From Coprothermobacterota bacterium (GTDB lineage Bacteria; Caldisericota; JANLFM01), in NCBI GenBank assembly GCA_026389455.1, contig JAPLHV010000180.1, positions 1 through 57,573 of the forward strand: 57,573 nucleotides of DNA, written 5' to 3'. The notes beneath the pieces were generated by a model. It saw only the letters and a list, made by a program, of their open reading frames with translations. It ran no database searches and had not been told where the DNA came from. Within the stretch, counting starts at the first letter, position 1. The number at the start of each line of letters is the position of its first letter. Positions 1 through 57,573 of this stretch are shown one piece after another. The position numbers were made by a program, and so were the translations under genes.

Positions 1-45
1 AAGATCTCAGATAGAGTTCGCCACTGCGCATGATTGTTGTTCGTC

Positions 46-83
46 CCTGGGAGCCTTTGGTTTGGGCTCCCAGGTCTTTTTTT
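46..83 (+). terminator. Intrinsic terminator-like hairpin
   Basis: CCTGGGAGCC...GGCTCCCAGG stem followed by a T run. Confidence 0.6.
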
Positions 84-188
84 GTGAAGGGAGCCCACTT
101 CCCAATAAGAGAAAGAAGTTGGCGCAATTGAAACCGCTGCCTGCACGGCAGTCTCTGAAGTCAGGCTAATCCCACCACTTGGGTTAAG

Positions 189-536
189 GTGGAGAAAGAA
201 ACTAAAGTGAACAGTTGTATTGTCTGTGGAATTGAAGTTGTTGCAAGTGATTTACGCGCATCCTTTCCCCACCTGTTCAGTCAGGTTGACCGCTTCGGCG
301 AAGAATCTCTCACCGAAGCAGAGCAGTTGATCTATGCGGAGAAGGTTTGTGCTGCTTGCAGCGCAACGCTACCCCCTTGGGGGTTGCCGAATGAATCCAA
401 AGCTAAGGACGAAGAAGCGTGGTGGGCAGAAGAGGATGAGCGGGAACGACGGCATTACGCCGAGGTCATGGCAGATGTACTCGAAATGGAACTCACCGCA
501 AAGGCCAAACCTCAATGGGTCTTACTGAATAGATAA
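189..536 (+). CDS. Hypothetical protein with two CxxC pairs
   Basis: 115-aa ORF with CIVC and CAAC motifs, co-oriented with neighbours. Confidence 0.55.
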   Translation: MEKETKVNSCIVCGIEVVASDLRASFPHLFSQVDRFGEESLTEAEQLIYAEKVCAACSATLPPWGLPNESKAKDEEAWWAEEDERERRHYAEVMADVLEMELTAKAKPQWVLLNR

Positions 537-696
537 TCCGGCAAAGGGCGCAACGTGGCTCTGGGAGCCTTTGGAATTGGGTCTCCTTATAGAAACAAAG
601 GAACCCAATTATTAACAAAGAAAGGAGGTTGGCTCAGTTGAGGCCATTGCTGTAGGGCCGTCACTTCGTACTACAAATAGGAAAGGAGAATGCCTG

Positions 697-1722
697 ATGA
701 AATGTGATCAGGACAAGGATGGCATTGACCACATCAACGTCTACTCCCAAGGAAAGACGGAGTTGGGAAAGATGTTGAGCAACTTCTACCGCCTCCCCGT
801 CGATATTGATGGGATTACGTTTCAGTCCCTAGAGGGCTACTGGTACTGGCTCTCAACCGGAAAGGTTTATGGGGAATTGCTTAACCTCTATGGATATAGA
901 GCCAAAGAGAGAGGCAAGCAATTGCCAAAGGTCTTGATGAGCGAAGGTGAGTTTCACTGCGCGATTCTTCGCGCCATGCTGGCCAAGGTCGAGCAACACG
1001 AAAACCTGGCAAAGATGCTGAAAGAATCTGCTCTTCCGCTGACACATTACTACGTGTTCAATGGAAAAGAAGTGGACGCTGGTTGTTCCTGGGTTCTTTC
1101 CGGGTGGGAAACCATCCGTAAGAACCTCAATAACGGAGTCAATCTAAAACCTCCAGTCGGAGTGCAGGAGAACTTCGACGGTCACCTCCCGACTGATCTT
1201 GTAAAGTTGGGGGGAATATCCCTATCTACCCCAAACATCAGCAATTTGGAGAATGGCATTTATACGTCCTCCAAATTGTGTACTTGTGGTCCAGACTCCA
1301 TGGATATTACTAGAGGCGGAGCGAACTCAGTGTTCGCACCTTCTTGGAATATCCTCAAGAACTTCAAAGCGAAGGCTATCTCAGCTAACCAGTACAAGAA
1401 ACTGTACTGGGAGGAAATGGCGTCCTCTTGGAGCGTTGATAAGTCACCCTTCAAAACTCTCGTTGCCAAGGCCGCACAACATCCAGTGGTGCTGGTCTGC
1501 TACTGCTCTACGGGGCAGTTCTGCCACCGGATCCTTTTGGCCAAGGAGATCTTGGCCAGGAGATTGGGCTGCAAATATTTAGGGGAGATCGGAATCGTTC
1601 AGTGGGTCATCTGCCCCCACTGTGCATTTCATCTCCCTACCGTCCTTCTGCAGAAGTTGCGGAAAGAACACCAAATCCAGCGGTGTCCTTCCTGTGGGGG
1701 CATGCTGGCAGCCAAACCTTAA
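697..1722 (+). CDS. NADAR-like domain fused to DUF488-like domain and a C-terminal Zn ribbon
   Basis: N-terminal HINVYSQGKTELGKMLSNF...FQSLEGYWYWL is the phage NADAR-like pattern. C-terminal FAPSW...LVCYC...FCHRILLA is the DUF488 pattern, followed by CPHC/CPSC. RBS AAAGGAG. Confidence 0.65.
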   Translation: MKCDQDKDGIDHINVYSQGKTELGKMLSNFYRLPVDIDGITFQSLEGYWYWLSTGKVYGELLNLYGYRAKERGKQLPKVLMSEGEFHCAILRAMLAKVEQHENLAKMLKESALPLTHYYVFNGKEVDAGCSWVLSGWETIRKNLNNGVNLKPPVGVQENFDGHLPTDLVKLGGISLSTPNISNLENGIYTSSKLCTCGPDSMDITRGGANSVFAPSWNILKNFKAKAISANQYKKLYWEEMASSWSVDKSPFKTLVAKAAQHPVVLVCYCSTGQFCHRILLAKEILARRLGCKYLGEIGIVQWVICPHCAFHLPTVLLQKLRKEHQIQRCPSCGGMLAAKP

Positions 1723-1826
1723 GGCTTGGGTGGTGGCCTCAACCACCACCCAGAACCCCAATACCGCCGACAACAAATGTCGGCACACTCAAATCTCTCC
1801 TGATCGAGAAGAAAGAGGTAAATGAA

Positions 1827-2918
1827 GTGTATCAGAAGAAGTGGTTATTCGGCTCTATGCGAGCTGACCACCCGCTCGTTGTTTCAGCGAATGTTGAGGT
1901 GGCGTACCGACTGCGCGATATGTTCGTGCAGAATGCCCTCATCGACGGCGGTGACCCGAAGCGTGCTGCTGTGGTACTTAATCTGAACAACCCCGAGACA
2001 ATCTTCGTCTCGACTATCGCTGAGATGCAGGAAATGTTTAAGGCTGTCAGCCAACCCCGTGGAGAACTGGAAGTATTCGCCGCAGCCTTCCGCTATGTGC
2101 AGAAGGTCGTTGCTTCCCTCAACGAAATCGAGGAGAAGACAACGATTGAGACAAGAGAGTTTATTCCGGAGTTCCAGCACTTCTACGAAAAGGAAGAAGT
2201 GCGCAAGACCCAGACGATATTCCCCAACATGCGCCACTTGAACCGATTGCGCGTTTTCCCACGCGTCATCATCGCTGACAAAGCGGTGAAACGTTTTTCC
2301 TACCGCCAGGTCGCAGCGCCCCTCATTGCCGGCCTGTTGACTGGCAGATATGTGGGAGAAGCAGTTGGGTTCGCTTATCCGGGACCAAACCACGGTCCAC
2401 TGCAAATGACCCTGATCGACAAAAAGATCACCTCAGAGGCCAGCTACATCGCTGCTTTTACGTCTCAACCGTGGCGGGTTGTAAACAGCCGGGTCAAGAA
2501 AGGCGACGGTTTTGCGCCGTCACAACAAGACTTCCTTGATCTTCGAGAGTTCTTTCTCGACCGTCTGGCCGATGGCACGCCCGTCTGGCCAGGACGAATT
2601 GACACTGATCTAAGCGAACGCGAAATCACCCAGCACGCTAACGGCTATGCCACTAACGGCTGGGACGAAGACGGAGACGATGGGCTAGACCACAAGCGCC
2701 GATATACCCGCCTTACCGATCGCAACGAACTCGGGCGAGAGCCAGGAATTCGCTTGAGCAGTTCTGGAAACACGATCGGGCGCGAGAAGTCGGAGTTCAA
2801 TGATCCCGCCGTGCGGCTGGAGATGAACACAGAGAAACCACTTACCTTCAGCGCTCCGGAACGGCAGGTACAACGCCGTGAAGCTTATCACCGCTGGGTT
2901 AGCAAGCAACGTCGCTAG
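1827..2918 (+). CDS. Hypothetical protein (start uncertain; GTG 1827 follows GAGGT)
   Basis: Long open frame 1602-2918; RBS-like AAAGAGGT precedes GTG at 1827. Confidence 0.6.
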   Translation: MYQKKWLFGSMRADHPLVVSANVEVAYRLRDMFVQNALIDGGDPKRAAVVLNLNNPETIFVSTIAEMQEMFKAVSQPRGELEVFAAAFRYVQKVVASLNEIEEKTTIETREFIPEFQHFYEKEEVRKTQTIFPNMRHLNRLRVFPRVIIADKAVKRFSYRQVAAPLIAGLLTGRYVGEAVGFAYPGPNHGPLQMTLIDKKITSEASYIAAFTSQPWRVVNSRVKKGDGFAPSQQDFLDLREFFLDRLADGTPVWPGRIDTDLSEREITQHANGYATNGWDEDGDDGLDHKRRYTRLTDRNELGREPGIRLSSSGNTIGREKSEFNDPAVRLEMNTEKPLTFSAPERQVQRREAYHRWVSKQRR

Positions 2919-2986
2919 TTAGCAGCCACGCATTTGCCCGGGAGTCTCAGCAATGGGGCTCCCGGGAATCTCAAAAAGGAGAAGAA

Positions 2987-3331
2987 ATGAGAGTGATCAT
3001 TGCAGGCAGCCGCAGTTGCACTGACATACAACAAATAGAGGTTGCCGTTGCAGCCTCCGGCTTTAAGCCAAGCCTCATTATCAGCGGGTGCGCCAGGGGA
3101 GTTGACCGACTTGGCGAAACTTGGGCTTCCAACCATGGGATTCCCATAGAGAAATATCCAGCAAATTGGGACGCCTATGGCAAGTCAGCAGGGTACCGCA
3201 GAAACGCAGTTATGGCATCTAACGCCGATGTCCTCATTGCTGTCTGGGATGGGCACAGTCCCGGGACAAGACACATGATCGACACTGCCATTGGGATGGG
3301 ATTAAGTGTCTACATTCATCAGATCTCTTAG
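2987..3331 (+). CDS. SLOG superfamily protein (DUF2493/cpYpsA-like)
   Basis: MRVIIAGSR...IISGCARGVD...AGYRRNAVMA...WDGHSPGTRHMI; RBS AAGGAG. Confidence 0.85.
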   Translation: MRVIIAGSRSCTDIQQIEVAVAASGFKPSLIISGCARGVDRLGETWASNHGIPIEKYPANWDAYGKSAGYRRNAVMASNADVLIAVWDGHSPGTRHMIDTAIGMGLSVYIHQIS

Positions 3332-3776
3332 CTCAAACCAAGTGTTCGTTTTTGGATCAAACTCCACTGGATTTCATGGCGCTGGCGCTGCGGGATTTGC
3401 CTTCCGTGGCACTGCTGAAAACTCCTGGAGAAGTGATCCGTTCTTTCTGGCTGCCATGAAATCGCCGACCGGCAGCATGCTTCGCCTCGGCCGATGGGCT
3501 GTGTACGGAATAGCGCGTGGTTACCAGGTGGGTCGTGAGGGCAGATCGTATGCTGTCTGCACCATCGCTCGCCCGGGGCTGCTCAGGTCCGTCTCCTTGG
3601 ATGACATCAAGCAGCAGCTTACCGAGATGGCGAAGTTCGCCAAGCTCAACAGAGAGTTGCAGTTTCTATGCAGCAAAGTCGGATGTGGCCGCTCCGGCTA
3701 TGCGGAGAGCGAAATCATGGGCATTTGGCCAGAAATGCCAAGCAACGTGATCAATCCAAAGTGGTCAGAAAGGTAA
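3306..3776 (+). CDS. Macrodomain-like phage protein (A1S_2505-like)
   Basis: VFVFGSN..GFHGAGAA and KVGCGRSG motifs; start position uncertain. Confidence 0.7.
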   Translation: MSTFIRSLSSNQVFVFGSNSTGFHGAGAAGFAFRGTAENSWRSDPFFLAAMKSPTGSMLRLGRWAVYGIARGYQVGREGRSYAVCTIARPGLLRSVSLDDIKQQLTEMAKFAKLNRELQFLCSKVGCGRSGYAESEIMGIWPEMPSNVINPKWSER

Positions 3777-3783
3777 AACAAAG

Positions 3784-4113
3784 ATGTCATACTGTTTGAT
3801 TTGCAATACGGAAATGGATGACTATGGCGGCGGTTGCGATTGCAACCGTTTGTTCGTAGAGCACCTTATCTATCGAGATGGGGGCTTTCGCATGATAGCT
3901 GTCCTCATGCGCATGAGTGGGGTGAGCTTCCCCCTCATTTTCGATCTATTCCAAAGCCAAAGCATCAAAGTCCCACGCGACCTTGATATCCATAGAGCGA
4001 TTGGAATATTGTGGCGTAGACTTAAGAAGAACTTCCCGCCAGCTTACAAAAACAATCGTTTAATCCGCCCAAACACCAGCGTCATCTCCGATTGGCCAGA
4101 ATTCCCTGGTTAA
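3784..4113 (+). CDS. Hypothetical protein
   Basis: 109-aa ORF with N-terminal Cys cluster, tightly coupled to the upstream gene. Confidence 0.55.
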   Translation: MSYCLICNTEMDDYGGGCDCNRLFVEHLIYRDGGFRMIAVLMRMSGVSFPLIFDLFQSQSIKVPRDLDIHRAIGILWRRLKKNFPPAYKNNRLIRPNTSVISDWPEFPG

Positions 4114-4118
4114 ACCAA

Positions 4119-4165
4119 GCTGAAACGAAGGAGTAGGACAGCACTCCCACTACTTCAGATGCAGA
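4119..4165 (+). repeat. Highly degenerate hammerhead-related intergenic repeat (copy 1)
   Basis: GCTGAAA...GGAGT-AGGACAGC-ACTCC; same GACAG loop as the other copies with a compensated stem. Confidence 0.5.
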
Positions 4166-4389
4166 CAACTGTAATTTCCCCGGAGTTCAGAAAGGTAGAA
4201 GAGATGAATCGTATTTGTGTTTTTTGCGGAGATAAGTATGACCCGAATGACCTTCACCTGCAGGATGATCGCGAAACAGTGCTGTTCTGCGCACATTTTG
4301 GGAAGACTCTCACCGAAACGGAGCAGGCAATTGTTGAGGGTACGATCTGCACCCTTTGTGCCCTCAACGGGCAAATAGCCGGTAGGTAG
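4159..4389 (+). CDS. Small Cys-rich hypothetical protein
   Basis: CVFC and CTLC motifs; may start at ATG 4204. Confidence 0.5.
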   Translation: MQTTVISPEFRKVEEMNRICVFCGDKYDPNDLHLQDDRETVLFCAHFGKTLTETEQAIVEGTICTLCALNGQIAGR

Positions 4390-4393
4390 TAAA

Positions 4394-4446
4394 GCCGAAA
4401 TCTGGGGTGGTGACAGCGCCCCAGAATCTGAAACAAGAGATGAGGC
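4394..4446 (+). repeat. Degenerate hammerhead copy (copy 2)
   Basis: GCC-GAAA-stem III-ATC...GAGATGA-GGC; core CTGATGA mutated and stem I lost. Confidence 0.75.
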
Positions 4447-4453
4447 AAAAAAA

Positions 4454-4837
4454 GTGAACGAGAAGTTTGTCCCAACAAAAGAGCAGATTCAGGAATATCG
4501 GGAAGAAGAGTTATACGCAATGAGCGCTGAGCGCTCCTTGGAGAGCGCTACTGACAGGTACATGATGGGTTGTGATGAAGCCATCGAGGAAGTTGCCAGG
4601 TTGGCCTCCGCACTATACAAGGCCTGTGACAATCTATATGAGAAAGATGTAGACGCAGCCAGCGAGGGCATGGACAACAACGACTTCGCCCAGGTTTTTC
4701 TCGCGGTTACAACGCCAGAGAGAAGAATCGTAAAAAGGGCCATGGAACTGGTTCTCTCGCAAAGGAATTGCTTAGTGTTTGATGTGCGTCTGCCAGAGAG
4801 TTTCCTGTTCGGCAAATTCGACGATTTTCCTGGATAG
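4454..4837 (+). CDS. Hypothetical protein
   Basis: 127-aa ORF with GTG start after GAGG. Confidence 0.6.
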   Translation: MNEKFVPTKEQIQEYREEELYAMSAERSLESATDRYMMGCDEAIEEVARLASALYKACDNLYEKDVDAASEGMDNNDFAQVFLAVTTPERRIVKRAMELVLSQRNCLVFDVRLPESFLFGKFDDFPG

Positions 4838-4870
4838 CCGAAATCTGGGGTGGGACAGCGCCCCCACATC
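4837..4870 (+). repeat. Truncated hammerhead copy (copy 3)
   Basis: GCCGAAATCTGGGGTGGGACAGCGCCCC, i.e. GAAA and stem III only. Confidence 0.75.
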
Positions 4871-4895
4871 AACAATCCCGAGAAAGGAAAATCTA

Positions 4896-5174
4896 ATGAA
4901 TTTAGCATCAGATGGAATAGGTGAAGTTATAGGCGTTTATTCTACGCACGGTCATAAGTTCAACCGTGTGGAGTACAACATCAAGTATAGGGGTAATGAC
5001 ACGCTGTACACCCACATACGGTGGGAGTCAGCATGGATGGTAATGATCGGTGATGAGGTTTTGCTCCAAGCTGGGCAGATTATCAACGATACTTATCTCA
5101 ACGCGATACTCTACCGTTTGCAAAGAAGGCCTGAGTGGTGGATGAACCGCACAGAAACCATGGTTAAGATTTAA
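4896..5174 (+). CDS. Hypothetical protein
   Basis: ATG 4896 after AAAGGA; part of the 4779-5174 open frame. Confidence 0.55.
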   Translation: MNLASDGIGEVIGVYSTHGHKFNRVEYNIKYRGNDTLYTHIRWESAWMVMIGDEVLLQAGQIINDTYLNAILYRLQRRPEWWMNRTETMVKI

Positions 5175-5253
5175 GCCGAAATCTGGGGTGGTGACAGCGC
5201 CCCAGGATCTGCGCGTACAAAGGTTATCGCGCACTGATGAGGCAATACCTTGT
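5175..5253 (+). ncRNA. Type II hammerhead ribozyme
   Basis: Stem II GCC(5175-77)/GGC(5241-43); GAAA 5178-81; stem III 5181-5208; AUC cleavage triplet ending C5209; stem I TGCGCG/CGCGCA; CTGATGA 5234-40; loop I AAGGT complementary to 3' tail ACCTT (pseudoknot). Confidence 0.88.
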
Positions 5254-5807
5254 TAGGGAAGCTTCGAGCGGGCCTCCCCACCTCCTAAAGCCCGTACTAT
5301 GGTCGGCCCTCTCCCCACCCGCCCACCCTGATCTCTTCCTCACCGTGTGTATTGGTCGTAAGCCTTTGCCTCGTGGCGCTCCGCTCCGCTCCGCGCCCCT
5401 CGGCCAAAACTTCAGAAGAATAAACCGCACTCCCTCCCTTGCTTTCTGCTCAAACCTACTTCCCGCCCGATTAAGCCTCTGTTCGCCGCTCCCCATCACC
5501 AGGTCCAACCCTTGGTCGCAACAGCTCCCAGCCTCAGCTCGCTTCGCTCGCTTCGGCCTAACAACGACAGAAGAAACCTGCTTTACCCGCCCACCCATTT
5601 CACCGCCCATCCCCCACAGTCCACCCCTTTCCCACCCCTTCCTTACCCCACTTCCCACTCGTTTCAAACCAAACAAATTCAAGACCTCCCCAAAACCAAG
5701 CAAGGTCAAGAGCAGTGCGCCCCCGCTCTTTTGAGGGGGACGGAATGAGGTAGAAAAAAACCTCTCTTCCTTTCCCTTCCATGGTCCTCGCATCCATGGA
5801 TGGAGAA

Positions 5808-5862
5808 AGTCAAAGGCTAGTCAAAGGCTAGTCAAAGGCTAGTCAAAGGCTAGTCAAAAGCT
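5808..5862 (+). repeat. Five tandem 11-bp repeats (AGTCAAAGGCT), iteron-like
   Basis: Four exact copies plus one with a single mismatch, inside a ~750-bp non-coding region. Confidence 0.9.
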
Positions 5863-6024
5863 CTTCCCCCCGTTTTTTTGAGGGGGGAGGGGAGGGTAGA
5901 AAAAGGTTTCCCAAAGGTGCAGCGCGGTTCGCACCAAAACGGGCATGCCTAGTTCTACTTCACTTCAACCCCTCAAAAATCAACTTCCGTAGCGTTAGCC
6001 AGCGTTCCGGACAAAGGAGATGAA

Positions 6025-6666
6025 ATGGCCAAGACAGTGAAAGCAGTACCACCCTCTCCAGTAGCCGTGGAGCCCCCCATCGACAGCCTCGCGTTTTCAG
6101 AGGTTGTCCAGATTCTGCCGTCGCCTAAGACGGTTGTCTTTTCTGGAGCTCGCCCCCAGATGACCCCAGGCGGCTGGGACAAGACCAACGCCTTTGTCGT
6201 AGCGGCCAAGTGCTACCTCTTCAGCTACGTGGAGTTCCTCACAAAGCGTGGCTACTGCCGTTTCGTGACCGGTGGGAATCTCGGCAGCGATGAGTGGTTT
6301 GCCGATGCTGTTCTTTTCGCCAAGACGAGCAATCCCGACATTGCTTTCGAGCTAGTTCTTCCCTTTCATGGCTACGAGAAGGCATGGAAAGACGACACTA
6401 AACAGGCCTTCTCAGCGCTCTGTGAGAAGGCCGATAAAGTCTCCTACGCCGATGAGATCAACCCACCGCCGAAAAGCCTCGATGCAGCGCGCAAGACTAT
6501 CGCCAACCTGATGAATCGCAACTCCATTGCTGCCAAGATGGCCGACTTGATCGTTCTCTTCGGAGAAGACAAGCCTGTCACAGCGATGAAGATTGCCGCA
6601 AACGGGAAGCGGACAGTTAGCGTCAGCTTCGCCGGCGACAACAAGTTTCTGGCCCGCGAGGGCTAG
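6025..6666 (+). CDS. SLOG family protein (YpsA/DUF1273-like)
   Basis: FVTGGNLGSDEWFADAV...LVLPFHGYEKAW...RN pattern; RBS AAAGGAG. Confidence 0.75.
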   Translation: MAKTVKAVPPSPVAVEPPIDSLAFSEVVQILPSPKTVVFSGARPQMTPGGWDKTNAFVVAAKCYLFSYVEFLTKRGYCRFVTGGNLGSDEWFADAVLFAKTSNPDIAFELVLPFHGYEKAWKDDTKQAFSALCEKADKVSYADEINPPPKSLDAARKTIANLMNRNSIAAKMADLIVLFGEDKPVTAMKIAANGKRTVSVSFAGDNKFLAREG

Positions 6667-6891
6667 ATGCATCTGAGCCAAGAAGCTTCCCGGCTCGTAC
6701 AAGCCATTTACGGTCGGGAAGCTTGCCTGGTCGCGCTCCCTCTTTGGCAGCGTCAACTTGAACCCCTCAGCAGCCCGCGTGAAGCCCGCCGCCTTGCCGA
6801 GGAACTCGATGGCGTACCCGACAGCGTCCGCAACGCACTGTTTGGATACATAAACCAGGCTCTGCGCCTGGAAAGGAGAGAAAATTGGTAA
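6667..6891 (+). CDS. Hypothetical protein
   Basis: Abuts the upstream stop and overlaps the next start. Confidence 0.5.
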   Translation: MHLSQEASRLVQAIYGREACLVALPLWQRQLEPLSSPREARRLAEELDGVPDSVRNALFGYINQALRLERRENW

Positions 6892-7265
6892 TTGAGAAAT
6901 CAGCAGTAAATGAAAAGTCAGCAAGCACCTCCAAGTGGCTCACCATCATTGCCATCATCGCCGTTCTGGCTATTCTCAGCACGATCGTCCTGACTGTTTT
7001 AGTGGTCAACCAAGCTCCTATCACAGCCGCTATCCCGGTTGTCACATCCGCCACCTACACGACAGCGACGGCCACGAAGCCCATCACCGCCAAGCAAGTC
7101 AGCTACATCAACGGCCTGGCCGTAAAAGCCAACCGTAACGCTAATTCATTCATCAGCGCCATGTTCAATGGAACAACCATAGGATCTCTAACCACGGTCC
7201 AAGCTTCCAAGGTAATCGAAGCCCTTCAGGCTATCGTCTACGCGACCCAGAAGGCAACCCCATAA
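6885..7265 (+). CDS. Membrane-anchored hypothetical protein
   Basis: N-terminal hydrophobic helix; TAKQVSYI...LTTVQASKVI motif common in phage proteins. Confidence 0.65.
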   Translation: MVIEKSAVNEKSASTSKWLTIIAIIAVLAILSTIVLTVLVVNQAPITAAIPVVTSATYTTATATKPITAKQVSYINGLAVKANRNANSFISAMFNGTTIGSLTTVQASKVIEALQAIVYATQKATP

Positions 7266-7470
7266 GAATCTGGATATTCTTCCTCGTTTTTCTGATCGCC
7301 CTCATTCTCCAGCTTGCCAACACTCTCACGCCTGAACCCGAATTAAGCAAAACGGAGAAATGGGAGTTGATGCTCTATTACCACGCTGACGAGGCCGGTT
7401 ATTAGCCAACAATTCATCGGGGGTCCATGGTCACGTGGGCCCCCTTCCTATTCTGAGAAAGGGAGATGCC

Positions 7471-7695
7471 ATGACAGCCATTCTGATTCGCTCAGATCAG
7501 AGAGCCTTCACGACAAACAACGAGATGATGATCACCAAGGCACTTTGCGATGATGCCCACTACAAGGAAGTCATCACCTCGTCGAAGGAGCTCCTCAGCT
7601 ATATCTCGTCACTTCCAGCAGCAAGCCCGCTGGCCAAATCGCTGATGAAAGTTGCAGCCAGAATCGATTGGAAACAGGAGGAAGGCAATGCCTGA
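7471..7695 (+). CDS. Hypothetical protein
   Basis: ATG 7471 after AAAGGGAG. Confidence 0.55.
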   Translation: MTAILIRSDQRAFTTNNEMMITKALCDDAHYKEVITSSKELLSYISSLPAASPLAKSLMKVAARIDWKQEEGNA

Positions 7696-7864
7696 GATTG
7701 AAAAGCTTCATTTGCTTTTCCGGGCTTCAGCAGCAATCAAGGCCTTGCTCAAAGAAGCCATCACACTCGAGAAACCGTTCAAAGAGCTGGGCGTTTCCTA
7801 CGCTATTCCCGACCTTGAAAAGGGTACTGTGATCGCCATCCTGGCAACTCTTGGACTAGCCTGA
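7688..7864 (+). CDS. Hypothetical protein
   Basis: ATG overlaps the upstream stop, RBS GGAGG; stop overlaps the next ATG. Confidence 0.5.
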   Translation: MPEIEKLHLLFRASAAIKALLKEAITLEKPFKELGVSYAIPDLEKGTVIAILATLGLA

Positions 7865-8631
7865 TGCCCTCTCTTCCTGGTTCTGACCATTCTCATCGTC
7901 GCCTTCTGCTGCTAGCGCCACCCGACCGAAAGAAACGCCTAGATGCCACTAAAGGCGCAACCAAGAATGCCTTCATCACCAAGCAAGATCTCCTCATCAC
8001 GCTCTTCATCACTCTAACTGCCATCTTCATGTTCATCATCGGCTATTTAGTTGGCGCGGCTACGTTTACGCAGCAGGTCAGCGCCGCTACCGAGACGGTT
8101 CTATCTGCATCCGCTCCTCAAGCAATTACCCCGGACCGCGACCAGTTCATCGTCTCAGCGCGAGTTGTGGGTTCCACGAGGGTAGAGTACGGAGACAAAG
8201 CAATCCCAGCTTTTGAGGGAGCGGTCATCACTTCGGACAGATTTCTAGAGGAGGGAACCATTATTTTCTGGGAAGAGATGGCTCGCCTTGGTGGATCACT
8301 TGGCATCGTCGTGGATCATAATGGCGAAGCCACGCTCAGCGAGAAGCCATCTCGAAACGGCTATGTTGGTGACGACTACACCCGATTCCGCTTTGACTAC
8401 TACAAAACCGAGTGGGGCGACAACCCCGAAACCCTGGTTTTCCTGAAGGAACACACTTGGCAAAATGGGATGCTTACCATCGCCCAAGTGGTACGATATG
8501 GATATGAAGGGGAATTAACGGAGTTCGGGCAAAGCCTGGTGGAGAAATGGCAAGACGAAATCAACGCTCTCGACTGCAACGCCGATGACTATTGGAACCA
8601 ACGCGAGGCGACTTCGGAAGGAGCTGGGTAA
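7864..8631 (+). CDS. Membrane-anchored protein, possibly a divergent 3D (MltA-like) domain
   Basis: TM helix, then AVITSDRFLEEGT...GIVVDHNG...RFDYY, spaced like the three Asp motifs of 3D domains (weak match). Confidence 0.45.
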   Translation: MPSLPGSDHSHRRLLLLAPPDRKKRLDATKGATKNAFITKQDLLITLFITLTAIFMFIIGYLVGAATFTQQVSAATETVLSASAPQAITPDRDQFIVSARVVGSTRVEYGDKAIPAFEGAVITSDRFLEEGTIIFWEEMARLGGSLGIVVDHNGEATLSEKPSRNGYVGDDYTRFRFDYYKTEWGDNPETLVFLKEHTWQNGMLTIAQVVRYGYEGELTEFGQSLVEKWQDEINALDCNADDYWNQREATSEGAG

Positions 8632-9553
8632 GAGATGGACTTTTTCGGGATCCTCTTTGTCTTTCTGTTCATCTTTATGCTGGGACTGGCTAAGTTGATA
8701 GCGTGGTATTTGACCAGGCGCTGAGTCTTGGTCCGAAAAAAGATGAATAAACCAGATCAAAGATGACTGTGCATAATACGCAATTGAATAAAACTGGTTC
8801 AGATATAAAAAGTGGGGTAGTACAGCAGCAATATTTTTAGAGATTAGTTAAGCTCCTGCAGTCCAGTCAATGAGTTATCTGTATCGGAGGCCTTACAATC
8901 AGTGCTTCTTCCTTAGCAGAGGTCTTTGAAAATCCCCCCTCCAGCCAAATCGCCGCAAAAAAGAAGAGAAAAAAAGACAAGGAGATTAGAGATATCCGGT
9001 CTGGATCTGGAAATGATGATGGTAGTGTTGAAGGAGCCAAGGAAAATGAAAACTAGCTTTTCTGAATTCAATAGGGAGAGCCAGGTGCTTCCGAAGCGCT
9101 CAATAAAGCTAGGAACGTGGGAATGACGAGAAATATGAATTCACTTCCCTCCCAACTCCGCTTATTCGTTGTATCATTCCATTATGGGATCCATGGTTTT
9201 CTTTCTTTATTAGGCTTGGTTTCATCACATCGCTCTGTTCGCCACGACGCAAAGACTCCCTGGAAGCCATGATCGGATTCGGAACGACTGATTTGATCTA
9301 AAGGGAGGGTTCAAAATGAACGCGTTGATGAAATGGTTCAGCATCATGCTTTGCCTGACATGGCATTGATGATATTAGTTCCCACCGTCATCTCAGCGCA
9401 ATCGCCGAGTAGGGCGGGGCGAACAATTGAAAGAAGGAGAGCCGGCGCAGATTATGACAGAACCTCCCATGGCGAATGGTTCCATTTCGCCTTTGCCAGT
9501 GACTGTAGAGCTTCACTATGTAGGGAAATATTTATTAAAGTAGCATTGCTCAC

Positions 9554-10693
9554 TTGAAAATGGGAAGTAATCGGTATCAGAATTTACCAGTGGCGGCGAC
9601 TCAGGAGGAGTGGCGAGCTTTGCTTCAATATCTGCGAGCTGGATTGTCAGAGACTACCCCGACCCTTGACTTCCTAGAACTATCAAAAACCATAGAGCAA
9701 GCAACAAACTTAGAGCAAACAATGGCCTTAGAGATAGCAAGTGCTCTTGAGGAAGCAAGGAGGCTAGAGGTTGCAAGGGCATTTGAAGAAGCACGAGCCT
9801 TTGAGGAAGAAAGGAACGTAGAAGAAGCAAAGTCCTTAAAGCAGGCAAGAAACCTAGAGCGAGCAAAGATCCAAGAGGACGCAAGGGAAATAGAAGAAGC
9901 AAAGGCCTTAGAACAATCAGTTACTACAGAAAAAACGAAGACCATTGAAGAAGCAAAAGCTTTAGAGCGCACAAAGGCCTTAGAGCGCACAAAGGCCTTA
10001 GAGTTGCAAAGAAGGACTGTAGAGTTAGAAAGTGCCCTAGCGCAAGCAAAAACCCTTGAGTTAGCAAAATCCTTAGAGCGAGCAAGAAACCTAGAGCGAG
10101 AAATGGCCGCAATAAAGCGCAGTCATAACGAGTCTGTAGACGAAATGGTCAAGGGTTTCAAGCAACAGATCCAAAGCGGGCAGAACGATCCAGAAACTAG
10201 ACGGCCAAAGTATTACGTGTCTCCCTCGGTTTTGCGCCGGAAGATGGCAGCCGACCAGCGTAGGAAAGCAGACTCCCAGCGCGATGAACCAGCTGCTGAG
10301 GTAAGAAAAACATCCAAAGTAGTTGAAGTTCTTTTTAAGATTATAGGAATTATTGCTTGTACTATTTTCGTCGGCTTTTTCTACAATCTGATTTTTGATC
10401 TTGCGGAATGGGGTTTTTTTGCTTACCTATTCTGGGGAGGGCTAATACTAGTCGTAATTTGTGTGGTGGTTGGAGCTATTTTTAGTTTTATAACGGGTCA
10501 TAGCAATCCTTTTGTAACAGATGGTACACCCTATGAAAAAAACGACATATCATATGAAAGCTACGATAATGGCAATGATATAAATAATATTGTTGACCAA
10601 AGACAAGATGATATTGATGATATGAATGATGATAATATAAATATGGAAACTTCCTATGATTATTACGACCCTGATGAAGATAAGAATCGTTAG
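9554..10693 (+). CDS. Low-GC coiled-coil/hexapeptide-repeat membrane protein with acidic tail
   Basis: (A)LEEAR/ALERTK-type repeats, two TM helices, D/N-rich C terminus. Confidence 0.7.
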   Translation: MKMGSNRYQNLPVAATQEEWRALLQYLRAGLSETTPTLDFLELSKTIEQATNLEQTMALEIASALEEARRLEVARAFEEARAFEEERNVEEAKSLKQARNLERAKIQEDAREIEEAKALEQSVTTEKTKTIEEAKALERTKALERTKALELQRRTVELESALAQAKTLELAKSLERARNLEREMAAIKRSHNESVDEMVKGFKQQIQSGQNDPETRRPKYYVSPSVLRRKMAADQRRKADSQRDEPAAEVRKTSKVVEVLFKIIGIIACTIFVGFFYNLIFDLAEWGFFAYLFWGGLILVVICVVVGAIFSFITGHSNPFVTDGTPYEKNDISYESYDNGNDINNIVDQRQDDIDDMNDDNINMETSYDYYDPDEDKNR

Positions 10694-11223
10694 TATTTAA
10701 AAATAGCAGTCATATCAGCCATATCTTCACAATTACTACCTAACTATATCCATATTTACCTTGTATTCATCAGCATTTGCCGACATTGTAAGCTGAATCT
10801 CCGCATTAATCCTTGTTATTTCTCATGCTATTCCTTCTAACCATGCCCCAGTCTGCATTCTAGCAATGTGTGTACTTATTTATAACTACTATTTAATTAG
10901 TATTAGATACTATTTGTCAGGGCTGTAGGACTGTTGCCTATCCACAATTAGCTGCAATTATCGCCCTAATTATTACTGAAATAGATGAGAAATCATGTAA
11001 ATGGATGGATAGAGGGGTAGATATTTAGATGGAAAACTGATTTCGCTGCTTCGTGTCTTCTTCCCCCTTTTGCCCATATCGCTCTCTTGGCTGCTGGAGA
11101 TGATCCAGCTCAACATAATTGGCGTTGCCCTGACGGGGCCGCTGTCTTTCTCTTTCATGCCGGCGCTCAGCCCAAAAATGAGCTGCTGCGCACATTCCGT
11201 TTGAAACCTACTGAGGAGGATAA

Positions 11224-11556
11224 ATGATGGTTAAGAGAAACATTGCCAGTTTGGAACAGATCAAATCAGCCTTGCCCGAATCCTTGCGCGAGTTGTGCGG
11301 CAAGAAATTGTCTGCGGCGTACTCGCTTGAATTGGAATGCTTGGAAGAGTACAGCGCAAGCTTGAAGGAAGGCCAGATCTACCTGGGTATGCCTGAATCA
11401 AGCGGCTCTCAGTGGACTTGTTTCTTTGAGGTTGTTGACCGCTCTCTACCCCGAACCGATTCCTTCAACTGGCATCTGCAAAACACGAGCCAGTGGCGTT
11501 ACGCCGGTTGCATCGCCATCGACAAGCGGTCCGGCGATGTATCCAGGCATCACTAG
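11224..11556 (+). CDS. Hypothetical protein
   Basis: Strong RBS GAGGAGG; first gene of a new operon. Confidence 0.65.
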   Translation: MMVKRNIASLEQIKSALPESLRELCGKKLSAAYSLELECLEEYSASLKEGQIYLGMPESSGSQWTCFFEVVDRSLPRTDSFNWHLQNTSQWRYAGCIAIDKRSGDVSRHH

Positions 11557-11568
11557 GGAGAGAGCCAA

Positions 11569-11772
11569 ATGAAAATTGCCAAGTGGTACAACACGCGCTT
11601 CTGGGCTGTCTACGATTCCAAGTACAAGCTGATTTGCCTCTGCGTCTACAAGTGTGGGGCCCTTGCCTTGGTTAAAAGGCTTAGCAAGAAACCAGCCCTT
11701 GTCGTGAGCCAAAGTATGATCCATGAAAAGTCGCCAAAAATTCCCTTCGTGGCCTGGAAAGCGAAATGCTAA
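11569..11772 (+). CDS. Small hypothetical protein
   Basis: RBS GGGAG; overlaps the ATPase start. Confidence 0.6.
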   Translation: MKIAKWYNTRFWAVYDSKYKLICLCVYKCGALALVKRLSKKPALVVSQSMIHEKSPKIPFVAWKAKC

Positions 11773-12791
11773 TCAATGAGACCAAGCGTCTTCTGAAGCA
11801 CAAGATGCTCTCCAGCCATCCAACCTCCCTCATGATTTGGGGACCGCCGGGCGTGGGAAAGTCTCAGGCTGTTAAGGAAGTGGCTGAAGAACTAGGATGG
11901 AACCTGATTGACCTCCGTCTTCTGCTGTTGAACCCGGTTGATTTGCGCGGCATCCCGGTCCCAAACCGCGAGCTGGGAGTTGCTGAGTGGTTTCCCGCCT
12001 CATTTTTACCGAATACAGACCGGCACGGCGCGAAAGGAATCCTCTTCATCGACGAGATAAACGCCGCTCCAAGCTCGCTGCAGGCATCATCTTACCAGCT
12101 CGTTCTGGATCGGCGCTGTGGCGAATACGTACTGCCGGATGGCTGGCGCATCATCGCCGCCGGGAACAACGCCACAGACAAATCCATCGTCAGTAGGATG
12201 CCCTCGGCTTTGGCCAACCGGATGACCCACCTGGAGGTTGATTGCGATCTGACTGATTGGAAATCATGGGCGCTCACTCACGACGTAGACCCCATGGTGG
12301 TCTCCTTCCTGAACTATAGGCAGGAGCTGCTCTTCAAGATGCCGGACGGAATTGACCAGATCAAGGGATTCCCGTCCCCGCGCACCTGGGAGTTCGTCTC
12401 CAATGACATCAAGGATTACCACGGCGACATCGAGGCAGCCTATCCGTTTATCGTAGGCAACATCGGCAGCGGCCCTGCCACCGAATTCCTGGCTTATTCT
12501 CGCGTCTATGGCAAGCTTCCAGATATCGAGCGAATCCTTGATAGGGGAGAGGGCGAAACCGTAACTGGCATCGATTTGCTGTATGCTGTCTGCGGCGCTC
12601 TTGTAAGCTCCCTGGTGCGGAAGCAAGACAAGAAACGCTTTGCCAATTTCCTTGGATATATCTCCAGGATCCCCCGCGAATTTCAAGTGCTGGCCGTAAA
12701 AGATTGCTTCAGCGCCAAGCTTGAGACCCTGCTCGTGTCTATTCCGGCTTTCTCGAAATGGGCAGAAGCCAATTCCGATGTCATTCTGTAG
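11766..12791 (+). CDS. MoxR-related AAA+ ATPase (phage type, DUF2201 partner)
   Basis: Walker A GPPGVGKS, Walker B ILFIDE, AAGN, ALANR and FPSPRTW motifs. Confidence 0.9.
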   Translation: MLINETKRLLKHKMLSSHPTSLMIWGPPGVGKSQAVKEVAEELGWNLIDLRLLLLNPVDLRGIPVPNRELGVAEWFPASFLPNTDRHGAKGILFIDEINAAPSSLQASSYQLVLDRRCGEYVLPDGWRIIAAGNNATDKSIVSRMPSALANRMTHLEVDCDLTDWKSWALTHDVDPMVVSFLNYRQELLFKMPDGIDQIKGFPSPRTWEFVSNDIKDYHGDIEAAYPFIVGNIGSGPATEFLAYSRVYGKLPDIERILDRGEGETVTGIDLLYAVCGALVSSLVRKQDKKRFANFLGYISRIPREFQVLAVKDCFSAKLETLLVSIPAFSKWAEANSDVIL

Positions 12792-12822
12792 GGATCTAGG
12801 CCGCAGAGAAGACATCCTCCTT

Positions 12823-12999
12823 ATGAAAACGCTGGTCATCACCCAATGCTCAATAAAAAACCATCCACCAGGGGAAAAGGTCATCATCGATCTCATCATC
12901 GAGACCGACACTGAAACCTCTTCCCTGGTGGAGCCATATCTTTTCCGCAATCAACTCGACGCAGCCGTAGCCATCGCCAAAATGAGAGAAGGTTCTTAA
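12823..12999 (+). CDS. Small hypothetical protein
   Basis: ATG 12823 within the 12721-12999 frame, filling the operon gap. Confidence 0.4.
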   Translation: MKTLVITQCSIKNHPPGEKVIIDLIIETDTETSSLVEPYLFRNQLDAAVAIAKMREGS

Positions 13000-13009
13000 G
13001 GTTGATTAG

Positions 13010-13474
13010 ATGACGAGAATTGAGCGCCTTGGAAGATTGCTAGAACTGGTGATACCGGGCGGCAAAGAGCCAGCGCCAGGAGGATTGGCGCATCCATGCG
13101 AACCGTGCGATCAGAGAACGCCAAGCGGCTACACATGCCCCAGACGTTATTCCGATTTGGGTGGGTGCAGCGACTACAAGGAATACAGTGGCAAAATTGA
13201 TGAAATAGATAAACAGTGGAAATATGTTCACTATGAATACATGCGATCAGCTGTGCAACGATTTCACATTCGGCATCACCTAAAACAAATGCGATCCATT
13301 TACATCCCCTACAATGAAGAGGTAGAGACAATTCTTACCTTATTCAGGCGCTACAACAGATGGAGAAAACTAACCGATCCCATCGTTCCCATGCTCTATA
13401 AGGGGTCAGGCGCTACCTGGAACGCAATTAAGGTAGCATTAGCTATGTCCGGAATAGGCAGGAACAAGATGTAA
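13010..13474 (+). CDS. Hypothetical Cys-containing protein, paralog A
   Basis: MTRIERLGRLLELVIPG...TDPIVPML, shared with the next gene. Confidence 0.7.
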   Translation: MTRIERLGRLLELVIPGGKEPAPGGLAHPCEPCDQRTPSGYTCPRRYSDLGGCSDYKEYSGKIDEIDKQWKYVHYEYMRSAVQRFHIRHHLKQMRSIYIPYNEEVETILTLFRRYNRWRKLTDPIVPMLYKGSGATWNAIKVALAMSGIGRNKM

Positions 13475-13959
13475 TGACTAGGATCAGGCGCTTTGGCAGG
13501 CTGTTGGAGCTGGTGATTCCTGGAAAGGAAGAGCCTTTGCCGGAATCACCCCAAAAACCGTGCCTCAGTTGTGCCAAAGAAAGCGCCTGTTATCAGCCGG
13601 GAACACAGAACGCCGCAACATTCTATGAATGCGGAAAATATCAGGAATACCATTCATCGTATCTGGGATTATTCGACAGCTATTATCATCTAGATGAAAA
13701 CTGGATGATACTGGCTATCCGCCGTTTCCATGTTTTGCATTATCGATCTCCAGACTATCCAGGCATCTACATTCCTAAGAATCCAGACACATCTATCATC
13801 ATCAATCTCTTCCGAATTGATTCTCAAGATAAAGATAGATGGAAAGTGCAGACTGACCCCATCGTCCCCATGCTCGATAAGGGGTCATGCGCCAGCTGGA
13901 GCGCCATTAAGGTAACTCTGCGTCTCTTAGAGAGTGTAAAAATAGATCTAGGCGTTTAG
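13474..13959 (+). CDS. Hypothetical Cys-containing protein, paralog B
   Basis: MTRIRRFGRLLELVIPG...TDPIVPML; TAATG coupling to paralog A. Confidence 0.7.
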   Translation: MTRIRRFGRLLELVIPGKEEPLPESPQKPCLSCAKESACYQPGTQNAATFYECGKYQEYHSSYLGLFDSYYHLDENWMILAIRRFHVLHYRSPDYPGIYIPKNPDTSIIINLFRIDSQDKDRWKVQTDPIVPMLDKGSCASWSAIKVTLRLLESVKIDLGV

Positions 13960-14123
13960 GAGGGAAGCTTCTGAGCCTGTCGCATCAATCCCGTTCCCTC
14001 GGTCCCGATCGTTCCAAGGTATTCCCTCTTCAATCTACTTCTCGCCTCTCCCGGATTCCCCCCTGATTAACAAAGGCAGTTTGGGTCAACCCCTCGCCTT
14101 ATTGAAATGAAAAAAGGATATAG

Positions 14124-15350
14124 ATGAACAAAGATATAGAAACAGCAATCACGCGAGCCAGGATCCACCTGGTCATGAACAATCCTTTCTATGGCACGCT
14201 TGCCTTGTATCTGAACCTCCGAGAAGGCAGTGTGCCAACTATGGGCACCGATGGCAAGAACCTCTTCTATGATCCAACTTTCGTCGCCTCTATCTATCGA
14301 AACGGCCAGGGATTGAATGAATTAATCGGCGCTGTCGCCCATGAGATTCTCCACAATGCGCTTTTGCACCTCTGGCGGGGACAGGCGCGCCACCCAACAA
14401 TCTGGAATATGGCGGCCGACTTTGCTAATAACGCCATTCTCCTTGAGTCCGGCTTCAAGCTACCGCAGGGACATCTCTATGAGAAAGACTACGACGGGAT
14501 GACTGCGGAAGAGATCTATACCAAAATCATTCAGAACCTCCAATCCAACCAATTGTCCGCTCAAGGGAATAGCGAGGAAAGCAGCAACCAAAGCGATGGC
14601 GATCCGAGCGATAACGATCACCAAAACCAAGATGGTCAGACCAATAAGAGCCAAGACGCCCGCGAACAAACCTGGGGAGAGCACAGCCCCTGGAAAGATG
14701 CAGGGAAAAGAGAGACCGATAAATTAAGCAATGAGTGGCGAGATCGCGTGGTTCAAGCTGCAGAGTCAGCCAAGAAGCGCGGCAAATGCCCAGGAGCCAT
14801 CGAGAGATTAATCAGCAACCTGCTTTACCCCAAGCTTGACTGGCGCAAAGCGCTGGCCAGCTTCATTCGTCCAAGCAAGTGCGACTTTACTTGGAGCCCG
14901 CCAGACAGGCGCTACCTGAACGACCTCTATGATTACCTCGTATTGCCGGACTTCAATGATGAGAGCGTAGAAAATATCGTCATAGCCGTGGACACCTCAG
15001 GCTCCATCGCTCAAGAGGAACTTGATCAATTCATGTCTGAAGTCAACGCCATAATGAGCAGTTATAGCCAATTCCGGGGCCATCTCGTGTTTTGTGATGC
15101 AGACATTCAATCGTGGACAGAGATAGAAAGAGACACTGTCCTGCCGATCCCCAAAGGCGGCGGCGGAACTGACTTCCGTTCTGTCTTTCTCGAGGTTGAA
15201 AAACGAGGATTGGAACCCAGCGCGCTGGTGTTCATTTCGGACGGCTACGGCGATTATCCAGACAAACCGCCCAGCTATCCAGTGCTTTGGGTGCTGACCA
15301 CCAAGAATTGCGCAGTGCCTTGGGGAGCGAGCGTAGAGATCACCATCTGA
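14124..15350 (+). CDS. DUF2201-type metallopeptidase-like + vWA domain protein
   Basis: TMGTDG, HEILH, WNMAAD; vWA MIDAS VDTSGS, GGGTDF and SDG motifs. Confidence 0.9.
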   Translation: MNKDIETAITRARIHLVMNNPFYGTLALYLNLREGSVPTMGTDGKNLFYDPTFVASIYRNGQGLNELIGAVAHEILHNALLHLWRGQARHPTIWNMAADFANNAILLESGFKLPQGHLYEKDYDGMTAEEIYTKIIQNLQSNQLSAQGNSEESSNQSDGDPSDNDHQNQDGQTNKSQDAREQTWGEHSPWKDAGKRETDKLSNEWRDRVVQAAESAKKRGKCPGAIERLISNLLYPKLDWRKALASFIRPSKCDFTWSPPDRRYLNDLYDYLVLPDFNDESVENIVIAVDTSGSIAQEELDQFMSEVNAIMSSYSQFRGHLVFCDADIQSWTEIERDTVLPIPKGGGGTDFRSVFLEVEKRGLEPSALVFISDGYGDYPDKPPSYPVLWVLTTKNCAVPWGASVEITI

Positions 15351-15510
15351 AGGCGTCACCTCCGCATTGCAGCAGTCAATTCCCCGAGCATTGTCTGATT
15401 TAAACAAAAGAACATCGTCAAGCCTGCCCGCATAAGGCTGCGGCTCGCTTCCTTTCAATTCCTTATTGCGGAAGCCTAAATGGATTTGTCGGTAAAAATA
15501 GGAGGAAAAA

Positions 15511-15951
15511 ATGGTTGTCGAAGTTTGCCTGGAAACAAAAGATGCAATCTTTGATCTGATTTTCCGGTGCGCTACCAAGCACAGGGCTCTTAAGGAGAAA
15601 CTCACGTCCCTTCAACCGCCGGTGAAGCCGCCGAGGCCTCTTGCCATCTCCAACCAATTTGAGCTCAACAATTATCTCAACGCCCTTGCCGACTACTACA
15701 GCGACAATGAAACATTCTTCATAAAAAATAGACAAATAACACTTGAAGTCGCCAAATTAGAAATACTGCTCATCCAAACAATTCCTGTAACAGATGTCTG
15801 GCTGTGGTTTGATACTTTTTCGGTCGTTCGGCACAGCGTCGAGAATGACTTCCATGGACCGATTATCGAATATGCAGGCAGTTCAACCTCCAAGCAAGCA
15901 TTTATCCACAGCGCCCCAACAGAACAACTTCGCCAACTTTCAGAATTCTAG
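15511..15951 (+). CDS. Hypothetical protein
   Basis: RBS AGGAGG, 146 aa. Confidence 0.65.
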   Translation: MVVEVCLETKDAIFDLIFRCATKHRALKEKLTSLQPPVKPPRPLAISNQFELNNYLNALADYYSDNETFFIKNRQITLEVAKLEILLIQTIPVTDVWLWFDTFSVVRHSVENDFHGPIIEYAGSSTSKQAFIHSAPTEQLRQLSEF

Positions 15952-15967
15952 ACAAAAAGGCAAACAA

Positions 15968-16342
15968 GTGAGAAAAACCGACATCGCTCTGGTTCTGCTG
16001 AAGAGAATCGTTCTTGCTAGACCAGATCAGAATTATTACACGTGTGGTCCAAGCTACATTCGCAGAGGACAACTGCGCACCAGCAGTAAATACAATCTCC
16101 TCTATCTCTCCGATCCCAGTTCAATGGCTGCCGCGAGAATGCACGACCTTGATTGCTCCTACCTGCGCTCTCGCTCAGGACCTAGAAAGATAAAAGCCAT
16201 CGCCTTGGTAAAGACTGAAGATTCTTTGGCAGCCTGCGTCATCCTGACCAATCCTAAGATTTATCGCCGCTGCAAGCGCTTCTTCGATGCGAACCAAGTA
16301 GAGGTCGCCCTCGTCACAGCGAAGCTATGCATGAATCGGTGA
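15968..16342 (+). CDS. Hypothetical basic protein
   Basis: GTG 15968 after AAAGG within the 15794-16342 frame. Confidence 0.55.
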   Translation: MRKTDIALVLLKRIVLARPDQNYYTCGPSYIRRGQLRTSSKYNLLYLSDPSSMAAARMHDLDCSYLRSRSGPRKIKAIALVKTEDSLAACVILTNPKIYRRCKRFFDANQVEVALVTAKLCMNR

Positions 16343-16436
16343 AAGAAGTTATTCCGTCCAATGCTGAATCAGCTTTCAGACTATCCCATTCAAAAGACAT
16401 ATCTTTCAACAAAAAGACAATATTGGAAAGGACTCA

Positions 16437-16769
16437 ATGTCAGAACTGATCAAAGGTGCCGAAATTCAACCGTTGTTGCCAGACGCCTGGATAAAAACTG
16501 CCAGAAGCTCTGGGTGCAATGAGTACGATGAATTGGTGAGGGATATCTTTGACTGGAAGGGTGGCTCAATCCTCTCTGTGCTAGCAGACGCACTTCACTG
16601 GGCAGATGAATTGAAACATCAACGTGACAGTCGCTGCGTTATCGAAACTATCGGCAAGACCCTGCTTGATGGACAGATTTCACCGCACGATGTCGCGACC
16701 CTTCTTTTTCTCAGCACCGCCAATGCCTTCCGTAAGAAACTATCTGCTCAGATTATCGGCCAAGCTTAG
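16437..16769 (+). CDS. Hypothetical protein
   Basis: RBS AAAGGA, 110 aa. Confidence 0.6.
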   Translation: MSELIKGAEIQPLLPDAWIKTARSSGCNEYDELVRDIFDWKGGSILSVLADALHWADELKHQRDSRCVIETIGKTLLDGQISPHDVATLLFLSTANAFRKKLSAQIIGQA

Positions 16770-16797
16770 CCTGTAGAGAGAACGCGAGGATAAGAAG

Positions 16798-16826
16798 AGG
16801 AACTCCTCTTGAGGAGTTCCTTTTTT
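16798..16826 (+). terminator. Intrinsic terminator
   Basis: AGGAACTCCTC-TT-GAGGAGTTCCT followed by a T run. Confidence 0.7.
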
Positions 16827-16832
16827 ATTCCG

Positions 16833-17474
16833 ATGTTCAAATTGGAATGGGCGGCCGACCGCATCTTCGTTTGCCGTGAAGACACCTTGCTCGGAAGTTT
16901 TGCCATTGGGAATCTCAAGCTGCACCGAATTATGACCTTTAGCTTACCCACCATTGAGACCTGTCCTGGAGCGCTGGAATGCGTTGACTATTGTTACGCA
17001 GGAAGGCCGGAGATCCGCTTTCTAAGGACCAAGATCTCTCGACATCGCAATTTAGCCATGACGAAAATGCCGGAGTTCCCAGAAATCCTGGACAATGTCA
17101 TCTCTATCGCGAAAAAACACGGAGTAACCATCGTTCGCCCCCATGAAGCCGGAGATTTCTATGATATCCAGTACGTCACCGCTTGGTTGAATGTAATGGC
17201 TGCGCATCCAGACGTAGCTTTTTACACCTACACCCGCTCGGCCCACTTTGATCTCAGCCATTTGCCGAGAAACTTCAACCTCCTCTACTCGTTGGGCGGA
17301 AAGTACGATCATCTGATCCCTGAAAGCGCCAGAAGATGCATCGTCTACAAAGAAAATCCGCCAAAGGGGTACGACCTCTGTCCGTGCAGCCCTGGCCAGA
17401 ACAAAGACATCTGTGGCAGCGGATGCTTCCTATGCCCCAGCGGTACATCAAACGTGGCCATCAAGAGACACTAG
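16833..17474 (+). CDS. GP88-family (radical-SAM-like fold) phage protein
   Basis: GNLKL...FSLP..ETCPG...C..YCYA, VRPHEAGDFY, FYTYTRS and Cys-rich C terminus; start uncertain. Confidence 0.8.
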   Translation: MFKLEWAADRIFVCREDTLLGSFAIGNLKLHRIMTFSLPTIETCPGALECVDYCYAGRPEIRFLRTKISRHRNLAMTKMPEFPEILDNVISIAKKHGVTIVRPHEAGDFYDIQYVTAWLNVMAAHPDVAFYTYTRSAHFDLSHLPRNFNLLYSLGGKYDHLIPESARRCIVYKENPPKGYDLCPCSPGQNKDICGSGCFLCPSGTSNVAIKRH

Positions 17475-17687
17475 GCAGCAAACTATCGAAAACGAAAAAA
17501 ACTTGATCATCTTGAAAGAGAAGGCAACAGTTTTTTAGAAACATTAGCAAAAGGGGGTCACGTAATCGGCATCTGATTTATTCTGGAGAGGTTATTTCTA
17601 TTTCTCTTTCTTCTGAAAAGATTGATTCTATCTGTCGGGTATCCGACAATAACTTCATGAAATATGTTTTCCAAGGGAGAGGAAAAG

Positions 17688-20600
17688 ATGCGTAGAATAA
17701 TTGTAGGAAAAGTAACCTGTCTCGTTCTGATTATCTTCATGATCTCCTCTGCTTTCGTCCCTGGTTTTGCGTCCGGACATGAAAACAACTCCGGGTTTGT
17801 TCCGGAATATTCCTCCATTCAATCCACAGTTCAAAATAACTCCCTGGCTGCCGGCGCTGGTCAGACCCTCGGCCTGAAGGGGGACGGCACGGTCTGGGTT
17901 TGGGGAGACAACGGCAATGGTCAACTGGGTTTGGGGGACACCACCGACCGATCCACCCCAGTGCAGGTCACTGCCCTGGGCAACGATATAACAATCTTAG
18001 AAGCAGGTTCATACCATTCCCTTGCCCTGAAGGGGGACGGCACGGTCTGGGCCTGGGGATATAACGGCAACGGCCAGTTAGGGTTAGGAGACAATACTAA
18101 TCGCTATACCCCGGTGCAAGTCACTGCCCTAGGAGACAACGTGGTGGCTCTGACAGCCAATGGAGGCCACACTTTAGCCCTGAAGGGGGACGGTACAGTC
18201 TGGGCTTGTGGATACAACGGCAATGGTCAACTAGGGTTGGGGGACACTGCTGACCGCTCCAGCCCAGTTCAAGTACTCGCCCTAGGCAACAACGTAAAAG
18301 CCTTGACTACTGGTGAGTACCATTCCTTAGCTCAAAAGGAGGACAGCACGGTTTGGGCTTGGGGAAAAAATGACCACGGTCAGCTGGGGCTGGGGGACAC
18401 CATCAGCCGCTTAACCCCGGTACAGGTCACTTCCCTGGGTAGCAACGTGGCGGCAATGGCTGCCGGTGGGATGCATACCCTATCTCTAAAGGATGATGGT
18501 ACAGTCTGGGCTTGGGGATGGAACAACAATGGTCAGCTGGGGCTGGGGGACACAACCGACCGTCTCAGTCCTGTTCAGGTCACCGCCCTGGGAAGCAACG
18601 AAGTAGCTGTAGCTGTCGGCTGGATGCATACCATAACTCTAAAGGATGATGGTACAGTCTGGGCTTGGGGATACAACGGCAATGGTCAGCTGGGGCTGGG
18701 GGATAACACTAACCGATCCAGCCCAGTTCAGGTGCTCGCTCTAGGTAACAACGTAACGTCCTTAACCACTGGCGAGTACCATTCCCTGGCCTCGAAGGAT
18801 GACGGTACGGTCTGGGCTTGGGGAATGAACAACCATGGTCAGCTGGGGTTGGCAGACACCACAGACCGCCTCAGCCCGGTGCAGGTGCCTACCTGGCAGA
18901 GTCCACTGAACCCTCCCTCTGGCCTCACCGCAACGGCCGTTTCCTCAGGCCAGATCAACCTCTTTTGGATGGATAACTCCGGCAACGAGGAGAGCTTCAA
19001 TCTCGAGCGCAAGACCGGCAGCGGGGGAAGCTGGTCGCAGATCGCCACTGTCGGTGTCAACGTCACCAGCTACTCCGACACTGGACTTGCTTCTAACACC
19101 CCCTATTATTACCGCGTCTGTGCCTTCAGGGCCGCCGGCAACTCAGTCTATTCCAATGAGGCTTTTGCCACCACTTCGAACAATACCCAATATAATCAAA
19201 CCTTATTCAGTGGCTGGAACATGGTTACAGTTGGATTGCAGACACCACTTGCTCCCGCCCAATTGTTCGGCTCTAGTTTCCAAGCAATCTACCGTTGGGA
19301 ACCGATTGGAGGAACATATTTTACGCCACAAGCGTTGGAACCTGGACTAGGCTACTGGGTGAAAATGGCAGCGGCTACGACGATAACTGTCCAAGGCACT
19401 CCCCTCGTTTCCCGAACCCTCCCGCTTTCTACTGGATGGAATCAGGTTGGCAGTCCCTTCGGCTCCATTACCCCCTGGTCCACGGTGAAAGTGGCAAAAG
19501 AAGGAACTGAGTACTCAATAATGGAGGCTAAGCTGGCCGGCTGGATCATTCCTGCCTACTCTTGGAACGGAACCTCCTATGATGTAATAGACTACGAATC
19601 CTCAGCGATGGGCGTGGGTCAAGGATTCTGGATCAAGGCCAATACCGCGGGGATGTCCTTTTTGTTTGGTAACCTTATTCCTTCAAAGGCTTCGATCGCA
19701 GCTGGAGCATTCCATACCCTTGCCCTGAAGGGGGACGGCACAGTGTGGGCATGGGGATCAAACAGTGATGGCCAACTTGGGCTGGGAGACGGAGCCACCC
19801 GCTACTATCCAGTGCAAATCACTAGCCTGGCTGATAATGTATCATCCCTGGCTGCTGGTGGGTACCATACTGTTGCCTTGATGAAAGATACCACGGTCTG
19901 GGCTTGGGGAAGCAATTTTTCTGGCCAGCTGGGAGTGGGGGACTCCACTTCCAGCAATAGCCCGGTACAGGTCACTTCCCTAGGTAGCAATGTAGTAGCT
20001 CTTGTCGCGGGATGGGGGTATACCCTAGCCCTAAAAAGTGACGGCACAGTCTGGGCTTGGGGAGAGAACAGCAATGGTCAACTGGGTTTGGGGGACACCA
20101 CTCATCGCTCCATCCCGGTACAGGTCACTTCCCTAGGAAGCAACGTGACAGCCTTGACCGCCGGTGGGTGGCATACCCTTGTGATGAAGGAGGATGGTAC
20201 AGTCTGGGCTTGGGGAAACAATGGCTCTGGCCAGCTAGGACTGGGAGACACCACCGACCGTCTCAGTCCTGTTCAGGTCACCGCCCTGGGAAGCAACGTG
20301 ACAGCTCTCGCCGCTGGCGGGGACCATACTTTGGCTCTGAAAAGCGACGGCACGGTCTGGGCTTGGGGATGGAATAGCAATGGTCAGCTGGGTTTAGGGG
20401 ACAAAACTAATCGCTCCATCCCGGTACAGGTCACTTCCCTGGGAAGCAACGTGACAGCCTTGACCGCTGGTGGGTGGCATACCCTTGCGATGAAGGAGGA
20501 TGGAACAGTCTGGACTTGGGGATGGAACAATCTTGGTCAGCTGGGGTTGGGGGACACCACCGACCGATCCACCCCAACAAAAATAACTTCCCTAAATGGC

Positions 20601-20759
20601 AATATGACAGGCTTGACCGCTGGTGGGTGGCAGACTTTTTCCGTGAAGGGGGATGGCACGGTCTGGGCTTGGGGCTGCAACGGCAACGGCCGACTGGGGC
20701 TGGGAGACACCACCAACCGTATCAGCCCTGTGCAGGTACCTATCAATCTCAACCCGTAG
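17688..20759 (+). CDS. Secreted RCC1/BLIP-II repeat protein with FN3 domain
   Basis: Signal peptide, ~7 RCC1 repeats (LKGDGTVWAWGxNxxGQLGLGD), FN3 (PSGLTATAVSS...YYYRVCA), then ~7 more RCC1 repeats. Confidence 0.92.
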   Translation: MRRIIVGKVTCLVLIIFMISSAFVPGFASGHENNSGFVPEYSSIQSTVQNNSLAAGAGQTLGLKGDGTVWVWGDNGNGQLGLGDTTDRSTPVQVTALGNDITILEAGSYHSLALKGDGTVWAWGYNGNGQLGLGDNTNRYTPVQVTALGDNVVALTANGGHTLALKGDGTVWACGYNGNGQLGLGDTADRSSPVQVLALGNNVKALTTGEYHSLAQKEDSTVWAWGKNDHGQLGLGDTISRLTPVQVTSLGSNVAAMAAGGMHTLSLKDDGTVWAWGWNNNGQLGLGDTTDRLSPVQVTALGSNEVAVAVGWMHTITLKDDGTVWAWGYNGNGQLGLGDNTNRSSPVQVLALGNNVTSLTTGEYHSLASKDDGTVWAWGMNNHGQLGLADTTDRLSPVQVPTWQSPLNPPSGLTATAVSSGQINLFWMDNSGNEESFNLERKTGSGGSWSQIATVGVNVTSYSDTGLASNTPYYYRVCAFRAAGNSVYSNEAFATTSNNTQYNQTLFSGWNMVTVGLQTPLAPAQLFGSSFQAIYRWEPIGGTYFTPQALEPGLGYWVKMAAATTITVQGTPLVSRTLPLSTGWNQVGSPFGSITPWSTVKVAKEGTEYSIMEAKLAGWIIPAYSWNGTSYDVIDYESSAMGVGQGFWIKANTAGMSFLFGNLIPSKASIAAGAFHTLALKGDGTVWAWGSNSDGQLGLGDGATRYYPVQITSLADNVSSLAAGGYHTVALMKDTTVWAWGSNFSGQLGVGDSTSSNSPVQVTSLGSNVVALVAGWGYTLALKSDGTVWAWGENSNGQLGLGDTTHRSIPVQVTSLGSNVTALTAGGWHTLVMKEDGTVWAWGNNGSGQLGLGDTTDRLSPVQVTALGSNVTALAAGGDHTLALKSDGTVWAWGWNSNGQLGLGDKTNRSIPVQVTSLGSNVTALTAGGWHTLAMKEDGTVWTWGWNNLGQLGLGDTTDRSTPTKITSLNGNMTGLTAGGWQTFSVKGDGTVWAWGCNGNGRLGLGDTTNRISPVQVPINLNP

Positions 20760-21161
20760 CTCCGATCCGATGGGCATCAATCCGTGGGTGATGGAGAAAA
20801 AAGGAAAACTAATAAATTGAAACGATTAGATGGAGCAGTTAAGATGCTCCAATCTCATCTCTTGTAATAAGATCCGATACTGAATACAGCAGCAGTTAAT
20901 TGTGCCAAAGACCCAAAAGGAGGACTGAGTATAACCTCTGCCCTCCTCTTCCCACTCACCTTCTACCAATCCTACTCATTCTTTTATTAGCGATTTAATC
21001 CATTTAAAACTTTACATCGAAAGTCTCAATAAGAAACAACATTAATAATTGGAATTAAATATATTAGAATAAAATAGTATGATCAAAGATGGCAATGCGT
21101 AATAGCATAAATGATATTAATGGTAAGAAGGTAAATGGTAAAGTAAGTTTATTGCAGAAAG

Positions 21162-21599
21162 CTAATCTTGTTTGGAAGTTGCCTGATATGTTTCTAGTGC
21201 GCGAATAAGAATCTTTACCACGCTGCGCTCCAACTGCAAGTCAGATTCCGCTTGTACCGGGCTGCTGGGTCCGCCAAGCTGGTTTATTCTTAATTCCTCA
21301 TCTGACTCCCCAGGAGTTTGGTGGCTATAAAATTGGTAGATCGATCTGATCTTGCGCAGTTCAGAATCATCCACCTTAACCAAACCGTAAAACTCACAGA
21401 TCTTAAGAATGAAATCTATTCTCGGCTGGCTTTTCCCATGCATCCAATCATATATCGTTGACCGCTGAACTTGCAGGTATTCAGCAAGCTGCGGAACACT
21501 TCCGCCCGTAGTTAATTCCCAATTGCGAATCGCGAGCCCCAAAAGAGAGTAGGGTTTGCGTCCTTCCCTTTCCGTTGTCTCCGCTGTGTTATTTACCAT
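21162..21599 (-). CDS. XRE-family HTH transcriptional regulator
   Basis: QLAEYLQVQRSTIYDWMHGKSQPR HTH; adjacent to the integrase. Confidence 0.8.
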   Translation of the reverse strand: MVNNTAETTEREGRKPYSLLGLAIRNWELTTGGSVPQLAEYLQVQRSTIYDWMHGKSQPRIDFILKICEFYGLVKVDDSELRKIRSIYQFYSHQTPGESDEELRINQLGGPSSPVQAESDLQLERSVVKILIRALETYQATSKQD

Positions 21600-21823
21600 T
21601 TTGTCGTTATCTAAACATTAATTATCGGATAATTCCATTAAAGATAGCAAACAATAAAAAGTGGAGACAAGTTAAACTAGGCAGCCCTTTCGGTAGCGCA
21701 AATAGTTCAGCCAAAAAATAGAGAGTCGTTGCAATTCTCTACGCATTGCCCCACCTGCAAGATCTCTCATATTTGGCAGTAAACCCCTAAACCAAGATTC
21801 CTTGGACACAAGACTCAGAACTC

Positions 21824-21866
21824 CAAACAGCTGGAAGCGTTTCTGTTGAATGCTTCCAGCTGTTTG
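21824..21866. terminator. Long hairpin downstream of the integrase
   Basis: CAAACAGCTGGAAGCGTT / AATGCTTCCAGCTGTTTG inverted repeat. Confidence 0.6.
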
Positions 21867-21906
21867 CTTGTCAATGAACTGACGAAGCCGGATTTAGGAT
21901 GGCTTG

Positions 21907-22845
21907 TTAGTGCAAGAACTTGGTTGGCGTGAATTTCGCATGTGTCTTTTTCAAGTCTTTTAAATTCAGATGCACATATTTCACCGCAGCCGCTTGGGTT
22001 TTATCACCTAACAATTCTTGGATTTCTAGTACCGTCGCTCCCGCCCTCGCTGCTGCTGTCGCGAAGGAATGACGAAAGAGATGCAAATACAGGCGGATGC
22101 CTGTTGCCTTTTCCAACCGACGGATTATACCGCGTAACCCTCCATAATAAAGCCGGCTCCCGTCGCTATTTTGAAATAACCATGGTGATGAGGGAGAAGG
22201 CCGATGGCGAAGATACAACTCAATAGATTTTTTTGTTGGTTTATCCAGGCAAACTGGTCGCAGTCCCGTTTTTCCATTCACCACGAAGGTGTTATCTACA
22301 AGATTAATATTCCCAATCTGCATAGAGATCAACTCACCAGCGCGGATGCCGGTTGAAATAAGAATCCATACAATGGCAGTGTCACGTTGCCATTGCCGGG
22401 TTTTCCGAGCTGCGTCTATTACTTTTTGGTTTTGCTCGTCCTCAAGGATAGGGAAATTTCTTTCTTGAGTTTTCAGAAACGAAATCCCATCAAAGAAATT
22501 CTTGCCGTATTTCCTTGACGCAACAAATTTGTAAAGTGCCCGAAGTGCGCGCAGATAAGTATTGATTGATTCTGCACTCATTCTCGCATTGCCTCTATAT
22601 CCTGGGCATTTTCGCAGGTGGTCAATAAAGTCTTCGATATCCTCTCGCGACTTTGGCTCTCTACCTCCTAGAAATGACCCAAATCGACGAAAAGCATCCT
22701 CATAATCTTTGATTGTGCGCATACTTCTGTCTAATCGCTCGCGGCTGTCCAAGAAGCGTTTCATCGTTTCTTTAAATAGGAATTTGGTAGTGTTGCTCTT
22801 GCGAGCAGTTTGGTTAGTCCTTTCGGATTCTGTAGTTATCAACAT
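21907..22845 (-). CDS. Tyrosine recombinase/integrase
   Basis: TGIRAGE (R), GKTG (K), HLFRHSFAT (HxxR), LLGD, KYVH (Y). ATG 22845 chosen from the promoter position. Confidence 0.92.
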   Translation of the reverse strand: MLITTESERTNQTARKSNTTKFLFKETMKRFLDSRERLDRSMRTIKDYEDAFRRFGSFLGGREPKSREDIEDFIDHLRKCPGYRGNARMSAESINTYLRALRALYKFVASRKYGKNFFDGISFLKTQERNFPILEDEQNQKVIDAARKTRQWQRDTAIVWILISTGIRAGELISMQIGNINLVDNTFVVNGKTGLRPVCLDKPTKKSIELYLRHRPSPSSPWLFQNSDGSRLYYGGLRGIIRRLEKATGIRLYLHLFRHSFATAAARAGATVLEIQELLGDKTQAAAVKYVHLNLKDLKKTHAKFTPTKFLH

Positions 22846-22851
22846 GTTCAA

Positions 22852-22881
22852 ATAGTAACAAAAACTACATAACAATGTCAA
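22852..22881 (-). promoter_or_regulatory. sigma70-type promoter of the integrase
   Basis: TTGACA-18 bp-TACTAT on the minus strand. Confidence 0.6.
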
Positions 22882-22897
22882 GAACACCAAATAGAAC

Positions 22898-22949
22898 CAT
22901 CTGACTCTTAATCAGAGGGTTACAGGTTCGAGTCCTGTGCGATCCACCA
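22898..22949 (+). other. att site: 3' half of tRNA-Lys(CTT)
   Basis: CTGACTCTTAATCAG anticodon arm, ACAGGTTCGAGTCCTGT T arm, ends CCA. The 5' acceptor strand and D arm are absent. Confidence 0.88.
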
Positions 22950-23082
22950 AGTCAAAGCGCGACTGCCTTGGTCATGGGGAAACCCATAACTTATAGTTAT
23001 ATCTCAGTCGAACCTCCCGGCAGCGCTCAAGTGCCAAAAAAGAACTTACTGCCGAAAAAGCCGAGTTGATGGGCATGGTTGG

Positions 23083-23800
23083 TCACAGCTTCAGGAGTGG
23101 CAAGGCGTTCTGCATTTCCTGATAGACGCAGTCGATCTTCCAATCGGCCAGTTCCTCCACGCAGTATTGCTCCGCTAATCGTTGCACCAGAATGAAGCCC
23201 AGGTAGTAGCCGCAGGCCGGCGGGATGCCCAGATCATTCTCCTCCACGCCCAAGAAGGCCCGTTTCATGGACGGGTCGGTGGAGCTCATCTCCTCTGCCA
23301 GCCGTCCACAGAGTTCGCTGAAATGGTCTGCGATCTCATTCATTTGGTTCGCCGAAAAGCCCAGGCACTGGCTGAGACGATAGCCGGGGACAACCAAGGC
23401 GGAGGCGTAAGCGGCCAGGACATTGCGGCCTTGGACATCCACAACCTTGCCGTTGAAAGAAAAGGACACAGTTAGATAGTAGTCGGCTTGAGGGTCGAAA
23501 CGCGGGAACTGCTGCTTGAAGGCGGACCGGCCATCTTGGATCAACTGGGGGGCTTCTCACGACTTCAATCCAGAACTGCTCGATCAGGGACTGGCGGAAG
23601 CGGTCACGCTCAACCCCCTCTTGCTTGCGGTAGAGGACTTCGCTGAAAAAGAACGGGTCGAGGGGTTCCAGACGGGTCAGCCACAAACCGGCCCGTTCTT
23701 CTTCGGATCGGTCCCGGCCTTCTTGGGCATAGGAGAGGAACGCCTCCGCCAGATTGATCAGGCGATGCCCGTCGGTAAGGAGCCCAGAAGACAGAGCCAA
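23083..23800 (-). pseudogene. Frameshifted DUF2268-like predicted Zn-protease gene
   Basis: Two overlapping frames join near a G6/C6 tract (~23547-23552). C-terminal GYYLG motif present; no HExxH seen. Confidence 0.45.
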
Positions 23801-23886
23801 AGGCCCGAGGTCGGAGATAGAGGGCTGCTGAATCCTGCCACTTCCTCAGGAACCGCGACGGAAGATGGGACATAGGAGGCATTGGG

Positions 23887-24448
23887 AGACATGCTGCCGC
23901 AGGCTGTTCTGCGCCGCCTTTCGAGATGATTCATCGATTTGTCGGCGGTTCCAACCACACGGCAGTTTGAGCGGTTGCCTGCTTAAAAAACCTTGCTATG
24001 ACGCCCTGCCGGGAGCTGACAACTTGATGCCTTTGACGTACAATAAGCGGGAGGTGATAACGAGATGATGAGAGAGATCGATATTGAGATGGGTAATCGT
24101 ATCCAATTCCTCATGAAACGACGAGCTTTGGCCTCACGAGAGTTGGCCCGGGATTTGGAGGTCAGTCCATCCAAGTTCTTTCACATCATCAACGGGAGAG
24201 CCGCCCTCAAGCCGGACTTGGCCGTAGCTCTGGCCAAGTATTTCAACATCACGCTGGACGAACTCTTCGGCCGGGCGCCGATGCCGAACGAGATCACTGT
24301 ACGAACGAAGTTGCCGCGCGGCTACACCCGGGAAACTTGGCAAGCCCACCTGCAGAAACTAGTCGACAGGATAGGCCAGCAACTCTTGGATCGACAAAAA
24401 GCCGAGAGAGCGAACAAGCTCTGAAGAAGACATGCTGCCGCAGGCTGT
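23887..24448 (+). repeat. 21-bp direct repeats AGACATGCTGCCGCAGGCTGT (23887-23907, 24428-24448) flanking the XRE gene, plus a variant core at 24006
   Basis: Exact sequence identity; members of the CTGCC-NNN-GGCT family. Confidence 0.85.
24065..24424 (+). CDS. XRE-family HTH regulator
   Basis: ELARDLEVSPS...IING...LAKYFNITLDELFG; RBS GGAGGTG. Confidence 0.85.
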   Translation: MMREIDIEMGNRIQFLMKRRALASRELARDLEVSPSKFFHIINGRAALKPDLAVALAKYFNITLDELFGRAPMPNEITVRTKLPRGYTRETWQAHLQKLVDRIGQQLLDRQKAERANKL

Positions 24449-24568
24449 CAACTGGCGCCGAATCAGCCGTTTGATTATCATGAATAAACCACCGGCGCTG
24501 GTTGCGTCGCCTTGCCCCTGACGAGATATAGCGGGCAGTCGACGAGGCCTCCAGATGAGGAGAGTGCG

Positions 24569-25540
24569 ATGAAACGAATCGCAGTTCTGACCAGCGGGGG
24601 GGATGCTCCCGGGATGAACGCGGCCATCCGTGCTGTGGTGCGAACCGGTATCGACCGAGGGTGGGAAGTCTTTGGCATTCGCCATGGTTACAAGGGATTG
24701 ATTGAAAGTGAATGCGTACCCCTTGGCTTGCGCGATGTCGGTGGCATCATTCAACAGGGGGGGACCATCCTTGGGAGCGCCCGTTGTCCCGAGTTCAAAG
24801 AGGAGGCCAGCCGGCGCAAAGCGCTGGAGAATCTCGCCTCCATCGGCATCGAAGGATTGGTGGTGATCGGGGGAAACGGCTCTCAAGCCGGTTCTCTGGA
24901 ACTCTCTCGGATGGGTTTTCCCGTGGTCGGAGTAGCTTCAACCATTGACAATGACCTGTATGGCTCGGATTTGACGATCGGAGTGGATACTGCCCTCAAC
25001 ATCGCCCTGGAGGCTATCGATCGTCTCAAGGTAACGGCCTCCTCGCACCATCGCGCTTTCCTGGTGGAGGTAATGGGGCGGGAATTCGGCTACCTGGCTC
25101 TTGTGGCTGGGATCATCGGCGGAGCGGAGGCGATCGTGCTGCCGGAAGTGGAGATCGACCCGGAGGATCTCGCCGACGAGATTCGCCGATCCTACCAGCG
25201 CGGCAAGCCCCATGCGCTAGTGGTGGTGGCAGAGGGAGCTGCCTATAACGCTGGGTTGCTGGCCCAGTACTTCCAGAGGCACCGCGACCGCCTTGGCTAC
25301 GACCTGCGGGTGACGATCATCGGCCATGTTCAACGGGGGGGCTCGCCTGGGGCTCTCGACCGTTTGTTGGCGACGCGACTGGCGGCCGGCGCCACCGCTG
25401 CCTTAGAACGGGGTGAATTCGGAGTGTTGCTGGGTTTGCGGGGCAGCGAAGTGAAGGCTACTCCTTTGGAAGAGGTCGCTTCTAGGCGAAAGGAATTGGA
25501 TCCCGCCTTGCTTGCCTTAGCCAAGGTTCTAGCCGCTTAA
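24569..25540 (+). CDS. pfkA: ATP-dependent 6-phosphofructokinase
   Basis: IAVLTSGGDAPGMNAA, TIDND, EVMGR and GHVQRGG motifs. Confidence 0.96.
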   Translation: MKRIAVLTSGGDAPGMNAAIRAVVRTGIDRGWEVFGIRHGYKGLIESECVPLGLRDVGGIIQQGGTILGSARCPEFKEEASRRKALENLASIGIEGLVVIGGNGSQAGSLELSRMGFPVVGVASTIDNDLYGSDLTIGVDTALNIALEAIDRLKVTASSHHRAFLVEVMGREFGYLALVAGIIGGAEAIVLPEVEIDPEDLADEIRRSYQRGKPHALVVVAEGAAYNAGLLAQYFQRHRDRLGYDLRVTIIGHVQRGGSPGALDRLLATRLAAGATAALERGEFGVLLGLRGSEVKATPLEEVASRRKELDPALLALAKVLAA

Positions 25541-25598
25541 TCCCAAGAGACCACGACGGACAATGCCGACAAGGGCGATAAGGATGTAGAATAGAGCT

Positions 25599-25985
25599 GT
25601 GTTTAGGCGTATTCGATGTTTGGATTGGGGATTGGCGCTATTGGTAAGCGCTCTCTTGGTGGGTTGCACACCGCCCTTCGCCTCTCCTTTGCCGAGCGGC
25701 AATGGATCTCCGGTAGCGCCGACAAACCCGACGATGACGCTTTCACCCGCCCAAACCCTACCCAGCCAGACGGTTACTCCCAGCAAGGCGCTTCGTTTTA
25801 TCAGCAGTGCGGCGGCCAACCTGCGAGAAGGGCCGGGAGAGCAATACGAGGTGATCGGTCGCTTCCCACGCGGCGCCGAAGTGGAACTCCTCTGGCAGGA
25901 GGGAGAGTGGGCTAGTGTCCGGGTGGAGGGGAAGACGGGTTTCCTCTATCTTGGTTTCCTCACCCCGATACGGCCGACTCCTTGA
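25599..25985 (+). CDS. SH3-domain lipoprotein
   Basis: Lipobox LLVGC; ANLREGPG...W..V...GKTGF bacterial SH3 pattern. Confidence 0.8.
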   Translation: MFRRIRCLDWGLALLVSALLVGCTPPFASPLPSGNGSPVAPTNPTMTLSPAQTLPSQTVTPSKALRFISSAAANLREGPGEQYEVIGRFPRGAEVELLWQEGEWASVRVEGKTGFLYLGFLTPIRPTP

Positions 25986-26043
25986 GCATTCTTGCGTCAA
26001 GCGAAGAGGCATGCGAATCAATCATGAAGGTGAAAAAGGAGGC

Positions 26044-26931
26044 ATGATGAATTGCACACATTGTGGCAGTCCCTTGCATGAGGGGGACAGATTCTGTTGG
26101 AAATGCGGGCAAAACACTCCCGACTCACAGGGAGAGAAAGAGGAAACACCGCTGACTTCCGAGGGCCGGCAGCCGACAGATGTGGCCCAGCCGGCAGCCC
26201 CAGCAATCGCTGTAGGGGGGGTCGCGGTTAATCAGCCGCAGCCGTCATCGCCGGCCGCCAAGGAGTTAGGTTTAGGGAAGGAACCCAACTTCTTCGATCG
26301 CAAGGAAAAGGAGGTTCCCCAAAGCGAGTTAGTCCCGCCCTCTGCTGAGCGCTCCAAGCAGATGCTGAGCTCGCGGCCCAGCGGGATCGTCGAAGAGAAG
26401 GAAGAGTTCGTCTGGCATGGACGCCGTTCGCTATTGGAGTTCATCGCCCAATGGTGCTTGGCCGCTCTCTTCTGTGTCCTTGGCATGGTCGTCCTCATCT
26501 GGCGGGTACCCCTTGCCGACAGCCTAGCCGCCTTCTTCAAGGTCAACCAGCCGATCTGGTACACCATCTGGGGGTGGGTCGCCCTGGCTCTCTTCGCGGT
26601 GGGCGTTTTCCTCGTGCTGATGATTTTCTACTACGTCTTGGGCAGCTATTACCGTCTTACCACCCAACGCTTCATCCGCCAACGCGGCTTCATTGCCCGG
26701 AAGATCGACTATGTGGAGCTGATGCGCGTCCGTGACATGGGGGTGGACCAGTCTTTCCTTGACCGCATCTTCGATGTCGGCGATCTGCAGATCCTCTCCA
26801 GCGAGCGCCTGGTTCCCGATGTCAAGGTCAACGGGATCCGTCGTCCCTACGTCATGCTGGAGGAGATCCGCCGCCGGGTGATACACGCCCGGGCAGTCCG
26901 TGGAGTGGGCATCCTGGAAGTGGACAAGTAG
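26044..26931 (+). CDS. Zinc-ribbon / bacterial PH-domain membrane protein
   Basis: CTHCG...FCWKCG, two TM helices, YRLTTQR...QSFLDRIFDVGDL. Confidence 0.8.
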   Translation: MMNCTHCGSPLHEGDRFCWKCGQNTPDSQGEKEETPLTSEGRQPTDVAQPAAPAIAVGGVAVNQPQPSSPAAKELGLGKEPNFFDRKEKEVPQSELVPPSAERSKQMLSSRPSGIVEEKEEFVWHGRRSLLEFIAQWCLAALFCVLGMVVLIWRVPLADSLAAFFKVNQPIWYTIWGWVALALFAVGVFLVLMIFYYVLGSYYRLTTQRFIRQRGFIARKIDYVELMRVRDMGVDQSFLDRIFDVGDLQILSSERLVPDVKVNGIRRPYVMLEEIRRRVIHARAVRGVGILEVDK

Positions 26932-26960
26932 CCGGGTTTGGCCTATCGTTCCGCTGATGC

Positions 26961-27045
26961 GCGAAGGTGGCGGAATTGGCAGACGCGCTGGACTTAGGAT
27001 CCAGTGGTTCATACCATACGGGTTCGACTCCCGTCCTTCGCACCA
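26961..27045 (+). tRNA. tRNA-Leu(TAG)
   Basis: GCGAAGG...CCTTCGC-ACCA acceptor stem, anticodon TAG, long variable arm, GGTTCGACTCC. Confidence 0.96.
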
Positions 27046-27133
27046 CCTTATTAGCCCCCGGCAGGGTGTTCTGTGCCCCACGCCGCGCACTTTCCCGGCG
27101 AGGGAAAGCCGCCCTAGATAGAGAGGTGAAATT

Positions 27134-28108
27134 TTGCCGAAGCAGATGATCGCCGAACTTAACCCCGACATCCCAGTGAATAGCTGTTTCGTAGTCCACG
27201 AAGTTGAACTGCGCCTGCTCTCCGGGAAACCCGGAAAATACCTGCACCTGATCTTGGGGGATGCCAGCGGCCAAGTCACCGCTCGTCTCTGGGACGCCAC
27301 CGTGGAATCATTGCAAGCTTGTCCGGTGGGGACGCCACTGTTGGTGCGAGGAACTACTCAACGTTATCAGGAGGAACTGCAGGTGAAGATCCAAACCCTG
27401 CGTCCGGCAAAGTCCGGGGAATACAAGGAAGACGAGCTGCTGCCTATGCGTGGGAAGAACCCGGAAGCCCAACGCATGGCCCTCGCGGGTTGGGTAGAAG
27501 CGGTTCGGCAGCCGCACCTGGCTGCCCTGTTGGAAGCGTTTTTCGGGGATCCCGCCTTCCTTGGCCCTTTCCTTCGAGCCCCCGCCGCTCTCCGCATTCA
27601 TCACGCCTACAACGGAGGCTTGCTTGACCACACCCTCGCCGTATTGCGCCTGTTGGAGACGACCATGGTCGATCATCCCGGGATGGACCGCGACTTGCTG
27701 ATCGCCGGGGCTTTGCTGCACGACGTGGGAAAGGTGGAAACCTATGTACCGCAAGGGCTGGTCTTCCGCATCAGTGACGCTGGGCGTTTGCTGGATCACA
27801 TTATCCTGGGGGAGCGGCTGGTGATGACCCAAGTGGAAGCGATCTCAGGCTTCCCTCCCGAACTGGCTTTGCATTTGGACCACCTCATTATCAGCCATCA
27901 CGGTACGCGGGAGAACGGGTCTCCGGTCCTGCCGATGACCCCTGAGGCGATTGCTTTGCACCATGCCGATAATCTCGACGCCCAAGTGCAGCGCTTTCAG
28001 GAGTTGACCGGCCAATCTCCTCCAGGGGAGCGCTGGACAGCTTACCAGGCGACCTTGGGACGATCTCTCTTCTGCCCGTCCAGGTCTCCCAGTGACGAGT
28101 ATCACTGA
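27134..28108 (+). CDS. yhaM: OB-fold + HD-domain 3'-5' exoribonuclease (YhaM/Cbf1-like)
   Basis: HHAYNGGLLDH, LLHDVGK, SHHG and HHADNLDA motifs. Confidence 0.85.
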   Translation: MPKQMIAELNPDIPVNSCFVVHEVELRLLSGKPGKYLHLILGDASGQVTARLWDATVESLQACPVGTPLLVRGTTQRYQEELQVKIQTLRPAKSGEYKEDELLPMRGKNPEAQRMALAGWVEAVRQPHLAALLEAFFGDPAFLGPFLRAPAALRIHHAYNGGLLDHTLAVLRLLETTMVDHPGMDRDLLIAGALLHDVGKVETYVPQGLVFRISDAGRLLDHIILGERLVMTQVEAISGFPPELALHLDHLIISHHGTRENGSPVLPMTPEAIALHHADNLDAQVQRFQELTGQSPPGERWTAYQATLGRSLFCPSRSPSDEYH

Positions 28109-28143
28109 TGGAAGCTGTTGAGCGGATTTTCTTTCCTGACCCC

Positions 28144-28172
28144 TTGACAGGGGTGAACCGGTTTGTTATAGT
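28144..28172 (+). promoter_or_regulatory. sigma70 promoter
   Basis: TTGACA-17 bp-TATAGT. Confidence 0.8.
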
Positions 28173-28178
28173 AGTGCT

Positions 28179-28251
28179 GTAAACGATAACTTGCCTGTCT
28201 TCCCACCTCCCCCATGGCAGGGGTTGCCGCCCGGCAGCCCCTGTTTTTTTT
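28179..28251 (+). ncRNA. Candidate ~73-nt small RNA with C-rich loop and intrinsic terminator
   Basis: Follows the promoter directly; hairpin loop CCCACCTCCCC; terminator CAGGGGTTGCCG/CGGCAGCCCCTG followed by a T run. Confidence 0.55.
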
Positions 28252-28392
28252 GATGGTGCAAAGCCCTCCCGTCATCATCCAGCCAAACCGAACCGTGTTG
28301 GACGATTCCCCCCTGATCTGAGAAAATAGCCGGACTATTAAAGCGATGCCGAGCGAGGCGTATTCGGCCGCTGGGAACTGAAGGAGTCTGAA

Positions 28393-29631
28393 TTGGAGAT
28401 CGTAACGAGTAGGCAGGACAACCAGATCGAAGCTAAACTGGAAATACCTTTCGAGAGAGTAGCTGCCACGATGCAGCAGATCGCTCAGTCATACGCGAAC
28501 AGAGTAATGATCCCCGGATTCCGCCGTGGAAAAGCTCCACTAAACTTGGTCAAGGCACACATCGGCGAGGAGCGGATTCGCGAGGACGCGGTGGACCGCT
28601 TGCTGGAGGAGGCCATCGAGGAGTTCTATCGTCGCGAGAAGGTGACGCCCCTCTTCACGCCCCAAGCCGAAATCGAGCCCCTTGAAGAGGGCCAACCGCT
28701 TCGCATCACGCTGCTTGTCGACCCCTGGCCCGAGGTGGAACTACCGCCTGTCGCAGGCATTCATCTCCACTTGCCGCCGGTGCTGGTGGGGGAAGTGGAG
28801 GCGGAGGAAGCCATCCACCGCCTGCGCTCCAGCTATGCTGATTACCGCACCAAAGAGGGGCAGGCGGCGTTCGACGATTCAGTATTCCTGAAATGGCGCC
28901 TAGAAGGGGATGGGGACTGGCGTACCGACTTTTTCGAGCTAGGTTCGGAGCAAGTTCTCTCCGGCTTCGATGAGCAGCTTGTCGGTTTGTCCGCCGGCGA
29001 GGAGAAAACCTTCCAACTGATTGCCCGCGAGCAGCCTGTATCCTTCCAGGTAGAGGTAGTGGAGGTCAAAGAGAAACTATTGCCGGCAGAGGACGAAGTA
29101 TTCGCCGGCCATTTCGGCTTGCAGACAATGGAAGAAGTTCGGGTCAAGGTGGAGGGTGAGTTAAGAGAACAGGCTGAGCGCCGTTACCATAAGGCTTTGC
29201 GCGAAGAACTGGTGCAACGCTACCTGGAGAAGATCCCTCTCGACTTCTCCGCCCACGCCCAAGAGGAGGCGCTGGAGAAATATCGGGCTTCCTATTCCGA
29301 GATGCTCAAACGGAAAGGACGTACTTTTGAACAAATGCTGTCCGAGTTGGGGATCAGCGATGCGGAGTGGACGGAAGCCATCGGACGAAAGACGGCCGTG
29401 GAGCTCTTGAAAGAGCAGATCGTCCTGGCCGAGATTGCCCGCCAACGTCAGATAGAGGTCAGCAAAGAGGAAATCGAAGCTGAGCAAGCTGTACATCACC
29501 ACACCGACGAGGAAGGCGCTTATGGGGCGTTGCGCCGCATCAAATCCATCGACCTGTTGGTTGCCGAGTGGAAAGCTTCCTCTTCTCGACTGGAGCAGGA
29601 GGATCCGGAGAGTTCCGGAGATGAACCATAA
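28393..29631 (+). CDS. tig: Trigger factor
   Basis: IPGFRRGKAP ribosome-binding motif; upstream of clpP. Confidence 0.92.
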   Translation: MEIVTSRQDNQIEAKLEIPFERVAATMQQIAQSYANRVMIPGFRRGKAPLNLVKAHIGEERIREDAVDRLLEEAIEEFYRREKVTPLFTPQAEIEPLEEGQPLRITLLVDPWPEVELPPVAGIHLHLPPVLVGEVEAEEAIHRLRSSYADYRTKEGQAAFDDSVFLKWRLEGDGDWRTDFFELGSEQVLSGFDEQLVGLSAGEEKTFQLIAREQPVSFQVEVVEVKEKLLPAEDEVFAGHFGLQTMEEVRVKVEGELREQAERRYHKALREELVQRYLEKIPLDFSAHAQEEALEKYRASYSEMLKRKGRTFEQMLSELGISDAEWTEAIGRKTAVELLKEQIVLAEIARQRQIEVSKEEIEAEQAVHHHTDEEGAYGALRRIKSIDLLVAEWKASSSRLEQEDPESSGDEP

Positions 29632-29646
29632 AGAAGGAGGCTTCCC

Positions 29647-30237
29647 GTGGTGATCCCTTGGGTGGAAGTGCAGACACCGCGCGGTGAGCGATCGTACGAT
29701 ATCTATTCGCGCCTGTTGCGGGACCGCATCGTTTTTCTGGGCGGGCCGATCATGGACGAAGTGGCCAACAATATCATCGCTCAGCTTCTTTTGTTGGAAG
29801 CGGAGGATAGCAGCAAGAACATTTTTCTCTACATCAACAGTCCGGGTGGCGTGGTCTCGGCCGGTTTGGCCATCTATGACACTATGCAGTACTTGCGCTC
29901 GCCCATCAATACCATCTGCATAGGCCTAGGAGCGAGCATGGGAGCTTTGCTGCTGGCTGCCGGGACACCCGGCAAGCGAATGGCTTTACCCAACTCGAGG
30001 ATCCTCATCCACCAGCCCTTATTGGGCGGTCAGGGTATTTCCGGCGCCGCCAAAGACATTGAAATCGAGGCTCGGGAGATTCTCGAGACCAAGCGAATCC
30101 TCAACCAGATTCTGGCTGCCCACACCGGCCAGCCCTTGGAGAAGATCGAGAAGGACACCGAGCGCAATTACTATATGTCCGCCGATGACGCCAAGAACTA
30201 TGGTCTGCTGGACTTGGTCATTCGCAAGCTTCCCTAA
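29647..30237 (+). CDS. clpP: Clp protease proteolytic subunit
   Basis: [19 protein letters not shown] and IHQP motifs. Confidence 0.97.
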
Positions 30238-30291
30238 GGGATGGACTGTCTCGCTGATCCAAGCAGGCGAATGAGCTGGCTTTCCTACCGA

Positions 30292-30318
30292 TTGGCACTC
30301 GTGACCAATGAGTGCTAA
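30292..30318 (+). promoter_or_regulatory. CIRCE element (HrcA operator)
   Basis: TTGGCACTC-N9-GAGTGCTAA, one mismatch to consensus, upstream of lon. Confidence 0.88.
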
Positions 30319-30348
30319 TATCCTGGAAAGAATGGAGGCAAGACAATC

Positions 30349-32694
30349 GTGTCACACCAAGATGCCATAAATACATGGGAATCGCTTAGCGAAGCGCCGC
30401 TCCTCCCGCTGCGCAATGTCGTAGTCTTCCCATCCATGGTTATTCCCCTGGTGGTGGGGAGGGAGAAATCCACCAAGTCTCTGGAAGAGGCGGTGCAGCG
30501 AGACCGTTTGGTTGTGCTGGCCACACAGAGAGATGAATCGACGGATGATCCGGCGCCGGAGGAGATTTACGATATGGGTGTCGGGGCCGAGATCCTTCGC
30601 TTGTTGAAATTGCCGGACGGTACGTTCTCGGTCGTAGTGGAGGGTGTCTGTCGGGTTAAGATCGAGCGATACCTGCAGAACACCCCTTCCTACCGGGCGC
30701 AAATCCATGTCCAGCATGAGACGATGGAGCCCAGCCGCGATCTGGACGCTCTCAAGCGGATGGTGACTGAGCAATTCGAGAGTTATGCCCAGTTGTCGCG
30801 CCGTGTTTCCTCGGATACCGTCGTTACGGTGATGAATATGGAAGACCCGCGCACCCTTACCGACACGGTGGCGGCCAATCTGGTGTTGCCCATCCCGGTC
30901 AAGCAGGAGCTGTTGGAGATTACCGACATTACCCGGCGCATGCAGCGCTTAGCTGAGCTCCTCTCCAAGGAGTTGGAGGTGCTGGAGCTGGCCAAGAAGT
31001 TGGAGGACCGCGTCAAGGAGTCGGTTGAGAAGAACCAGAAAGAGTACTTCCTGCGCGAACAGATGAAGGCCATTCAACAAGAACTGGGCGAGAAAGACGA
31101 GAAGCTGCAAGAGATCGAGGTCTACCGAGCCAAGATGGAGAAAGCCAACCTGCCGGAGGCGGCGAAAGCAAAGGTTGAGGAAGAGCTGGCCCGATTAGAG
31201 AAGATGCCGCCGATGGTAGCTGAATCCACTGTCGTGAGAACTTACCTGGACTGGGTGTTGGACCTTCCCTGGAGCGCGGAGACAGCCGATATATTAGACT
31301 TGAAGGAAGCCGATGCGATCCTGGAGGCGGACCATTATGGTCTGAAAGATCCCAAGCAGCGCATCCTGGAGTTCCTCGCCGTACGCCATCTGACGACGAA
31401 GATGAAAAGCCCGATCATCTGCTTCGTCGGCCCGCCAGGCGTGGGGAAGACCTCCTTGGGCAAGTCCATCGCCCGCTCTATGGGGCGCAATTTCGTCCGC
31501 ATCTCCCTGGGCGGGGTGCGCGATGAGGCTGAGATCCGCGGTCACCGCCGCACCTACGTCGGAGCTCTGCCTGGCCGCATCATCCAGGGGATGAAGACGG
31601 CTGCCAGCAAGAACCCGGTATTTCTCCTCGACGAGATTGATAAGTTAGGCACCGATTTCCGCGGCGACCCTTCCGCCGCCTTGTTGGAAGCCCTTGATCC
31701 AGAGCAGAACCACGCCTTCTCGGACCATTATATCGAGGTTCCCTTCGATCTTTCCAAGGTGCTTTTCATCACTACCGCCAATATGTTGCATACCATTCCC
31801 CCAGCCCTCCTCGACCGCATGGAAGTACTGCAGTTGCCCGGTTACACCGAGGACGAGAAGGCCAAGATTGCCGAAAAGTTCCTGGTTCCGAAACAATTGA
31901 TCGCTCACGGCTTAACCAAGGGCGACTTGCGCATCACCGAAGGCGCTCTGCTGCGCATGATCCGCGAGTATACGCGAGAGGCCGGGGTGCGCAACCTGGA
32001 GCGGGAGATCGCCAACATCTTTCGCAAAGTAGCCCGCGAGAAAGTGGAAAAACCTGACTTCAGCATGGTCCGGATCACTCCTTTGAATATCACTCGTTAC
32101 CTAGATATGCCCCGCTTTCACCACGGCGAGAAGGAGAAGAAGGACGAGGTCGGTGTCACAACCGGCATCTCCGTCTCGGAGTACGGCGGCGACATCATGC
32201 ACATCGAAGTGGCGATCGTCCCCGGAAAGGGAGAACTCAGTCTTACCGGTCAACTTGGCGATGTCATGAAAGAGTCGGCCCGGGCAGGAATCACTTACGT
32301 GCGCGGCCGCAGCAAAGACTTAGGATTGGAAGACGGGTGGTTCTCCAAATATGATGTGCATATCCACGTCCCCGAAGGCGCTGTGCCAAAGGAAGGTCCC
32401 TCGGCTGGGATCGCCATGGCCACCGCCTTGGTGTCCGCCCTCTCTGGAAAGCCGGTGCGGCGAGAGGTGGCGATGACCGGGGAGATTACCCTGCGTGGTC
32501 GGGTGTTGCCCATCGGTGGAGTTAAAGAGAAAGCCTTGGCTGCTCACCGAGCCGGCATCAAGACCATGCTTCTGCCCAAAGAAAACGAGAAAGACCTGGA
32601 GAAAATCCCGCCCCAGATCAAGAAAGAGCTGCGCTTCATCTTAGTGGAGCATATGGACCAGGTGTTGGAGGAAGCGTTCGCCCGCCAACCCTAA
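30349..32694 (+). CDS. lon: ATP-dependent protease La
   Basis: LPLRN N-domain, [17 protein letters not shown] catalytic Ser, IGGVKEK. Confidence 0.97.
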
Positions 32695-32710
32695 GGAGCT
32701 TGTATCCCGC

Positions 32711-32738
32711 GTAGGGGCGACGCATGCGTCGCCCCTAC
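32711..32738. repeat. GTAG-type REP palindrome
   Basis: Perfect palindrome GTAGGGGCGACGCATGCGTCGCCCCTAC after the lon stop. Confidence 0.85.
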
Positions 32739-32808
32739 ATTGAACTGAGATCAAACCAAGTCTTCTGTGAGGCAAAGACGTCTTTGTTCCGGTAAGATAG
32801 GCGGCATC

Positions 32809-33399
32809 ATGGAGACCGCCTATCCCGATTTAAAGAAAGCATATCTGTTGGCAGCGTTCGCCGGCGCTGTGGCTGGCGCGCTGAGCTCGCCCCTGGTCCC
32901 GCTGCTGGAGTCGATCCCTGCTGGGATTCTGTTCTTCCTCCTCTTTCTTGGCCTCCCTTGGTTGCTGAAAAAAGGCTTCACCGCCCCCCGGGCGATGCGG
33001 GCAGGGATGCTCCTGGGCTTCTGCTTCGGACTCGGTCAAACTCTTCTACTCTTCCTAATCAATCGAGAGATCAAAGTCTTTACCGGCTTCTTCATCTTCG
33101 ACCGCGGTTTCGTTCTCGCCACCTATACCACTCTTGGTGGGATACTGGCCGTTTTTCTGCATTGCTTGATTCAGCGGCAAGCCCTCTTCGCGACCCTCTT
33201 CTTTTTGGAGGCCGTGGTTTTAGAGCTGATCACCCTTCACTATTTCTGGTTGCGCCACTGGGTCTTGTTGCCGGCTCGGCCATACGCCCTCCCCTTCGCT
33301 GCGGCGGTTGGATTGATCCTCTTCTTTTTGCTTTACCGCCTCTATTACTTTAGAATGCTTGGCATTCATTACCCCATCCGAAGGAGGAATCAGGCATGA
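32809..33399 (+). CDS. Integral membrane hypothetical protein
   Basis: About six hydrophobic segments; stop overlaps the thrS start. Confidence 0.75.
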   Translation: METAYPDLKKAYLLAAFAGAVAGALSSPLVPLLESIPAGILFFLLFLGLPWLLKKGFTAPRAMRAGMLLGFCFGLGQTLLLFLINREIKVFTGFFIFDRGFVLATYTTLGGILAVFLHCLIQRQALFATLFFLEAVVLELITLHYFWLRHWVLLPARPYALPFAAAVGLILFFLLYRLYYFRMLGIHYPIRRRNQA

Positions 33400-35246
33400 G
33401 CCCAGAAGAGGCCATTCAGCAACCCCCACCTCAAGCTATCGCTGCCTTGATTGCAGACCGGCTTGTCGACGTAGATCAAGCGCTGGGGAAAAGCAACATC
33501 ACTTGGGTGACTGCGGACACCCCGGCGGGGTTGGAAGTCCTCCGCCACTCCACCTCCCATCTGATGGCGCAGGCTGTTCTTGATTTGTACCCGAAGGCCA
33601 AGCTGGCCATCGGACCGGCCATCGCCGATGGATTCTACTACGATTTTGATCTGCCGCGGCCGCTCTCCGCTGAAGACCTCCCGCGGATCGAAGAGCGCAT
33701 GCGCCAGTTGGCCGAGGAGAACAGCCCTTTCGAACGTCGGGAGCTCTCGCGTGAGGATGCCCTGGTCTGGTTTGCCGACCACAATCAGGACTACAAGGTG
33801 GAGTTGATCAACAATCTGTCGTTGGACGAATTGATCAGCCTCTACCAGAACGGCTCTTTCGTCGATCTCTGCCGGGGGCCTCATGCTCCCTCCACCGGTT
33901 CCTTGAAGCATTTCAAGTTGCTTTCCGTGGCCGGCGCCTATTGGCGGGGAGACGAGCATAAGGCGATGTTGCAACGCATCTATGGCACGGCCTTCGCCAG
34001 CGAGGAAGCCCTCAAGGAGCATCTTTGGAAACTGGAGGAGGCGGCCAAGCGCGACCATCGTCGGCTGGGCAAAGAGATGGACATCTTCTCTACCCACCCG
34101 GCCATCGGAGCCGGCCTGATCCTCTGGCACCCGGCCGGCTCGATCGTCCGCCACGAGATCGAGAACTTCTGGACCGAACAGCACCTCAAGCGTGGCTATC
34201 AGTTGGTTTATACTCCGCACATCGCTTCTGAAGAGATATATAAGGTCTCTGGTCACCTGGAGGCCTACGGCGAGATGATGTACGCCCCGATGGACATTGA
34301 CAGCCAGCCTTACCGGGTAAAGCCGATGAACTGCCCCGCGCACATCTGCATCTTCCAGAGCGCTACGCGCAGCTACCGCGATTTGCCGATCCGCTATGCC
34401 GAGCTGGGGACAGTCTACCGTTACGAGCGCTCCGGCGTCCTGCATGGGCTGTTGCGGGTGCGCGGCTTCACTCAGGACGATGCTCATGTCTTTTGCCGCC
34501 CGGAGCAGTTGAAGGATGAGGTCCATCAGGTTCTTGACCTCACCGAGTTCATGATGAAGACCTTTGGTTACCGCTATCAGGCTTTCCTCGCCACTCGCCC
34601 GGCGAGGTCCATCGGTTCGCAAGAGGAGTGGACCTTCGCCACCGATACTCTGCGGCAAGCCTTGCAGGAACGGGGAATGGACTACCAGCTAGACGAGGGT
34701 GGCGGCGCTTTCTATGCGCCGAAGATCGACATCAAGTTGTGGGACGCCCTAGGCCGCAGTTGGCAAGGCCCCACCTGCCAGGTCGACTTGAACCTGCCGG
34801 TTCGTTTCTCTATCGCCTACATGGGCGAGGACGGTCGCGAGCATCGCTGCGTGATGATCCACCGTACCGTGCTGGGAAGCATGGAGCGTTTCATCGGCGG
34901 CTTGCTGGAGCACTATGGCGGCAATTTCCCCCTTTGGCTGGCTCCCCGTCAGGCGGTGGTAATCCCCATCACCAGCCGCCACCAGCCCTACGCTCAACAT
35001 GTAGCCGACGCCTTGCGCGAGGTCGGGATGCGGGTGGAGGTCGACGCCCGTTCCGAGAAGATGAACGCCAAGATCCGCGACGCAGAGATGCAACGGATTC
35101 CCTTCGCCTTGATCGTGGGCGACCGGGAAGCTGAAGCGGAAGCGGTCTCGGTGCGCCGCAAGGGGAAAGGCGACCTGGGTTCCCAACCGCTCGCCAGCTT
35201 GGTTGCGGCGATGCGCGAGGAAGTTGCCGGCCGCAGCCTGGGCTAA
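33396..35246 (+). CDS. thrS: Threonyl-tRNA synthetase
   Basis: RHSTSHL, DLCRGPH, RDHRRLG, KPMNCP and RVRGFTQDDAH motifs. Confidence 0.97.
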   Translation: MSPEEAIQQPPPQAIAALIADRLVDVDQALGKSNITWVTADTPAGLEVLRHSTSHLMAQAVLDLYPKAKLAIGPAIADGFYYDFDLPRPLSAEDLPRIEERMRQLAEENSPFERRELSREDALVWFADHNQDYKVELINNLSLDELISLYQNGSFVDLCRGPHAPSTGSLKHFKLLSVAGAYWRGDEHKAMLQRIYGTAFASEEALKEHLWKLEEAAKRDHRRLGKEMDIFSTHPAIGAGLILWHPAGSIVRHEIENFWTEQHLKRGYQLVYTPHIASEEIYKVSGHLEAYGEMMYAPMDIDSQPYRVKPMNCPAHICIFQSATRSYRDLPIRYAELGTVYRYERSGVLHGLLRVRGFTQDDAHVFCRPEQLKDEVHQVLDLTEFMMKTFGYRYQAFLATRPARSIGSQEEWTFATDTLRQALQERGMDYQLDEGGGAFYAPKIDIKLWDALGRSWQGPTCQVDLNLPVRFSIAYMGEDGREHRCVMIHRTVLGSMERFIGGLLEHYGGNFPLWLAPRQAVVIPITSRHQPYAQHVADALREVGMRVEVDARSEKMNAKIRDAEMQRIPFALIVGDREAEAEAVSVRRKGKGDLGSQPLASLVAAMREEVAGRSLG

Positions 35247-35252
35247 AAGAGC

Positions 35253-35360
35253 AGTGGTTTAGTGGTTAAGTGGGTCAGTAGGTCAGTGGATAAGTAAATA
35301 AGCTGATCAATGAGAATTACTCGACCACTTAACCACTGAATTACTCAACTACTTAATTAC
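35253..35360. repeat. Inverted arrays of degenerate 8-bp repeats
   Basis: AGTRGNNN-like unit x6, then complementary ...ACCACT/ATTACT units x5-6. Confidence 0.7.
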
Positions 35361-35439
35361 ATCTGTACATTGGTGGGATCGGTTGGTTGACGGGATCGAG
35401 GCTTTCTGCTTATGATTAAGGAGCGCTGGTGGGTTGCAC

Positions 35440-35545
35440 CACGAGCTGAAGAAGAGGCCGCCGGCTTCTCACCCTGTAGCGCCTGAGGGCTGCTCTCCGG
35501 GTTCAAGCAACATAATGTGCGTGATGGCATGAGGCGGCGCCGAAA
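35440..35545 (+). promoter_or_regulatory. L20 leader-like element upstream of infC-rpmI-rplT
   Basis: AGAAG...GCTTCTCACC followed by a GAGGCGGC/GCCGCC-TTTT terminator, downstream of a TTGACG...TATGAT promoter. Confidence 0.65.
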
Positions 35546-35616
35546 TAGGTGGCCGCCTTTTCTGCTGGAAAGGAGTGTAAAGCTGACATTGAGAATAGAT
35601 CAGGAGGTAACGTCCC

Positions 35617-36201
35617 ATCAGTAAGGACTTGCGCGTAAATGAGCAGATCAGGGCCCGGGAGGTACGATTGATCGGTGCTGACGGGGCACAGCTAGGGATT
35701 TTGTCGATCTACGAGGCACTTCGCAAAGCGGAAGAGCTGAACCTGGATCTGGTGGAGGTGTCCTCTGCCTCCCGACCACCGGTCTGCCGGCTGATGAACT
35801 TCGGAAAGTTCAAGTTCGAAAAAGCCAAGAAAGATCGTGAGGCGCGTAAGAACCAGAAAGGGGATATCAAGGAGATCAAGATCTCTCGTGCCGGCATCAG
35901 CGAGCACGACCTGCAGACAAAGATCAACCACTTGATCGACTTCCTTGAACACGGGGACAAGGCTAAGGTAATCGTGGAGTTTCGCGGGCGGGAACAACTT
36001 CATCGCAACAAGGGATTCGATATCCTGAACAATATGACCGAGCGACTGGCCGATATAGCCGTCGTCGAACGCAAGCCCCTCTTGGAGGGACGGAGGATCA
36101 TTATGATCCTGGCCTCCAAGAAAGTGGACAAACCGGCAGAACGGAGAGAAGCAAGTGGCAAGAAAGGCGAAGACCTGCAAGACAGCAGCCAAGCGGTTTA
36201 G
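35617..36201 (+). CDS. infC: Translation initiation factor IF-3 (non-canonical ATC start)
   Basis: RVNEQIRAREVRLI, LDLVEV, PPVCRLM; GGAGGT lies 8 nt before the in-frame ATC. Confidence 0.93.
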   Translation: MSKDLRVNEQIRAREVRLIGADGAQLGILSIYEALRKAEELNLDLVEVSSASRPPVCRLMNFGKFKFEKAKKDREARKNQKGDIKEIKISRAGISEHDLQTKINHLIDFLEHGDKAKVIVEFRGREQLHRNKGFDILNNMTERLADIAVVERKPLLEGRRIIMILASKKVDKPAERREASGKKGEDLQDSSQAV

Positions 36202-36361
36202 AGTAACCGGAACAGGCAAGATCATGCGTGGCCATGTCGGGCACTCGCACTTATTATCCAAGAAATCCAGCGCCCGAAAGCGGCGCTTGACCACGCAAGT
36301 CTGCGTCGATAAGGTCGATTTTCCGCGCATCCGCGCGCTACTGTCTAAATCGGGCAGGTGA
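36155..36361 (+). CDS. rpmI: 50S ribosomal protein L35
   Basis: KT...[12 protein letters not shown]; position in the operon. Confidence 0.92.
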
Positions 36362-36374
36362 GGAGTTATTTGAG

Positions 36375-36740
36375 ATGAGCCGTATCAAAGGCGGGGTGGT
36401 ATCCCATCGCCGCCATAAAAAGATCCTGAAGCAAGCCAAGGGAACTTGGGGTTCCAGCCACGTGCGTATCCGCGTGGCCAAGCAGACTGTCATGAAAGGC
36501 CTGCAACATGCCTACGAGGGCCGCCGCCTGCGCAAGCGGGACTTTCGCAGCCTCTGGATCCAGCGTATCAACGCTGCCGCCCGGATTCAGGGCCTTCCCT
36601 ACAACAAACTGATCGCCGGCCTGAAAGTGGCGGGCGTGGTGATCGACCGGAAGATGCTGGCCGAGATCGCCGTCAACGATCCAGCCGTCTTCGGGCAGCT
36701 AGCCGAGATCGCCAAGGCCACTATCAGCAAGCCCAGCTAA
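36375..36740 (+). CDS. rplT: 50S ribosomal protein L20
   Basis: [18 protein letters not shown] and [10 protein letters not shown] motifs. Confidence 0.97.
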
Positions 36741-36742
36741 CC

Positions 36743-37870
36743 TTGTCTAAACACCCTGCCGGGGGCTATCTTGCTGCCGGGGGCTATCTTGCTGCCGGGG
36801 GCTATCTTGCTGCCGGGGGCTATCACCCTGCCGGCCAAAAAGAGCTCCACTCGGATTGGGCTATTATCGCCCAGGATCAGCTTGCGGAGGAATGCCGGAA
36901 GACCGAAAGCCTTAGCCAGTTGGAGGAGCTTCGTGTGCGCACCCTGGGCAAGAAAGGACAGCTCACGGCTCTCCTGCGCAGATTGGGAGATTTACCTTCC
37001 GAGCAGCGCAGGGACGCCGGCGCCCGCTTGAACCATCTCAAGCAATCGCTGGAGGCGATCCTGGCAGCGCGGGCCGAAGTTCTTGAGGAAGCAGCCATCA
37101 GTCGCCGCCTCCTGGCGGAGCGGGTAGACGTCACCCTTCCCGGCTTCCAGGTGCGCGTCGGACACCGCCATCCGTTGTGCCGCACCCTGGAAGGGATCGA
37201 GGATATCTTCCTCTCCCTCGGTTTCGACATCGTCGAAGGCCCGGAGGTGGAGTGGGACAGCAACAATTTCGAGGCATTGAACATGCCTGCTGAACACCCC
37301 GCCCGCGATATGTGGGACACCTACTACATCACCGAGCGGATGCTCTTGCGCACCCACACTTCCCCGGTCCAGATCCGCACGATGAAAACGAGAAAGCCGC
37401 CAATCCGGGTCATTGCTCCCGGTATCACCTACCGCCACGAGGCCATTGACGCCACCCACATGGATATCTTCTACCAAGTTGAGGGGCTGGTGGTGGACAG
37501 GGGGATCTCCTTCGCCAATCTCAAGGGAGTCCTCAGCCTTTTCGTGGCCGAGGCCTTCGGGCCGGAGCGGATCACCAAGTTCGTCCCCAGTTATTTCCCT
37601 TTCACCGAGCCCTCAGCCGAGATGATGGTCTCCTGCGGACTGTGCGGCGGGGAGGGTTGTTCCGGCTGCGGCCATTCCGGTTGGTTGGAGATCATGGGCT
37701 GTGGCCAAGTGCATCCCCAAGTGCTGCGCAACTGCGGCATCGACCCGGAAGACTTCACCGGTTTTGCTTTCGGCATGGGGGTGGAACGGATTGCCATGTT
37801 ACGCTTCAACATCCCCGAGATCCGCCTCTTCCTGGAGAACGATAGCCAGTTCCTGAAGCAATTTCCATGA
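36743..37870 (+). CDS. pheS: Phenylalanyl-tRNA synthetase alpha subunit (TTG start inferred; in-frame repeat near N terminus)
   Basis: HPARDM, LRTHTSPVQ, YFPFTEPS and GFAFGMGVERIAM motifs. Confidence 0.93.
   Translation: MSKHPAGGYLAAGGYLAAGGYLAAGGYHPAGQKELHSDWAIIAQDQLAEECRKTESLSQLEELRVRTLGKKGQLTALLRRLGDLPSEQRRDAGARLNHLKQSLEAILAARAEVLEEAAISRRLLAERVDVTLPGFQVRVGHRHPLCRTLEGIEDIFLSLGFDIVEGPEVEWDSNNFEALNMPAEHPARDMWDTYYITERMLLRTHTSPVQIRTMKTRKPPIRVIAPGITYRHEAIDATHMDIFYQVEGLVVDRGISFANLKGVLSLFVAEAFGPERITKFVPSYFPFTEPSAEMMVSCGLCGGEGCSGCGHSGWLEIMGCGQVHPQVLRNCGIDPEDFTGFAFGMGVERIAMLRFNIPEIRLFLENDSQFLKQFP
36750..36836 (+). repeat. Tandem 18-bp array CTGCCGGGGGCT-ATCTTG (4 full + 1 partial)
   Basis: Read directly from the sequence. 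Confidence 0.92.
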
Positions 37871-40302
37871 AGATCCCCTATTCCTGGTTGGAAGAGATCA
37901 ACGGGCGCCTGCCGTCGCCCGGCGAGCTGGCCGACCTCCTGCTGAGCGCCGGACTGGAGGTGGAAGAGACGCTACCGTTGGCTTGTCCCTTCAGCAAGGT
38001 AGTGACAGCTCGCATCATTGCCATGGAGACCATCCCTGGTGATCTGCATAATCTTCTCGTGCGCGTCGAGGCAGGTTCCCTGGGCAACTTTCAAGTCGTT
38101 AGCGGGGCGCCCAATCTGGCTGTCGGCCTGGTGGCGCCGTTGGCTCTACCCGGATCGATTCTACCGGGCTTGGTTATTGAGCGCCGAACCTTCAACGGTC
38201 TGGAATCCGAGGGGATGCTCTGCTCGCGAGCCGAGTTGGGGCTCGAGAAGGAGCTTCTCCCCCTGGGCGAGGAAGGGGTCGCTGTTCTGCCCGAGGAGAG
38301 CCCGCTCGGCGCTGACCTGGGTGGGCTGCTGACACTCCCCGATACCCTCTTCACCATTAAAGTCACCGCTAACCGCCCGGACTGGAACTCAGTCCTTGGC
38401 ATCGCCCGGGAGATCGCCGTCTTCACCGGTGAGCCTCTACGACCCCTGCTTGAGTTCCACGGGCGCGAGGATCCCACACCTGCTTCCACCCTAGTGGCAG
38501 TCGAAGTGGAGGATCCACTCCTCTGCCTTCGCTACTTGGCCACCGTGATCTGCGATACTCGGATTCAGCCTTCTCCCTTATGGATGGCCGGCCGTCTGTG
38601 GAAGAGCGGGATGCGCCCCATCTCCAATGTCGTCGATGCCACCAACTACGTCATGCTGGAGGTCGGCCAACCGCTTCACGCTTTTGACCTGGACCAGGTA
38701 ACCGAGCGGCGCATCGTTGTCCGCCGAGCCCGGCCAGAGGAGACTCTGGTGACCTTGGACGGAGCCAACCGAACCCTGGCCGGCAGCGTTCTCTTGATCG
38801 CCGATCCGCAGAAACCTCTAGGCATCGCCGGGGTGATGGGCGGATTGAACAGCGAGATGACCTCGGCCACGCGGAATCTGGTCCTGGAATCCGCCTTTTT
38901 TCAAAATGCCTCCATTCGTCGCACCAGCCGCTTGTTGGGCCTTAAGACAGAGGCCTCTGAGCGTTTTGTGCGGGGCGTTAGCCATCATAGTGTGGAGGAA
39001 GGCTCTCGCCGGGCCACTGCCATGCTCTCCACCCTAGCCGGCGGCCGAGTTCCGGCCGGCCGCGTGGACTGCGGCCAACCGCCGCCGCCCAAGCGCCTGC
39101 GACTTCGTCCTGAGCGGACCAACCAGGTCTTGGCCACCGACCTCTCCCGCGAGGAGATCTACACCAGTCTGGACCGTTTAGGTTTTTCCCCGACTGGTGC
39201 GACCGTCTTTGAAGTCGAGTCGCCCCCTTGGCGGCAAGATCTCCATGAGGAAGTCGATCTGATCGAGGACATCGCTCGCCTCATCGGCTATGACCGGGTG
39301 CCTCGTCGTATGCCGGCCGGTCCGCTGCGGCGCGGTCAAGAGCCCCCCTGGCGACGCAAATGGCCGGAATGGCGTTCCTTTCTACTGGGGCAGGGGCTGA
39401 CTGAAGTGGTCACCGCTCCCTTGGTTCCACCAGAGTGGAATACCTTCACCTTCCTCAAGGTTGATCAGCCCTTGGCTTCAACGATTGATGCTCGCGGGCA
39501 GGCACTCGCGGACAGGCCCTCAATGGTCTTGCGCAACCCCATTTCTCCTGAGCGATCTGCCCTGCGGCTAAGTCTCCTGCCCTCTCTTCTGCAGGTAGTG
39601 GCCACCAACCAACATCGTGGCCACCCTCTCTTCGGTTGCGTGGAGTTGGGGAAAGCCTACCGATGGCGAGGGGAGGAGGAACTGCCCGATGAGCCGCGCT
39701 TGCTTGCCCTGGCTGTAGCCGTGCGGACAGAGGCGGATTGGCAGGGGGGAATTCGGGAGATGAGCTTTTTCCGATTGAAGGGTTGGTTGGAGACGCTCTT
39801 TAACGAGGAGCTGCGTTTTCAAACGATACCGTACGAACATGCCTTACACCCCGGCCGCAGCGCTGCCCTCTTTCACAAAGACCGTCTAGTAGGCGTTTTT
39901 GGCGAGGTTGGTCCCGCCCTGGGCAAGCGCTTCGCGTTGAAGGAGGGAGTCTTGCTGGCTGAGATCGCCATTGAATCATTCCTCGCTCAAGCTATGCCTC
40001 TTTTCCAATCTTTTTCACGCTTTCCCGCCGCCGATCGTGACATAGCCCTGGTGGTCTCTACCGATACTCCCTACAGCCAATGGGAACAGGTCATACGGGA
40101 GGCAGGGGGGCCGCTTCTCGAAGAGGTTGCCTTCTTCGACCGCTACCAGGGCGAGAACATTCCTCCTGGCACGATAAGCCTGGCTTTCTCTTTACGATTC
40201 CGGAACAGCGAGCGGACCCTCGCCGAGGCGGAAATCAACCGGGCGATGGTCTCCATTGAATGCTCCCTGGCGGATCTGGGAGCGGTCCTGCGCAGCCGTT
40301 GA
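37867..40302 (+). CDS. pheT: Phenylalanyl-tRNA synthetase beta subunit
   Basis: [33 protein letters not shown] and [11 protein letters not shown] motifs. Confidence 0.96.
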
Positions 40303-40356
40303 GGGAGGTTCCCGAGACCTTCTTAAATGGCGACACGCTGACCGTGGCACTAGAAG

Positions 40357-40422
40357 ACATGCTGCCGCAGGCTGGGTACATGCTGCCGCAGGCTGGGTAC
40401 ATGCTGCCGCAGGCTGGGTACA
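40357..40422 (+). repeat. Three tandem 21-bp units ACATGCTGCCGCAGGCTGGGT
   Basis: Read directly from the sequence. Confidence 0.92.
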
Positions 40423-40452
40423 ACGGCGCACTGCTCTTTCATCAAAGCGCAG

Positions 40453-40577
40453 AACTCCCTGCCGGGGGCTATCGAGCTGCCGGGGGCTATCGAGCTGCCG
40501 GGGGCTATCGAGCTGCCGGGGGCTATCGAGCTGCCGGGGGCTATCGAGCTGCCGGGGGCTGTCTAGCTGCCGGGGGG
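40453..40577 (+). repeat. Tandem 18-bp array CTGCCGGGGGCT-ATCGAG (6 cores + 1 partial)
   Basis: Read directly from the sequence. Confidence 0.92.
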
Positions 40578-41171
40578 TTCATCGTCGAGACAGAAGCCTA
40601 CCTTGGATCTGACGACCGAGCCAGCCACGCCTCGCACGGACGTACCCGCCGTAATGAGACAGCCCCCGGCAGGGAGTTCTCAATGTTTGGGCCGCCCGGA
40701 TTTGCCTATATCTATCCACCCTGCCGGGGGCTGTCTAGTTGATCTATGGGATGTACAATTGCCTTAACGTGGTCACTGAACCGGAAGGCTATCCCGCAGC
40801 GGTGCTGATTAGAGCTCTGGAGCCCTGTATAGGCCAGAACTCCCTGCCGAGGGCTGACAAGCTGCCAGGGGCTACTGTGATGCGCCGTCGAAGGCCACGG
40901 GCAAGGCGGGAGGTTGAAGTAGCCAACGGTCCCGGCAAAATCTGCCAGGCGTTGGGGGTGGAACGAGGGATGAACGGATGGAACTTGCGCACAAGCGCTT
41001 TGCGCCTTGCCCCAGGGCGCGAAGCAGGGGAGATCGGGGCCGGACCACGGATCGGCGTCGACTATGCCGGGCCGTGGACTGGACACCCTGCCGGGGGCTA
41101 TCATGCCTGGCGCTTCTATGAACTTGGTAACAGAACAGCCCCCGGCAGGGTGTGACTTTCAAGGTGAGATC

Positions 41172-43532
41172 ATGGATGCCCACGCGCTGAGAGTGCTGGA
41201 CTTTCACGAGATCGTGGAGAAGCTCCTGGAGTTGACCCTAACCCCTTACGGGCGGGAGATTGCCGAGAAGCTGACCCCCTCGATGAAGCTGGAGGAAGTG
41301 CAGAAGGGTTTGCAGGAAACAACCGAAGCCCGCGAGTGGCTGGATAAGTTTGGCGATTTCGGCTGGGGCGAGCTCTTTGACCTGCGCCCCGTCTTGGCGA
41401 AGTGCCGGGTGAGCGGGATGCTGGCACCCGAGGAGTTGCTCCACGTCAAATCCTTCCTCGTTCTCCTGCGCCAGATCAAGAACAAAATGATGGAAGCGCG
41501 GGCGTACGCCACTTTGACCGGTTTGGCCAAGGAGCTTCACGCCCTGCCATCTTTAGAGAAAGAGATTGAGAAGGCCATCGGACCGAACGGTGAGATTCTG
41601 GATGGCGCCTCCTTCGAGCTGTTGCGCTTTCGCAAGCAATCACGCTTGATCGAGAGCCGTCTGCGCGACAAGCTGCAGGATCTGATCGAATCTCCTTCGG
41701 TGCGCAAGCTGTTACAAGACCCCATCATCACCGTGCGAGACCAACGCTTTGTGATCCCAGTCAAACAGGAGTACAAGTCTCAGCTTCCCGGGGTGGTCCA
41801 CGACCGCTCTTCCTCCGGCCAAACCGTCTTTCTCGAGCCGTTGGCTACCCTCAATATCAACAACGAGCTGCGTGAGGTTCAACTGAAGATCAAGCAGGAA
41901 GAGGAGCGCATCCTCGTCGAGTTGACTGTCAAGGTGGGGGAGCTTGTTCCGGATTTTAACCGCTCTTTGCAGAATCTGGCCCGCCTCGATTTCATCTTCG
42001 CCAAAGCCCGTCTTTCCGACCTGCACAAGGCCAGCCCCCCACTTGTTTCGAACGGCGCTTTCCTTGAACTGTACAACGCTCGCCATCCCTTGTTGCGAGT
42101 GCCCGCTGTGCCGATCGGAATTGATGTGGGCGGCAAATTCCGCACCCTCGTGATTACCGGCCCTAACACCGGTGGAAAGACCGTCTCTTTAAAGACGGCC
42201 GGCCTGTTGATGCTGATGGCCCAAGCCGGTTTGCATATCCCGGCCTCTTCCCAGTCGCAGATCGGAATCTTCCAGAACGTCTACGCCGACATCGGCGACG
42301 AGCAATCGCTAGAGCAATCGCTTTCCACTTTCAGCTCCCACCTCTCCCAGATCGTCAAGATCATCAAAGAGGCCGAGCCCAATATGCTGATCTTGTTAGA
42401 TGAGCTGGGGGCGGGCACCGATCCGCGAGAAGGCGCCGCCCTGGGAACGGCGGTGTTGGAGTATTTCCATAACCGAGGGGTGCGCACCATCGTCTCTACT
42501 CACCATACCGAGTTGATCTCCTTCGCCTATACCCACAGTGACGCCCGCAACGCCTCACTGGAGTTCGATACTGAGACGCTTTCTCCGACTTACCGCATGA
42601 AGATGGGAGTGCCCGGCTCGAGTCACGCTTTCCTCATTGCCAAACGACTGGGCCTCTCCACAGAGGTGTTAGCCCAAGCCCAGACCTTCCTGACTGTCGA
42701 GCGCGAGCGCCTCGACGAGTTGATCACGCACCTGGAGGAGGAACGGCAGAAAGCTGAGATCGAGCGCAAAGGGGCCGAGGAGGCAAAATCGGAGGCAATC
42801 AAGCTGCGGGAGGAGTACAAGCAGCAGAGTGAGGAACTGAAGAAGAAGAAGAAAGAGATCCTCCGCTCTTCGTATGCCGAGGCGCAGAAAGTGGTCAACG
42901 ATACGCGCAGCCAGATGGAAGCTCTGCTGGAACAGTTGCGCCAGGAGAAACGACCCTCATCCCGCACCGTGGCCATCAAGAAGGAGATTGAGCAGGCACG
43001 GAACGAGGTCGGCGAGCAAGCGATGGACACCGACCGGCGCGGCCTGCCCGTGTCTCTTGCTAAGTTGCGGCCTGGAGAAGTAGTGTGGATCCCCCGCTTT
43101 AAGTCGCAGGGAGTGATCATCGAGATCGACCTTACTGCCGCCCGGGCACGGGTACAAGTGGGCACGATGCGGGCGTCGGTGACCGAGAAAGAGATTGAGG
43201 CGCTGGAAGGGGGAGAGCCGCTTTCCACTATGCGGGCCTCTCCTGCATTATCCGATGGGGATCGCCCTATCCTGGTGGCTCGACCCGACCTCTCTTGGAA
43301 GTTGGATTTGCATGGGGTACGAGTAGAAGACGCCTTGGTGACGCTGGATAAATACCTAGACGATGCCGTTCTGTCCAACTTCCCCTTCGTCTATATTCTT
43401 CACGGGCGGGGAACAGGAGCTCTGCGACAGGCCATCCGCCAACATCTCCGTTCGCATCCCTCGGTGTTGCGCTTCCGCATGGGGGAAGGGAATGAGGGCG
43501 GCGAGGGTGTCACCATCGTCTACCTGAAATAA
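41172..43532 (+). CDS. mutS2: MutS2 (Smr-domain) protein
   Basis: HDRSSSGQTVFLEP, ITGPNTGGKT, LLDELGAGTDP; Smr LDLHG...HGRGTG. Confidence 0.95.
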   Translation: MDAHALRVLDFHEIVEKLLELTLTPYGREIAEKLTPSMKLEEVQKGLQETTEAREWLDKFGDFGWGELFDLRPVLAKCRVSGMLAPEELLHVKSFLVLLRQIKNKMMEARAYATLTGLAKELHALPSLEKEIEKAIGPNGEILDGASFELLRFRKQSRLIESRLRDKLQDLIESPSVRKLLQDPIITVRDQRFVIPVKQEYKSQLPGVVHDRSSSGQTVFLEPLATLNINNELREVQLKIKQEEERILVELTVKVGELVPDFNRSLQNLARLDFIFAKARLSDLHKASPPLVSNGAFLELYNARHPLLRVPAVPIGIDVGGKFRTLVITGPNTGGKTVSLKTAGLLMLMAQAGLHIPASSQSQIGIFQNVYADIGDEQSLEQSLSTFSSHLSQIVKIIKEAEPNMLILLDELGAGTDPREGAALGTAVLEYFHNRGVRTIVSTHHTELISFAYTHSDARNASLEFDTETLSPTYRMKMGVPGSSHAFLIAKRLGLSTEVLAQAQTFLTVERERLDELITHLEEERQKAEIERKGAEEAKSEAIKLREEYKQQSEELKKKKKEILRSSYAEAQKVVNDTRSQMEALLEQLRQEKRPSSRTVAIKKEIEQARNEVGEQAMDTDRRGLPVSLAKLRPGEVVWIPRFKSQGVIIEIDLTAARARVQVGTMRASVTEKEIEALEGGEPLSTMRASPALSDGDRPILVARPDLSWKLDLHGVRVEDALVTLDKYLDDAVLSNFPFVYILHGRGTGALRQAIRQHLRSHPSVLRFRMGEGNEGGEGVTIVYLK

Positions 43533-43533
43533 T

Positions 43534-43742
43534 GGCTCTTTCTCATCCCGAGTGGGTAAGGCGGTCAGAGGGGAAAAAGAGGTGTGCCATGTGGAAGTCT
43601 GCTCAGGAGTCCTTATTCGAGAGAACCTTGCGACTTGACCCTCCTTGGAGGATCACAAAGATAGAGTTCCGTGAAGGCAAAGGGATCATCAAGGCAGACA
43701 ACAACAAGCTGGTAGGTCATCCACTTGAAATGAGAAGGAATC
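43534..43742 (+). mobile_element. Internally deleted ISL3-family remnant / MITE
   Basis: GGCTCTTTCTCATCCCGAGTGGGT left end and imperfect inverted right end (43719-43742); LFERTLRLDPPWRITKIEF resembles an ISL3 transposase N terminus. Confidence 0.72.
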
Positions 43743-43781
43743 GTTTACAAACAAGTGCATAGATCATAAGATGCGCATAAG

Positions 43782-44999
43782 ATGAAGACCCTTTCTGCCC
43801 GCGAACAATTCGAGATCCTATCCCAGGGCGTGCTGGACTTGGTCACGCCGGACGACCTGCTGGCCAAGCTGGAAAAGTCAAACCAGAGCGGTAAACCACT
43901 CCTGATCAAATACGGCGCTGATCCTTCCCGGCCGGATATCCATCTCGGCCATGCCGTCTGTTTTCTGAAGATGCGCCAGTTTCAAGACCTCGGCCATGAG
44001 GTGGTCTTTGTCATTGGTGATTTTACCGCTCGCATCGGCGATCCCTCCGGCCGTTCCGCCGTCCGCTCGCCACTCACCAAGGAAGAGGTGGAGGTCAACG
44101 CCCGCACTTACAAAGAGCAGGTGGACAAGATCCTCAATCCGGACAAAACGCGGGTGGTCTACAACGCCGATTGGCTGGAACCCCTCACCCTGCGAGAAGT
44201 AGTCAGGTTGGGAGCCCAGTTCACCGTAGCCCAGATGCTGGAGCGGGATGATTTCCAGAAGCGTTTTGCAGGCCAAGTGCCGATCTACTTACACGAATTC
44301 CTCTATGCTTTGATGGTAGCCTACGATTCGGTGGCTTTGAACTGCGATGTTGAAATGGGCGGGCATGACCAGCTCTTCAATTTCCTGGTGGGGCGTGACC
44401 TGATGAGGAGCTTTGGACAAGAACCGCAGGTTTGTTTAACGATGCCCATCCTGGAAGGCACCGACGGACAGGTAAAGATGAGCAAAAGCATGGACAACTA
44501 TATCGGGATCACTGACTCGCCTGAACAGATCTTTGGCCGGGTGATGTCGGTCCCGGACGAGGTGATGGGACATTACTGGACTTACCTCAACCTGGCCACG
44601 CCAGACGAGTGGGCACAATTGAAGGAGGGGATCGACAGGCAGGCCCTCCACCCGCGTTCGGTCAAGCTGGATCTGGCGCAACGGATTGTTTCCTGGTTGC
44701 ATTCAGCAGAAGAGGGGAAACACCGGCGGGAAGAGTTTGAGAAAGTCTTCACCCGCAAAGAGGCTCCTTCAGACATCAGTACACGCACTGTTTCCCTGCC
44801 GCTCGACCTGGCTTCTTTCCTGGTCAGCGAAGGCTTGGCGGAGTCCAAGTCGGAGGTGCGTCGCCTGCTCAAGCAAGCCGGCATCCGTTTGGACGAGCAG
44901 CCCCTTCCTTACAGCGAGCACCCAACTCTCGAACAATTTCGGGATGGGGCTGTCCTGCGCGTGGGGAAAAAGAAGTTCCTGCGTTTGCGAATAGCCTAG
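43782..44999 (+). CDS. tyrS: Tyrosyl-tRNA synthetase
   Basis: GADPSRPDIHLGH, GGHDQLFN, KMSKS and C-terminal S4 domain. Confidence 0.96.
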   Translation: MKTLSAREQFEILSQGVLDLVTPDDLLAKLEKSNQSGKPLLIKYGADPSRPDIHLGHAVCFLKMRQFQDLGHEVVFVIGDFTARIGDPSGRSAVRSPLTKEEVEVNARTYKEQVDKILNPDKTRVVYNADWLEPLTLREVVRLGAQFTVAQMLERDDFQKRFAGQVPIYLHEFLYALMVAYDSVALNCDVEMGGHDQLFNFLVGRDLMRSFGQEPQVCLTMPILEGTDGQVKMSKSMDNYIGITDSPEQIFGRVMSVPDEVMGHYWTYLNLATPDEWAQLKEGIDRQALHPRSVKLDLAQRIVSWLHSAEEGKHRREEFEKVFTRKEAPSDISTRTVSLPLDLASFLVSEGLAESKSEVRRLLKQAGIRLDEQPLPYSEHPTLEQFRDGAVLRVGKKKFLRLRIA

Positions 45000-45061
45000 G
45001 CAACTTTTACTCCTCCCTGCCATCTAATGGGGTAAGAAACCCCGAATAGACCGGAGGTCTA

Positions 45062-46531
45062 ATGGCTGGAGAGAGGATTCTTTCCTTTATTGATCAAGCC
45101 GTGCGGCGGGAGCGTCACGATTTCCTCCGCTATCATTTGCTGTGGGTTTTTGCCTTTACTTCCTTGGCACTTTTCCCTCTCCTCTTCCTGGCGCGTTTCC
45201 TGGAGTTCACCCCTCCTCCCTGGGCTTTCTTCCCCCTTTTCCTGCCGGGGGTATTGTATTTGCTTTCCAGAGCCCGCGGCCGGCTGCCGGGGGTCGCGGA
45301 GACGGCCTGGAAGGCTGACCGCTACTACAGCCTAGGGGAACAATTGATCACTGCCCGGGAGGCGTTGGCTCTGCCACAGCCCGGCCAGTTGGCGCTTCGC
45401 TTGGTCGATCTCACGGAGGAACGCTTAGCAGGATACGAATCGCTTCCCTGGCCGCGCCGCTGGCTGCGATGGCCATTGGCGCTGCTGTTGTCAGTCTTGG
45501 CGCTTTCCGTGTTGTTGATCTGGCTGCCTCCTTACCGCCTTCTTCGGGCTGAGCAATTAACGCCGCAATTGGTTGAACTAGCCCAACAATACGCACGGAT
45601 CCCCGGCCATGACCCAATCACCTATATGGAGCTGATCCAAGCCAAACGGGCGCTGGAAAAGGGGGATCTAGGGGAGGCGCGAAACCTCCTCGAGCAGGCT
45701 GCTGGCCGCCTGGAGGGAGAACAGCAACGAGACCGTGAAGGCCAATCAGCGCTGGCGGCCAGTCCCGACCTATCCTTCCTGGCCAAAGGGATGGAGGGCG
45801 ACCGAGCTGCCCTCAGCCAACTGGAGCAGCTTTCCACCCAAGAACAGTTACGGATGGCACAGGAGATCCAGCAGATGCTGGCCAACCTCCCCGAGGGAGC
45901 CTTGCGCACAGCGCTGCAGGATCTCGCTACATCTTTGCGTCAGAACGACACCTCACTGCTGAAGCGCACGCAAGCATTGGAGGAATTGCTGCCGCAAGAG
46001 CAAGCCTTGCTTTCCTCTCTCGGCCAAACCTTATCCCAGTTGGGCGGGAAAAGTGGGGGAGAGGGCGACCAAAGCGCTCAACTTCCCGGTGATCACCAGG
46101 CGGGAGCGGAGGGCCAGGTGCAACCAGCTTCCGGTTCGGGTACGCAAGGCGGCCTCTCCCAGGGCGAGATGGAGAGTGTACCAGCTTCCCAGCGGTACCA
46201 GAAAGCACCCCCCCAGATGGCAGCAGCCGGAGACCAGGGATTACTCTATGTTCCCCAGAACTCCCTGCCGGGGGCTGACAAGCTGCCGGGGGCTAGCATG
46301 CCGCTCCCTCCCGGAGGAACGCCACTCGTCCTGCCGCAGCAAGGCGAACCATCCTATCAGACCGGTCAACCGGGCGGGGAGACCGAAAATGCCCAACCAT
46401 TCCAAAACTACCGCGATGCCATGCCCCGCTACCAGCAACAAGCCGTTGAGCAGCTCACCCGCCAAGCTCTCCCCCCGGAGTTGGAGTCCTTGGTGCGATC
46501 CTATTACCTTTTCTTGGAGGATGCGCCGTGA
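45062..46531 (+). CDS. Membrane protein with coiled-coil/low-complexity tail (MoxR-vWA operon member)
   Basis: TM helices, L.EQLITA.E motif, C-terminal LPPELESLVRSYY. Confidence 0.75.
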   Translation: MAGERILSFIDQAVRRERHDFLRYHLLWVFAFTSLALFPLLFLARFLEFTPPPWAFFPLFLPGVLYLLSRARGRLPGVAETAWKADRYYSLGEQLITAREALALPQPGQLALRLVDLTEERLAGYESLPWPRRWLRWPLALLLSVLALSVLLIWLPPYRLLRAEQLTPQLVELAQQYARIPGHDPITYMELIQAKRALEKGDLGEARNLLEQAAGRLEGEQQRDREGQSALAASPDLSFLAKGMEGDRAALSQLEQLSTQEQLRMAQEIQQMLANLPEGALRTALQDLATSLRQNDTSLLKRTQALEELLPQEQALLSSLGQTLSQLGGKSGGEGDQSAQLPGDHQAGAEGQVQPASGSGTQGGLSQGEMESVPASQRYQKAPPQMAAAGDQGLLYVPQNSLPGADKLPGASMPLPPGGTPLVLPQQGEPSYQTGQPGGETENAQPFQNYRDAMPRYQQQAVEQLTRQALPPELESLVRSYYLFLEDAP

Positions 46532-47493
46532 CACCAGAACAGTTCAGCGAGAGAATGGCCTCGATCCGAAAAGAAGTGGAGAAGGCCATTGTCGGCCAGG
46601 AGGAGGTGGTCAGTCAACTGCTGCTCTGCTTGGTCGCCCAGGGACATGCTTTGATTGAAGGAGTCCCTGGCCTCGGCAAGACTTTGATGGTGCGCTGCCT
46701 GGCTCAGGCGCTTTCCCTCCGCTTTTCTCGCATTCAGTTCACTCCAGACTTGATGCCGGCCGATATTACCGGCACCCTGGTTCTGGAGGAGGAGGCCGGC
46801 AAGCGACAATTCCGTTTCCAGGAGGGGCCGGTCTTCGCCAACCTGGTCTTGGCCGATGAGGTTAACCGGGCCACTCCCAAGACACAATCGGCTCTGTTGG
46901 AGGCCATGCAGGAGAGCACGGTGACTGTTGCCGGCGCCACCCACCTCTTGCCGAGGCCTTTCTATGTCTTCGCTACTCAGAACCCGATCGAGATGGAAGG
47001 CACCTACCCGTTGCCTGAGGCGCAGTTGGATCGCTTTTTCTTGAAGATCCTCATCGAGTACCCCACCGATCGGCAGATGATCGAGATCTTGAACCGCACC
47101 ACGGGTTTGGAGACCCCTGCCATTCAGGCTGCCGCGGAGGCCAGCGATCTGTTGGCCATGCATCATCTAGCTCGCGAGGTGCCGGTGGCCCAGGCGGTTA
47201 ATCAGTACGCCGTCGAGCTGGTGGAGTCGACCCGGCCTCAGGATGGAAAAGCCGGGGAGATGGTGCGCCGCTTCGTGCGCTTCGGCGCCAGCCCACGGGG
47301 AGCCCAAGCTCTGATTATGGCCGGCAAAGTACGGGCGCTTAGCGAGGGGCGTTTCCACGTTTCCCGCCAGGATCTTCGCCAGGCAGCTCCTCCAACCTTG
47401 CGCCACCGCCTCTTGCTGAACTATGAGGCTCAGGTGGAAGGGATCTCCGCGGACCAAATACTGGGTCAGGTTATCACGCGTCTGGGAGACTAG
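46528..47493 (+). CDS. moxR: MoxR AAA+ ATPase
   Basis: EGVPGLGKT, RIQFTPDLMPAD, DEVNRA and YPLPEAQLDRF motifs. Confidence 0.95.
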   Translation: MTPEQFSERMASIRKEVEKAIVGQEEVVSQLLLCLVAQGHALIEGVPGLGKTLMVRCLAQALSLRFSRIQFTPDLMPADITGTLVLEEEAGKRQFRFQEGPVFANLVLADEVNRATPKTQSALLEAMQESTVTVAGATHLLPRPFYVFATQNPIEMEGTYPLPEAQLDRFFLKILIEYPTDRQMIEILNRTTGLETPAIQAAAEASDLLAMHHLAREVPVAQAVNQYAVELVESTRPQDGKAGEMVRRFVRFGASPRGAQALIMAGKVRALSEGRFHVSRQDLRQAAPPTLRHRLLLNYEAQVEGISADQILGQVITRLGD

Positions 47494-47494
47494 G

Positions 47495-48409
47495 GTGCCC
47501 CCAGAGACTGCCCTTTTTCCGGGTTTCAGCGATCTCTTTCTGCGCCGGCTGAGCCTGCTGCGCTTCCGCCCGCGGCCTGGAATCCCTGGGAAAGGGGCTG
47601 GGGAGCACCTCGTACGAAAGGGTGGCGCCTCGGTAGAGTTCTCTGATTTTCGAACCTACACCCACGGCGATGACTTCCGCTTGGTGGATTGGAACTCCTA
47701 CGCCCGACTCGATCGCCTCTTCGTCAAGGTCTTCCGCGATGAAGAAGGATTCGTCTTGCACTTGCTCTTGGACCGCTCCCGATCGATGGATTGGGGCCAG
47801 CCGAACAAGCTGCTCTTCGCCCGCCGCCTGGCTGCCGCTTTGGGCTATGTCGCTCTTTCCGCTTACAACTGGGCCACCGTCCAAACCCTCCCGGACGAGT
47901 TGACAGCTCGCGGCAGCGCGTCCCTTTTCCCCGAACACCGCGGTCGCCGGATGATCCCCGAGCTGTTCCGCTTCCTGCGAGACTTGCCCACCGGTGGAGC
48001 TTGTGAGTTGGGCGCCGTTCTGGCTGAGTATGCTAGAAAACATCGTCAACCAGGCTTGCTGGTGATCCTCAGCGATGCGCTTTCCCCGCGGGGCATCGAA
48101 GGGGGGATCAACCGTCTCCTTGCGCTTGGCCATCAACTGGTCTTCCTCCATCTGTTGGCGCCGGATGAGATCGCCCCCACCCGGGCAGGCGAGTTCGAGC
48201 TGGTCGACAGCGAGTGGGGAGACCGGCTGGAAGTGTCCCTAGATCGCTTTTCTCTGCGTACATTCGCCATCTTCTTTGAGCGTTGGCGGCGAAGCTTGCA
48301 GGACTACTGCCAGTCGCGAGGAGTGCTCTACTTTCTCCTTCCAACCTCTCTGTCGATCGAGGAAGTGGTCCTTCACCGGCTCCTCCAGCGAGGACTTCTC
48401 CAGGCATGA
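47495..48409 (+). CDS. DUF58 domain protein
   Basis: EFSDFRTY..GDDFRLVDW, LDRSRSM. Confidence 0.9.
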   Translation: MPPETALFPGFSDLFLRRLSLLRFRPRPGIPGKGAGEHLVRKGGASVEFSDFRTYTHGDDFRLVDWNSYARLDRLFVKVFRDEEGFVLHLLLDRSRSMDWGQPNKLLFARRLAAALGYVALSAYNWATVQTLPDELTARGSASLFPEHRGRRMIPELFRFLRDLPTGGACELGAVLAEYARKHRQPGLLVILSDALSPRGIEGGINRLLALGHQLVFLHLLAPDEIAPTRAGEFELVDSEWGDRLEVSLDRFSLRTFAIFFERWRRSLQDYCQSRGVLYFLLPTSLSIEEVVLHRLLQRGLLQA

Positions 48410-50106
48410 TCTGGGTTCAACCGCTCTTCCTGCTCTCCCTGGCCTCCATCTTGGCACTGATCTTCATCTATCTCCGCCACCCCCGGCGGATGCGAAAGAG
48501 CGTGTCTCAAGTTTTCCTTTACCTGCGAGCGCGTCGCGAACTGCTGACCCGCTTTACCCGCTGGCGCTTCTTGCGCAGCTTGATCCTGCTATTTCAGGCG
48601 CTGACGCTGGTCTTCCTCGGCCTTGCCGCCGCCGGCCCGCAGACCAACCTCTACCCTCTGGCCGGCCGTCGTTGCGCCTTGGTGCTGGATAACTCGCTCT
48701 CGATGATGGCGCAAGATCTCACTCCGGACCGTTTCCAGGTGGCGCGGGAGAAAGCCCGTCAACTGGCCGGGGAGCTGCTCCGGGGCAACAATCAAGTCTC
48801 CTTGTGGGCGCTCAATTCCAAGCCCGGATTGGTACTCGACTTCACCGATGAGCTACCCGAGCTCCTGCAAGCCATCGATAACTTGGCGCCGAGCTTCTTA
48901 TCACCGACGTCCGCTGACGACTTGCTCGCTCTTTTGGCCGCTCGCGCCACAGGAGAGGCTTTGGTGGTCTACGTACTCTCAGACTTTGCCTTGGAGCTTA
49001 CCCCGCGGCAGTACCCCAATCTGGAATTGCACTCCTTGGTTGTGGGAGAACCCTTGCCCAATTACGCCTTGGTCGGGTGCGCCCGCGAAGGAGAGTCCCT
49101 GTGGGTGAAGGTGGCCAACTTCAGCCCCGCTGCTCGAACCTTGCACCTGGTGGTCGACGATGGGCTAGCGCCTTTGCAGCGCGAGCTTCCGCTGGAGGCC
49201 ATGGAGACGGTAGATCTCTCCATTCTGGTCGTCGGAACCCCGTCTCTCTTGCGTGTTTCCATTCAGGAAGAGGATCTTCAGCCCTGGGACAACTTTCTCT
49301 TCCTGCCCCTCACCGCGCCCCCGCGGGTTCTCCTGGTGGGGACTTCCCGCTACCTGGCCGGCGCCCTGGAATCGGCTGGCTTTCATGTCGTCCAGGTAGG
49401 GCCGGAGGACTACCGCCCGGAGATTCCCGCCGACCTTCTAGTCTTCGAAGGAACGCTGCCATCGGAGCTTCCGACAAAACCTTTCTTCGTCATCCACCCG
49501 CCTCCCGGAAATGCCTTTTTTCCCTGGACGGGGACTGTCACGAGGCCCCTTCTGTGGGCAGAAACGTCCCCACTGCTGGATTATGTGGATCTCGCACGGG
49601 TTGCTTTCTGGGAAGCCCCGATCATCAAGCTCTCGCCGACCATGCGCCCGCTTCTGCGAAGCGCTCAAACAACGGTCTTGGCGGCCGGACAGCAGCAAGG
49701 AATACGCACCATCCTCCTCGGACCGAGCCTGACCCTTTCCAACTTGCCCCTGCTGCCAGCCTTCCCAGTCTTCCTCGCCCAAGCCATGCGCTGGCTTTCC
49801 GGCGACCCCCTTCCCAACCAACCCTTGGAGGAGGAAGCCCTCCTTCTTTCCCCGCTGGTGGCTGACTACGCTGGGGGAGGCGATCCCCCCGGCCTCTACG
49901 GCCGCCAAGCGGCAGACGGCCTGCGTCTCTTCGGAGTAGCCCCACTGGAACAACAGGAGGCGAACCTGATTCGCCACACCGAGCTGGAGGGCTTGGGCGG
50001 TGTCAACGAACAGCGTACGGCGCCTCGCGACTTGACGATTTTATTCCTTATGTTGGCCTTATTCTCCTTCCTCTTAGAAGAACTGCTGCGCCGCCGCTAT
50101 GATTGA
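48406..50106 (+). CDS. BatA-like / vWA domain membrane protein
   Basis: N-terminal BatA-type TM segment, LDNSLSM MIDAS, C-terminal TM. Confidence 0.85.
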   Translation: MIWVQPLFLLSLASILALIFIYLRHPRRMRKSVSQVFLYLRARRELLTRFTRWRFLRSLILLFQALTLVFLGLAAAGPQTNLYPLAGRRCALVLDNSLSMMAQDLTPDRFQVAREKARQLAGELLRGNNQVSLWALNSKPGLVLDFTDELPELLQAIDNLAPSFLSPTSADDLLALLAARATGEALVVYVLSDFALELTPRQYPNLELHSLVVGEPLPNYALVGCAREGESLWVKVANFSPAARTLHLVVDDGLAPLQRELPLEAMETVDLSILVVGTPSLLRVSIQEEDLQPWDNFLFLPLTAPPRVLLVGTSRYLAGALESAGFHVVQVGPEDYRPEIPADLLVFEGTLPSELPTKPFFVIHPPPGNAFFPWTGTVTRPLLWAETSPLLDYVDLARVAFWEAPIIKLSPTMRPLLRSAQTTVLAAGQQQGIRTILLGPSLTLSNLPLLPAFPVFLAQAMRWLSGDPLPNQPLEEEALLLSPLVADYAGGGDPPGLYGRQAADGLRLFGVAPLEQQEANLIRHTELEGLGGVNEQRTAPRDLTILFLMLALFSFLLEELLRRRYD

Positions 50107-52534
50107 ACTGGACTCCCCCCTCTGGCTGTTGGCCTTGTCGGTTTTCCCTCTCTTCCTGCTGGGCTGGCGACAGCGCCGGCGAAGTCTTCAGGTCTTGCGC
50201 ATGGTCTCTTTTTTACTGCTCGTCTTGGCCCTCACCCTGCCGCAGTGGGTTCAACTGATGCCGGGCGGGACGATCCTCTACTTGGTGGACATCTCGCGTT
50301 CGGCTCAAGCCTCCTTGTCGTTGGAGGATCTCCCGCAAGGAAATGGAGTCAGCAATCAACTAGTCCCTTTCGGCGGCCCCCACGATACGGACCTGGGGAA
50401 GGCGCTCAGCGGAGCAGCAGCTTTGCTTTCGGTTGGCGAGGGGAAAGTTGTCCTGGTCAGTGACGGCCAGGACACGGCAGGCCGCTTGGACGAGGGGATC
50501 GCCGCCCTGGCCGATAAGCGGATCCCGGTCGATGTGGTGGGCACATCACTCCTGCTTAAGGATGCCTCTTTGCTCTTGTCGGCGCCGACCTACGTGGCGG
50601 TGGGCGAGCGGTTCTCACTCGTCGCCCGGATTCAGTCCCAGGGAGTCCCCGCTGTCCAGCTAAGCCTCCGCGCGGACGGGGTAGAAGTACACCAGGAACG
50701 ATTGGCGCTGCAAGAGGGGGAGAACCTCTTCCGTTTCTCCTTCGCTCTTTCGGAACCCGGCATTCACACCCTGGAAGGGCGCATCGCAGCTCCCGAGGAC
50801 ACCCTCAAAGAGAACGACGAGGCAAGCGCCTATCCTTCCGTGCTCGCTCCCCGGGGGATGCTGGTGGTCTCCTCCCAGCCGAACGGGGAGTTCTTCACCC
50901 GTCTCATCAAGGACCAGGGCTTGCCTGCTGTCCTCACTTCTCCATCGGATCTTCCGGCTGACTTTCTCTCTCTTTCCGCCTACGAGGGGATCGCCCTGAT
51001 CGATGTCTCACGAACCGAGTTGCAAACTCCTCAAGTGGCTGCTCTCTCCTCTTTCGTGCAAGTCTTGGGCGGCGGTCTCTTGGTGGTCGGCGGCGGGCAC
51101 TCTTTCACCTTGGGCGGCTATTTCCGCAGCGACTTGGAGGAGATCCTCCCAGTCGTCTCCAAGCCTCGCCTGGAGGAAGACCTCCCGGAGATGGCAGTGG
51201 TCTTCGTGGTAGACAACTCCTCATCGATGTGGAACCTCACCAGCGAAGTGAAGAAGCTGGACTTGGCCCAAGAGGTGGCCATTCGCGCCGCCGCCCCTCT
51301 GCGTGCCAAGGATCAAGTGGGGGTTCTGATCTTCTCCGATGCCGCCCAATGGCTTCTTCCCCTCGGCGCCGGCAGTGATTTCTCGGCGATCAAAGAAAAG
51401 ATCCTCACCGAAGGGCCAGGCGGGGGAACCAATGCCTACCTGGCTTTGAAAGAGGCCTACCGCCAACTGGCTGCTTCCAGTGCGCCTCTTAAGCATGTCA
51501 TCTTCGTCTCGGACGGCAAGACCAGGGAAGGCGATTTCCCCACTCTTGTCGAGGAGGGCCGGCGCCAAGGCATCTTCACCACTGCCTTGGCTGTGGGAAC
51601 CGATGCCGATTTGCCTTTCATGGAGACATTGGCACAGCTCGGGGAAGGCAAATACGCCGCAGTCAGCGCCCCGGACCAGATCCCTACTGTCCTTTACCCA
51701 CCCAACGAGGAGCGGCCGGAAGAACCGCTGGCCGAAGGGCCGGCCGGTCTCCGTCTCCTGGCGACGACCAGCAATCTGGAGGAATTCGCGCTACCAGACC
51801 TGGATGGCTACCTAAAAACTCAATTGAAACCGAAGGCAGAAGTGATCTACCAAGCGCTTCCGCGCGAGGAGCCGGCCCTTGCTTCTTGGATGCAGGGTTC
51901 CGGGCGAGTCGCGGTTTGGTTGTCCGATTTTTCCGGAGCTTGGACGGCGCCCTGGGAAACTTGGCCGCAGCAGGCTGCCTTTTGGACTGCCCTTTGGCGG
52001 TGGGCAGCGCCGGCTAGCAGCGAGTTGGCCACTTCCTTGCAGGTCGTCGGCGAGTCGTTGCAGATCGAGGTGGCTTCCTCCTCCTCAACTCCTCAGCTCC
52101 CGGCAGGGTGTCCTATGATCCTCTTGGAGGGACCGGATGGGCAATCCTTGCGGGCCCAAGCCGAGAGGACTGGTCCCTCCCGTTATCAAGCACGCGCGAT
52201 GCTCTGGGGAAGAGGCGCCTATACCCTGAATGTTTCTCAGGGGGAGCGCCAGTCTCTCTTTGCTGTCTGGGCGCCGGAACGGGAATTGATCGGGGTAGGG
52301 ATCGATTGGGGAACTCTAGGGCGAATTGCCCAAGAGACCGGCGGCCAATGGCAAAATGCTATCGGAGAAAATCTAATAAATAATCTCCCCCTTTCCTCCA
52401 GGAAGAACGCTATGGCGCCTTGGCTTCTCGTTGCTTGTATGCTTCTATTCTTGATGGAGATTGCTTTGCGGCGTTTCCAGGGAGTCGCGCGAAGGACCGT
52501 TGAGGAGGAGGGAGAGGGGGTTGACAGGGGCTAA
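50099..52534 (+). CDS. vWA + glutamine-amidotransferase-like domain membrane protein
   Basis: VDISRS and VDNSSSM MIDAS-like motifs, GGGLLVVGG..SF..GGY, C-terminal TM. Confidence 0.85.
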   Translation: MIELDSPLWLLALSVFPLFLLGWRQRRRSLQVLRMVSFLLLVLALTLPQWVQLMPGGTILYLVDISRSAQASLSLEDLPQGNGVSNQLVPFGGPHDTDLGKALSGAAALLSVGEGKVVLVSDGQDTAGRLDEGIAALADKRIPVDVVGTSLLLKDASLLLSAPTYVAVGERFSLVARIQSQGVPAVQLSLRADGVEVHQERLALQEGENLFRFSFALSEPGIHTLEGRIAAPEDTLKENDEASAYPSVLAPRGMLVVSSQPNGEFFTRLIKDQGLPAVLTSPSDLPADFLSLSAYEGIALIDVSRTELQTPQVAALSSFVQVLGGGLLVVGGGHSFTLGGYFRSDLEEILPVVSKPRLEEDLPEMAVVFVVDNSSSMWNLTSEVKKLDLAQEVAIRAAAPLRAKDQVGVLIFSDAAQWLLPLGAGSDFSAIKEKILTEGPGGGTNAYLALKEAYRQLAASSAPLKHVIFVSDGKTREGDFPTLVEEGRRQGIFTTALAVGTDADLPFMETLAQLGEGKYAAVSAPDQIPTVLYPPNEERPEEPLAEGPAGLRLLATTSNLEEFALPDLDGYLKTQLKPKAEVIYQALPREEPALASWMQGSGRVAVWLSDFSGAWTAPWETWPQQAAFWTALWRWAAPASSELATSLQVVGESLQIEVASSSSTPQLPAGCPMILLEGPDGQSLRAQAERTGPSRYQARAMLWGRGAYTLNVSQGERQSLFAVWAPERELIGVGIDWGTLGRIAQETGGQWQNAIGENLINNLPLSSRKNAMAPWLLVACMLLFLMEIALRRFQGVARRTVEEEGEGVDRG

Positions 52535-52550
52535 CCTTTTTCGATATAGT
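52521..52550 (+). promoter_or_regulatory. rRNA operon promoter
   Basis: TTGACA-18 bp-TATAGT; boxA-like CTTTGAAAACT at ~52656. Confidence 0.75.
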
Positions 52551-52745
52551 TACGTTCGTCCCTTCGGAAGCGAATGGAGTGGAAGAGCAGTAGGAAATGC
52601 AGGGATGCTTCAGGAAAGCTTCGAGGGATCTTAGGGGGAAATCCCCTGGGTTGTACTTTGAAAACTAAACAGTGTAGGCAAGCAGGTAAAAGGTAACTTG
52701 AACCTGTCATATTCCAGAGTTCATCTCCGTAAGGAGTGAAAATTT

Positions 52746-54323
<1,578 letters not shown>

Positions 54324-54530
54324 AAGGAACAGCGGGGTGCGGATTCCGCTGGAAAGGACGGGAGCCGTCCTTAGTTGGTCGGCAGTCCGATTCCTTCAAA
54401 GTCCTGCACTGTTTAGTTTTGAGGGTGCAACCCTCAGCGGGAGCGAAAGCGCCCGTGAGTCGCGAGACGCGGCTTGTTGAACCTTGAAAACTGCATAGGG
54501 TAGAAAACATAACTGCGATTTTGCTTGATA

Positions 54531-57553
<3,023 letters not shown>

Positions 57554-57573
57554 TATCAAGCTTTGTCATCTTC

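Follow-up and report, generated by a model that had tools for sequence, protein, structure and literature searches.

A predicted type II hammerhead ribozyme and its truncated copies follow four small genes in an apparent phage-like element

The window, by which we mean the whole stretch of DNA analyzed, is a 57.6-kb contig taken in full from a 2.63-Mb assembled genome that is 89% complete. The first 23 kb have a lower G+C content (~50% against ~59%), and nearly all ORFs of at least 90 amino acids in these 23 kb lie on the plus strand. Besides the products listed in Table 1, Pfam and PHROG searches identified an AAA ATPase, a DUF2201 protein and a GP88-like protein as phage-type products. The region from position 1 to ~22.9 kb ends with an integrase adjoining a tRNA fragment, and we interpret it as an integrated phage-like element truncated by the contig start. 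Within it lies an array of four small genes and four repeats, in which no intrinsic terminators or promoters were found beyond those expected by chance.

Table 1. Features of the array, of the complete hammerhead unit, of the surrounding element and, in order, of the related contig L144.
Feature	Position	Strand	Description
YAcAr SLOG-family protein	2987-3331		Pfam/PHROG searches
phrog_2072 protein	3306-3776		Pfam/PHROG searches
Gene A	3784-4113	+	109 aa; C-terminus EFPG-stop; no known family
Copy 1	4119-4164	+	GCTGAAA; hairpin 4127-4150; loop GGACAG; most diverged
Gene B	4159-4389	+	76 aa; Cys-rich; no known family
Copy 2	4392-4446	+	GCCGAAA; hairpin 4401-4425 with perfect 9-bp stem III; ATC; GATGAGGC at 4439-4446
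Gene C	4454-4837	+	127 aa; GTG start; C-terminus DFPG-stop
Copy 3	4836-4872	+	5' half only: GCCGAAA, hairpin 4844-4867, then ATC
Gene D	4896-5174	+	92 aa; ATG 4896 preceded by AAAGGA; no known family
Copy 4	5174-5251	+	Complete type II hammerhead by sequence features
Copy 4, stem II	5175-5177/5241-5243		3 bp, open
Copy 4, GAAA	5178-5181		
Copy 4, stem III	5181-5190/5198-5208		10 bp, one bulge, loop-closed
Copy 4, C17	5209		End of AUC cleavage triplet
Copy 4, stem I	5210-5215/5228-5233		6 bp, loop-closed
Copy 4, CUGAUGA	5234-5240		
Copy 4, pseudoknot	5220-5224 with 5247-5251		5 bp, loop I/3' tail
Conserved non-coding extension	5252-5340	+	3' of the hammerhead, ~85 nt, within the 167-nt block
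YpsA-like SLOG-family protein	6025-6666		Pfam/PHROG searches
Tyrosine integrase	21907-22890	-	Pfam/PHROG searches
tRNA fragment	22892-22938		Adjoins integrase
phrog_2072 homologue	L144, 1st	-	Protein 68% identical to that of the window; DNA 70%
254-aa protein	L144, 2nd	-	C-terminal part resembles the window YAcAr protein by eye; DNA 67%
Dead repeat	L144, 3rd	-	
Gene X	L144, 4th	-	149 aa
Complete hammerhead	L144, 5th	-	
C-rich non-coding stretch	L144, 6th	-	Short tandem repeats
YpsA-like gene	L144, 7th	-	Protein 32% identical to that of the window; no DNA-level match

Searches with the four genes, here called A to D, returned zero Pfam or PHROG matches. The protein of gene A found only itself among 1.84 billion cluster representatives and that of gene C only itself among 5.8 billion proteins, and neither showed relatives among viral contigs or in protein databases. 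Sequencing run X10, which contains several strains, includes a variant of gene A that is ~93% identical; 14 of the 23 listed differences fall at third codon positions, with 7 at first and 2 at second positions, and this third-position bias therefore indicates a real coding gene. Gene B would encode 61 rather than 76 amino acids if it started at ATG 4204, and this start is favored by the placement of a ribosome-binding repeat, TCAGAAAGGTA at 4187, which is a copy of the one preceding gene A. The FPG-stop ending common to genes A and C, to which the earlier note on this DNA had drawn attention, is real, and in an alignment read by eye the DNA likeness extends ~15 nt into both genes.

Each gene is followed by one repeat, located where the earlier note had placed it and 0-6 bases 3' of the stop codon. 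The GCTGAAA of copy 1 starts at 4119, 6 nt past the TAA of gene A; the GCCGAAA of copy 2 starts at 4394, 5 nt past the TAG of gene B; that of copy 3, at 4837, has its G in common with the TAG of gene C; and that of copy 4, at 5175, lies immediately 3' of the TAA of gene D. The window contains three occurrences of the 17-mer GCCGAAATCTGGGGTGG, a number reached by none of 100 shuffles. A search of the 2.63-Mb genome for GCYGAAA-N6-14-GACAGC gave five matches, namely the four copies and one outside the array that is probably due to chance, and the same pattern written backwards gave none. Hairpin model R1, of which the four copies are training members, scored these at 28-40 bits against at most 19 bits elsewhere in the genome, and related repeats were confined to 1.1 kb of its 2.63 Mb.

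Among the repeats, two alternating subtypes can be told apart. One comprises copies 2 and 4, which match at 38/39 positions (97%); in the other, copies 1 and 3 have in common a 6-nt loop (GGACAG), the sequence CCCAC after the stem and an upstream ORF ending in FPG-stop. Because the A/C and B/D protein pairs have no similarity, this alternation is not explained by tandem duplication of a two-gene unit. A graded decay of the repeats, as claimed before, describes them loosely; it has no order along the array, where copy 1 is the most diverged and copy 4 is intact.

Copy 4 contains the conserved hammerhead core (CUGANGA, GAAA and a triplet ending in U-H) as CUGAUGA, GAAA and AUC, and the helix order of a type II hammerhead, with stems I and III closed by loops and stem II open. 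It also has a 5-bp pseudoknot, where at least four pairs are expected, between loop I and the nucleotides after stem II, the tail of which begins 3 nt past stem II. Stem I and CTGATGAGGC were kept by copy 4 alone, as had been claimed, and CTGATGAGGC has one exact match in the window. Cleavage is predicted between C5209 and U5210. Copy 4 aligned end to end with the Rfam model Hammerhead_II (RF02276; model positions 1-66) and matched it at all core positions, differing by a 15-nt insertion in stem III; its score of 21.3 bits is under the gathering score of 37, with an E value of 0.28 even when only 2 kb were searched, and in 14 control genomes the Hammerhead_II matches were likewise all below threshold. 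A strict architecture descriptor gave two matches on both strands of the genome, copy 4 and a weak A/T-rich one on contig C20, and none in the reversed genome or in 12 first-order Markov-simulated genomes. Thus, copy 4 fits a type II hammerhead in all of its sequence features, though it scores below the Rfam cut-off.

Copies 1 to 3 are broken. None of them matched the hammerhead descriptor even when it was relaxed, and the combination of a CUGANGA core with stem I was found in none. Copy 1 has CAGATGCAG in the position expected for CTGATGAGG, with CAGAUGC instead of the CUGANGA core; its fold of -9.7 kcal/mol was equaled by 10 of 200 shuffles, and its R1 score as a training member was 28.2 bits. 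Copy 2 has no stem I, and GA replaces C3/U4 (GAGAUGA). Both ends of the ribozyme flank the deletion, with the 5' part preserved as far as the cleavage triplet and GATGAGGC as the 3' end, so that copy 2 is an internal deletion of a full hammerhead. It is predicted to fold into a three-way junction closed by GCC/GGC (-16.9 kcal/mol; 2/200 shuffles as good; R1 score 39.7 bits as a training member), and its GAGG at 4442-4445 sits 8 nt upstream of the GTG start of gene C. In copy 3, 6 bp of the stem remain, without the base of the stem and without a 3' half; the fold of this copy was no better than those of shuffles (58/200), and its R1 score, again as a training member, was 30.1 bits. With the CUGAUGA core and stem I gone, or the 3' half missing altogether, copies 1 to 3 should be incapable of cutting. 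Complete hammerheads therefore make up one of the four units of this array, which lies in a prophage-like context with an integrase present.

A pattern scan of genome contigs gave a single match, L144, a 4-kb contig of another assembled genome, and this is the one relative available as DNA. It was deposited as an uncultured Dehalococcoidales bacterium, outside the 93 genomes of the window's phylum that were searched; a contig of 4 kb could be mis-binned and is no guide to host range. Gene X, which stands between its dead repeat and its complete hammerhead, aligned to gene C with a Smith-Waterman score of 52 (shuffles 28.1 +/- 4.5; 0/500 as high); BLASTP alone missed the homology (E 2.9). By this alignment, genes X and C are homologous but diverged. 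Nothing on the 4-kb contig corresponds to genes A, B or D. Between the same flanks, the window thus carries four genes and three dead copies, and L144 one gene and one dead copy.

Further relatives were sought more widely. The DNA from 3784 to 5260 was not found in 60 relatives, apart from one 35-nt match in G041, and none of the 92 other genomes searched from the window's phylum contained the hammerhead block. Among 363 genomes of the order of L144, only its own genome matched the block; short matches in G334 and G138 were attributed to chance, and two others matched only the C-rich tail. A 14-mer scan of viral contigs returned at least 116 stretches, and all among the matches listed were chance matches, mostly in coding sequence; a more specific pattern gave none in metagenome contigs and none in viral contigs. 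Loci with phrog_2072 homologues (10 metagenome and 80 viral) contained no credible hammerhead or hairpin: descriptor matches there were chance matches with 3-bp stems, the best R1 match (22.7 bits) lay inside an ORF, and an Rfam search of the 10 metagenome loci at E<=1, a setting that would miss copy 4 itself, returned only tRNAs. Alignment of YpsA against viral contigs and blastn against phage records found no match.

The window and L144 are 93% identical in DNA over a 167-nt block that begins only a few bases from the upstream stop codon and extends to ~5340. By this comparison, the intact ribozyme and its downstream tail are the best-conserved stretch between two otherwise diverged elements. 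The two hammerheads differ at 4 of 82 positions, none of which is in the core. Two of these differences compensate each other, turning a G-C pair of stem I into A-U, a third changes a pseudoknot pair from U-A to U-G and keeps the pairing, and the fourth falls immediately past the pseudoknot. In both sequences each of the 24 pairs is standard, with 48 of 48 cells paired against 35-50% when the partners were slid, a comparison in which a shuffle control on the two sequences was powerless (250/500). The extension at 5252-5340 had no Rfam match, and its fold was no better than those of shuffles. An antisense ORF (5171-5281) does not account for the conservation, as it shows four amino-acid changes and a length of 36 amino acids versus 148 in L144. 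The 93% block could also reflect recent exchange rather than constraint.

Runs from five studies contain the whole stretch or part of it, and contigs from two DNA runs and from two runs of RNA libraries were compared with the window; such assembled contigs cannot show RNA ends. The X10 variants are each known from single contigs, and their counts rest on listed differences. Loose ends of X10 contigs at 3372, 3412, 3495 and 4390 were, by eye, of the L144 type letter for letter, among them a join of gene X to the repeat at 4390. Another X10 contig has a gene-B-like 3' end, the last 12 letters of which equal window positions 4380-4391, joined to the window at 4836; from the depth table we infer that it continues to ~4887, past copy 3 as far as the gene D leader. 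This single contig is suggestive of a strain without gene C and one repeat, a loss that recombination between copies 2 and 3, which have 19 identical bases, would give. Gene content between and beside the repeats thus differs among related elements, as the earlier note had expected, both in L144 and in the X10 contigs that join other genes at 4390 and 4836. In the two RNA-library runs, X11 and X12, positions 5040-5735 have no RNA-contig cover, which carries no weight either way, and the small word shares of the RNA runs gave no evidence of habitat.

The earlier note had proposed that gene-plus-ribozyme modules were added or shuffled by recombination or by RNA-mediated capture. Gene turnover at the repeats stood up in L144 and X10, and DNA recombination would explain the variants. 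RNA-mediated capture gained no support, because copy 2 is an internal deletion and not a junction at a cleavage site, and recombination between direct repeats suffices.

We then asked of the dead copies what had been retained. The dead copy of L144 has lost GAAA and kept the hairpin, the stem of which keeps its pairing through two double and two one-sided changes while the loop is unchanged. Its downstream words match the form of copy 2 (CTGTAACAAGAG versus CTGAAACAAGAG). Since this deletion form is common to copy 2 and the L144 dead copy, it predates the split of the two elements. When six hairpins from the window and L144 (five of them distinct) were aligned, 84.4% of the cells formed standard pairs and 4 of 9 pairs had changed on both sides; slid controls gave 42-58% paired and scores of at most 0.21. 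The covariation score of 0.344 was reached by 1 of 500 shuffles, for sequences that are few and related, and relatedness alone can beat shuffles. Six of the seven loop columns are invariant. Copies 1 and 4 differ at 10 of 18 stem columns and at none of the 6 loop columns that they share.

The compensatory stem change that had been pointed out between the window copies (GGGGTG/CGCCCC versus GGAGT/ACTCC) contains one true double change, but it has no statistical weight on the window copies alone, where the MAFFT register shows no pair with changes on both sides; the weight arises once the two L144 hairpins are added. The suggestion that the hairpin persists beyond its catalytic need was borne out by the L144 dead copy, with its missing GAAA, compensatory stem changes and unchanged loop. 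Gene conversion from an intact copy could keep the loop identical without function.

The main alternative is that the partial copies are neutral wreckage of duplications and deletions, and that they resemble each other through recency and gene conversion from copy 4. The 97% identity of copies 2 and 4 over 39 nt fits recent duplication or conversion, the hairpin of copy 3 is no more stable than its shuffles, and no covariation was counted on the four window copies alone; Perreault 2011 (PMC3088659) allows that some clustered hammerheads may be non-functional. However, the deletion form of copy 2 predates the split from L144, and the proteins of the two elements are only 32-68% identical. The stem of the L144 dead copy still pairs despite its double and one-sided changes, around a loop that did not change, and the differences between copies 1 and 4 avoid the loop columns. 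On this balance, we consider neutral wreckage unlikely.

We favor, with moderate confidence, the reading that the array is a hammerhead-punctuated operon of small accessory genes in which the terminal unit cuts, the dead copies recombine and the hairpins are selected. The observations that it brings together are the hammerhead sequence fit of copy 4, the loss of the core in copies 1 to 3, the variable gene content and the covariation of the hairpins. Genes A to D would be transcribed as one RNA, which the terminal unit (5174-5251) is predicted to cut after C5209. After the cut, the stem III hairpin would form the 3' end of the gene A-D mRNA, and the conserved downstream non-coding RNA would be released. 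The three upstream units would descend from the same ribozyme and would have lost the parts needed for cutting, and DNA recombination between hammerhead copies may create and reshuffle units, with genes gained and lost at these points. The hairpins of the dead copies would be kept by selection and would probably act in the RNA just past each stop codon, as a binding site or as a signal for 3' ends or for the stabilization of segments; the most economical role would be to protect or demarcate segments of the mRNA, and the fixed loop hints at a specific partner.

A bolder version, which we offer only tentatively and hold to be doubtful, is that the G(N)GACAG hairpin is a functional RNA module, that the ribozyme units are portable gene linkers by which phage-like elements exchange single genes and that the intact unit releases a conserved 85-nt RNA. 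A candidate role for such a module is that of a binding signal or a processing or stability signal just past stop codons, selected after the ribozyme dies.

It is very improbable that the hairpins are instead DNA sites for a site-specific recombinase, as attC is in integron cassette arrays. A repeated ORF with an imperfect hairpin and variable gene content does resemble a cassette array, and the element encodes a tyrosine recombinase (21907-22890). However, this only recombinase lies 17 kb away beside a tRNA fragment, as does an ordinary phage integrase, and the hairpin is 25 nt long, with no integron-type core sites seen by eye by the features of attC. The repeats are hammerhead-derived, the compensatory changes of the full copy, including that in the pseudoknot, are sensible only in RNA, and plain homologous recombination between direct repeats would give the apparent variant without gene C.

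Equally hard to sustain is the idea that copies 1 to 3 still cleave, either as a variant ribozyme or with the CUGAUGA of copy 4 supplied in trans or over a long range: GCYGAAA and stem III are kept, copies 2 and 3 have the ATC triplet and GCC/GGC closes a three-way junction in the predicted fold of copy 2, but the 57.6 kb contain one exact CTGATGAGGC, nothing after the ATC of copies 2 and 3 is complementary to the stem I strand CGCGCA, copy 2 has GA where C3/U4 belong, and an RNA-library contig of X11 (4818-5014) spans copy 3 unbroken, a weak point as DNA may be present in the library. The trans-complementation raised in the earlier note fails likewise, as the window has one CUGAUGA-GGC strand, with no complementarity 3' of the would-be cleavage sites of copies 1 to 3.

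The operon reading can be set beside known systems. In phages with modular exchange and in integron attC arrays, short repeats at gene boundaries coincide with the gain and loss of single genes. The same coincidence of gene-boundary repeats with gene turnover is seen here; unlike in those systems, the repeats are ribozyme-derived, and no dedicated recombinase or core site was found.

The roles of bacterial hammerheads are still largely elusive according to a 2019 review (PMC6765202). As described in Perreault 2011 (PMC3088659), it is common in prophages for several hammerheads to surround a single gene or a short block of genes, and most type II hammerheads have a pseudoknot between loop I and the 3' tail. 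The present array is like those arrays in lying in a prophage-like region near an integrase, between small genes of inconstant identity, and copy 4 is like those hammerheads in its type II topology with this pseudoknot; processing of a polycistronic phage transcript, the role proposed there, is also the one suggested here. Full-text searches on hammerheads with gene cassettes, recombination or polycistronic phage transcripts found no report of truncated copies that keep a selected hairpin. Compared with the arrays of Perreault 2011 (PMC3088659), this one differs in that one of four units is complete and the rest are truncated, with a covarying stem III hairpin and a fixed loop, and in that the complete unit and its ~85-nt tail are far more conserved than the neighboring genes.

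At this locus the components of a ribozyme unit come apart: three of four gene junctions appear to do without the catalytic parts, while the hairpin persists through compensatory changes. Gene turnover may proceed by recombination at the ribozyme copies, and the hairpin left at the mRNA 3' end, not the cut alone, may be part of the function.

Comparison of the window with L144, a 4-kb contig from another assembled genome that carries a related element on its minus strand, showed that the YAcAr SLOG and phrog_2072 genes lie in reversed order in the two elements (window 2987-3776; L144 2549-3799, minus strand). The L144 SLOG domain carries a fused N-terminal part of 140 aa, which showed no likeness to genes A-D, the small genes that each precede a hammerhead-derived repeat.

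DNA comparison also showed that the stretch 3' of the complete hammerhead (window 5252-5340; 85 nt) falls within a block sharing 93% identity with L144. This stretch had no match in Rfam, and its predicted fold was no better than those of shuffled sequences. In the fold prediction, CACCTCCT was placed in a hairpin loop; it looks like an anti-Shine-Dalgarno sequence. A strict type II hammerhead descriptor run over the whole genome found only one other match, at 3100-3167 of contig C20, which is A/T-rich with minimal stems of 4 bp and is probably a chance match.

A 14-nt repeat, TCAGAAAGGTA[AG]AA, occurs twice in the window, at 3765-3778, preceding the start of gene A, and at 4187-4200, where ORF B already covers it near its 5' end. 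Because of this recurrence, gene B may start at ATG 4204, in which case the spacer of copy 1, the repeat after gene A, would measure 90 nt.

The gene-free, C-rich stretch of 770 nt before the YpsA-like gene holds a tandem array and two hairpins (see table); neither hairpin is followed by a T run. The array and its L144 counterpart could be iteron-like sites. Further along the phage-like element, the tRNA fragment is probably an attachment-site remnant marking the element's end.

Additional features of the window and of L144
Feature	Location	Remarks
Tandem repeat AGTCAAAGGCT, 5 units	window 5808-5862	
AGTCAA-type repeats	L144 about 1690-1725, minus strand	same relative place as the window array
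Two hairpins, C5-6/G5-6 stems, T-rich loops	window 5722-5740 and 5866-5888	in the gene-free stretch
Partial tRNA match, 27.2 bits	window 22892-22938	directly adjoins integrase gene
1031-aa protein, RCC1 repeats almost throughout, plus fn3 domain	window 17664-20759	within the phage-like element

Follow-up and report, generated by a model that had tools for sequence, protein, structure and literature searches.

The locus and its surroundings

The window analysed here is a stretch of 57,573 nucleotides, the contig JAPLHV010000180.1 of a Coprothermobacterota bacterium. All open reading frames (ORFs) that we took as genes between positions 697 and 12791 lie on the + strand. From 697 onward, the families recognised in the element comprise DUF488, two SLOG-type proteins (YAcAr and YpsA), a MoxR-like AAA ATPase with its DUF2201 partner, GP88, and an RCC1-repeat protein; no virion genes were seen among them. 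Two features lie towards the far end of this region:

21907-22890, - strand, tyrosine integrase gene of the element
22892-22938, partial tRNA-like match beside the integrase gene (27.2 bits, model positions 8-63); a full tRNA lies about 4 kb further on, at 26961-27042

The tRNA-like match is possibly an attachment-site remnant that marks the right end of the element, the left end being cut off by the end of the contig. The G+C content is 0.37-0.57 up to 22.8 kb, versus 0.55-0.60 beyond 23.4 kb. Given the integrase, the tRNA-like match, and the lower G+C content from position 1 to about 22.8 kb, 'integrated element', the label used in a preliminary description of this DNA, seems a fair one. The RCC1-repeat protein, which also carries an fn3 domain, is 1031 aa long and is encoded inside the element at 17664-20759; upstream of it lie the genes for the MoxR-like AAA ATPase (11766-12791) and the DUF2201 metallopeptidase/VWA protein (14124-15350).

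The ribozyme candidate considered in this study lies between the end of a run of small genes and a long non-coding stretch, for which the following features serve as landmarks:

4896-5174, + strand, last ORF before the ribozyme (92 codons; ATG at 4896 behind AGGA, TAA stop at 5172-5174)
5808-5862, + strand, five tandem 11-nt units (AGUCAAAGGCU), iteron-like, within the C-rich non-coding stretch

A family search with the 92-aa product of the last ORF gave no match. The 770-nt non-coding stretch that follows the ribozyme (5254-6024) is C-rich and G-poor, with a GC skew of -0.30 at 5401-6000, and contains, apart from the iteron-like units, two G/C hairpins whose loops are T-rich, near 5718-5742 and 5864-5890. 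The preliminary description spoke of an origin-like region here, which is plausible from these features. In composition, the stretch is also rut-like. No terminator-like site was found between the last ORF and position 5747.

Contigs assembled from RNA libraries (four metatranscriptome runs of one study) correspond to 3367-3661, 3793-3943, 4498-4648, 4688-4838, and 4818-5014. Further contigs start at 5829, 5887, 5889, or 5899 and run to 7384, through the YpsA-like gene, with a greater word depth than the upstream pieces. None covers 5015-5817; as such contigs show neither RNA ends nor strand, this gap is neutral with regard to cleavage. The contig starts at 5829-5899 offer a lead, and only that, to a separate promoter that may lie just after the iterons.

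Anatomy of the hammerhead motif

Direct reading of the window at 5175-5251 (+ strand) gave every hammerhead core nucleotide, in the order of a type II hammerhead. Following the TAA stop codon, one reads GCC GAAA, a 28-nt hairpin, UC, a 24-nt hairpin, CUGAUGA, GGC, and finally AAU ACCUU. The individual parts are:

5175-5177, + strand, 5' strand of stem II, GCC (C11.1 = C5177), partner of GGC at 5241-5243
5178-5181, + strand, core G12 A13 A14 (5178-5180) and A15.1, together GAAA
5181-5208, + strand, stem III hairpin, 10 pairs (A15.1-U16.1, i.e. A5181-U5208, and 9 more) with one bulged G (5205 or 5206)
5209/5210, + strand, predicted cleavage site, after C17 (C5209) and before U5210, placed by motif position only
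5210-5233, + strand, stem I hairpin, UGCGCG (5210-5215) with CGCGCA (5228-5233), 6 perfect Watson-Crick pairs; loop I of 12 nt (5216-5227)
5234-5240, + strand, core C3 U4 G5 A6 U7 G8 A9, CUGAUGA
5241-5243, + strand, 3' strand of stem II, GGC (G10.1 = G5241), giving a stem II of 3 bp
5247-5251, + strand, 3' tail ACCUU, preceded by AAU; predicted 5-bp pseudoknot with AAGGU (5220-5224) in loop I

The cleavage triplet is AUC, and the two conserved pairs G10.1-C11.1 (G5241-C5177) and A15.1-U16.1 (A5181-U5208) are both formed. Stems I and III are capped by hairpin loops and stem II is open, which is the type II layout of three helices around the core. The preliminary description had listed the core nucleotides in type II order (GCC, GAAA, CUGAUGA, and GGC), a perfect 6-bp stem I, the complementarity between AAGGU in loop I and ACCUU in the tail, a start directly after the stop codon of the last gene, and C5209 as the predicted cleavage position, and all of these can be read from the letters as it had claimed.

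A conserved copy in a distant host

A scan of species-representative genomes with the 5' half of the ribozyme led to L017, a 4-kb contig of a metagenome-assembled genome (MAG) labelled uncultured Dehalococcoidales, on which the whole ribozyme is present. The L017 genome lies outside the 93 genomes counted in the phylum of the window, and its 23S fragment is 76% identical to that of the window. Positions 2077-2242 (- strand) of L017 are 92.8% identical in nucleotide sequence to 5167-5333 of the window, which comprises the ribozyme and ∼90 nt downstream of it; the shared flanking proteins are 31-69% identical. The similarity begins exactly at the stop codon before the ribozyme, and the gene directly upstream of the ribozyme in L017 (149 aa) is unrelated to the small genes of the window.

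Four positions differ between the two ribozymes. Two of these turn the fourth pair of stem I from G-C into A-U and are compensatory, while the remaining two affect the tail (A5247 to G, G5252 to U) and make the pseudoknot one of 6 pairs with one G-U. The evidence for compensatory change from this single orthologue amounts to the one double change in stem I, with stems II and III unchanged; in stem III, the loop sequence is identical as well.

The conservation extends beyond the ribozyme into the following block:

5254-5333, + strand, conserved non-coding block downstream of the ribozyme, part of the 92.8%-identical stretch 5167-5333

The alignment with L017 contains indels here that break any reading frame, and we therefore consider the block to be non-coding. 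Two ORFs over the C-rich stretch, 5237-5734 (+ strand) and 5224-5793 (- strand), were rejected because they had no family match and their frames are broken by these indels. In the 80 nt after the ribozyme we found neither an Rfam match nor a significant predicted fold (z-scores of -1.1 and -0.1). At the place matching 5808-5862, L017 has repeats of a CAAAGT type. The YAcAr-type SLOG gene and the phrog_2072-like gene (2987-3776 in the window) stand in the opposite order in L017, where the YAcAr-like match sits within a longer ORF (254 aa).

DNA searches for the ribozyme were negative throughout: the class (8 other genomes), the phylum (92 other genomes), and the phage and plasmid collections gave no match. 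A DNA search of 60 relatives with 4100-5300 gave no true match; the four short ones that it returned (32-48 nt) are chance-like, and none is at the ribozyme. Among viral contigs searched by protein, the 92-aa and 127-aa proteins had no relatives and the 156-aa protein led to a single distant locus, L037, at 32% identity. Scanned for exact matches, the viral contigs contained neither the 5' half nor the downstream block.

Uniqueness in the genome and fit to natural relatives

We scanned the 2.63-Mb genome on both strands with a descriptor consisting of CUGAUGA, a stem II of 2-3 bp beside GAAA, the A15.1-U16.1 pair, UH, and stems I and III of at least 4-5 bp. The ribozyme site was the only match. 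In 16 first-order Markov random genomes of equal size there was one relaxed match in total (stem III of 6 bp, stem I of 4 bp), or ∼0.06 per genome, and none in which both stems had at least 6 bp.

At gathering thresholds, an Rfam search of the window returned rRNA and one tRNA only. The type II hammerhead family RF02276 aligned to 5174-5251 over its full length (model positions 1-66) with 21.3 bits, 16 bits short of the gathering score of 37, which is a curation rule and no biological feature. The covariance-model match that the preliminary description had named as a check was thus obtained as regards the full-length alignment, but not as regards the score, which fails the threshold. The E-values were 0.033 for a search of 231 nt, 4 for 28 kb, and 0.09 for the whole genome. 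Within the genome, the ribozyme was the best RF02276 match; the next ones, at most 19 bits with E-values of at least 0.35, included none that was convincing. Searched at E ≤10, 11 of the 14 control genomes also gave RF02276 matches, never above the cut-off, and at E ≤5 no ribozyme family besides hammerhead was found in 1-28000. By itself, the Rfam evidence leaves the identity as a hammerhead undecided.

To collect relatives, we used a pattern in which 24 core and junction bases alone are fixed (GCCGAAA, ATCTG, and CACTGATGAGGC) and both hairpins are left free. It matched 16 times in 15 metagenome loci and twice in 2 viral loci, which together with L017 makes 19 matches with 16 distinct sequences. 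All 19 form stems I and III, and all have 4-7 bases of complementarity between loop I and the tail; L022 was mis-split by the regular expression and, read by eye, has a GUC site and an 8-bp stem I. For the 17 distinct sequences including the window, RNAalifold predicted a three-way junction with compensatory changes in 7 of 13 pairs. When loops were paired with the tails of other sequences as a control for the pseudoknot, at least 5 bp were reached in 39% of cases, versus 71% of the observed pairs, a weak control that is inflated by relatedness and by the G-U pairs allowed. One further locus, L016 (record name Sulfotelmatobacter), has the 5' half pattern and no 3' half and was taken as a chance match.

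With RF02276, 9 of the 19 pattern matches passed the threshold, 5 were listed below it, and 5, L017 among them, were unlisted at E ≤10. Since 10 of the 19 well-formed relatives fall under the threshold too, the sub-threshold score of the window is weak counter-evidence against its membership in this sub-class. The loci of the relatives contain 24 RF02276 matches above threshold and are therefore real hammerhead arrays, arranged gene by gene.

We also built a covariance model of our own from a training set of 13 relatives, with the window and L017 left out. This model scored the window at 48.6 bits (E = 3.9e-12 for the window and 1.8e-10 for the genome), within the range of 43.9-49.5 bits of the held-out members (L017 49.5, L022 48.5, and L025 43.9 bits). 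The score is partly circular, because the relatives used for training had themselves been retrieved with 24 bases of the candidate. For array hammerheads that the pattern had left unselected, the same model gave 29-57 bits, and the window falls inside this range.

Two features distinguish the window from the other members. Of the 15 other distinct hammerheads, 14 have a Shine-Dalgarno-like word and an ATG in the 40 nt downstream, whereas both are absent after the ribozymes of the window and L017. In the window, 3 nt separate stem II from the pseudoknot, versus 0-2 nt in 12 of the 15 other distinct sequences. Comparison of 25 window proteins with the loci L016-L034 and L037 gave no match except in L017.

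Partial copies in the same operon

A self-search of the window showed that the 5' half of the ribozyme (39 nt: AGCC GAAA and the hairpin of stem III as far as AUC) occurs twice more with 97% identity, at 4392-4430 and 4836-4864. Together with a more diverged candidate, these copies can be described as follows:

4393-4446, + strand, hammerhead relic 1, behind the stop codon of ORF 4159-4389; 5' half 97% identical to the intact copy; 22.5 bits with our own model, in an alignment that lacks stem I
4837-4870, + strand, hammerhead relic 2, overlapping the TAG stop codon of ORF 4454-4837; 5' half only, no 3' half; 4.5 bits
4117-4150, + strand, possible third relic, more diverged and tentative, behind ORF 3784-4113; AAGCUGAAA plus a hairpin

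In relic 1, AUCUG and GAUGAGGCAA are kept and flank an 8-nt segment that stands in place of the 24-nt stem I hairpin. The core strand has changed from CUGAUGA to GAGAUGA (C3 U4 to G A), with GGC kept, and the resulting GAGG lies 9 nt before the GTG start codon at 4454, that is, in the ribosome-binding region of the next gene. The possible third relic shares the loop motif GACAGC and has GGAG/CUCC where the others have the stem GGGG/CCCC; it was seen in a MAFFT alignment only, was missed by BLAST, and scored 3.5 bits with our own model.

For the copies at 4393-4446 and 4837-4870, the best interpretation is that they were once hammerheads of a gene-by-gene array and have since lost stem I and core nucleotides. 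Most simply, every gene of the operon would once have been followed by its own hammerhead, and of this old array the last alone survives. The stem III hairpin, including its loop, is near-invariant across the relics and L017; hammerhead function does not require a fixed loop III sequence. Two other interpretations of the half copies were rejected: they could not be cut in trans by the single 3' half, as the bases after AUC (UGAAAC and AACAAU) cannot pair with CGCGCA, nor are they hammerheads permuted in some other way, as CUGAUGA is absent within reach. The proteins of ORFs 3784-4113 and 4454-4837 end alike (EFPG and DFPG) just before the relic sequences, and the repeated unit may extend into the 3' ends of the genes.

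A competing hairpin

Thermodynamic folding of 5165-5265 predicted a hairpin in place of stem II:

5234-5256, + strand, competing hairpin CUGAUGAGG/CCUUGUUAG (5234-5242 with 5248-5256), -8.9 kcal/mol; sequesters the core and uses the pseudoknot tail

The minimum-energy fold has -34.4 kcal/mol versus -26.1 kcal/mol for the hammerhead secondary structure, and the probability of stem II is 0.003, in a calculation in which the program cannot score the pseudoknot. For a transcript that ends at GGC, stem II is present in the minimum-energy fold. The pseudoknot tail has, in other words, two mutually exclusive predicted partners, loop I and the core strand. The hairpin is kept in L017 (-8.8 kcal/mol), where the substitutions in the tail fit the pseudoknot and the competing hairpin equally well. 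In the 16 other sequences of the sub-class (15 distinct hammerheads), the corresponding values are -0.9 to -5.4 kcal/mol, with no comparable sequestration of the core. Neither this hairpin nor the decayed copies appear in the preliminary description. As a model, the hairpin could limit cleavage to a co-transcriptional period, or it could lock and cap the 3' product after the cut.

Proposed action and alternative readings

Taken together, we consider it very probable that a genuine hammerhead of type II occupies 5175-5251 (+ strand), one in which stem II is very short and loop I forms a pseudoknot with the tail; it would be transcribed as the tail of the operon and would cut itself at C5209/U5210. 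The preliminary description had proposed an intact type II hammerhead in which a short stem II is combined with a pseudoknot, and this is supported by the anatomy, the uniqueness in the genome, the junction predicted by RNAalifold, the L017 copy, and the architecture described in the passages of PMC3088659 cited below. The motif, its uniqueness, its fit to natural relatives, and its conservation are observed here, and transcription through the ribozyme, cleavage, and the consequences that follow are inferred.

The transcript of the + strand operon, in which ORF 4896-5174 comes last, would run past the stop codon at 5174 and carry the ribozyme as its tail. The ribozyme would fold while emerging, with stem II (GCC/GGC) and the pseudoknot (5220-5224 with 5247-5251) forming and aligning stems I and II, and the chain would be cut between C5209 and U5210. 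The upstream message would then finish with the stable hairpin of stem III and carry a 2',3'-cyclic phosphate. In this way the cut could serve as the 3' end of the message in the absence of a terminator, and would separate the message from the 770-nt iteron-bearing non-coding region. The 3' product would begin with the stem I hairpin, and its core strand could refold into the second hairpin at 5234-5256. A possible alternative consequence is that the cut yields the defined 5' end of an RNA that acts at the origin; that the 80 nt behind the ribozyme are strongly conserved slightly favours this option.

A bolder variant of this last idea seems improbable to us. It would treat the hammerhead as the first part of a non-coding module of ∼160 nt (5172-5333, 93% identical in two distant hosts), the tail of which toggles between the pseudoknot and the core-sequestering hairpin. 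A 5'-OH RNA with two hairpin caps would be released, enter the iteron region, and act in replication control or priming, and the 39-nt 5' halves would mark the joins of cassettes.

The sequence might also descend from a hammerhead and no longer be a ribozyme in the cell, being locked by the 5234-5256 hairpin or untranscribed, and conserved for some other reason within the 160-nt module. Such a view would be consistent with the conserved competing hairpin, which is ∼8 kcal/mol more stable than the hammerhead without its pseudoknot, with the plain decay of two or three sister copies in the operon, and with the conservation of a stem III loop that hammerhead function does not need. However, the catalytic nucleotides and the three stems are intact in both orthologues and the change in stem I is compensatory, the transcript up to GGC folds with stem II so that the active form could be reached first during transcription, and the energies leave out the pseudoknot, which the folding program does not score. 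We therefore regard the loss of ribozyme activity as unlikely.

The 97%-identical copies behind two more stop codons, which lack a working 3' half, raise the question of whether selection acts on the 39-nt 5' half (AGCC GAAA with the hairpin of stem III), with self-cleavage being secondary. At the 3' end of every small gene, this half could then serve as a junction of cassettes, as a site of recombination, or as a hairpin to which a protein binds. In L017, too, the 5' half is identical despite an unrelated upstream gene, and the conservation begins exactly at the first bases of the ribozyme. This is very unlikely in our judgement: the 3' half is equally conserved between the window and L017 and varies in such a way that pairing stays, the AUCUG and GAUGAGGCAA around the deletion in relic 1 point to the decay of complete ribozymes, and beyond chance no such motif occurs elsewhere in the window.

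That an intergenic hairpin happens to be flanked by hammerhead-like words, for which the sub-threshold Rfam score (E = 4 on 28 kb) and a CUGAUGA count in the window without excess over chance (11 found versus 8.1 expected) could be cited, is close to refuted by the single descriptor match in the real genome versus ∼0.06 per random genome in relaxed form, by the conservation of the full motif in L017, and by the fact that, given the 5' half, a 6-bp hairpin abutting AUC together with CUGAUGAGGC is far beyond chance.

Relation to known hammerheads

The self-cleaving type II hammerhead that we favour has the architecture of described examples. According to the passages on architecture in Perreault et al. 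(2011, PMC3088659), a pseudoknot of at least 4 bp just downstream of stem II is found in most type II hammerheads, and stem II often has 2 bp and can be as short as 1-2 bp; the passages on context place such hammerheads near integrases and flanking genes in prophages. Compared with RF02276 and the pseudoknotted type II hammerheads in those passages, the present one shares the circular permutation, the core, a very short stem II (3 bp here), an integrase-bearing element, and a pseudoknot of at least 4 bp that starts a few bases past stem II. It differs from RF02276 in its long bulged stem III with an 11-nt (or 7-nt) loop and in its 12-nt loop I, and the long bulged stem III and the 12-nt loop I probably explain the Rfam score of 21.3 bits. 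It further differs from the RF02276 sub-class in the 3-nt spacer and in a tail that is able to form the core-sequestering hairpin.

In Desulfovibrio vulgaris, cyPhyRNA-seq has been reported to show in vivo cleavage of three type II hammerheads (PMC8782182), evidence that bacterial genomes contain active members of this class. The likeness to the present ribozyme lies in the class, whereas cleavage was mapped there and is predicted from sequence here. The role of bacterial hammerheads is called unresolved in the relevant passage of a 2019 review (PMC6765202), and the processing of polycistronic messages is a role suggested in the passages cited from PMC3088659, PMC6765202, and PMC8782182.

With the prophage clusters in which hammerheads flank single genes, namely the triple of Agrobacterium tumefaciens in the same passages of PMC3088659 and the arrays of loci L019-L034, the locus shares the position directly behind the stop codons of consecutive small genes on the same strand. 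It differs from them in two respects. The last copy alone is intact and the copies of the preceding genes are relics, and it is followed by 770 nt of iteron-bearing non-coding DNA instead of a ribosome-binding site for a next gene.

We conclude that this is an ordinary case, as judged by its sequence: a hammerhead that appears genuine, with a known architecture and in a known kind of setting. It is one more bacterial hammerhead among thousands known, and the picture of the class is unchanged. Three aspects nevertheless give the locus some wider use. At its gathering score, RF02276 misses the ribozyme of the window and about half of the well-formed relatives examined, and annotation pipelines therefore under-count the sub-class. 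The intact ribozyme beside graded relics in one operon would provide a small natural record of how a hammerhead array decays, and the relics also record how the GAGG of a relic reaches the ribosome-binding region of the next gene. Finally, the junction of the ribozyme with a strongly conserved non-coding block at the edge of the iterons, combined with the conserved alternative hairpin, makes the locus a test case for the purpose of bacterial hammerheads.

Some of the arrays found with the relatives are dense. L027 (7995 nt) has 10 matches to our own model in 8 kb, and L019 and L022 have 4 each, several of which are sub-threshold or unlisted in Rfam. Twister ribozymes and type II hammerheads are known to co-occur, and L024 fits this pattern, with a type-P1 twister match at 6766-6826 (+ strand; 55.7 bits, gathering score 67.2) on a contig that it shares with several type II hammerheads.

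Follow-up and report, generated by a model that had tools for sequence, protein, structure and literature searches.

A probable lineage-restricted family of very small, insertion-prone repeats in an uncultured Coprothermobacterota bacterium

The nearest known counterparts of the repeat analysed here are the small dispersed repeats (SDRs) of cyanobacteria, the REP/BIME sequences and the Rickettsia palindromic elements. REP sequences are imperfect palindromes of 20-40 nt that form a stable stem-loop and are mainly extragenic, and their RAYT gene is flanked by copies of the repeat. The small dispersed repeats SDR4-6 of Nostoc and its relatives, reportedly described by Elhai et al. in 2008 (Genome Res 18:1484), are said to be ~21-27 nt long and to occur both dispersed and in tandem. 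In REP and REPIN-RAYT systems one end of the repeat bears a conserved tag, GTAG or CGTC (PMC3733652), and passages of the review PMC10969869 describe the Rickettsia palindromic elements as ~150 bp long, encoding one conserved peptide and non-tandem.

The window, that is, the whole stretch of 57,573 nt that was analysed (contig JAPLHV010000180.1 of assembly GCA_026389455.1), comes from an uncultured freshwater bacterium whose genome is a MAG of 263 contigs; the closest public records of its lineage are MAGs labelled as Coprothermobacterota or as unclassified. The 12-nt motif CTGCCNNNGGCT has 24 exact matches in the window, whereas the mean over 100 shuffles was 0.99 and the maximum 5, with 0/100 reaching 24. 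A sequence-only reading of this DNA had reported about 26 copies at 14 loci and none in the first 22.9 kb. All of this stands: the 24 exact cores are joined by CTGCCGGGAGCT, the main form with one mismatch, at sites 24006 and 52095(-), the coordinates agree, the hit nearest to the copy-free segment is at 23012 and has 2 mismatches, and the excess over chance extends to the genome. The 2.63-Mb genome holds 1320 cores, including 837 CTGCCGGGGGCT, 246 CTGCCGCAGGCT and 143 CTGCCGCGGGCT, against Markov expectations of 1.2-5.4 at order 1, 0.9-2.4 at order 3 and 0.9-1.4 at order 5, and the main core form is the commonest 12-mer of the genome. Counting singletons as arrays, there are 714 arrays (345 single units and 369 arrays, the longest with 13 units, head-to-tail) comprising 1676 units and 35,123 bp, or 1.33% of the genome. 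Unit spacing is 18 nt in 438/529 cases, and 36.8% of arrays have another array within 150 bp, where 14.4% would be expected. The G5 form, CCTGCCGGGGGCT, is present in all four genomes of the genus (475, 50, 61, and 146 copies) and in both genomes of a sister genus (5 and 1 copies); the 25 other genomes searched have none. One sister-genus genome is also rich in the CA and CG forms (78 copies), and the sister-genus genome G005 has 92 cores. No Rfam family was matched by the unit. In our view the motif is probably the core of a repeat family that is confined to one lineage, very small, non-coding and prone to insertion. With more than 1000 copies in the genome, the 18-base unit is among the smallest insertion-prone repeats known in bacteria.

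The full element is ~18-27 nt long and consists of a head, C-A-G-R-A-C-N-X-Y, a 12-nt core, CTGCCG-Y'X'-GGCT, and a 6-nt tail, RTYNWG. Elements occur singly or as head-to-tail arrays with a period of 18 nt, in which 6-nt linkers separate the cores. The semi-conserved hexamer that had been noticed ahead of each core is real, but it is not one class: heads ahead of the first unit read RACNCC, GACATG, or RACNCG, and linkers between units read RTCNNG. The dinucleotide XY and the first C of the core pair with core bases 6-8 to form a 3-bp stem around a TGCC loop, and this pairing is retained by three subfamilies, CC/GG, TG/CA, and CG/CG. Of 683 first units, 600 have a pre-core dinucleotide that is reverse-complementary to core positions 7-8, where 276 would be expected; in the relatives this holds for 112 of 157. 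Among 150 first units, 91.8% of cells were paired compared with 73.0% after shuffling (0/500 shuffles reached this value), and both sides had changed in 93 cells versus 40, with every slid control lower, although the three subfamilies amount to just two independent compensatory events and the covariation counts are inflated by shared descent. The GCC-N3-GGC triloop suggested from the sequence was not borne out, since covariation favours this different stem around TGCC, and pairing of head with tail in an outer helix found no support (50.4% paired). The fold of a single unit is weak (-2.2 to -4.5 kcal/mol) and no better than that of shuffles (z between -1.05 and +1.03), so the stem needs help to form; the fold of a 131-nt array gave z = -4.74. 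Internal units of 18-nt arrays are mostly without the stem (115/584 complementary), and the hairpin therefore cannot be required for array growth.

In the window, a CA-subfamily singleton lies between genes at 23888..23911 (+), upstream of an HTH gene, with head GACATG, core CTGCCGCAGGCT at 23894-23905 and tail GTTCTG. The degenerate, one-mismatch core mentioned above follows at 24006..24017 (+), and a second CA-subfamily singleton (24429..24452, +) follows the stop of the HTH gene (24065-24424) and precedes a phosphofructokinase gene (24512-25540). A G5-subfamily singleton on the minus strand (27047..27070, core 27053-27064) is found 11 nt past the tRNA gene at 26961-27042. At the 5' end of pheS, an array at 36750..36827 (+) consists of the head AACACC and four repeats of CTGCCGGGGGCT plus ATCTTG, running into a core-like CTGCCGGCC that is common to all three genomes compared. 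TRF places this array at 36756-36824 (18 nt x 3.8); its four units correspond to one in the congener G002 and to at least two in G001, whose contig ends there. Two further loci are in frame within genes: a two-unit array (46259..46300, +) in ORF 45062-46531, which has no Pfam match, is a 36-nt insertion relative to G001, with one unit in G002, and an 18-nt singleton with the other one-mismatch core (52093..52110, -) lies in a VWA-domain gene (50099-52534) and is lacking in G001.

Seven element insertions lie in mpg, encoding methylpurine-DNA glycosylase (40299..41155, +), which is open in two frames, split at a 23-nt insertion; the first ORF matches positions 26-67 of the Pfam profile and the second matches positions 68-180. 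At the N terminus, an in-frame array of three 21-nt units of the CA subfamily (40355..40417, +; TRF 40357-40422, 21 nt x 3.1) is followed by an in-frame array of six 18-nt units of the G5 subfamily (40454..40561, +; TRF 40459-40576, 18 nt x 6.6), both absent from G001, G002, and G003. The second array adjoins a native core-like (C/T)TGCCGGGGGG that the relatives keep. A 21-nt singleton in frame (40660..40680, -) and the 23-nt singleton that shifts the frame (40717..40739, +) are likewise absent from G001-G003, and the latter is identical in contigs of independent runs. Two slightly degenerate units at 40840..40875 (+) correspond to five units in G002 and to an empty site in G001 and G003. An 18-nt singleton formed by GACACC and the core (41082..41099, +) is missing from G001 and G002, and another at the 3' end of the gene (41136..41153, -) is common to G002 and missing from G001. 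In the mpg alignment, five insertions are found only in the genome of the window (G000) and two are common to G002 only. Contigs of four public runs from three studies span 40547-41294, wholly or in part, without a single difference, which confirms the insertions there; these contigs break at the arrays (36785/36795 and 40386/40547), so that the array copy numbers of the window stand outside independent confirmation.

Copies arise not by point mutation but as insertions, in both orientations, at sites where close relatives have none. The orthologous comparison comprised 140 colinear blocks and 669 kb of relatives: 55 blocks were of equal length, 37 differed by a multiple of 18 nt, 25 differed otherwise, 21 were empty in the partner and 2 were of other kinds. 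Multiples of 18 nt were therefore the commonest change (37/85 differing blocks). The earlier idea that a short sequence is deposited into the chromosome is supported by these congener sites, which are empty, filled, or of another copy number. Its further suggestion that the repeat is the excision footprint of a transposon finds no backing: no longer element carries the unit at its ends, and none of the IS, Y1/RAYT or other gene families has the motif at the ends of its loci. The inserted length per unit is 16-28 nt, boundaries vary, and a few native bases are sometimes replaced; a target-site duplication was seen at none of the junctions listed, including those in mpg. At 14 truly empty sites the best core match was ~6-8 of 12 positions, compared with a random mean of 7.35, so these sites are not more core-like than random. 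The native flank of empty sites agrees with the head consensus at 37 of 82 positions versus 25.5 +/- 4.1 at random sites, a modest excess (22/5000 simulations reach it, p ~0.004) in which a few rows are expansions or duplicates of one site. The head match is perfect in three cases, CAG, CAGA, and CAGGA, and many junctions are without one, the CAGRA context standing at 45-48% per position. The strand of the element was not biased relative to GC skew (229 versus 208, p = 0.34) or to the local gene strand (200 versus 237), the two references that a 263-contig MAG affords.

Array length changes in 18-nt steps of core plus linker, and each array copies its own linker. In 123 arrays, linker pairs were identical in 78.4% of cases within arrays and in 9% between arrays, which suggests that arrays have mostly grown in place rather than by the repeated deposition first envisaged. 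The arrays are polar, with a near-perfect head unit and units that decay tailward: over 138 arrays, the head unit has 0.07 core mismatches and the tail ~0.6. Changes of unit number make the arrays VNTR-like, a statement about the behaviour of arrays and not about the seeding of new sites.

Copies are under-represented in genes and accumulate at gene ends. According to an ORF and codon-usage caller of our own making, which is crude, 413 of 1270 cores (32.5%) lie in predicted CDS compared with 78% of the genome being coding, and 67.5% lie outside, compared with 22% non-coding; 130 of the 413 CDS cores are in the first decile of the gene. The survivors deep in ORFs differ between relatives by multiples of 3, as did 17/17 length differences inside CDS compared with 7/20 outside (13/20 were not), although the figure of 17/17 is partly circular because a CDS-internal call requires an open frame. 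Seventy-five arrays lie >=150 nt inside strong ORFs, in frame, and ten hosts of such deep-ORF arrays were identified, including DnaE, PyrG, Mfd, a Lon-like protease, HypF, and GlgA. The element is read in all six frames inside proteins, and the surviving in-frame copies mean that the cell makes proteins with hexapeptide repeats in any of the six. That copies are usually tolerated in frame, as had been proposed, is thus correct for the in-frame copies inside genes, which comparison with relatives confirmed, and is otherwise largely survivorship.

Our overall reading is that a hairpin mini-element inserts and that slippage then expands it. The 18-nt steps would be replication slippage on self-complementary arrays, and a hairpin formed in single-stranded DNA would make the sequence prone to being copied. 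For the insertion step we tentatively favour copy synthesis from an existing copy, by template switching or repair synthesis at a stalled fork, with priming wherever the nascent end happens to agree with the head (CAG, CAGA, CAGGA). The agreement between flank and head at empty sites and the clustering of arrays argue for head-primed copying, whereas empty sites that are not core-like and the many junctions without a head match argue against template switching. Template switching leaves unexplained why only this sequence spreads, and no enzyme or donor was found.

The main alternative, possible in our view but doubtful, is that a trans-acting enzyme for single-stranded DNA, either an HUH Y1 transposase of the RAYT or IS200/IS605 kind or some unknown enzyme, recognises the mini-hairpin and moves the unit by cut-and-paste, or copies it, into single-stranded DNA beside the short target CAGRA, arrays growing by repeated action at the head. 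Absence of target-site duplication is a hallmark of IS200/IS605-type insertion and is what the junctions display; the preservation of the stem through compensatory changes, the subset of insertions directly 3' of a native CAG, CAGA, or CAGGA, and the polarity of the arrays are also consistent with such an enzyme. The genome has 10 Y1_Tnp matches and a RAYT-like gene (G000 contig C148) that was found only in this genus (G000, G001, and G003) and not in the 10 other genomes searched, and a unit array lies within 120 bp of 62 of the 107 GTAG-tagged REP palindromes, in 36 cases at a constant offset of 40-49 nt. However, just 69 of 714 arrays are near a GTAG-tagged palindrome, and the RAYT-like genes are flanked by that palindrome, GGGCGGGTTTSAAACCCGCCC, rather than by the unit, which is 147 bp away within a mosaic. 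No exact core lies within 2.5 kb of any of the four full-length Y1 genes, save one odd variant near C101, and G005 carries its cores without the palindrome or, with this query, that RAYT. The lack of strand bias, the variable insertion boundaries and a CAGRA context that is far from obligatory also count against this alternative, and a 3-bp stem is far below the size of known TnpA/RAYT substrates. Rather unlikely, in our estimation, is that the ~20-nt unit is truly mobile and has insertion machinery of its own, with recognition of the 3-bp stem in single-stranded DNA, a preference for CAGRA and addition of units at the head end; joining would leave no target duplication, and older units would drift to the array tail.

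Selection for a functional signal, such as a DNA-uptake sequence, a site for a nucleoid or regulatory protein, a terminator or an mRNA-stabilising hairpin, could explain a highly conserved and hugely over-represented core, its enrichment between genes and at gene ends, the small conserved stem and the restriction to one lineage, which uptake sequences share. We judge this improbable, since the copies are whole-unit insertions and not point changes in resident sequence, form head-to-tail arrays of up to 13 units, are oriented randomly relative to genes, turn over fast at orthologous sites, are read in six frames inside proteins and have broken at least one gene, mpg. Very improbable is the view that there is no insertion process, and that the arrays are ordinary minisatellites (VNTRs) derived from pre-existing similar sequence and spread by slippage and gene conversion. 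The predominance of 18-nt steps, array-specific linkers, arrays that self-fold and the two arrays (mpg and pheS) adjoining native core-like sequence would agree with it, but it is largely refuted by the 14 truly empty sites that lack core-like sequence beyond chance; nearly half of the loci (345/714) are single units, singletons of 18-23 nt lie within conserved codons of mpg, the VWA gene and others, and head plus core recur at hundreds of unrelated sites in both orientations. Finally, short-read assemblers mishandle repeats, and the genome is a 263-contig MAG for which public-run contigs break at arrays, but the chance that the copies are an assembly or binning artefact is negligible given the error-free match of four runs from three studies over the mpg segment, the presence of the family in three other genomes of the genus at partly identical sites, and contig ends that are not enriched for the unit (17/526 versus 20 expected).

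If our reading of insertion followed by slippage holds, this lineage is a natural system for studying how DNA of non-coding size spreads, a question that dates from the cyanobacterial SDRs. The family is young and active enough for such study, with relatives differing at 85 of 140 comparable sites; the three subfamilies are built-in compensatory mutants of the stem, and head plus core provide defined substrates for biochemistry with the Y1 proteins of the lineage. Core proteins, including the DNA polymerase III alpha subunit, CTP synthase, Mfd, and a Lon-like protease, tolerate repeated 6-residue insertions in any frame. In practice, gene calling suffers from such repeats, which cause false starts, split genes and odd low-complexity segments; they also supply very fast strain markers for this uncultured freshwater group. 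Were the element itself mobile, it would be the smallest actively transposing DNA known outside cyanobacteria, and a natural generator of hexapeptide-repeat insertions in essential proteins.

The sequence-only reading had seen no likeness to a classical REP or CRISPR repeat, and here our comparison leads elsewhere in part, as the family resembles the cyanobacterial SDRs and REP/BIME mosaics. It is not a CRISPR array, whose repeats alternate with unique spacers of similar length, having a fixed 6-nt linker, 18-nt spacing and no Rfam match, nor a MITE, which would have terminal inverted repeats and a target-site duplication, since none of the junctions listed has a duplication and head and tail are 50.4% paired, nor a DNA uptake sequence (DUS/USS), which would arise by substitution in resident sequence as single dispersed copies, within genes too and free of indels, and not as whole-unit insertions and tandem arrays. 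With the IS200/IS605 family it shares the lack of target duplication, a putative dependence on a DNA hairpin and a recurrent short 5' sequence, CAGRA; it differs in having no transposase in or beside the element, no strand bias, variable ends and a length of ~20 nt rather than >600 nt. Insertion 3' of a fixed 4-5-nt target and the replication-linked strand bias of these HUH systems have no equivalent here, CAGRA being found in a subset of insertions only, with no bias by skew or gene strand. As in VNTRs and minisatellites, whole units are gained or lost between close strains, units within an array are homogeneous and arrays pair with themselves, but here one unit has been seeded at unrelated sites by the hundred, of which half hold a single copy and some are empty in relatives. 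Like the Rickettsia palindromic elements, as passages on them describe, it is non-autonomous, enters unrelated metabolic and housekeeping genes in frame and adds peptide segments, whereas its 18-nt unit is read in all six frames, and close relatives carry it in different copy numbers.

REP, BIME, and REPIN sequences too comprise hundreds of short, hairpin-bearing, lineage-specific copies that form mosaics with other short motifs, and the genome also holds GTAG-tagged REP sequences with a RAYT-like gene. The mainly extragenic placing of REP sequences is matched in part, most cores lying outside predicted CDS but 75 arrays deep in ORFs. The CA core occurs inside a Pseudomonas REP seed sequence. 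The unit departs from them in its direct tandem arrays, where REP sequences form inverted doublets, and in having a third of its cores in ORFs. Its 3-bp stem, with no support for an outer helix, is not the REP stem-loop, its heads (RACNCC, GACATG, RACNCG) are without the GTAG tag that the other palindrome of the genome has, and the full-length Y1 and RAYT-like genes are not flanked by it. The SDRs, for which we relied on passages of papers citing the original description, are likewise repeats of some 20 bp, of non-coding size, whose mobility was deduced from element-free orthologous sites and which are not known to have an enzyme. The size of our element, its occurrence as singletons and tandem arrays of variable copy number and its element-free orthologous sites all agree with the SDR description. 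As far as that description extends, the family differs in its phylum, its probably unrelated sequence and its 18-nt period, its anatomy of heads and linkers in polar arrays, its 3-bp stem conserved across three subfamilies and its many in-frame arrays in housekeeping genes.

The window contains 24 exact matches to the 12-nt repeat core CTGCCNNNGGCT, compared with a mean of 0.99 in dinucleotide-preserving shuffles, none of which (0/100) reached 24. The sequence-only reading had described these copies as a family of approximately 18-bp micro-insertions, and the exact matches fall at the places it listed; its remaining two sites, 24006 and 52095 on the minus strand, are one-mismatch cores. Its three arrays were recovered by Tandem Repeats Finder, at 36756-36824 (3.8 copies of 18 nt), 40357-40422 (3.1 copies of 21 nt), and 40459-40576 (6.6 copies of 18 nt). 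The first 22.9 kb, as it had also stated, contains no unit copy. This segment (1-22900) has a G+C fraction of 0.45-0.55, compared with 0.57-0.61 elsewhere in the window, and may be recently acquired DNA; it holds two long tandem arrays of 153-nt period (17865-18886 and 19961-20713) that resemble protein repeats. The rRNA operon at 52747-57555 (16S 52747-54321, 23S 54531-57555) is free of units, and a minus-strand unit lies 11 nt beyond the tRNA gene at 26961-27042. Short tandem repeats of 8 and 16 nt, AGTGGTTA and ACCACTTA, are found at 35253-35360, and GTAGTTAAGTGG-like runs adjoin unit arrays on other contigs.

The window belongs to a fragmented metagenome-assembled genome of 2.63 Mb (263 contigs, 57.6% G+C), in which the CTGCCNNNGGCT pattern occurs 1320 times. 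Markov models of order 1, 3, and 5 predict 1.2-5.4, 0.9-2.4, and 0.9-1.4 copies, respectively. The most common 12-mer of the entire genome is CTGCCGGGGGCT (837 copies), and CTGCCGCAGGCT and CTGCCGCGGGCT are present in 246 and 143 copies. With a tolerance of two mismatches per unit and a requirement for one or more exact cores at each locus, 714 arrays containing 1676 units were detected, together covering 35,123 bp (1.33% of the genome). Of these arrays, 345 consist of one unit, and the longest comprises 13. Neighboring exact cores are spaced by 18 nt in 438 of 529 cases and by 21 nt in 38. Arrays are clustered, with another array within 150 bp for 36.8% of them, compared with 14.4% expected from 200 placements (maximum 18.6%). 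Contig ends are not enriched for the unit, and it was rejected as a cause of assembly breaks.

The family is present in the three other genomes of the genus (G001-G003) and in the sister genus, and is absent from the other members of the family and phylum that were searched. The pattern CCTGCCGGGGGCT occurs in 475, 50, 61, and 146 copies in the four genomes of the genus, in 5 and 1 copies in the sister genus, and in none of 25 other genomes searched, and CTGCCGCRGGCT occurs in 389, 131, 78, and 161 copies in the genus and in 78 copies in the sister-genus genome G005. Three subfamilies can be distinguished by their cores, the GG, CA, and CG forms. G005 (loci L177-L206) contains almost solely the CA form, and its arrays have a period of 23-24 nt in which the whole element (head, core, and tail) is repeated, in contrast to the 18-nt core-plus-linker period. 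Only three metagenome contigs were found with a two-unit pattern. A phage origin was rejected, as two patterns gave no matches in viral contigs.

The proposal that the units are insertions is borne out by filled and empty sites at orthologous positions in close relatives. The host genome was compared with 669 kb from relatives, mostly G003, giving 140 colinear orthologous blocks: 55 are of equal length, 37 differ by a multiple of 18 nt, 25 differ otherwise, 21 are empty in the partner (14 of them truly without core-like sequence), and 2 are of other kinds. Within the window, the 46265 site has two, one, or no units across the genomes compared, and the 18-nt insertion at 52095 is missing in G001. 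Some orthologous arrays differ in subfamily for all of their units, for example CA in G003 and GG in the host genome, which indicates rapid turnover. The array at pheS (36750-36827) has four units in the window, compared with one in G002 and at least two in G001. At 36780-36835, the linkers ATCATG and ATCTTG place ATG or TTG directly before CTGCCG, and in G001 (locus L005) the pheS reading frame begins at an ATG belonging to a linker; judged from these sequences, the element may donate start codons.

The methylpurine-DNA glycosylase gene mpg (40299-41155) carries seven element insertions in 860 bp, and its alignment with G001-G003 gives a clear pattern of presence and absence. A 63-nt array, a 108-nt array, and single insertions of 21, 23, and 18 nt are found only in the window's genome, and a two-unit insertion (five units in G002) and an 18-nt insertion at the 3′ end are common to G002 only. 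The gene is split exactly at the 23-nt insertion, such that Pfam profile positions 26-67 and 68-180 are in two frames. It is probably a decaying gene or pseudogene here and intact in G001 and G002. Contigs assembled from public runs are identical to the window with zero differences: one from a DNA run of another study covers 40547-43593, one from a third study's DNA run covers 40820-41373, and those from two RNA-library runs cover 40547-43255, 40547-40913, and 40884-41294. Since these contigs match without difference, all five single mpg insertions, including the 23-nt frameshift, are real; the contigs break at arrays, and this independent confirmation covers the single insertions and excludes array lengths. 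Removal of units from RNA was rejected because the RNA-library contigs retain them, with the limitation that such libraries may hold DNA and that contigs are blind to rare spliced forms.

Genes were called with a crude caller of our own, based on ORFs and codon log-odds, which gave 1944 genes and 78% coding sequence. Of 1270 exact cores, 413 (32.5%) lie inside coding sequences; the first gene decile holds 130 of them and the last holds 46, and they occur in every frame and in both orientations (219 and 194). Length differences in blocks with an ortholog are multiples of three in 17/17 cases deep in coding sequence, compared with 7/20 outside, a result that is partly circular because a frame-breaking insertion abolishes the ORF call, as in mpg. 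Strong ORFs contain 75 arrays at a depth of 150 nt or more, where they encode repeated hexapeptides, among them (DSPRQL)n, (LPGAVN)n, (AGGYQD)n, and (TAPGNM)n. Pfam families were matched by each of the ten hosts that carry the largest arrays: a Lon-like protease (arrays of six and eight units), HypF (eight units), CTP synthase (seven units, within the N-terminal domain), an M24 peptidase and a SpoIID-domain protein (both arrays missing in G003), glycogen synthase, Mfd, a TerB-domain protein, a molybdopterin hydroxylase, and DNA polymerase III alpha.

Each array begins with a 6-nt head that varies with subfamily, RACNCC in the GG form, GACATG in the CA form, and RACNCG in the CG form, preceded farther upstream by a weaker C-A-G. 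The 6-nt linker between units differs from the head and has the form RTCNNG (ATCGAG, GTCTAG, GTCAAG, and others), and a hexamer similar to the linker follows the last core as a tail. The dinucleotide immediately preceding the core is the reverse complement of positions 7-8 of that core in 600 of 683 first units, where 276 would be expected if they were independent, and in 112 of 157 first units in relatives, but in only 115 of 584 internal units. An alignment was made of 150 first units (the first 150 of 196 distinct ones; 12 belong to the window, the others to relatives). A 3-bp stem formed by columns 11-13 with 18-20 is paired in 91.8% of cells, compared with 73.0% in shuffles (0/500 reach this value). 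Both sides of the stem are changed in 93 cells compared with 40 in shuffles, and all slid controls are lower, although the three subfamilies represent just two independent compensatory events and the cell counts are inflated by shared descent. The alignment pairing and the folding results together identify the stem as CCC/GGG, TGC/GCA, or CGC/GCG with a TGCC loop. The GCC-N3-GGC triloop hairpin that had been suggested instead falls in invariant columns, with nothing in its favor; single units fold weakly, no better than shuffles, and a 131-nt array has a z-score of -4.74. An outer helix between head and tail, or terminal inverted repeats, was rejected, with only 50.4% of cells paired.

Linkers from the same array are identical in 78.4% of pairwise comparisons and those from different arrays in 9% (123 arrays), which indicates that arrays grow by copying their own units. 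The arrays also show polarity: the head unit has on average 0.07 core mismatches and late units about 0.6, and an extra decayed unit is present after the last detected unit in 181 of 710 arrays and ahead of the first one in only 36 of 707. Several of the statistics treat related copies as independent.

The junctions inspected are without target-site duplication, and the inserted length of single units is 16-28 nt, with a few native bases replaced now and then. Seeding by homology was rejected as a general rule, since core-match scores at the 14 truly empty sites are 6-8 of 12 and the mean for random DNA is 7.35; the exceptions are the six-unit array of mpg and the pheS array, which adjoin native core-like sequence. 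Native bases 5′ of the insertion match the upstream part of the head consensus at 37 of 82 positions, compared with 25.5 ± 4.1 at random (22 of 5000 simulations reach this value), and three flanks are perfectly head-like (CAG, CAGA, and CAGGA). Such flanks reflect either a loose target preference or copy synthesis primed by a short match. There is no strand bias of the kind expected from lagging-strand targeting, the element strand being divided 229/208 relative to GC skew and 200/237 relative to local gene strand.

The observations fit a non-autonomous, insertion-prone repeat of very small size: it is seeded at new sites, grows and shrinks by slippage, and is filtered by selection. In this scheme, a unit would be seeded at a new chromosomal site by copy synthesis from an existing copy, through template switching or repair synthesis primed at a head-like match; the seeded copies would then expand and contract by slippage, and selection would filter the results. 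Template switching or repair synthesis is put forward tentatively as the seeding step, and it is favored by the ragged ends, the replaced native bases, the head matches, the clustering, and the possible upkeep of the stem without selection. Quasi-palindrome-templated correction could keep a stem complementary without selection.

The alternative that an HUH or RAYT-like enzyme acts on the hairpin would account for the conserved stem, the polar arrays, and the absence of target duplication, but with no strand bias, no fixed target, and no associated gene it appears rather unlikely. The suggestion that the motif might lie at the ends of a transposase or RAYT locus led to no partner gene among the families examined; the search, which covered Y1 and RAYT-like genes, flanked genes, and long repeats, gave no candidate. 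Y1_Tnp has 10 matches in the host genome, and no core lies near any of the four full-length ones. There is no candidate among 33 genes flanked by units on both sides, where the one similar pair encodes RNase J-like metallo-beta-lactamases, and none of 10 long low-copy repeats has a core within 400 bp. A RAYT-like Y1 gene (locus L166, 41-640) was found only in this genus and accompanies a different, also genus-restricted, GTAG-tagged palindrome, GGGCGGGTTTSAAACCCGCCC, with 107 copies in the host genome; the three congeners have 21, 20, and 32 copies, and 9 other genomes searched have none. At L166, which is outside the window, copies of the palindrome lie inside and after the gene (316-334, 601-619, 850-868, and 1000-1018). 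A unit array is within 120 bp of 62 of the 107 palindromes, 36 at a fixed offset, but only 69 of 714 arrays are near one. This proximity is due to a mosaic of approximately 300 bp present in dozens of copies. Its order is the GTAG palindrome, about 45 nt, the head, a variable 18-nt array, and a conserved right part of approximately 120 nt ending in a CA-type unit, as at L164 (contig C46, 1197-1910 and 4531-4849) and L165 (contig C250, 5865-6573). G005 carries the unit, and neither GGGCGGGTTTSAAACCCGCCC nor, with the query used, the RAYT-like gene was found there. The perfect palindrome GGGGACAGATTTAAATCTGTCCCC, of 24 nt, is a third repeat, with about 187 copies in the host genome, and several truncated Y1-transposase fragments start with its translation (KGTDLF...), which hints at a RAYT of its own. 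Rfam gave no match to the mosaic, and no family matched the window or four repeat-rich loci.

A full-text literature search with four 12-mers returned nothing on this element. The sole relevant match was the 12-mer of the CA core, which occurs within a Pseudomonas REPIN/REP seed sequence (CGCAGCCTGCGGCAGCGGCTA), an identity that is probably due to chance. The unit family lacks the inverted ends and target duplication of MITEs, the fixed target and strand bias of IS200/IS605 elements, and the defining features tested for uptake sequences and CRISPR. The judgment that it is not a classical REP or CRISPR repeat holds insofar as the defining features tested are lacking, yet REP, BIME, and REPIN sequences are among the closest things described; of the REP/REPIN features tested, the unit family lacks the tag, the palindrome, and the flanked RAYT. 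Also among the closest are the Rickettsia palindromic elements, which insert in frame into genes, the VNTRs, whose array behavior the unit arrays share, and the small dispersed repeats (SDRs) of Nostoc, whose descriptive features the unit family possesses. It is a new, unusually small, and unusually gene-invasive repeat family in an uncultured lineage.

Follow-up and report, generated by a model that had tools for sequence, protein, structure and literature searches.

A 3-methyladenine DNA glycosylase gene carrying seven inserts of a genus-specific mini-repeat in an uncultured lake-sediment bacterium

Introduction

Very short repeats are known to occur inside bacterial genes, REPs and RPEs among them. 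There is no agreed route by which they enter genes; for REPs, a RAYT transposase is assumed in the literature.

In the part of the intragenic-REP study used here (Di Nocera et al. 2013, PMC3733652), these elements are GTAG- or CGTC-tagged palindromic repeats, some of which lie wholly inside ORFs, and the genes that they inactivate are argued to be mostly removed from populations. The repeat described below resembles them as portrayed there: they too are very short (20-40 bp), high-copy and lineage-specific, and encode extra residues where they lie within ORFs. Some genes are hit twice, with DNA synthesis and repair genes prominent. In contrast, the units reported here are 18-23 bp long, form no significant hairpin and stack head to tail at an 18-bp period. 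No cognate transposase was found for them in this genome, where seven, among them a disabling one, lie in a single gene of 0.86 kb.

RPEs (Ogata et al. 2000/2002, as related in part of PMC10969869) are likewise selfish and inserted in-frame into unrelated housekeeping genes, apparently in a manner compatible with fold and function. They are about 100-150 bp long, palindromic, and encode a conserved peptide, whereas the units here span 6-8 codons, occupy six orientation and phase classes and form tandem arrays. In-frame insertion is thus a common trait, while size (18-23 bp) and the lack of palindromy set the present units apart, and their peptide differs with the reading phase. REPIN/RAYT systems, as far as the portions of Bertels & Rainey 2011 (PMC3116915) and Nunvar et al. 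2010 (PMC2817692) used here describe them, share with this genome a top over-represented short oligonucleotide and the presence of RAYT-like genes. Unlike in those systems, no inverted doublet was seen here and no convincing flanking of a single-copy RAYT gene by the unit; the RAYT-like genes are multi-copy, in numbers uncorrelated with the repeat. The unit also lacks the stable stem-loop and the extragenic predominance of REPs and REPINs, as well as the terminal inverted repeats and target-site duplications of MITEs, its head and tail being only weakly complementary. It does have the head-to-tail order, the period that is a multiple of three and the variable copy number of a coding minisatellite or VNTR, but the de novo appearance of units at empty sites is not expected of a plain VNTR.

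Among the papers listed by a literature search, none describes this or a similar repeat in this bacterial group. Rfam gave no match at gathering score; the best, His_leader at 32.1 bits against 49, was taken as chance.

Results

An mpg gene in two frames

The window is a stretch of 57,573 nucleotides, contig JAPLHV010000180.1 of assembly GCA_026389455.1, from an uncultured Coprothermobacterota bacterium of lake sediment (genome G000). It contains a 3-methyladenine DNA glycosylase gene, mpg, between pheT and mutS2:

37867..40302, plus strand: pheT, intact, with B3_4, tRNA_synthFbeta, FDX-ACB, B5 and tRNA_bind domains
40299..41155, plus strand: mpg remnant (Pur_DNA_glyco), recognized by PF02245 in two frames, by NCBIfam and by alignment with seven orthologues
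40299..40742, plus strand: upstream open frame of mpg, the N-terminal third of Mpg including IVETEAY, with inserts 1-3
40739..41155, plus strand: downstream open frame of mpg, starting at TTG 40739, with inserts 5-7
41172..43532, plus strand: mutS2, intact, with MutS_V, MSSS and Smr domains

The TTG start of mpg overlaps the stop codon of pheT (TTGA). Profile search matched PF02245 (curated cut-off 27 bits) in two different frames, with 46.1 bits over profile positions 26-67 in frame 40260-40742 and 101.3 bits over positions 68-180 in frame 40739-41155. The first-pass annotation, which had read the damaged gene as the repair glycosylase MPG, is therefore borne out. NCBIfam likewise names both halves DNA-3-methyladenine glycosylase, each under the full-length cut-offs. 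The aligned orthologues are single uninterrupted frames of 185-193 aa, or 225 aa in the congener G002, which contains an insert array; the window copy is split by a 23-bp frameshift and holds 88 extra in-frame codons.

The closest solved relative is human AAG (3QI5/1F4R/1BNK), which the intact orthologue of the congener G001 matches with an E-value of about 2e-32 (1.8e-32), aligning over residues 9-188. In common with the Mpg/AAG family (structures 1BNK, 1F4R, 1EWN, 3QI5), the window copy keeps IVETEAYLG at the position of the orthologues' motif; unlike the family, it is frameshift-split, and the conserved LIG motif and the Pro of PWRF are gone. From what is written on human AAG, we take the Glu of the ETEAY motif to be the catalytic residue.

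Seven inserts derived from one unit

Insert boundaries were drawn from a DNA alignment with three same-genus orthologues and a protein alignment with seven orthologues from three genera. Relative to these, mpg has seven extra segments of 63, 108, 21, 23, 36, 18 and 18 bp, all derived from CTGCCGGGGGCT or its CA variant:

40355-40417, 63 bp, plus strand: insert 1, the 21-bp unit three times, CA variant (CTGCCGCAGGCT)
40454-40561, net 108 bp, plus strand: insert 2, the 18-bp unit six times, 36 residues, just before GFIVETEAY
40660-40680, 21 bp, minus strand: insert 3, a single unit, AGAACTCC plus core plus G on the minus strand
40717-40739, 23 bp, plus strand: insert 4, a single unit, CACC plus core plus GTCTAGT
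40840-40875, net 36 bp, plus strand: insert 5, two decayed 18-bp units with one core mismatch each
41082-41099, 18 bp, plus strand: insert 6, a single unit, GACACC plus core, inside WT|DQPWRF
41136-41153, 18 bp, minus strand: insert 7, a single unit at the C terminus

The alignments confirm the seven micro-insertion sites that had been proposed from the letters of the window. The proposed lengths of 21 and 23 bp held as well, but the coordinates given with them lie one base to the left of the best alignment. The two arrays noted earlier, 21 bp x3 and 18 bp x6, were recovered by Tandem Repeats Finder at 40357-40422 (period 21, 3.1 copies, 100% matches) and 40459-40576 (period 18, 6.6 copies, 98%), with copy numbers as assembled.

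Insert 1 adds 21 residues and turns the conserved LIG motif into YNG. Insert 2 sits on a native stretch that already resembles the unit, in register. Insert 3 adds seven residues before MFGPPG. Insert 4 splits the conserved AYIY|LIYGMY block and is the sole insert whose length is not a multiple of three, so that the frame is broken by this copy alone, as had been claimed. Adjacent to insert 6, a Q has become H and the conserved Pro has become Ala, and insert 7 changes the terminal ...NLSR-stop to ...TAPGRV-stop.

The insert strings are exact multi-copy units found 6 to 148 times in the genome. The 21-mer of insert 1 has 6 copies (its CA variant 246), the 18-mer of insert 2 148, the 21-mer of insert 3 21, the 23-mer of insert 4 9, and the 18-mers of inserts 6 and 7 100 and 101; the last is also the insert at C77:15143. 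Only insert 5, older and shared, is unique.

Inserts 1-4 and 6 are absent from all seven aligned orthologues in three genera, the G003 gene being cut at a contig end and thus having no say on inserts 6 and 7. Inserts 5 and 7 also occur in G002, whose mpg remains open, and the other five in G000 only. Insert 5 (two units) is homologous to a five-unit 18-bp array at the corresponding G002 site, and both contain a rare GACAAG linker and an ACTGTG tail. Insert 7 is absent from G001. As G000 mpg is closest to G001 (dS 0.28 vs 0.57), the sharing of inserts 5 and 7 with G002 requires that they were gained in parallel, lost in G001 or moved by recombination. The locus shows a mosaic pattern of identity.

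An AlphaFold model built from a 9-row alignment had a mean pLDDT of 40.1 and was unusable, and indel positions relative to human AAG were taken instead. Sites 2, 3 and 5 are at or near indel differences between bacterial Mpg and human AAG.

An abundant, genus-limited repeat that changes in length and also lies within genes

The repeat unit consists of a head, CAGRACNCC, the core CTGCCGGGGGCT and a tail, RTCNAG, and its 18-bp core-plus-tail part stacks head to tail. Of about 460 pairs of neighbouring exact cores, 361 are spaced at a period of 18. The core is the most frequent 12-mer of the genome, with 837 exact copies; allowing one mismatch there are 1298, compared with 7 for a reversed control. 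The window has 23 such matches against 0.74 expected, a number reached by none of 100 shuffles, and 14 of them fall within 40459-41148. Many copies of the unit contain TGTC.

The three congeners have 69 (G001), 86 and 219 (G003) cores, and the other 27 relatives 5, 1 or 0. Species-representative genomes gave at least 59 matching stretches; among the matches listed, 10 are single and the remaining 49 come from four MAG records. The repeat is confined to the genus.

We compared G000 with 1.19 Mb of its sister G003 (142 stretches), in which both flanks were found for 98 repeat sites. Sixty-two of these differ in length and 36 do not: 33 are longer in G000, 13 are longer in G003 and 16 are empty in G003, although outgroup polarity is proven for mpg only and an empty G003 site could be a deletion. 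At 46 of the 98 both species keep the repeat and differ in its length. These counts agree with the high insertion rate suggested earlier. New units in arrays are often of another subtype than the neighbouring unit (C210:14436, C210:3309).

Confident ORFs of at least 250 aa contain at least 231 of the 826 loci; these are spread over 164 ORFs, 37 of which have two or more, and occupy all six orientation and phase classes. The proposal that insertions are purged elsewhere in the genome is, in this simple form, not supported by the count. A search of G000 for the ylxP family PF04456 gave no match, even at E-values up to 0.1. Stop-free frames of at least 150 aa hold 61% of loci compared with 86% of random positions. 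Spacings between units are multiples of three in 98% of cases in coding-like and 77% in non-coding-like DNA, a contrast that is partly circular since frame-breaking arrays shorten the frame used for the classification. Because in-frame units are widely tolerated, the six in-frame inserts do not show that mpg was already dead.

Spread of the units

At low confidence, we favour templated copying over cut-and-paste transposition or a dedicated transposase. Native site 2, as preserved in G001, reads CAGA, six nucleotides and TGCCGGGGGG, matching the unit in register. At mpg sites 2 and 5, C210:28026 and C55:6350, the target ends in CAGA or CAGGA exactly where the insert begins at ACNCC, and at 7 of 11 clean sites the target resumes behind the insert with T, the base that would follow in the unit; these junctions are a post hoc subset of about a dozen sites, read by eye. 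As a group, targets do not resemble the unit more than random sites do, with a score of 12.25 at the 16 sites empty in G003 vs 12.15 at 20,000 random sites (Mann-Whitney p=0.77). Profiles for MutS_I and MutL_C found no match in any of 31 genomes, with controls found in 11 of 14. A lineage without MutS and MutL might be a permissive background for the spread of units, a suggestion in which we likewise have little confidence. Capture of fragments by end joining was considered and rejected, Ku (PF02735) not being found in the four genomes of the genus, which are 74-89% complete.

The units could instead be REP-like elements moved through single-stranded DNA by Y1 (HUH) transposases of the RAYT/TIRYT type, with mpg merely unpurged, a reading that we consider unlikely. 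G000 has ten Y1_Tnp matches, four of them full length, and the protein on C112 matches NCBIfam REP_Tyr_transpos with 68.7 bits, below the cut-off of 80. One RAYT-like gene, on C148, has a two-unit array 150 bp downstream, but the repeat that flanks it is another one, a true palindrome (GGGGCGGGTTT..AAACCCGCCCC). Five of the ten Y1_Tnp loci have no core (at most two mismatches) within 3 kb. Intragenic REPs, including double hits in DNA-repair genes, are reported in the part of PMC3733652 used here, and the TGTC of many units recalls the CGTC/TGTC tag given there; according to the same portion, however, head-to-tail dimers are absent or rare for REPs, and head-to-tail arrays dominate here.

Structure and distribution speak against this reading. 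Folds of the inserts together with flanking sequence have energies of -2.2 to -4.4 kcal/mol and are not more stable than those of shuffled sequences (z -0.66 to +1.15). In 213 solo units head and tail are complementary at 2.62 of 6 pairs, compared with 2.42 upon permutation, and positions (-6,+14) do not covary. The ends are ragged: the 5' boundary lies at -8, -6, -5 or -4 from the core, and the 3' boundary is variable too. There is no orientation bias relative to local GC skew (Fisher p=0.22), and neighbouring loci number 203 in the same and 218 in the opposite orientation. Target-site duplications were not seen at the clean sites, among them four in mpg (3, 4, 6 and 7) and those on C174, C77 and C210:29720. 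Y1 and core counts are unlinked (10 and 69 in G001, 2 and 219 in G003), and Y1_Tnp, with matches in 21 of 31 genomes, is more widespread than the genus-limited repeat.

Density of inserts in mpg

The other explanation offered by the first-pass annotation was that mpg is a hotspot. A true hotspot would attract the repeat beyond neutral DNA, independent of selection on the gene, for instance through chance resemblance to the unit, through resident units seeding copies or through the location between pheT and mutS2. The genome averages 0.31 loci per kb; mpg has seven in 857 bp and belongs to the about ten densest stretches. For non-coding-like DNA, where 19% of the 826 loci occupy about 6% of the genome, the density comes to about 0.95 per kb. 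A proto-unit in register at native site 2 and the occupation of sites 5 and 7 in G002 also speak for it, and loci cluster elsewhere as well (e.g. C87:3847-4767, C23:9273-10382). However, no repeat units are present in the flanking pheT and mutS2, the general test of target similarity was negative, and the rare linker in common with G002 shows that site 5 was inherited, not hit twice. Other open frames have up to 5-7 loci, though some of these frames may be repeat-made. We therefore give little credence to a true local hotspot.

Fate of the gene

The upstream frame terminates inside or after insert 4, at TGA 40740-40742. On the G000 branch dN/dS is about 0.25, close to the value of about 0.23 for the intact sister (189 codons), which argues against a long period of relaxed selection and for a recent disabling. 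Judged from its sequence, mpg is probably non-functional now and recently became so.

It is also plausibly dispensable. PF02245 is found in 8 of 31 related genomes, namely G000 and 7 of 8 others of the same family, and in none of 22 in other families; an AlkD-type gene (PF08713) is present. Dispensability would explain how a frame-breaking copy could persist. Of the earlier picture of a dispensable gene with accumulated inserts, the dispensability remains plausible; the dN/dS values give no sign of a long relaxed period.

That mpg is still used, the 23-bp insert having created translationally coupled ORFs whose products reassemble and whose in-frame loops are neutral or useful, is highly improbable. 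TTG 40739 overlaps the upstream TGA in the same TTGA arrangement as at the pheT/mpg junction, a GGGGG lies 9-13 nt upstream, and the downstream frame resumes exactly at a native residue (IYGMY...), so the overlap could in principle allow a two-piece protein; the dN/dS value and the presence of one allele in two studies are also compatible with use. A native out-of-frame TGA and a single T contributed by the insert, however, simply produce the overlap. The gene is split within AYIY|LIYGMY, its most conserved strand, and eight foreign residues are added; the conserved LIG and Pro are lost as well. The position of the split presumably adjoins the DNA-intercalating tyrosine (Tyr162) of human AAG.

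Support from metagenome contigs

Support was assessed with Logan contigs and not raw reads; such contigs drop rare alleles and cannot show array copy number. Run X2 has one contig across 40547-41400 with 0 differences. In X9, a run from a different study, one contig covers 40547-40849 (2 differences, 0 gaps) and another 40820-41373 (0 differences), so that inserts 3-7, and with them the frameshift, are spanned in both runs. X10 and X11 have contigs for parts of mpg, and X11 contains a roughly 91%-alike relative in which the sites of inserts 6 and 7 are empty. Among the runs examined, no contig lacks only the 23-bp insert. The read check called for earlier, made here on contigs, came out in support of inserts 3-7. 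Since no single contig bridges the tandem arrays, their copy numbers x3 and x6 derive from the assembly.

An assembly or binning artefact is scarcely credible: the genome is a fragmented MAG (263 contigs, 89% complete) with both array copy numbers unbridged, but inserts 3-7 recur unchanged in independent contigs of two studies, homologous inserts occupy sites 5 and 7 in another species, and the repeat units are present in four genomes of the genus.

Discussion

The alignments show an ordinary, conserved 3-methyladenine DNA glycosylase gene that was hit by seven copies or arrays of a genus-specific mini-repeat. We think it probable that the gene was recently disabled; that the units spread by templated copying we propose only tentatively. 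Inserts 5 and 7 are the older ones and coexist with an open mpg in a congener, and the five specific to G000 are letter-perfect copies of units elsewhere in the genome. Six inserts are multiples of three, and in-frame units may have been tolerated while Mpg worked, as in many other genes; the 23-bp insert shifts the frame in the most conserved block, giving two overlapping open frames. Existing copies might act as templates, either through template switching or through short-patch gene conversion, wherever homology is short or due to chance, and array length could afterwards be altered by slippage.

A more far-reaching possibility, which we put forward tentatively, is that of a self-propagating 18-bp sequence that needs no transposase, is copied at short or chance homology in a genus lacking MutS and MutL, and adds loops of six residues, rich in Pro and Gly, to hundreds of proteins regardless of phase. 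The mpg gene would then display the whole path, from a native sequence resembling the unit that seeded an array, through tolerated in-frame units, to a copy of deviant length that put an end to the gene.

What mpg shows is a tiny repeat still being copied into working genes. The locus holds seven dated, base-exact insertions in one small gene, for which sister species retain empty sites, and one native mpg sequence seems to have seeded an array. As the family fails tests for hairpins, strand bias, fixed ends and association with a transposase, it makes a transposase-free copy-choice route testable. For annotation, many 'odd' low-complexity loops and some frameshifted genes can be expected to be products of the repeat, around which gene callers will split or extend genes. 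If the self-propagating sequence is real, bacteria would have an equivalent of the mobile GC clusters and palindromes found in organelle genomes, and indel variation in proteins would have a new source.

Seven mini-repeat inserts in mpg

The mpg gene, encoding a 3-methyladenine DNA glycosylase, is carried by a metagenome-assembled genome (G000) of 2.63 Mb in 263 contigs that is 89% complete with a G+C content of 57.6%. The window comprises the first 57,573 bases of its contig C145. The gene is split between two frames. The upstream one (40260-40742) matches profile positions 26-67 of Pur_DNA_glyco (PF02245, 46.1 bits), and the downstream one (40739-41155), in a different frame, matches positions 68-180 (101.3 bits). 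NCBIfam assigns both halves to DNA-3-methyladenine glycosylase, and mpg has the only PF02245 matches genome-wide. TTG 40299 is the likely start codon; together with the overlapping stop of pheT it forms TTGA.

Insert boundaries were obtained by aligning the DNA of the mpg locus with its counterparts in three congeners (G001, G002 and G003). The translated pieces were also aligned with seven orthologues from three genera. Compared to the orthologues, mpg contains seven extra segments.

Features of the mpg locus
37867-40302, pheT, upstream neighbour of mpg
40299-41155, plus strand, mpg
40355-40417, insert 1, 63 bp, three 21-bp units with the variant core CTGCCGCAGGCT
40454-40561, insert 2, 108 bp, six 18-bp units of CTGCCGGGGGCT and ATCGAG, with GTCTAG in the last one
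40660-40680, insert 3, minus orientation, 21 bp
40717-40739, insert 4, 23 bp
40840-40875, insert 5, net 36 bp, two units with one core mismatch each
41082-41099, insert 6, 18 bp
41136-41153, insert 7, minus orientation, 18 bp, C terminus remade
41172-43532, mutS2, downstream neighbour of mpg

The first-pass annotation had claimed that removing the inserts restores canonical motifs, and this is confirmed for RNET/MFG, AYIY/LIYGMY, GQ..MRRRR and WT/DQPWRF (slashes mark the insertion points). It had also attributed the frameshift to the 23-bp insert only; insert 4 is indeed the sole segment with a length that is not a multiple of three. For the 21- and 23-bp inserts, the best placement lies one base to the right of the coordinates it gave. 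Across the window, 23 motif matches with at most one mismatch are found versus 0.74 expected, 14 of them inside mpg.

The inserts are reproduced in independent samples

Public sequencing runs contain matching contigs. In run X2, a contig of 3,047 nt covers 40547-41400 without differences from the window, while contigs of X9, a run from another study, cover 40547-40849 (2 differences, no gaps) and 40820-41373 (no difference). Inserts 3-7, including the frameshift, are therefore real in two independently sequenced samples. No contig bridges either tandem array, and the copy numbers of three and six rest on the assembly. The runs were examined as assembled contigs, in which rare variants are dropped, and no contig was found from which the 23-bp insert alone was missing. 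A contig in a third run, X11, originates from a relative that is ~91% alike and bridges 41081 to 41156 with 38 other letters, so that sites 6 and 7 are empty in this relative.

An abundant repeat family limited to the genus

The core CTGCCGGGGGCT is the most frequent 12-mer of G000 (837 copies), and the next core variants are CTGCCGCAGGCT (246) and CTGCCGCGGGCT (143). Allowing one mismatch, the core occurs 1,298 times, compared to 7 for the reversed control. Exact cores form 397 loci, divided into 230 single copies and 167 arrays, with a spacing of 18 bp in 361 adjacent pairs. Single copies consist of the head CAGRACNCC, the core and the tail RTCNAG; arrays have the head once. The three congeners contain 69, 86 and 219 cores, two genomes of a neighbouring genus contain 5 and 1, and 25 other relatives contain none. 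Among the matches listed for species-representative genomes, 49 of 59 stretches fall in four MAG records; the remaining 10 are single matches in unrelated taxa.

When the CA variant and cores with up to one mismatch are included, G000 has 826 loci (0.31 per kb). With 7 loci in 857 bp, mpg is among its roughly ten densest stretches, two of which (C162, C126) are long-period arrays split by the merging rule. The dense stretches on C87, C23, C149, C46 and C259 are without a long open frame. Loci are not limited to intergenic DNA: stop-free frames of at least 150 aa hold 61% of them, versus 86% of random positions. Confident frames of at least 250 aa contain 231 loci in all six orientation/phase classes (chi-square p=0.004), spread over 164 frames, 37 of which have two or more. 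Some of the frames bearing loci may owe their existence to the repeats. A near-match to the core is not always an insert: CTGCCGGGGGCC (33869-33880) belongs to native coding sequence that is conserved, with little or no change, in all four species, which shows that such matches can be false positives.

Other repeats in the window and the genome

Four 18-bp units (CTGCCGGGGGCTATCTTG) and a partial one occupy 36752-36834, between rplT (36375-36740) and pheS (within frame 36446-37870), in the gene row infC-rplT-pheS-pheT. The array is also found in G001 and G002, with fewer units. A single minus-strand unit (27050-27072) directly follows tRNA-Leu (26961-27045); it is absent in G003 and G002, and G001 differs. 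The 23-bp CA-type unit at 24424-24446 (AGAAGACATG, CTGCCGCAGGCT and G) has clean boundaries (CTGA/TCTAC) and is present in G000 and G003, while G001 and G002 lack it.

Tandem Repeats Finder detected 153-bp coding repeats (~71% alike) at 17865-18886 and 19961-20713, with 6.7 and 4.9 copies. Their consensus resembles WG.N..GQLG blades, presumably of the RCC1 type. Opposed arrays of an 8-bp unit (AGTGGTTA/ACCACTTA) lie at 35253-35360; arrays of this 8-mer accompany the mini-repeat at loci on C210, C88 and C16, which suggests modular composite repeats. Other abundant short repeats in G000 include AAATCTGTCCCC (374 copies) and GCCGCACTGGGG (191 copies).

The open frame C182:2925-3835 matches GIY-YIG at 3330-3422 (23.7 bits, limited to profile positions 2-32) and contains two in-frame units (…TPCRGLSS…, …TPCRGLG…), with arrays upstream. 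We take it to resemble the N-terminal part of UvrC, and it looks like a second repeat-decorated DNA-repair gene besides mpg. Two copies of the perfect palindrome GGGCGGGTTTGAAACCCGCCC lie behind a RAYT-like gene (38-640) in C148:1-1100; the palindrome belongs to a separate family (AGGGGCGGGTTT, 124 genome copies). This family, rather than the mini-repeat, is the likelier partner of the C148 enzyme.

Age of the inserts and turnover

That the segments are additions and not native sequence is borne out by the orthologues: all seven are absent from G001, the part of mpg on the G003 contig is free of them, and inserts 1-4 and 6, with perfect cores, are specific to G000. Sites 5 and 7 are filled in G002, where mpg is one open frame. 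Site 5 of G002 holds five perfect units, which have a rare GACAAG linker and an ACTGTG tail in common with the two decayed units of G000. This makes inserts 5 and 7 homologous between the two genomes and older than the rest, and shows that mpg can carry them and stay open. Exact copies in G000 number 21 for the insert 3 string, 9 for insert 4, 100 for insert 6, 101 for insert 7, 148 for the array-2 unit and 6 for the insert-1 unit.

With inserts excluded, dN/dS of mpg is 0.24 for G000-G001 and 0.13-0.19 for the other pairs; branch values (189 codons) are ~0.25 for G000 and ~0.23 for G001. Most of the divergence thus dates from a time of constraint, and if function was lost, this happened recently. 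G001 is closest to G000 by dS (0.28, versus 0.57 for G002), although it is G002 that has inserts in common with G000. Along 39300-42600, the nearest relative shifts from G003 in pheT to G001 in the 5' half of mpg and again in mutS2; in the 3' half of mpg, G000 is equidistant from G001 and G002. Recombination among congeners would be the simplest reading of this mosaic and of the inserts shared with G002.

Turnover was assessed by comparing G000 with 1.19 Mb (142 stretches) of G003. Both flanks were found for 98 of 684 repeat sites: 36 are of equal length, G000 has the longer version of 33 at which both genomes keep the repeat, G003 has the longer version of 13, and 16 are empty in G003.

Clean inserts at sites empty in G003
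18 bp, C77:15143 (the 18-mer of mpg insert 7) and C37
21 bp, C174:29975 and C210:29720, boundaries as in mpg insert 3
23 bp, C175 and C67, CA-type units
24 bp, C238:6853

Further clean inserts measure 81 and ~200 bp.

Mechanism of spread

The best available mechanism is templated copying, by template switching or short-patch conversion, which slippage would follow. Several features point to it. At site 2 the native sequence, which in G001 is CAGA, 6 nt and TGCCGGGGGG and encodes TDGLAGG with ordinary codons, is in register with the unit and matches it. Four targets have CAGA/CAGGA as their last bases, directly before the ACNCC with which the inserted piece starts, the first target base 3' of the insert is T, the unit's next base, in 7 of 11 clean sites, and units added to arrays often differ in subtype from their neighbour. 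We propose this mechanism with low confidence, since the junction matches were read by eye on about a dozen sites and a formal test of overall target-to-unit similarity gave no effect (12.25 vs 12.15, p=0.77).

Movement by a Y1-type enzyme ranks next and appears unlikely. G000 has 10 Y1_Tnp matches, of which the full-length ones are RAYT-like in appearance, but Y1 numbers do not follow repeat numbers (10 with 69 cores in G001, 2 with 219 in G003). Of 31 relatives, 21 carry Y1 genes, and the only classical RAYT-like gene (C148) has another repeat at its flanks, one that is a true palindrome. A transposase is argued against by the lack of target-site duplication at clean sites, ragged ends (5' at -8, -6, -5 or -4 from the core, 3' at +11, +12 or +18), orientations without bias, either with respect to local GC skew (p=0.22) or among adjacent loci (203 same, 218 opposite), no significant hairpin in the inserts (z -0.66 to +1.15) and no head-tail covariation in 213 solo units (pairing 2.62/6 vs 2.42 by permutation).

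Ku was not found in the genus. MutS_I and MutL_C were detected in none of 31 genomes (25 with a completeness of 90% or more), whereas 11 of 14 control genomes gave matches in these searches. Canonical mismatch repair seems absent from the group, though MutS2 is encoded beside mpg. This constitutes a permissive background and does not explain the limitation of the repeat to this genus.

Comparison with known repeats

Di Nocera et al. 2013 describe REPs wholly within ORFs (PMC3733652). Both uvrA and uvrB are hit twice, genes for DNA synthesis and repair make up a striking share of the ORFs hit, and the authors argue that populations lose genes inactivated in this way. Rickettsia RPEs are the classic case of in-frame insertion (PMC10969869). 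The mini-repeat works like intragenic REPs and RPEs, but its inserted pieces are far smaller and it forms head-to-tail arrays, which those papers present as rare or absent. It differs from REPs in lacking a palindromic structure and a predominantly extragenic location. As to RAYT association, five of the 10 Y1_Tnp loci have no core (up to 2 mismatches) within 3 kb, and one two-unit array lies 150 bp from the RAYT-like gene on C148. No paper describing the family was found in the literature searched.

Consequences for mpg

Insert 4 interrupts the most conserved block (AYIY/LIYGMY), at a split that we assume to adjoin the DNA-intercalating tyrosine (Tyr162) of human AAG. Insert 1 changes the conserved LIG to YNG, and next to insert 6 the Pro of (K/Q)PWRF, invariant in the orthologues, is replaced by Ala. 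Judging from the sequence, we take mpg to be non-functional. Caution is called for, as a coupled two-piece Mpg protein might be made from the overlapping frames: the upstream stop TGA (40740-40742) overlaps TTG 40739, GGGGG is located 9-13 nt upstream, and from this TTG the downstream frame picks up at precisely the native residue.

The gene is plausibly dispensable. PF02245 occurs in 8 of 31 related genomes searched, namely G000 and 7 of the 8 others of its family, and in 0 of 22 in other families. G000 contains one AlkD-type (PF08713) gene and two HhH-GPD genes; no Tag gene was found. Sites 2, 3 and 5 are at or near indel differences between the bacterial protein and human AAG, which fits toleration in loops. 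This loop reading is based on the AAG alignment, the structure model of Mpg (pLDDT 40) having been set aside as too poor.

The first-pass annotation had suggested, as an alternative to a hotspot, a dispensable gene accumulating insertions that are purged elsewhere. A high insertion rate and an expendable gene agree with our results, while purging does not: in-frame copies are widely tolerated, and mpg was constrained until recently. The mpg locus documents with particular clarity a small, genus-specific repeat at work in coding regions.
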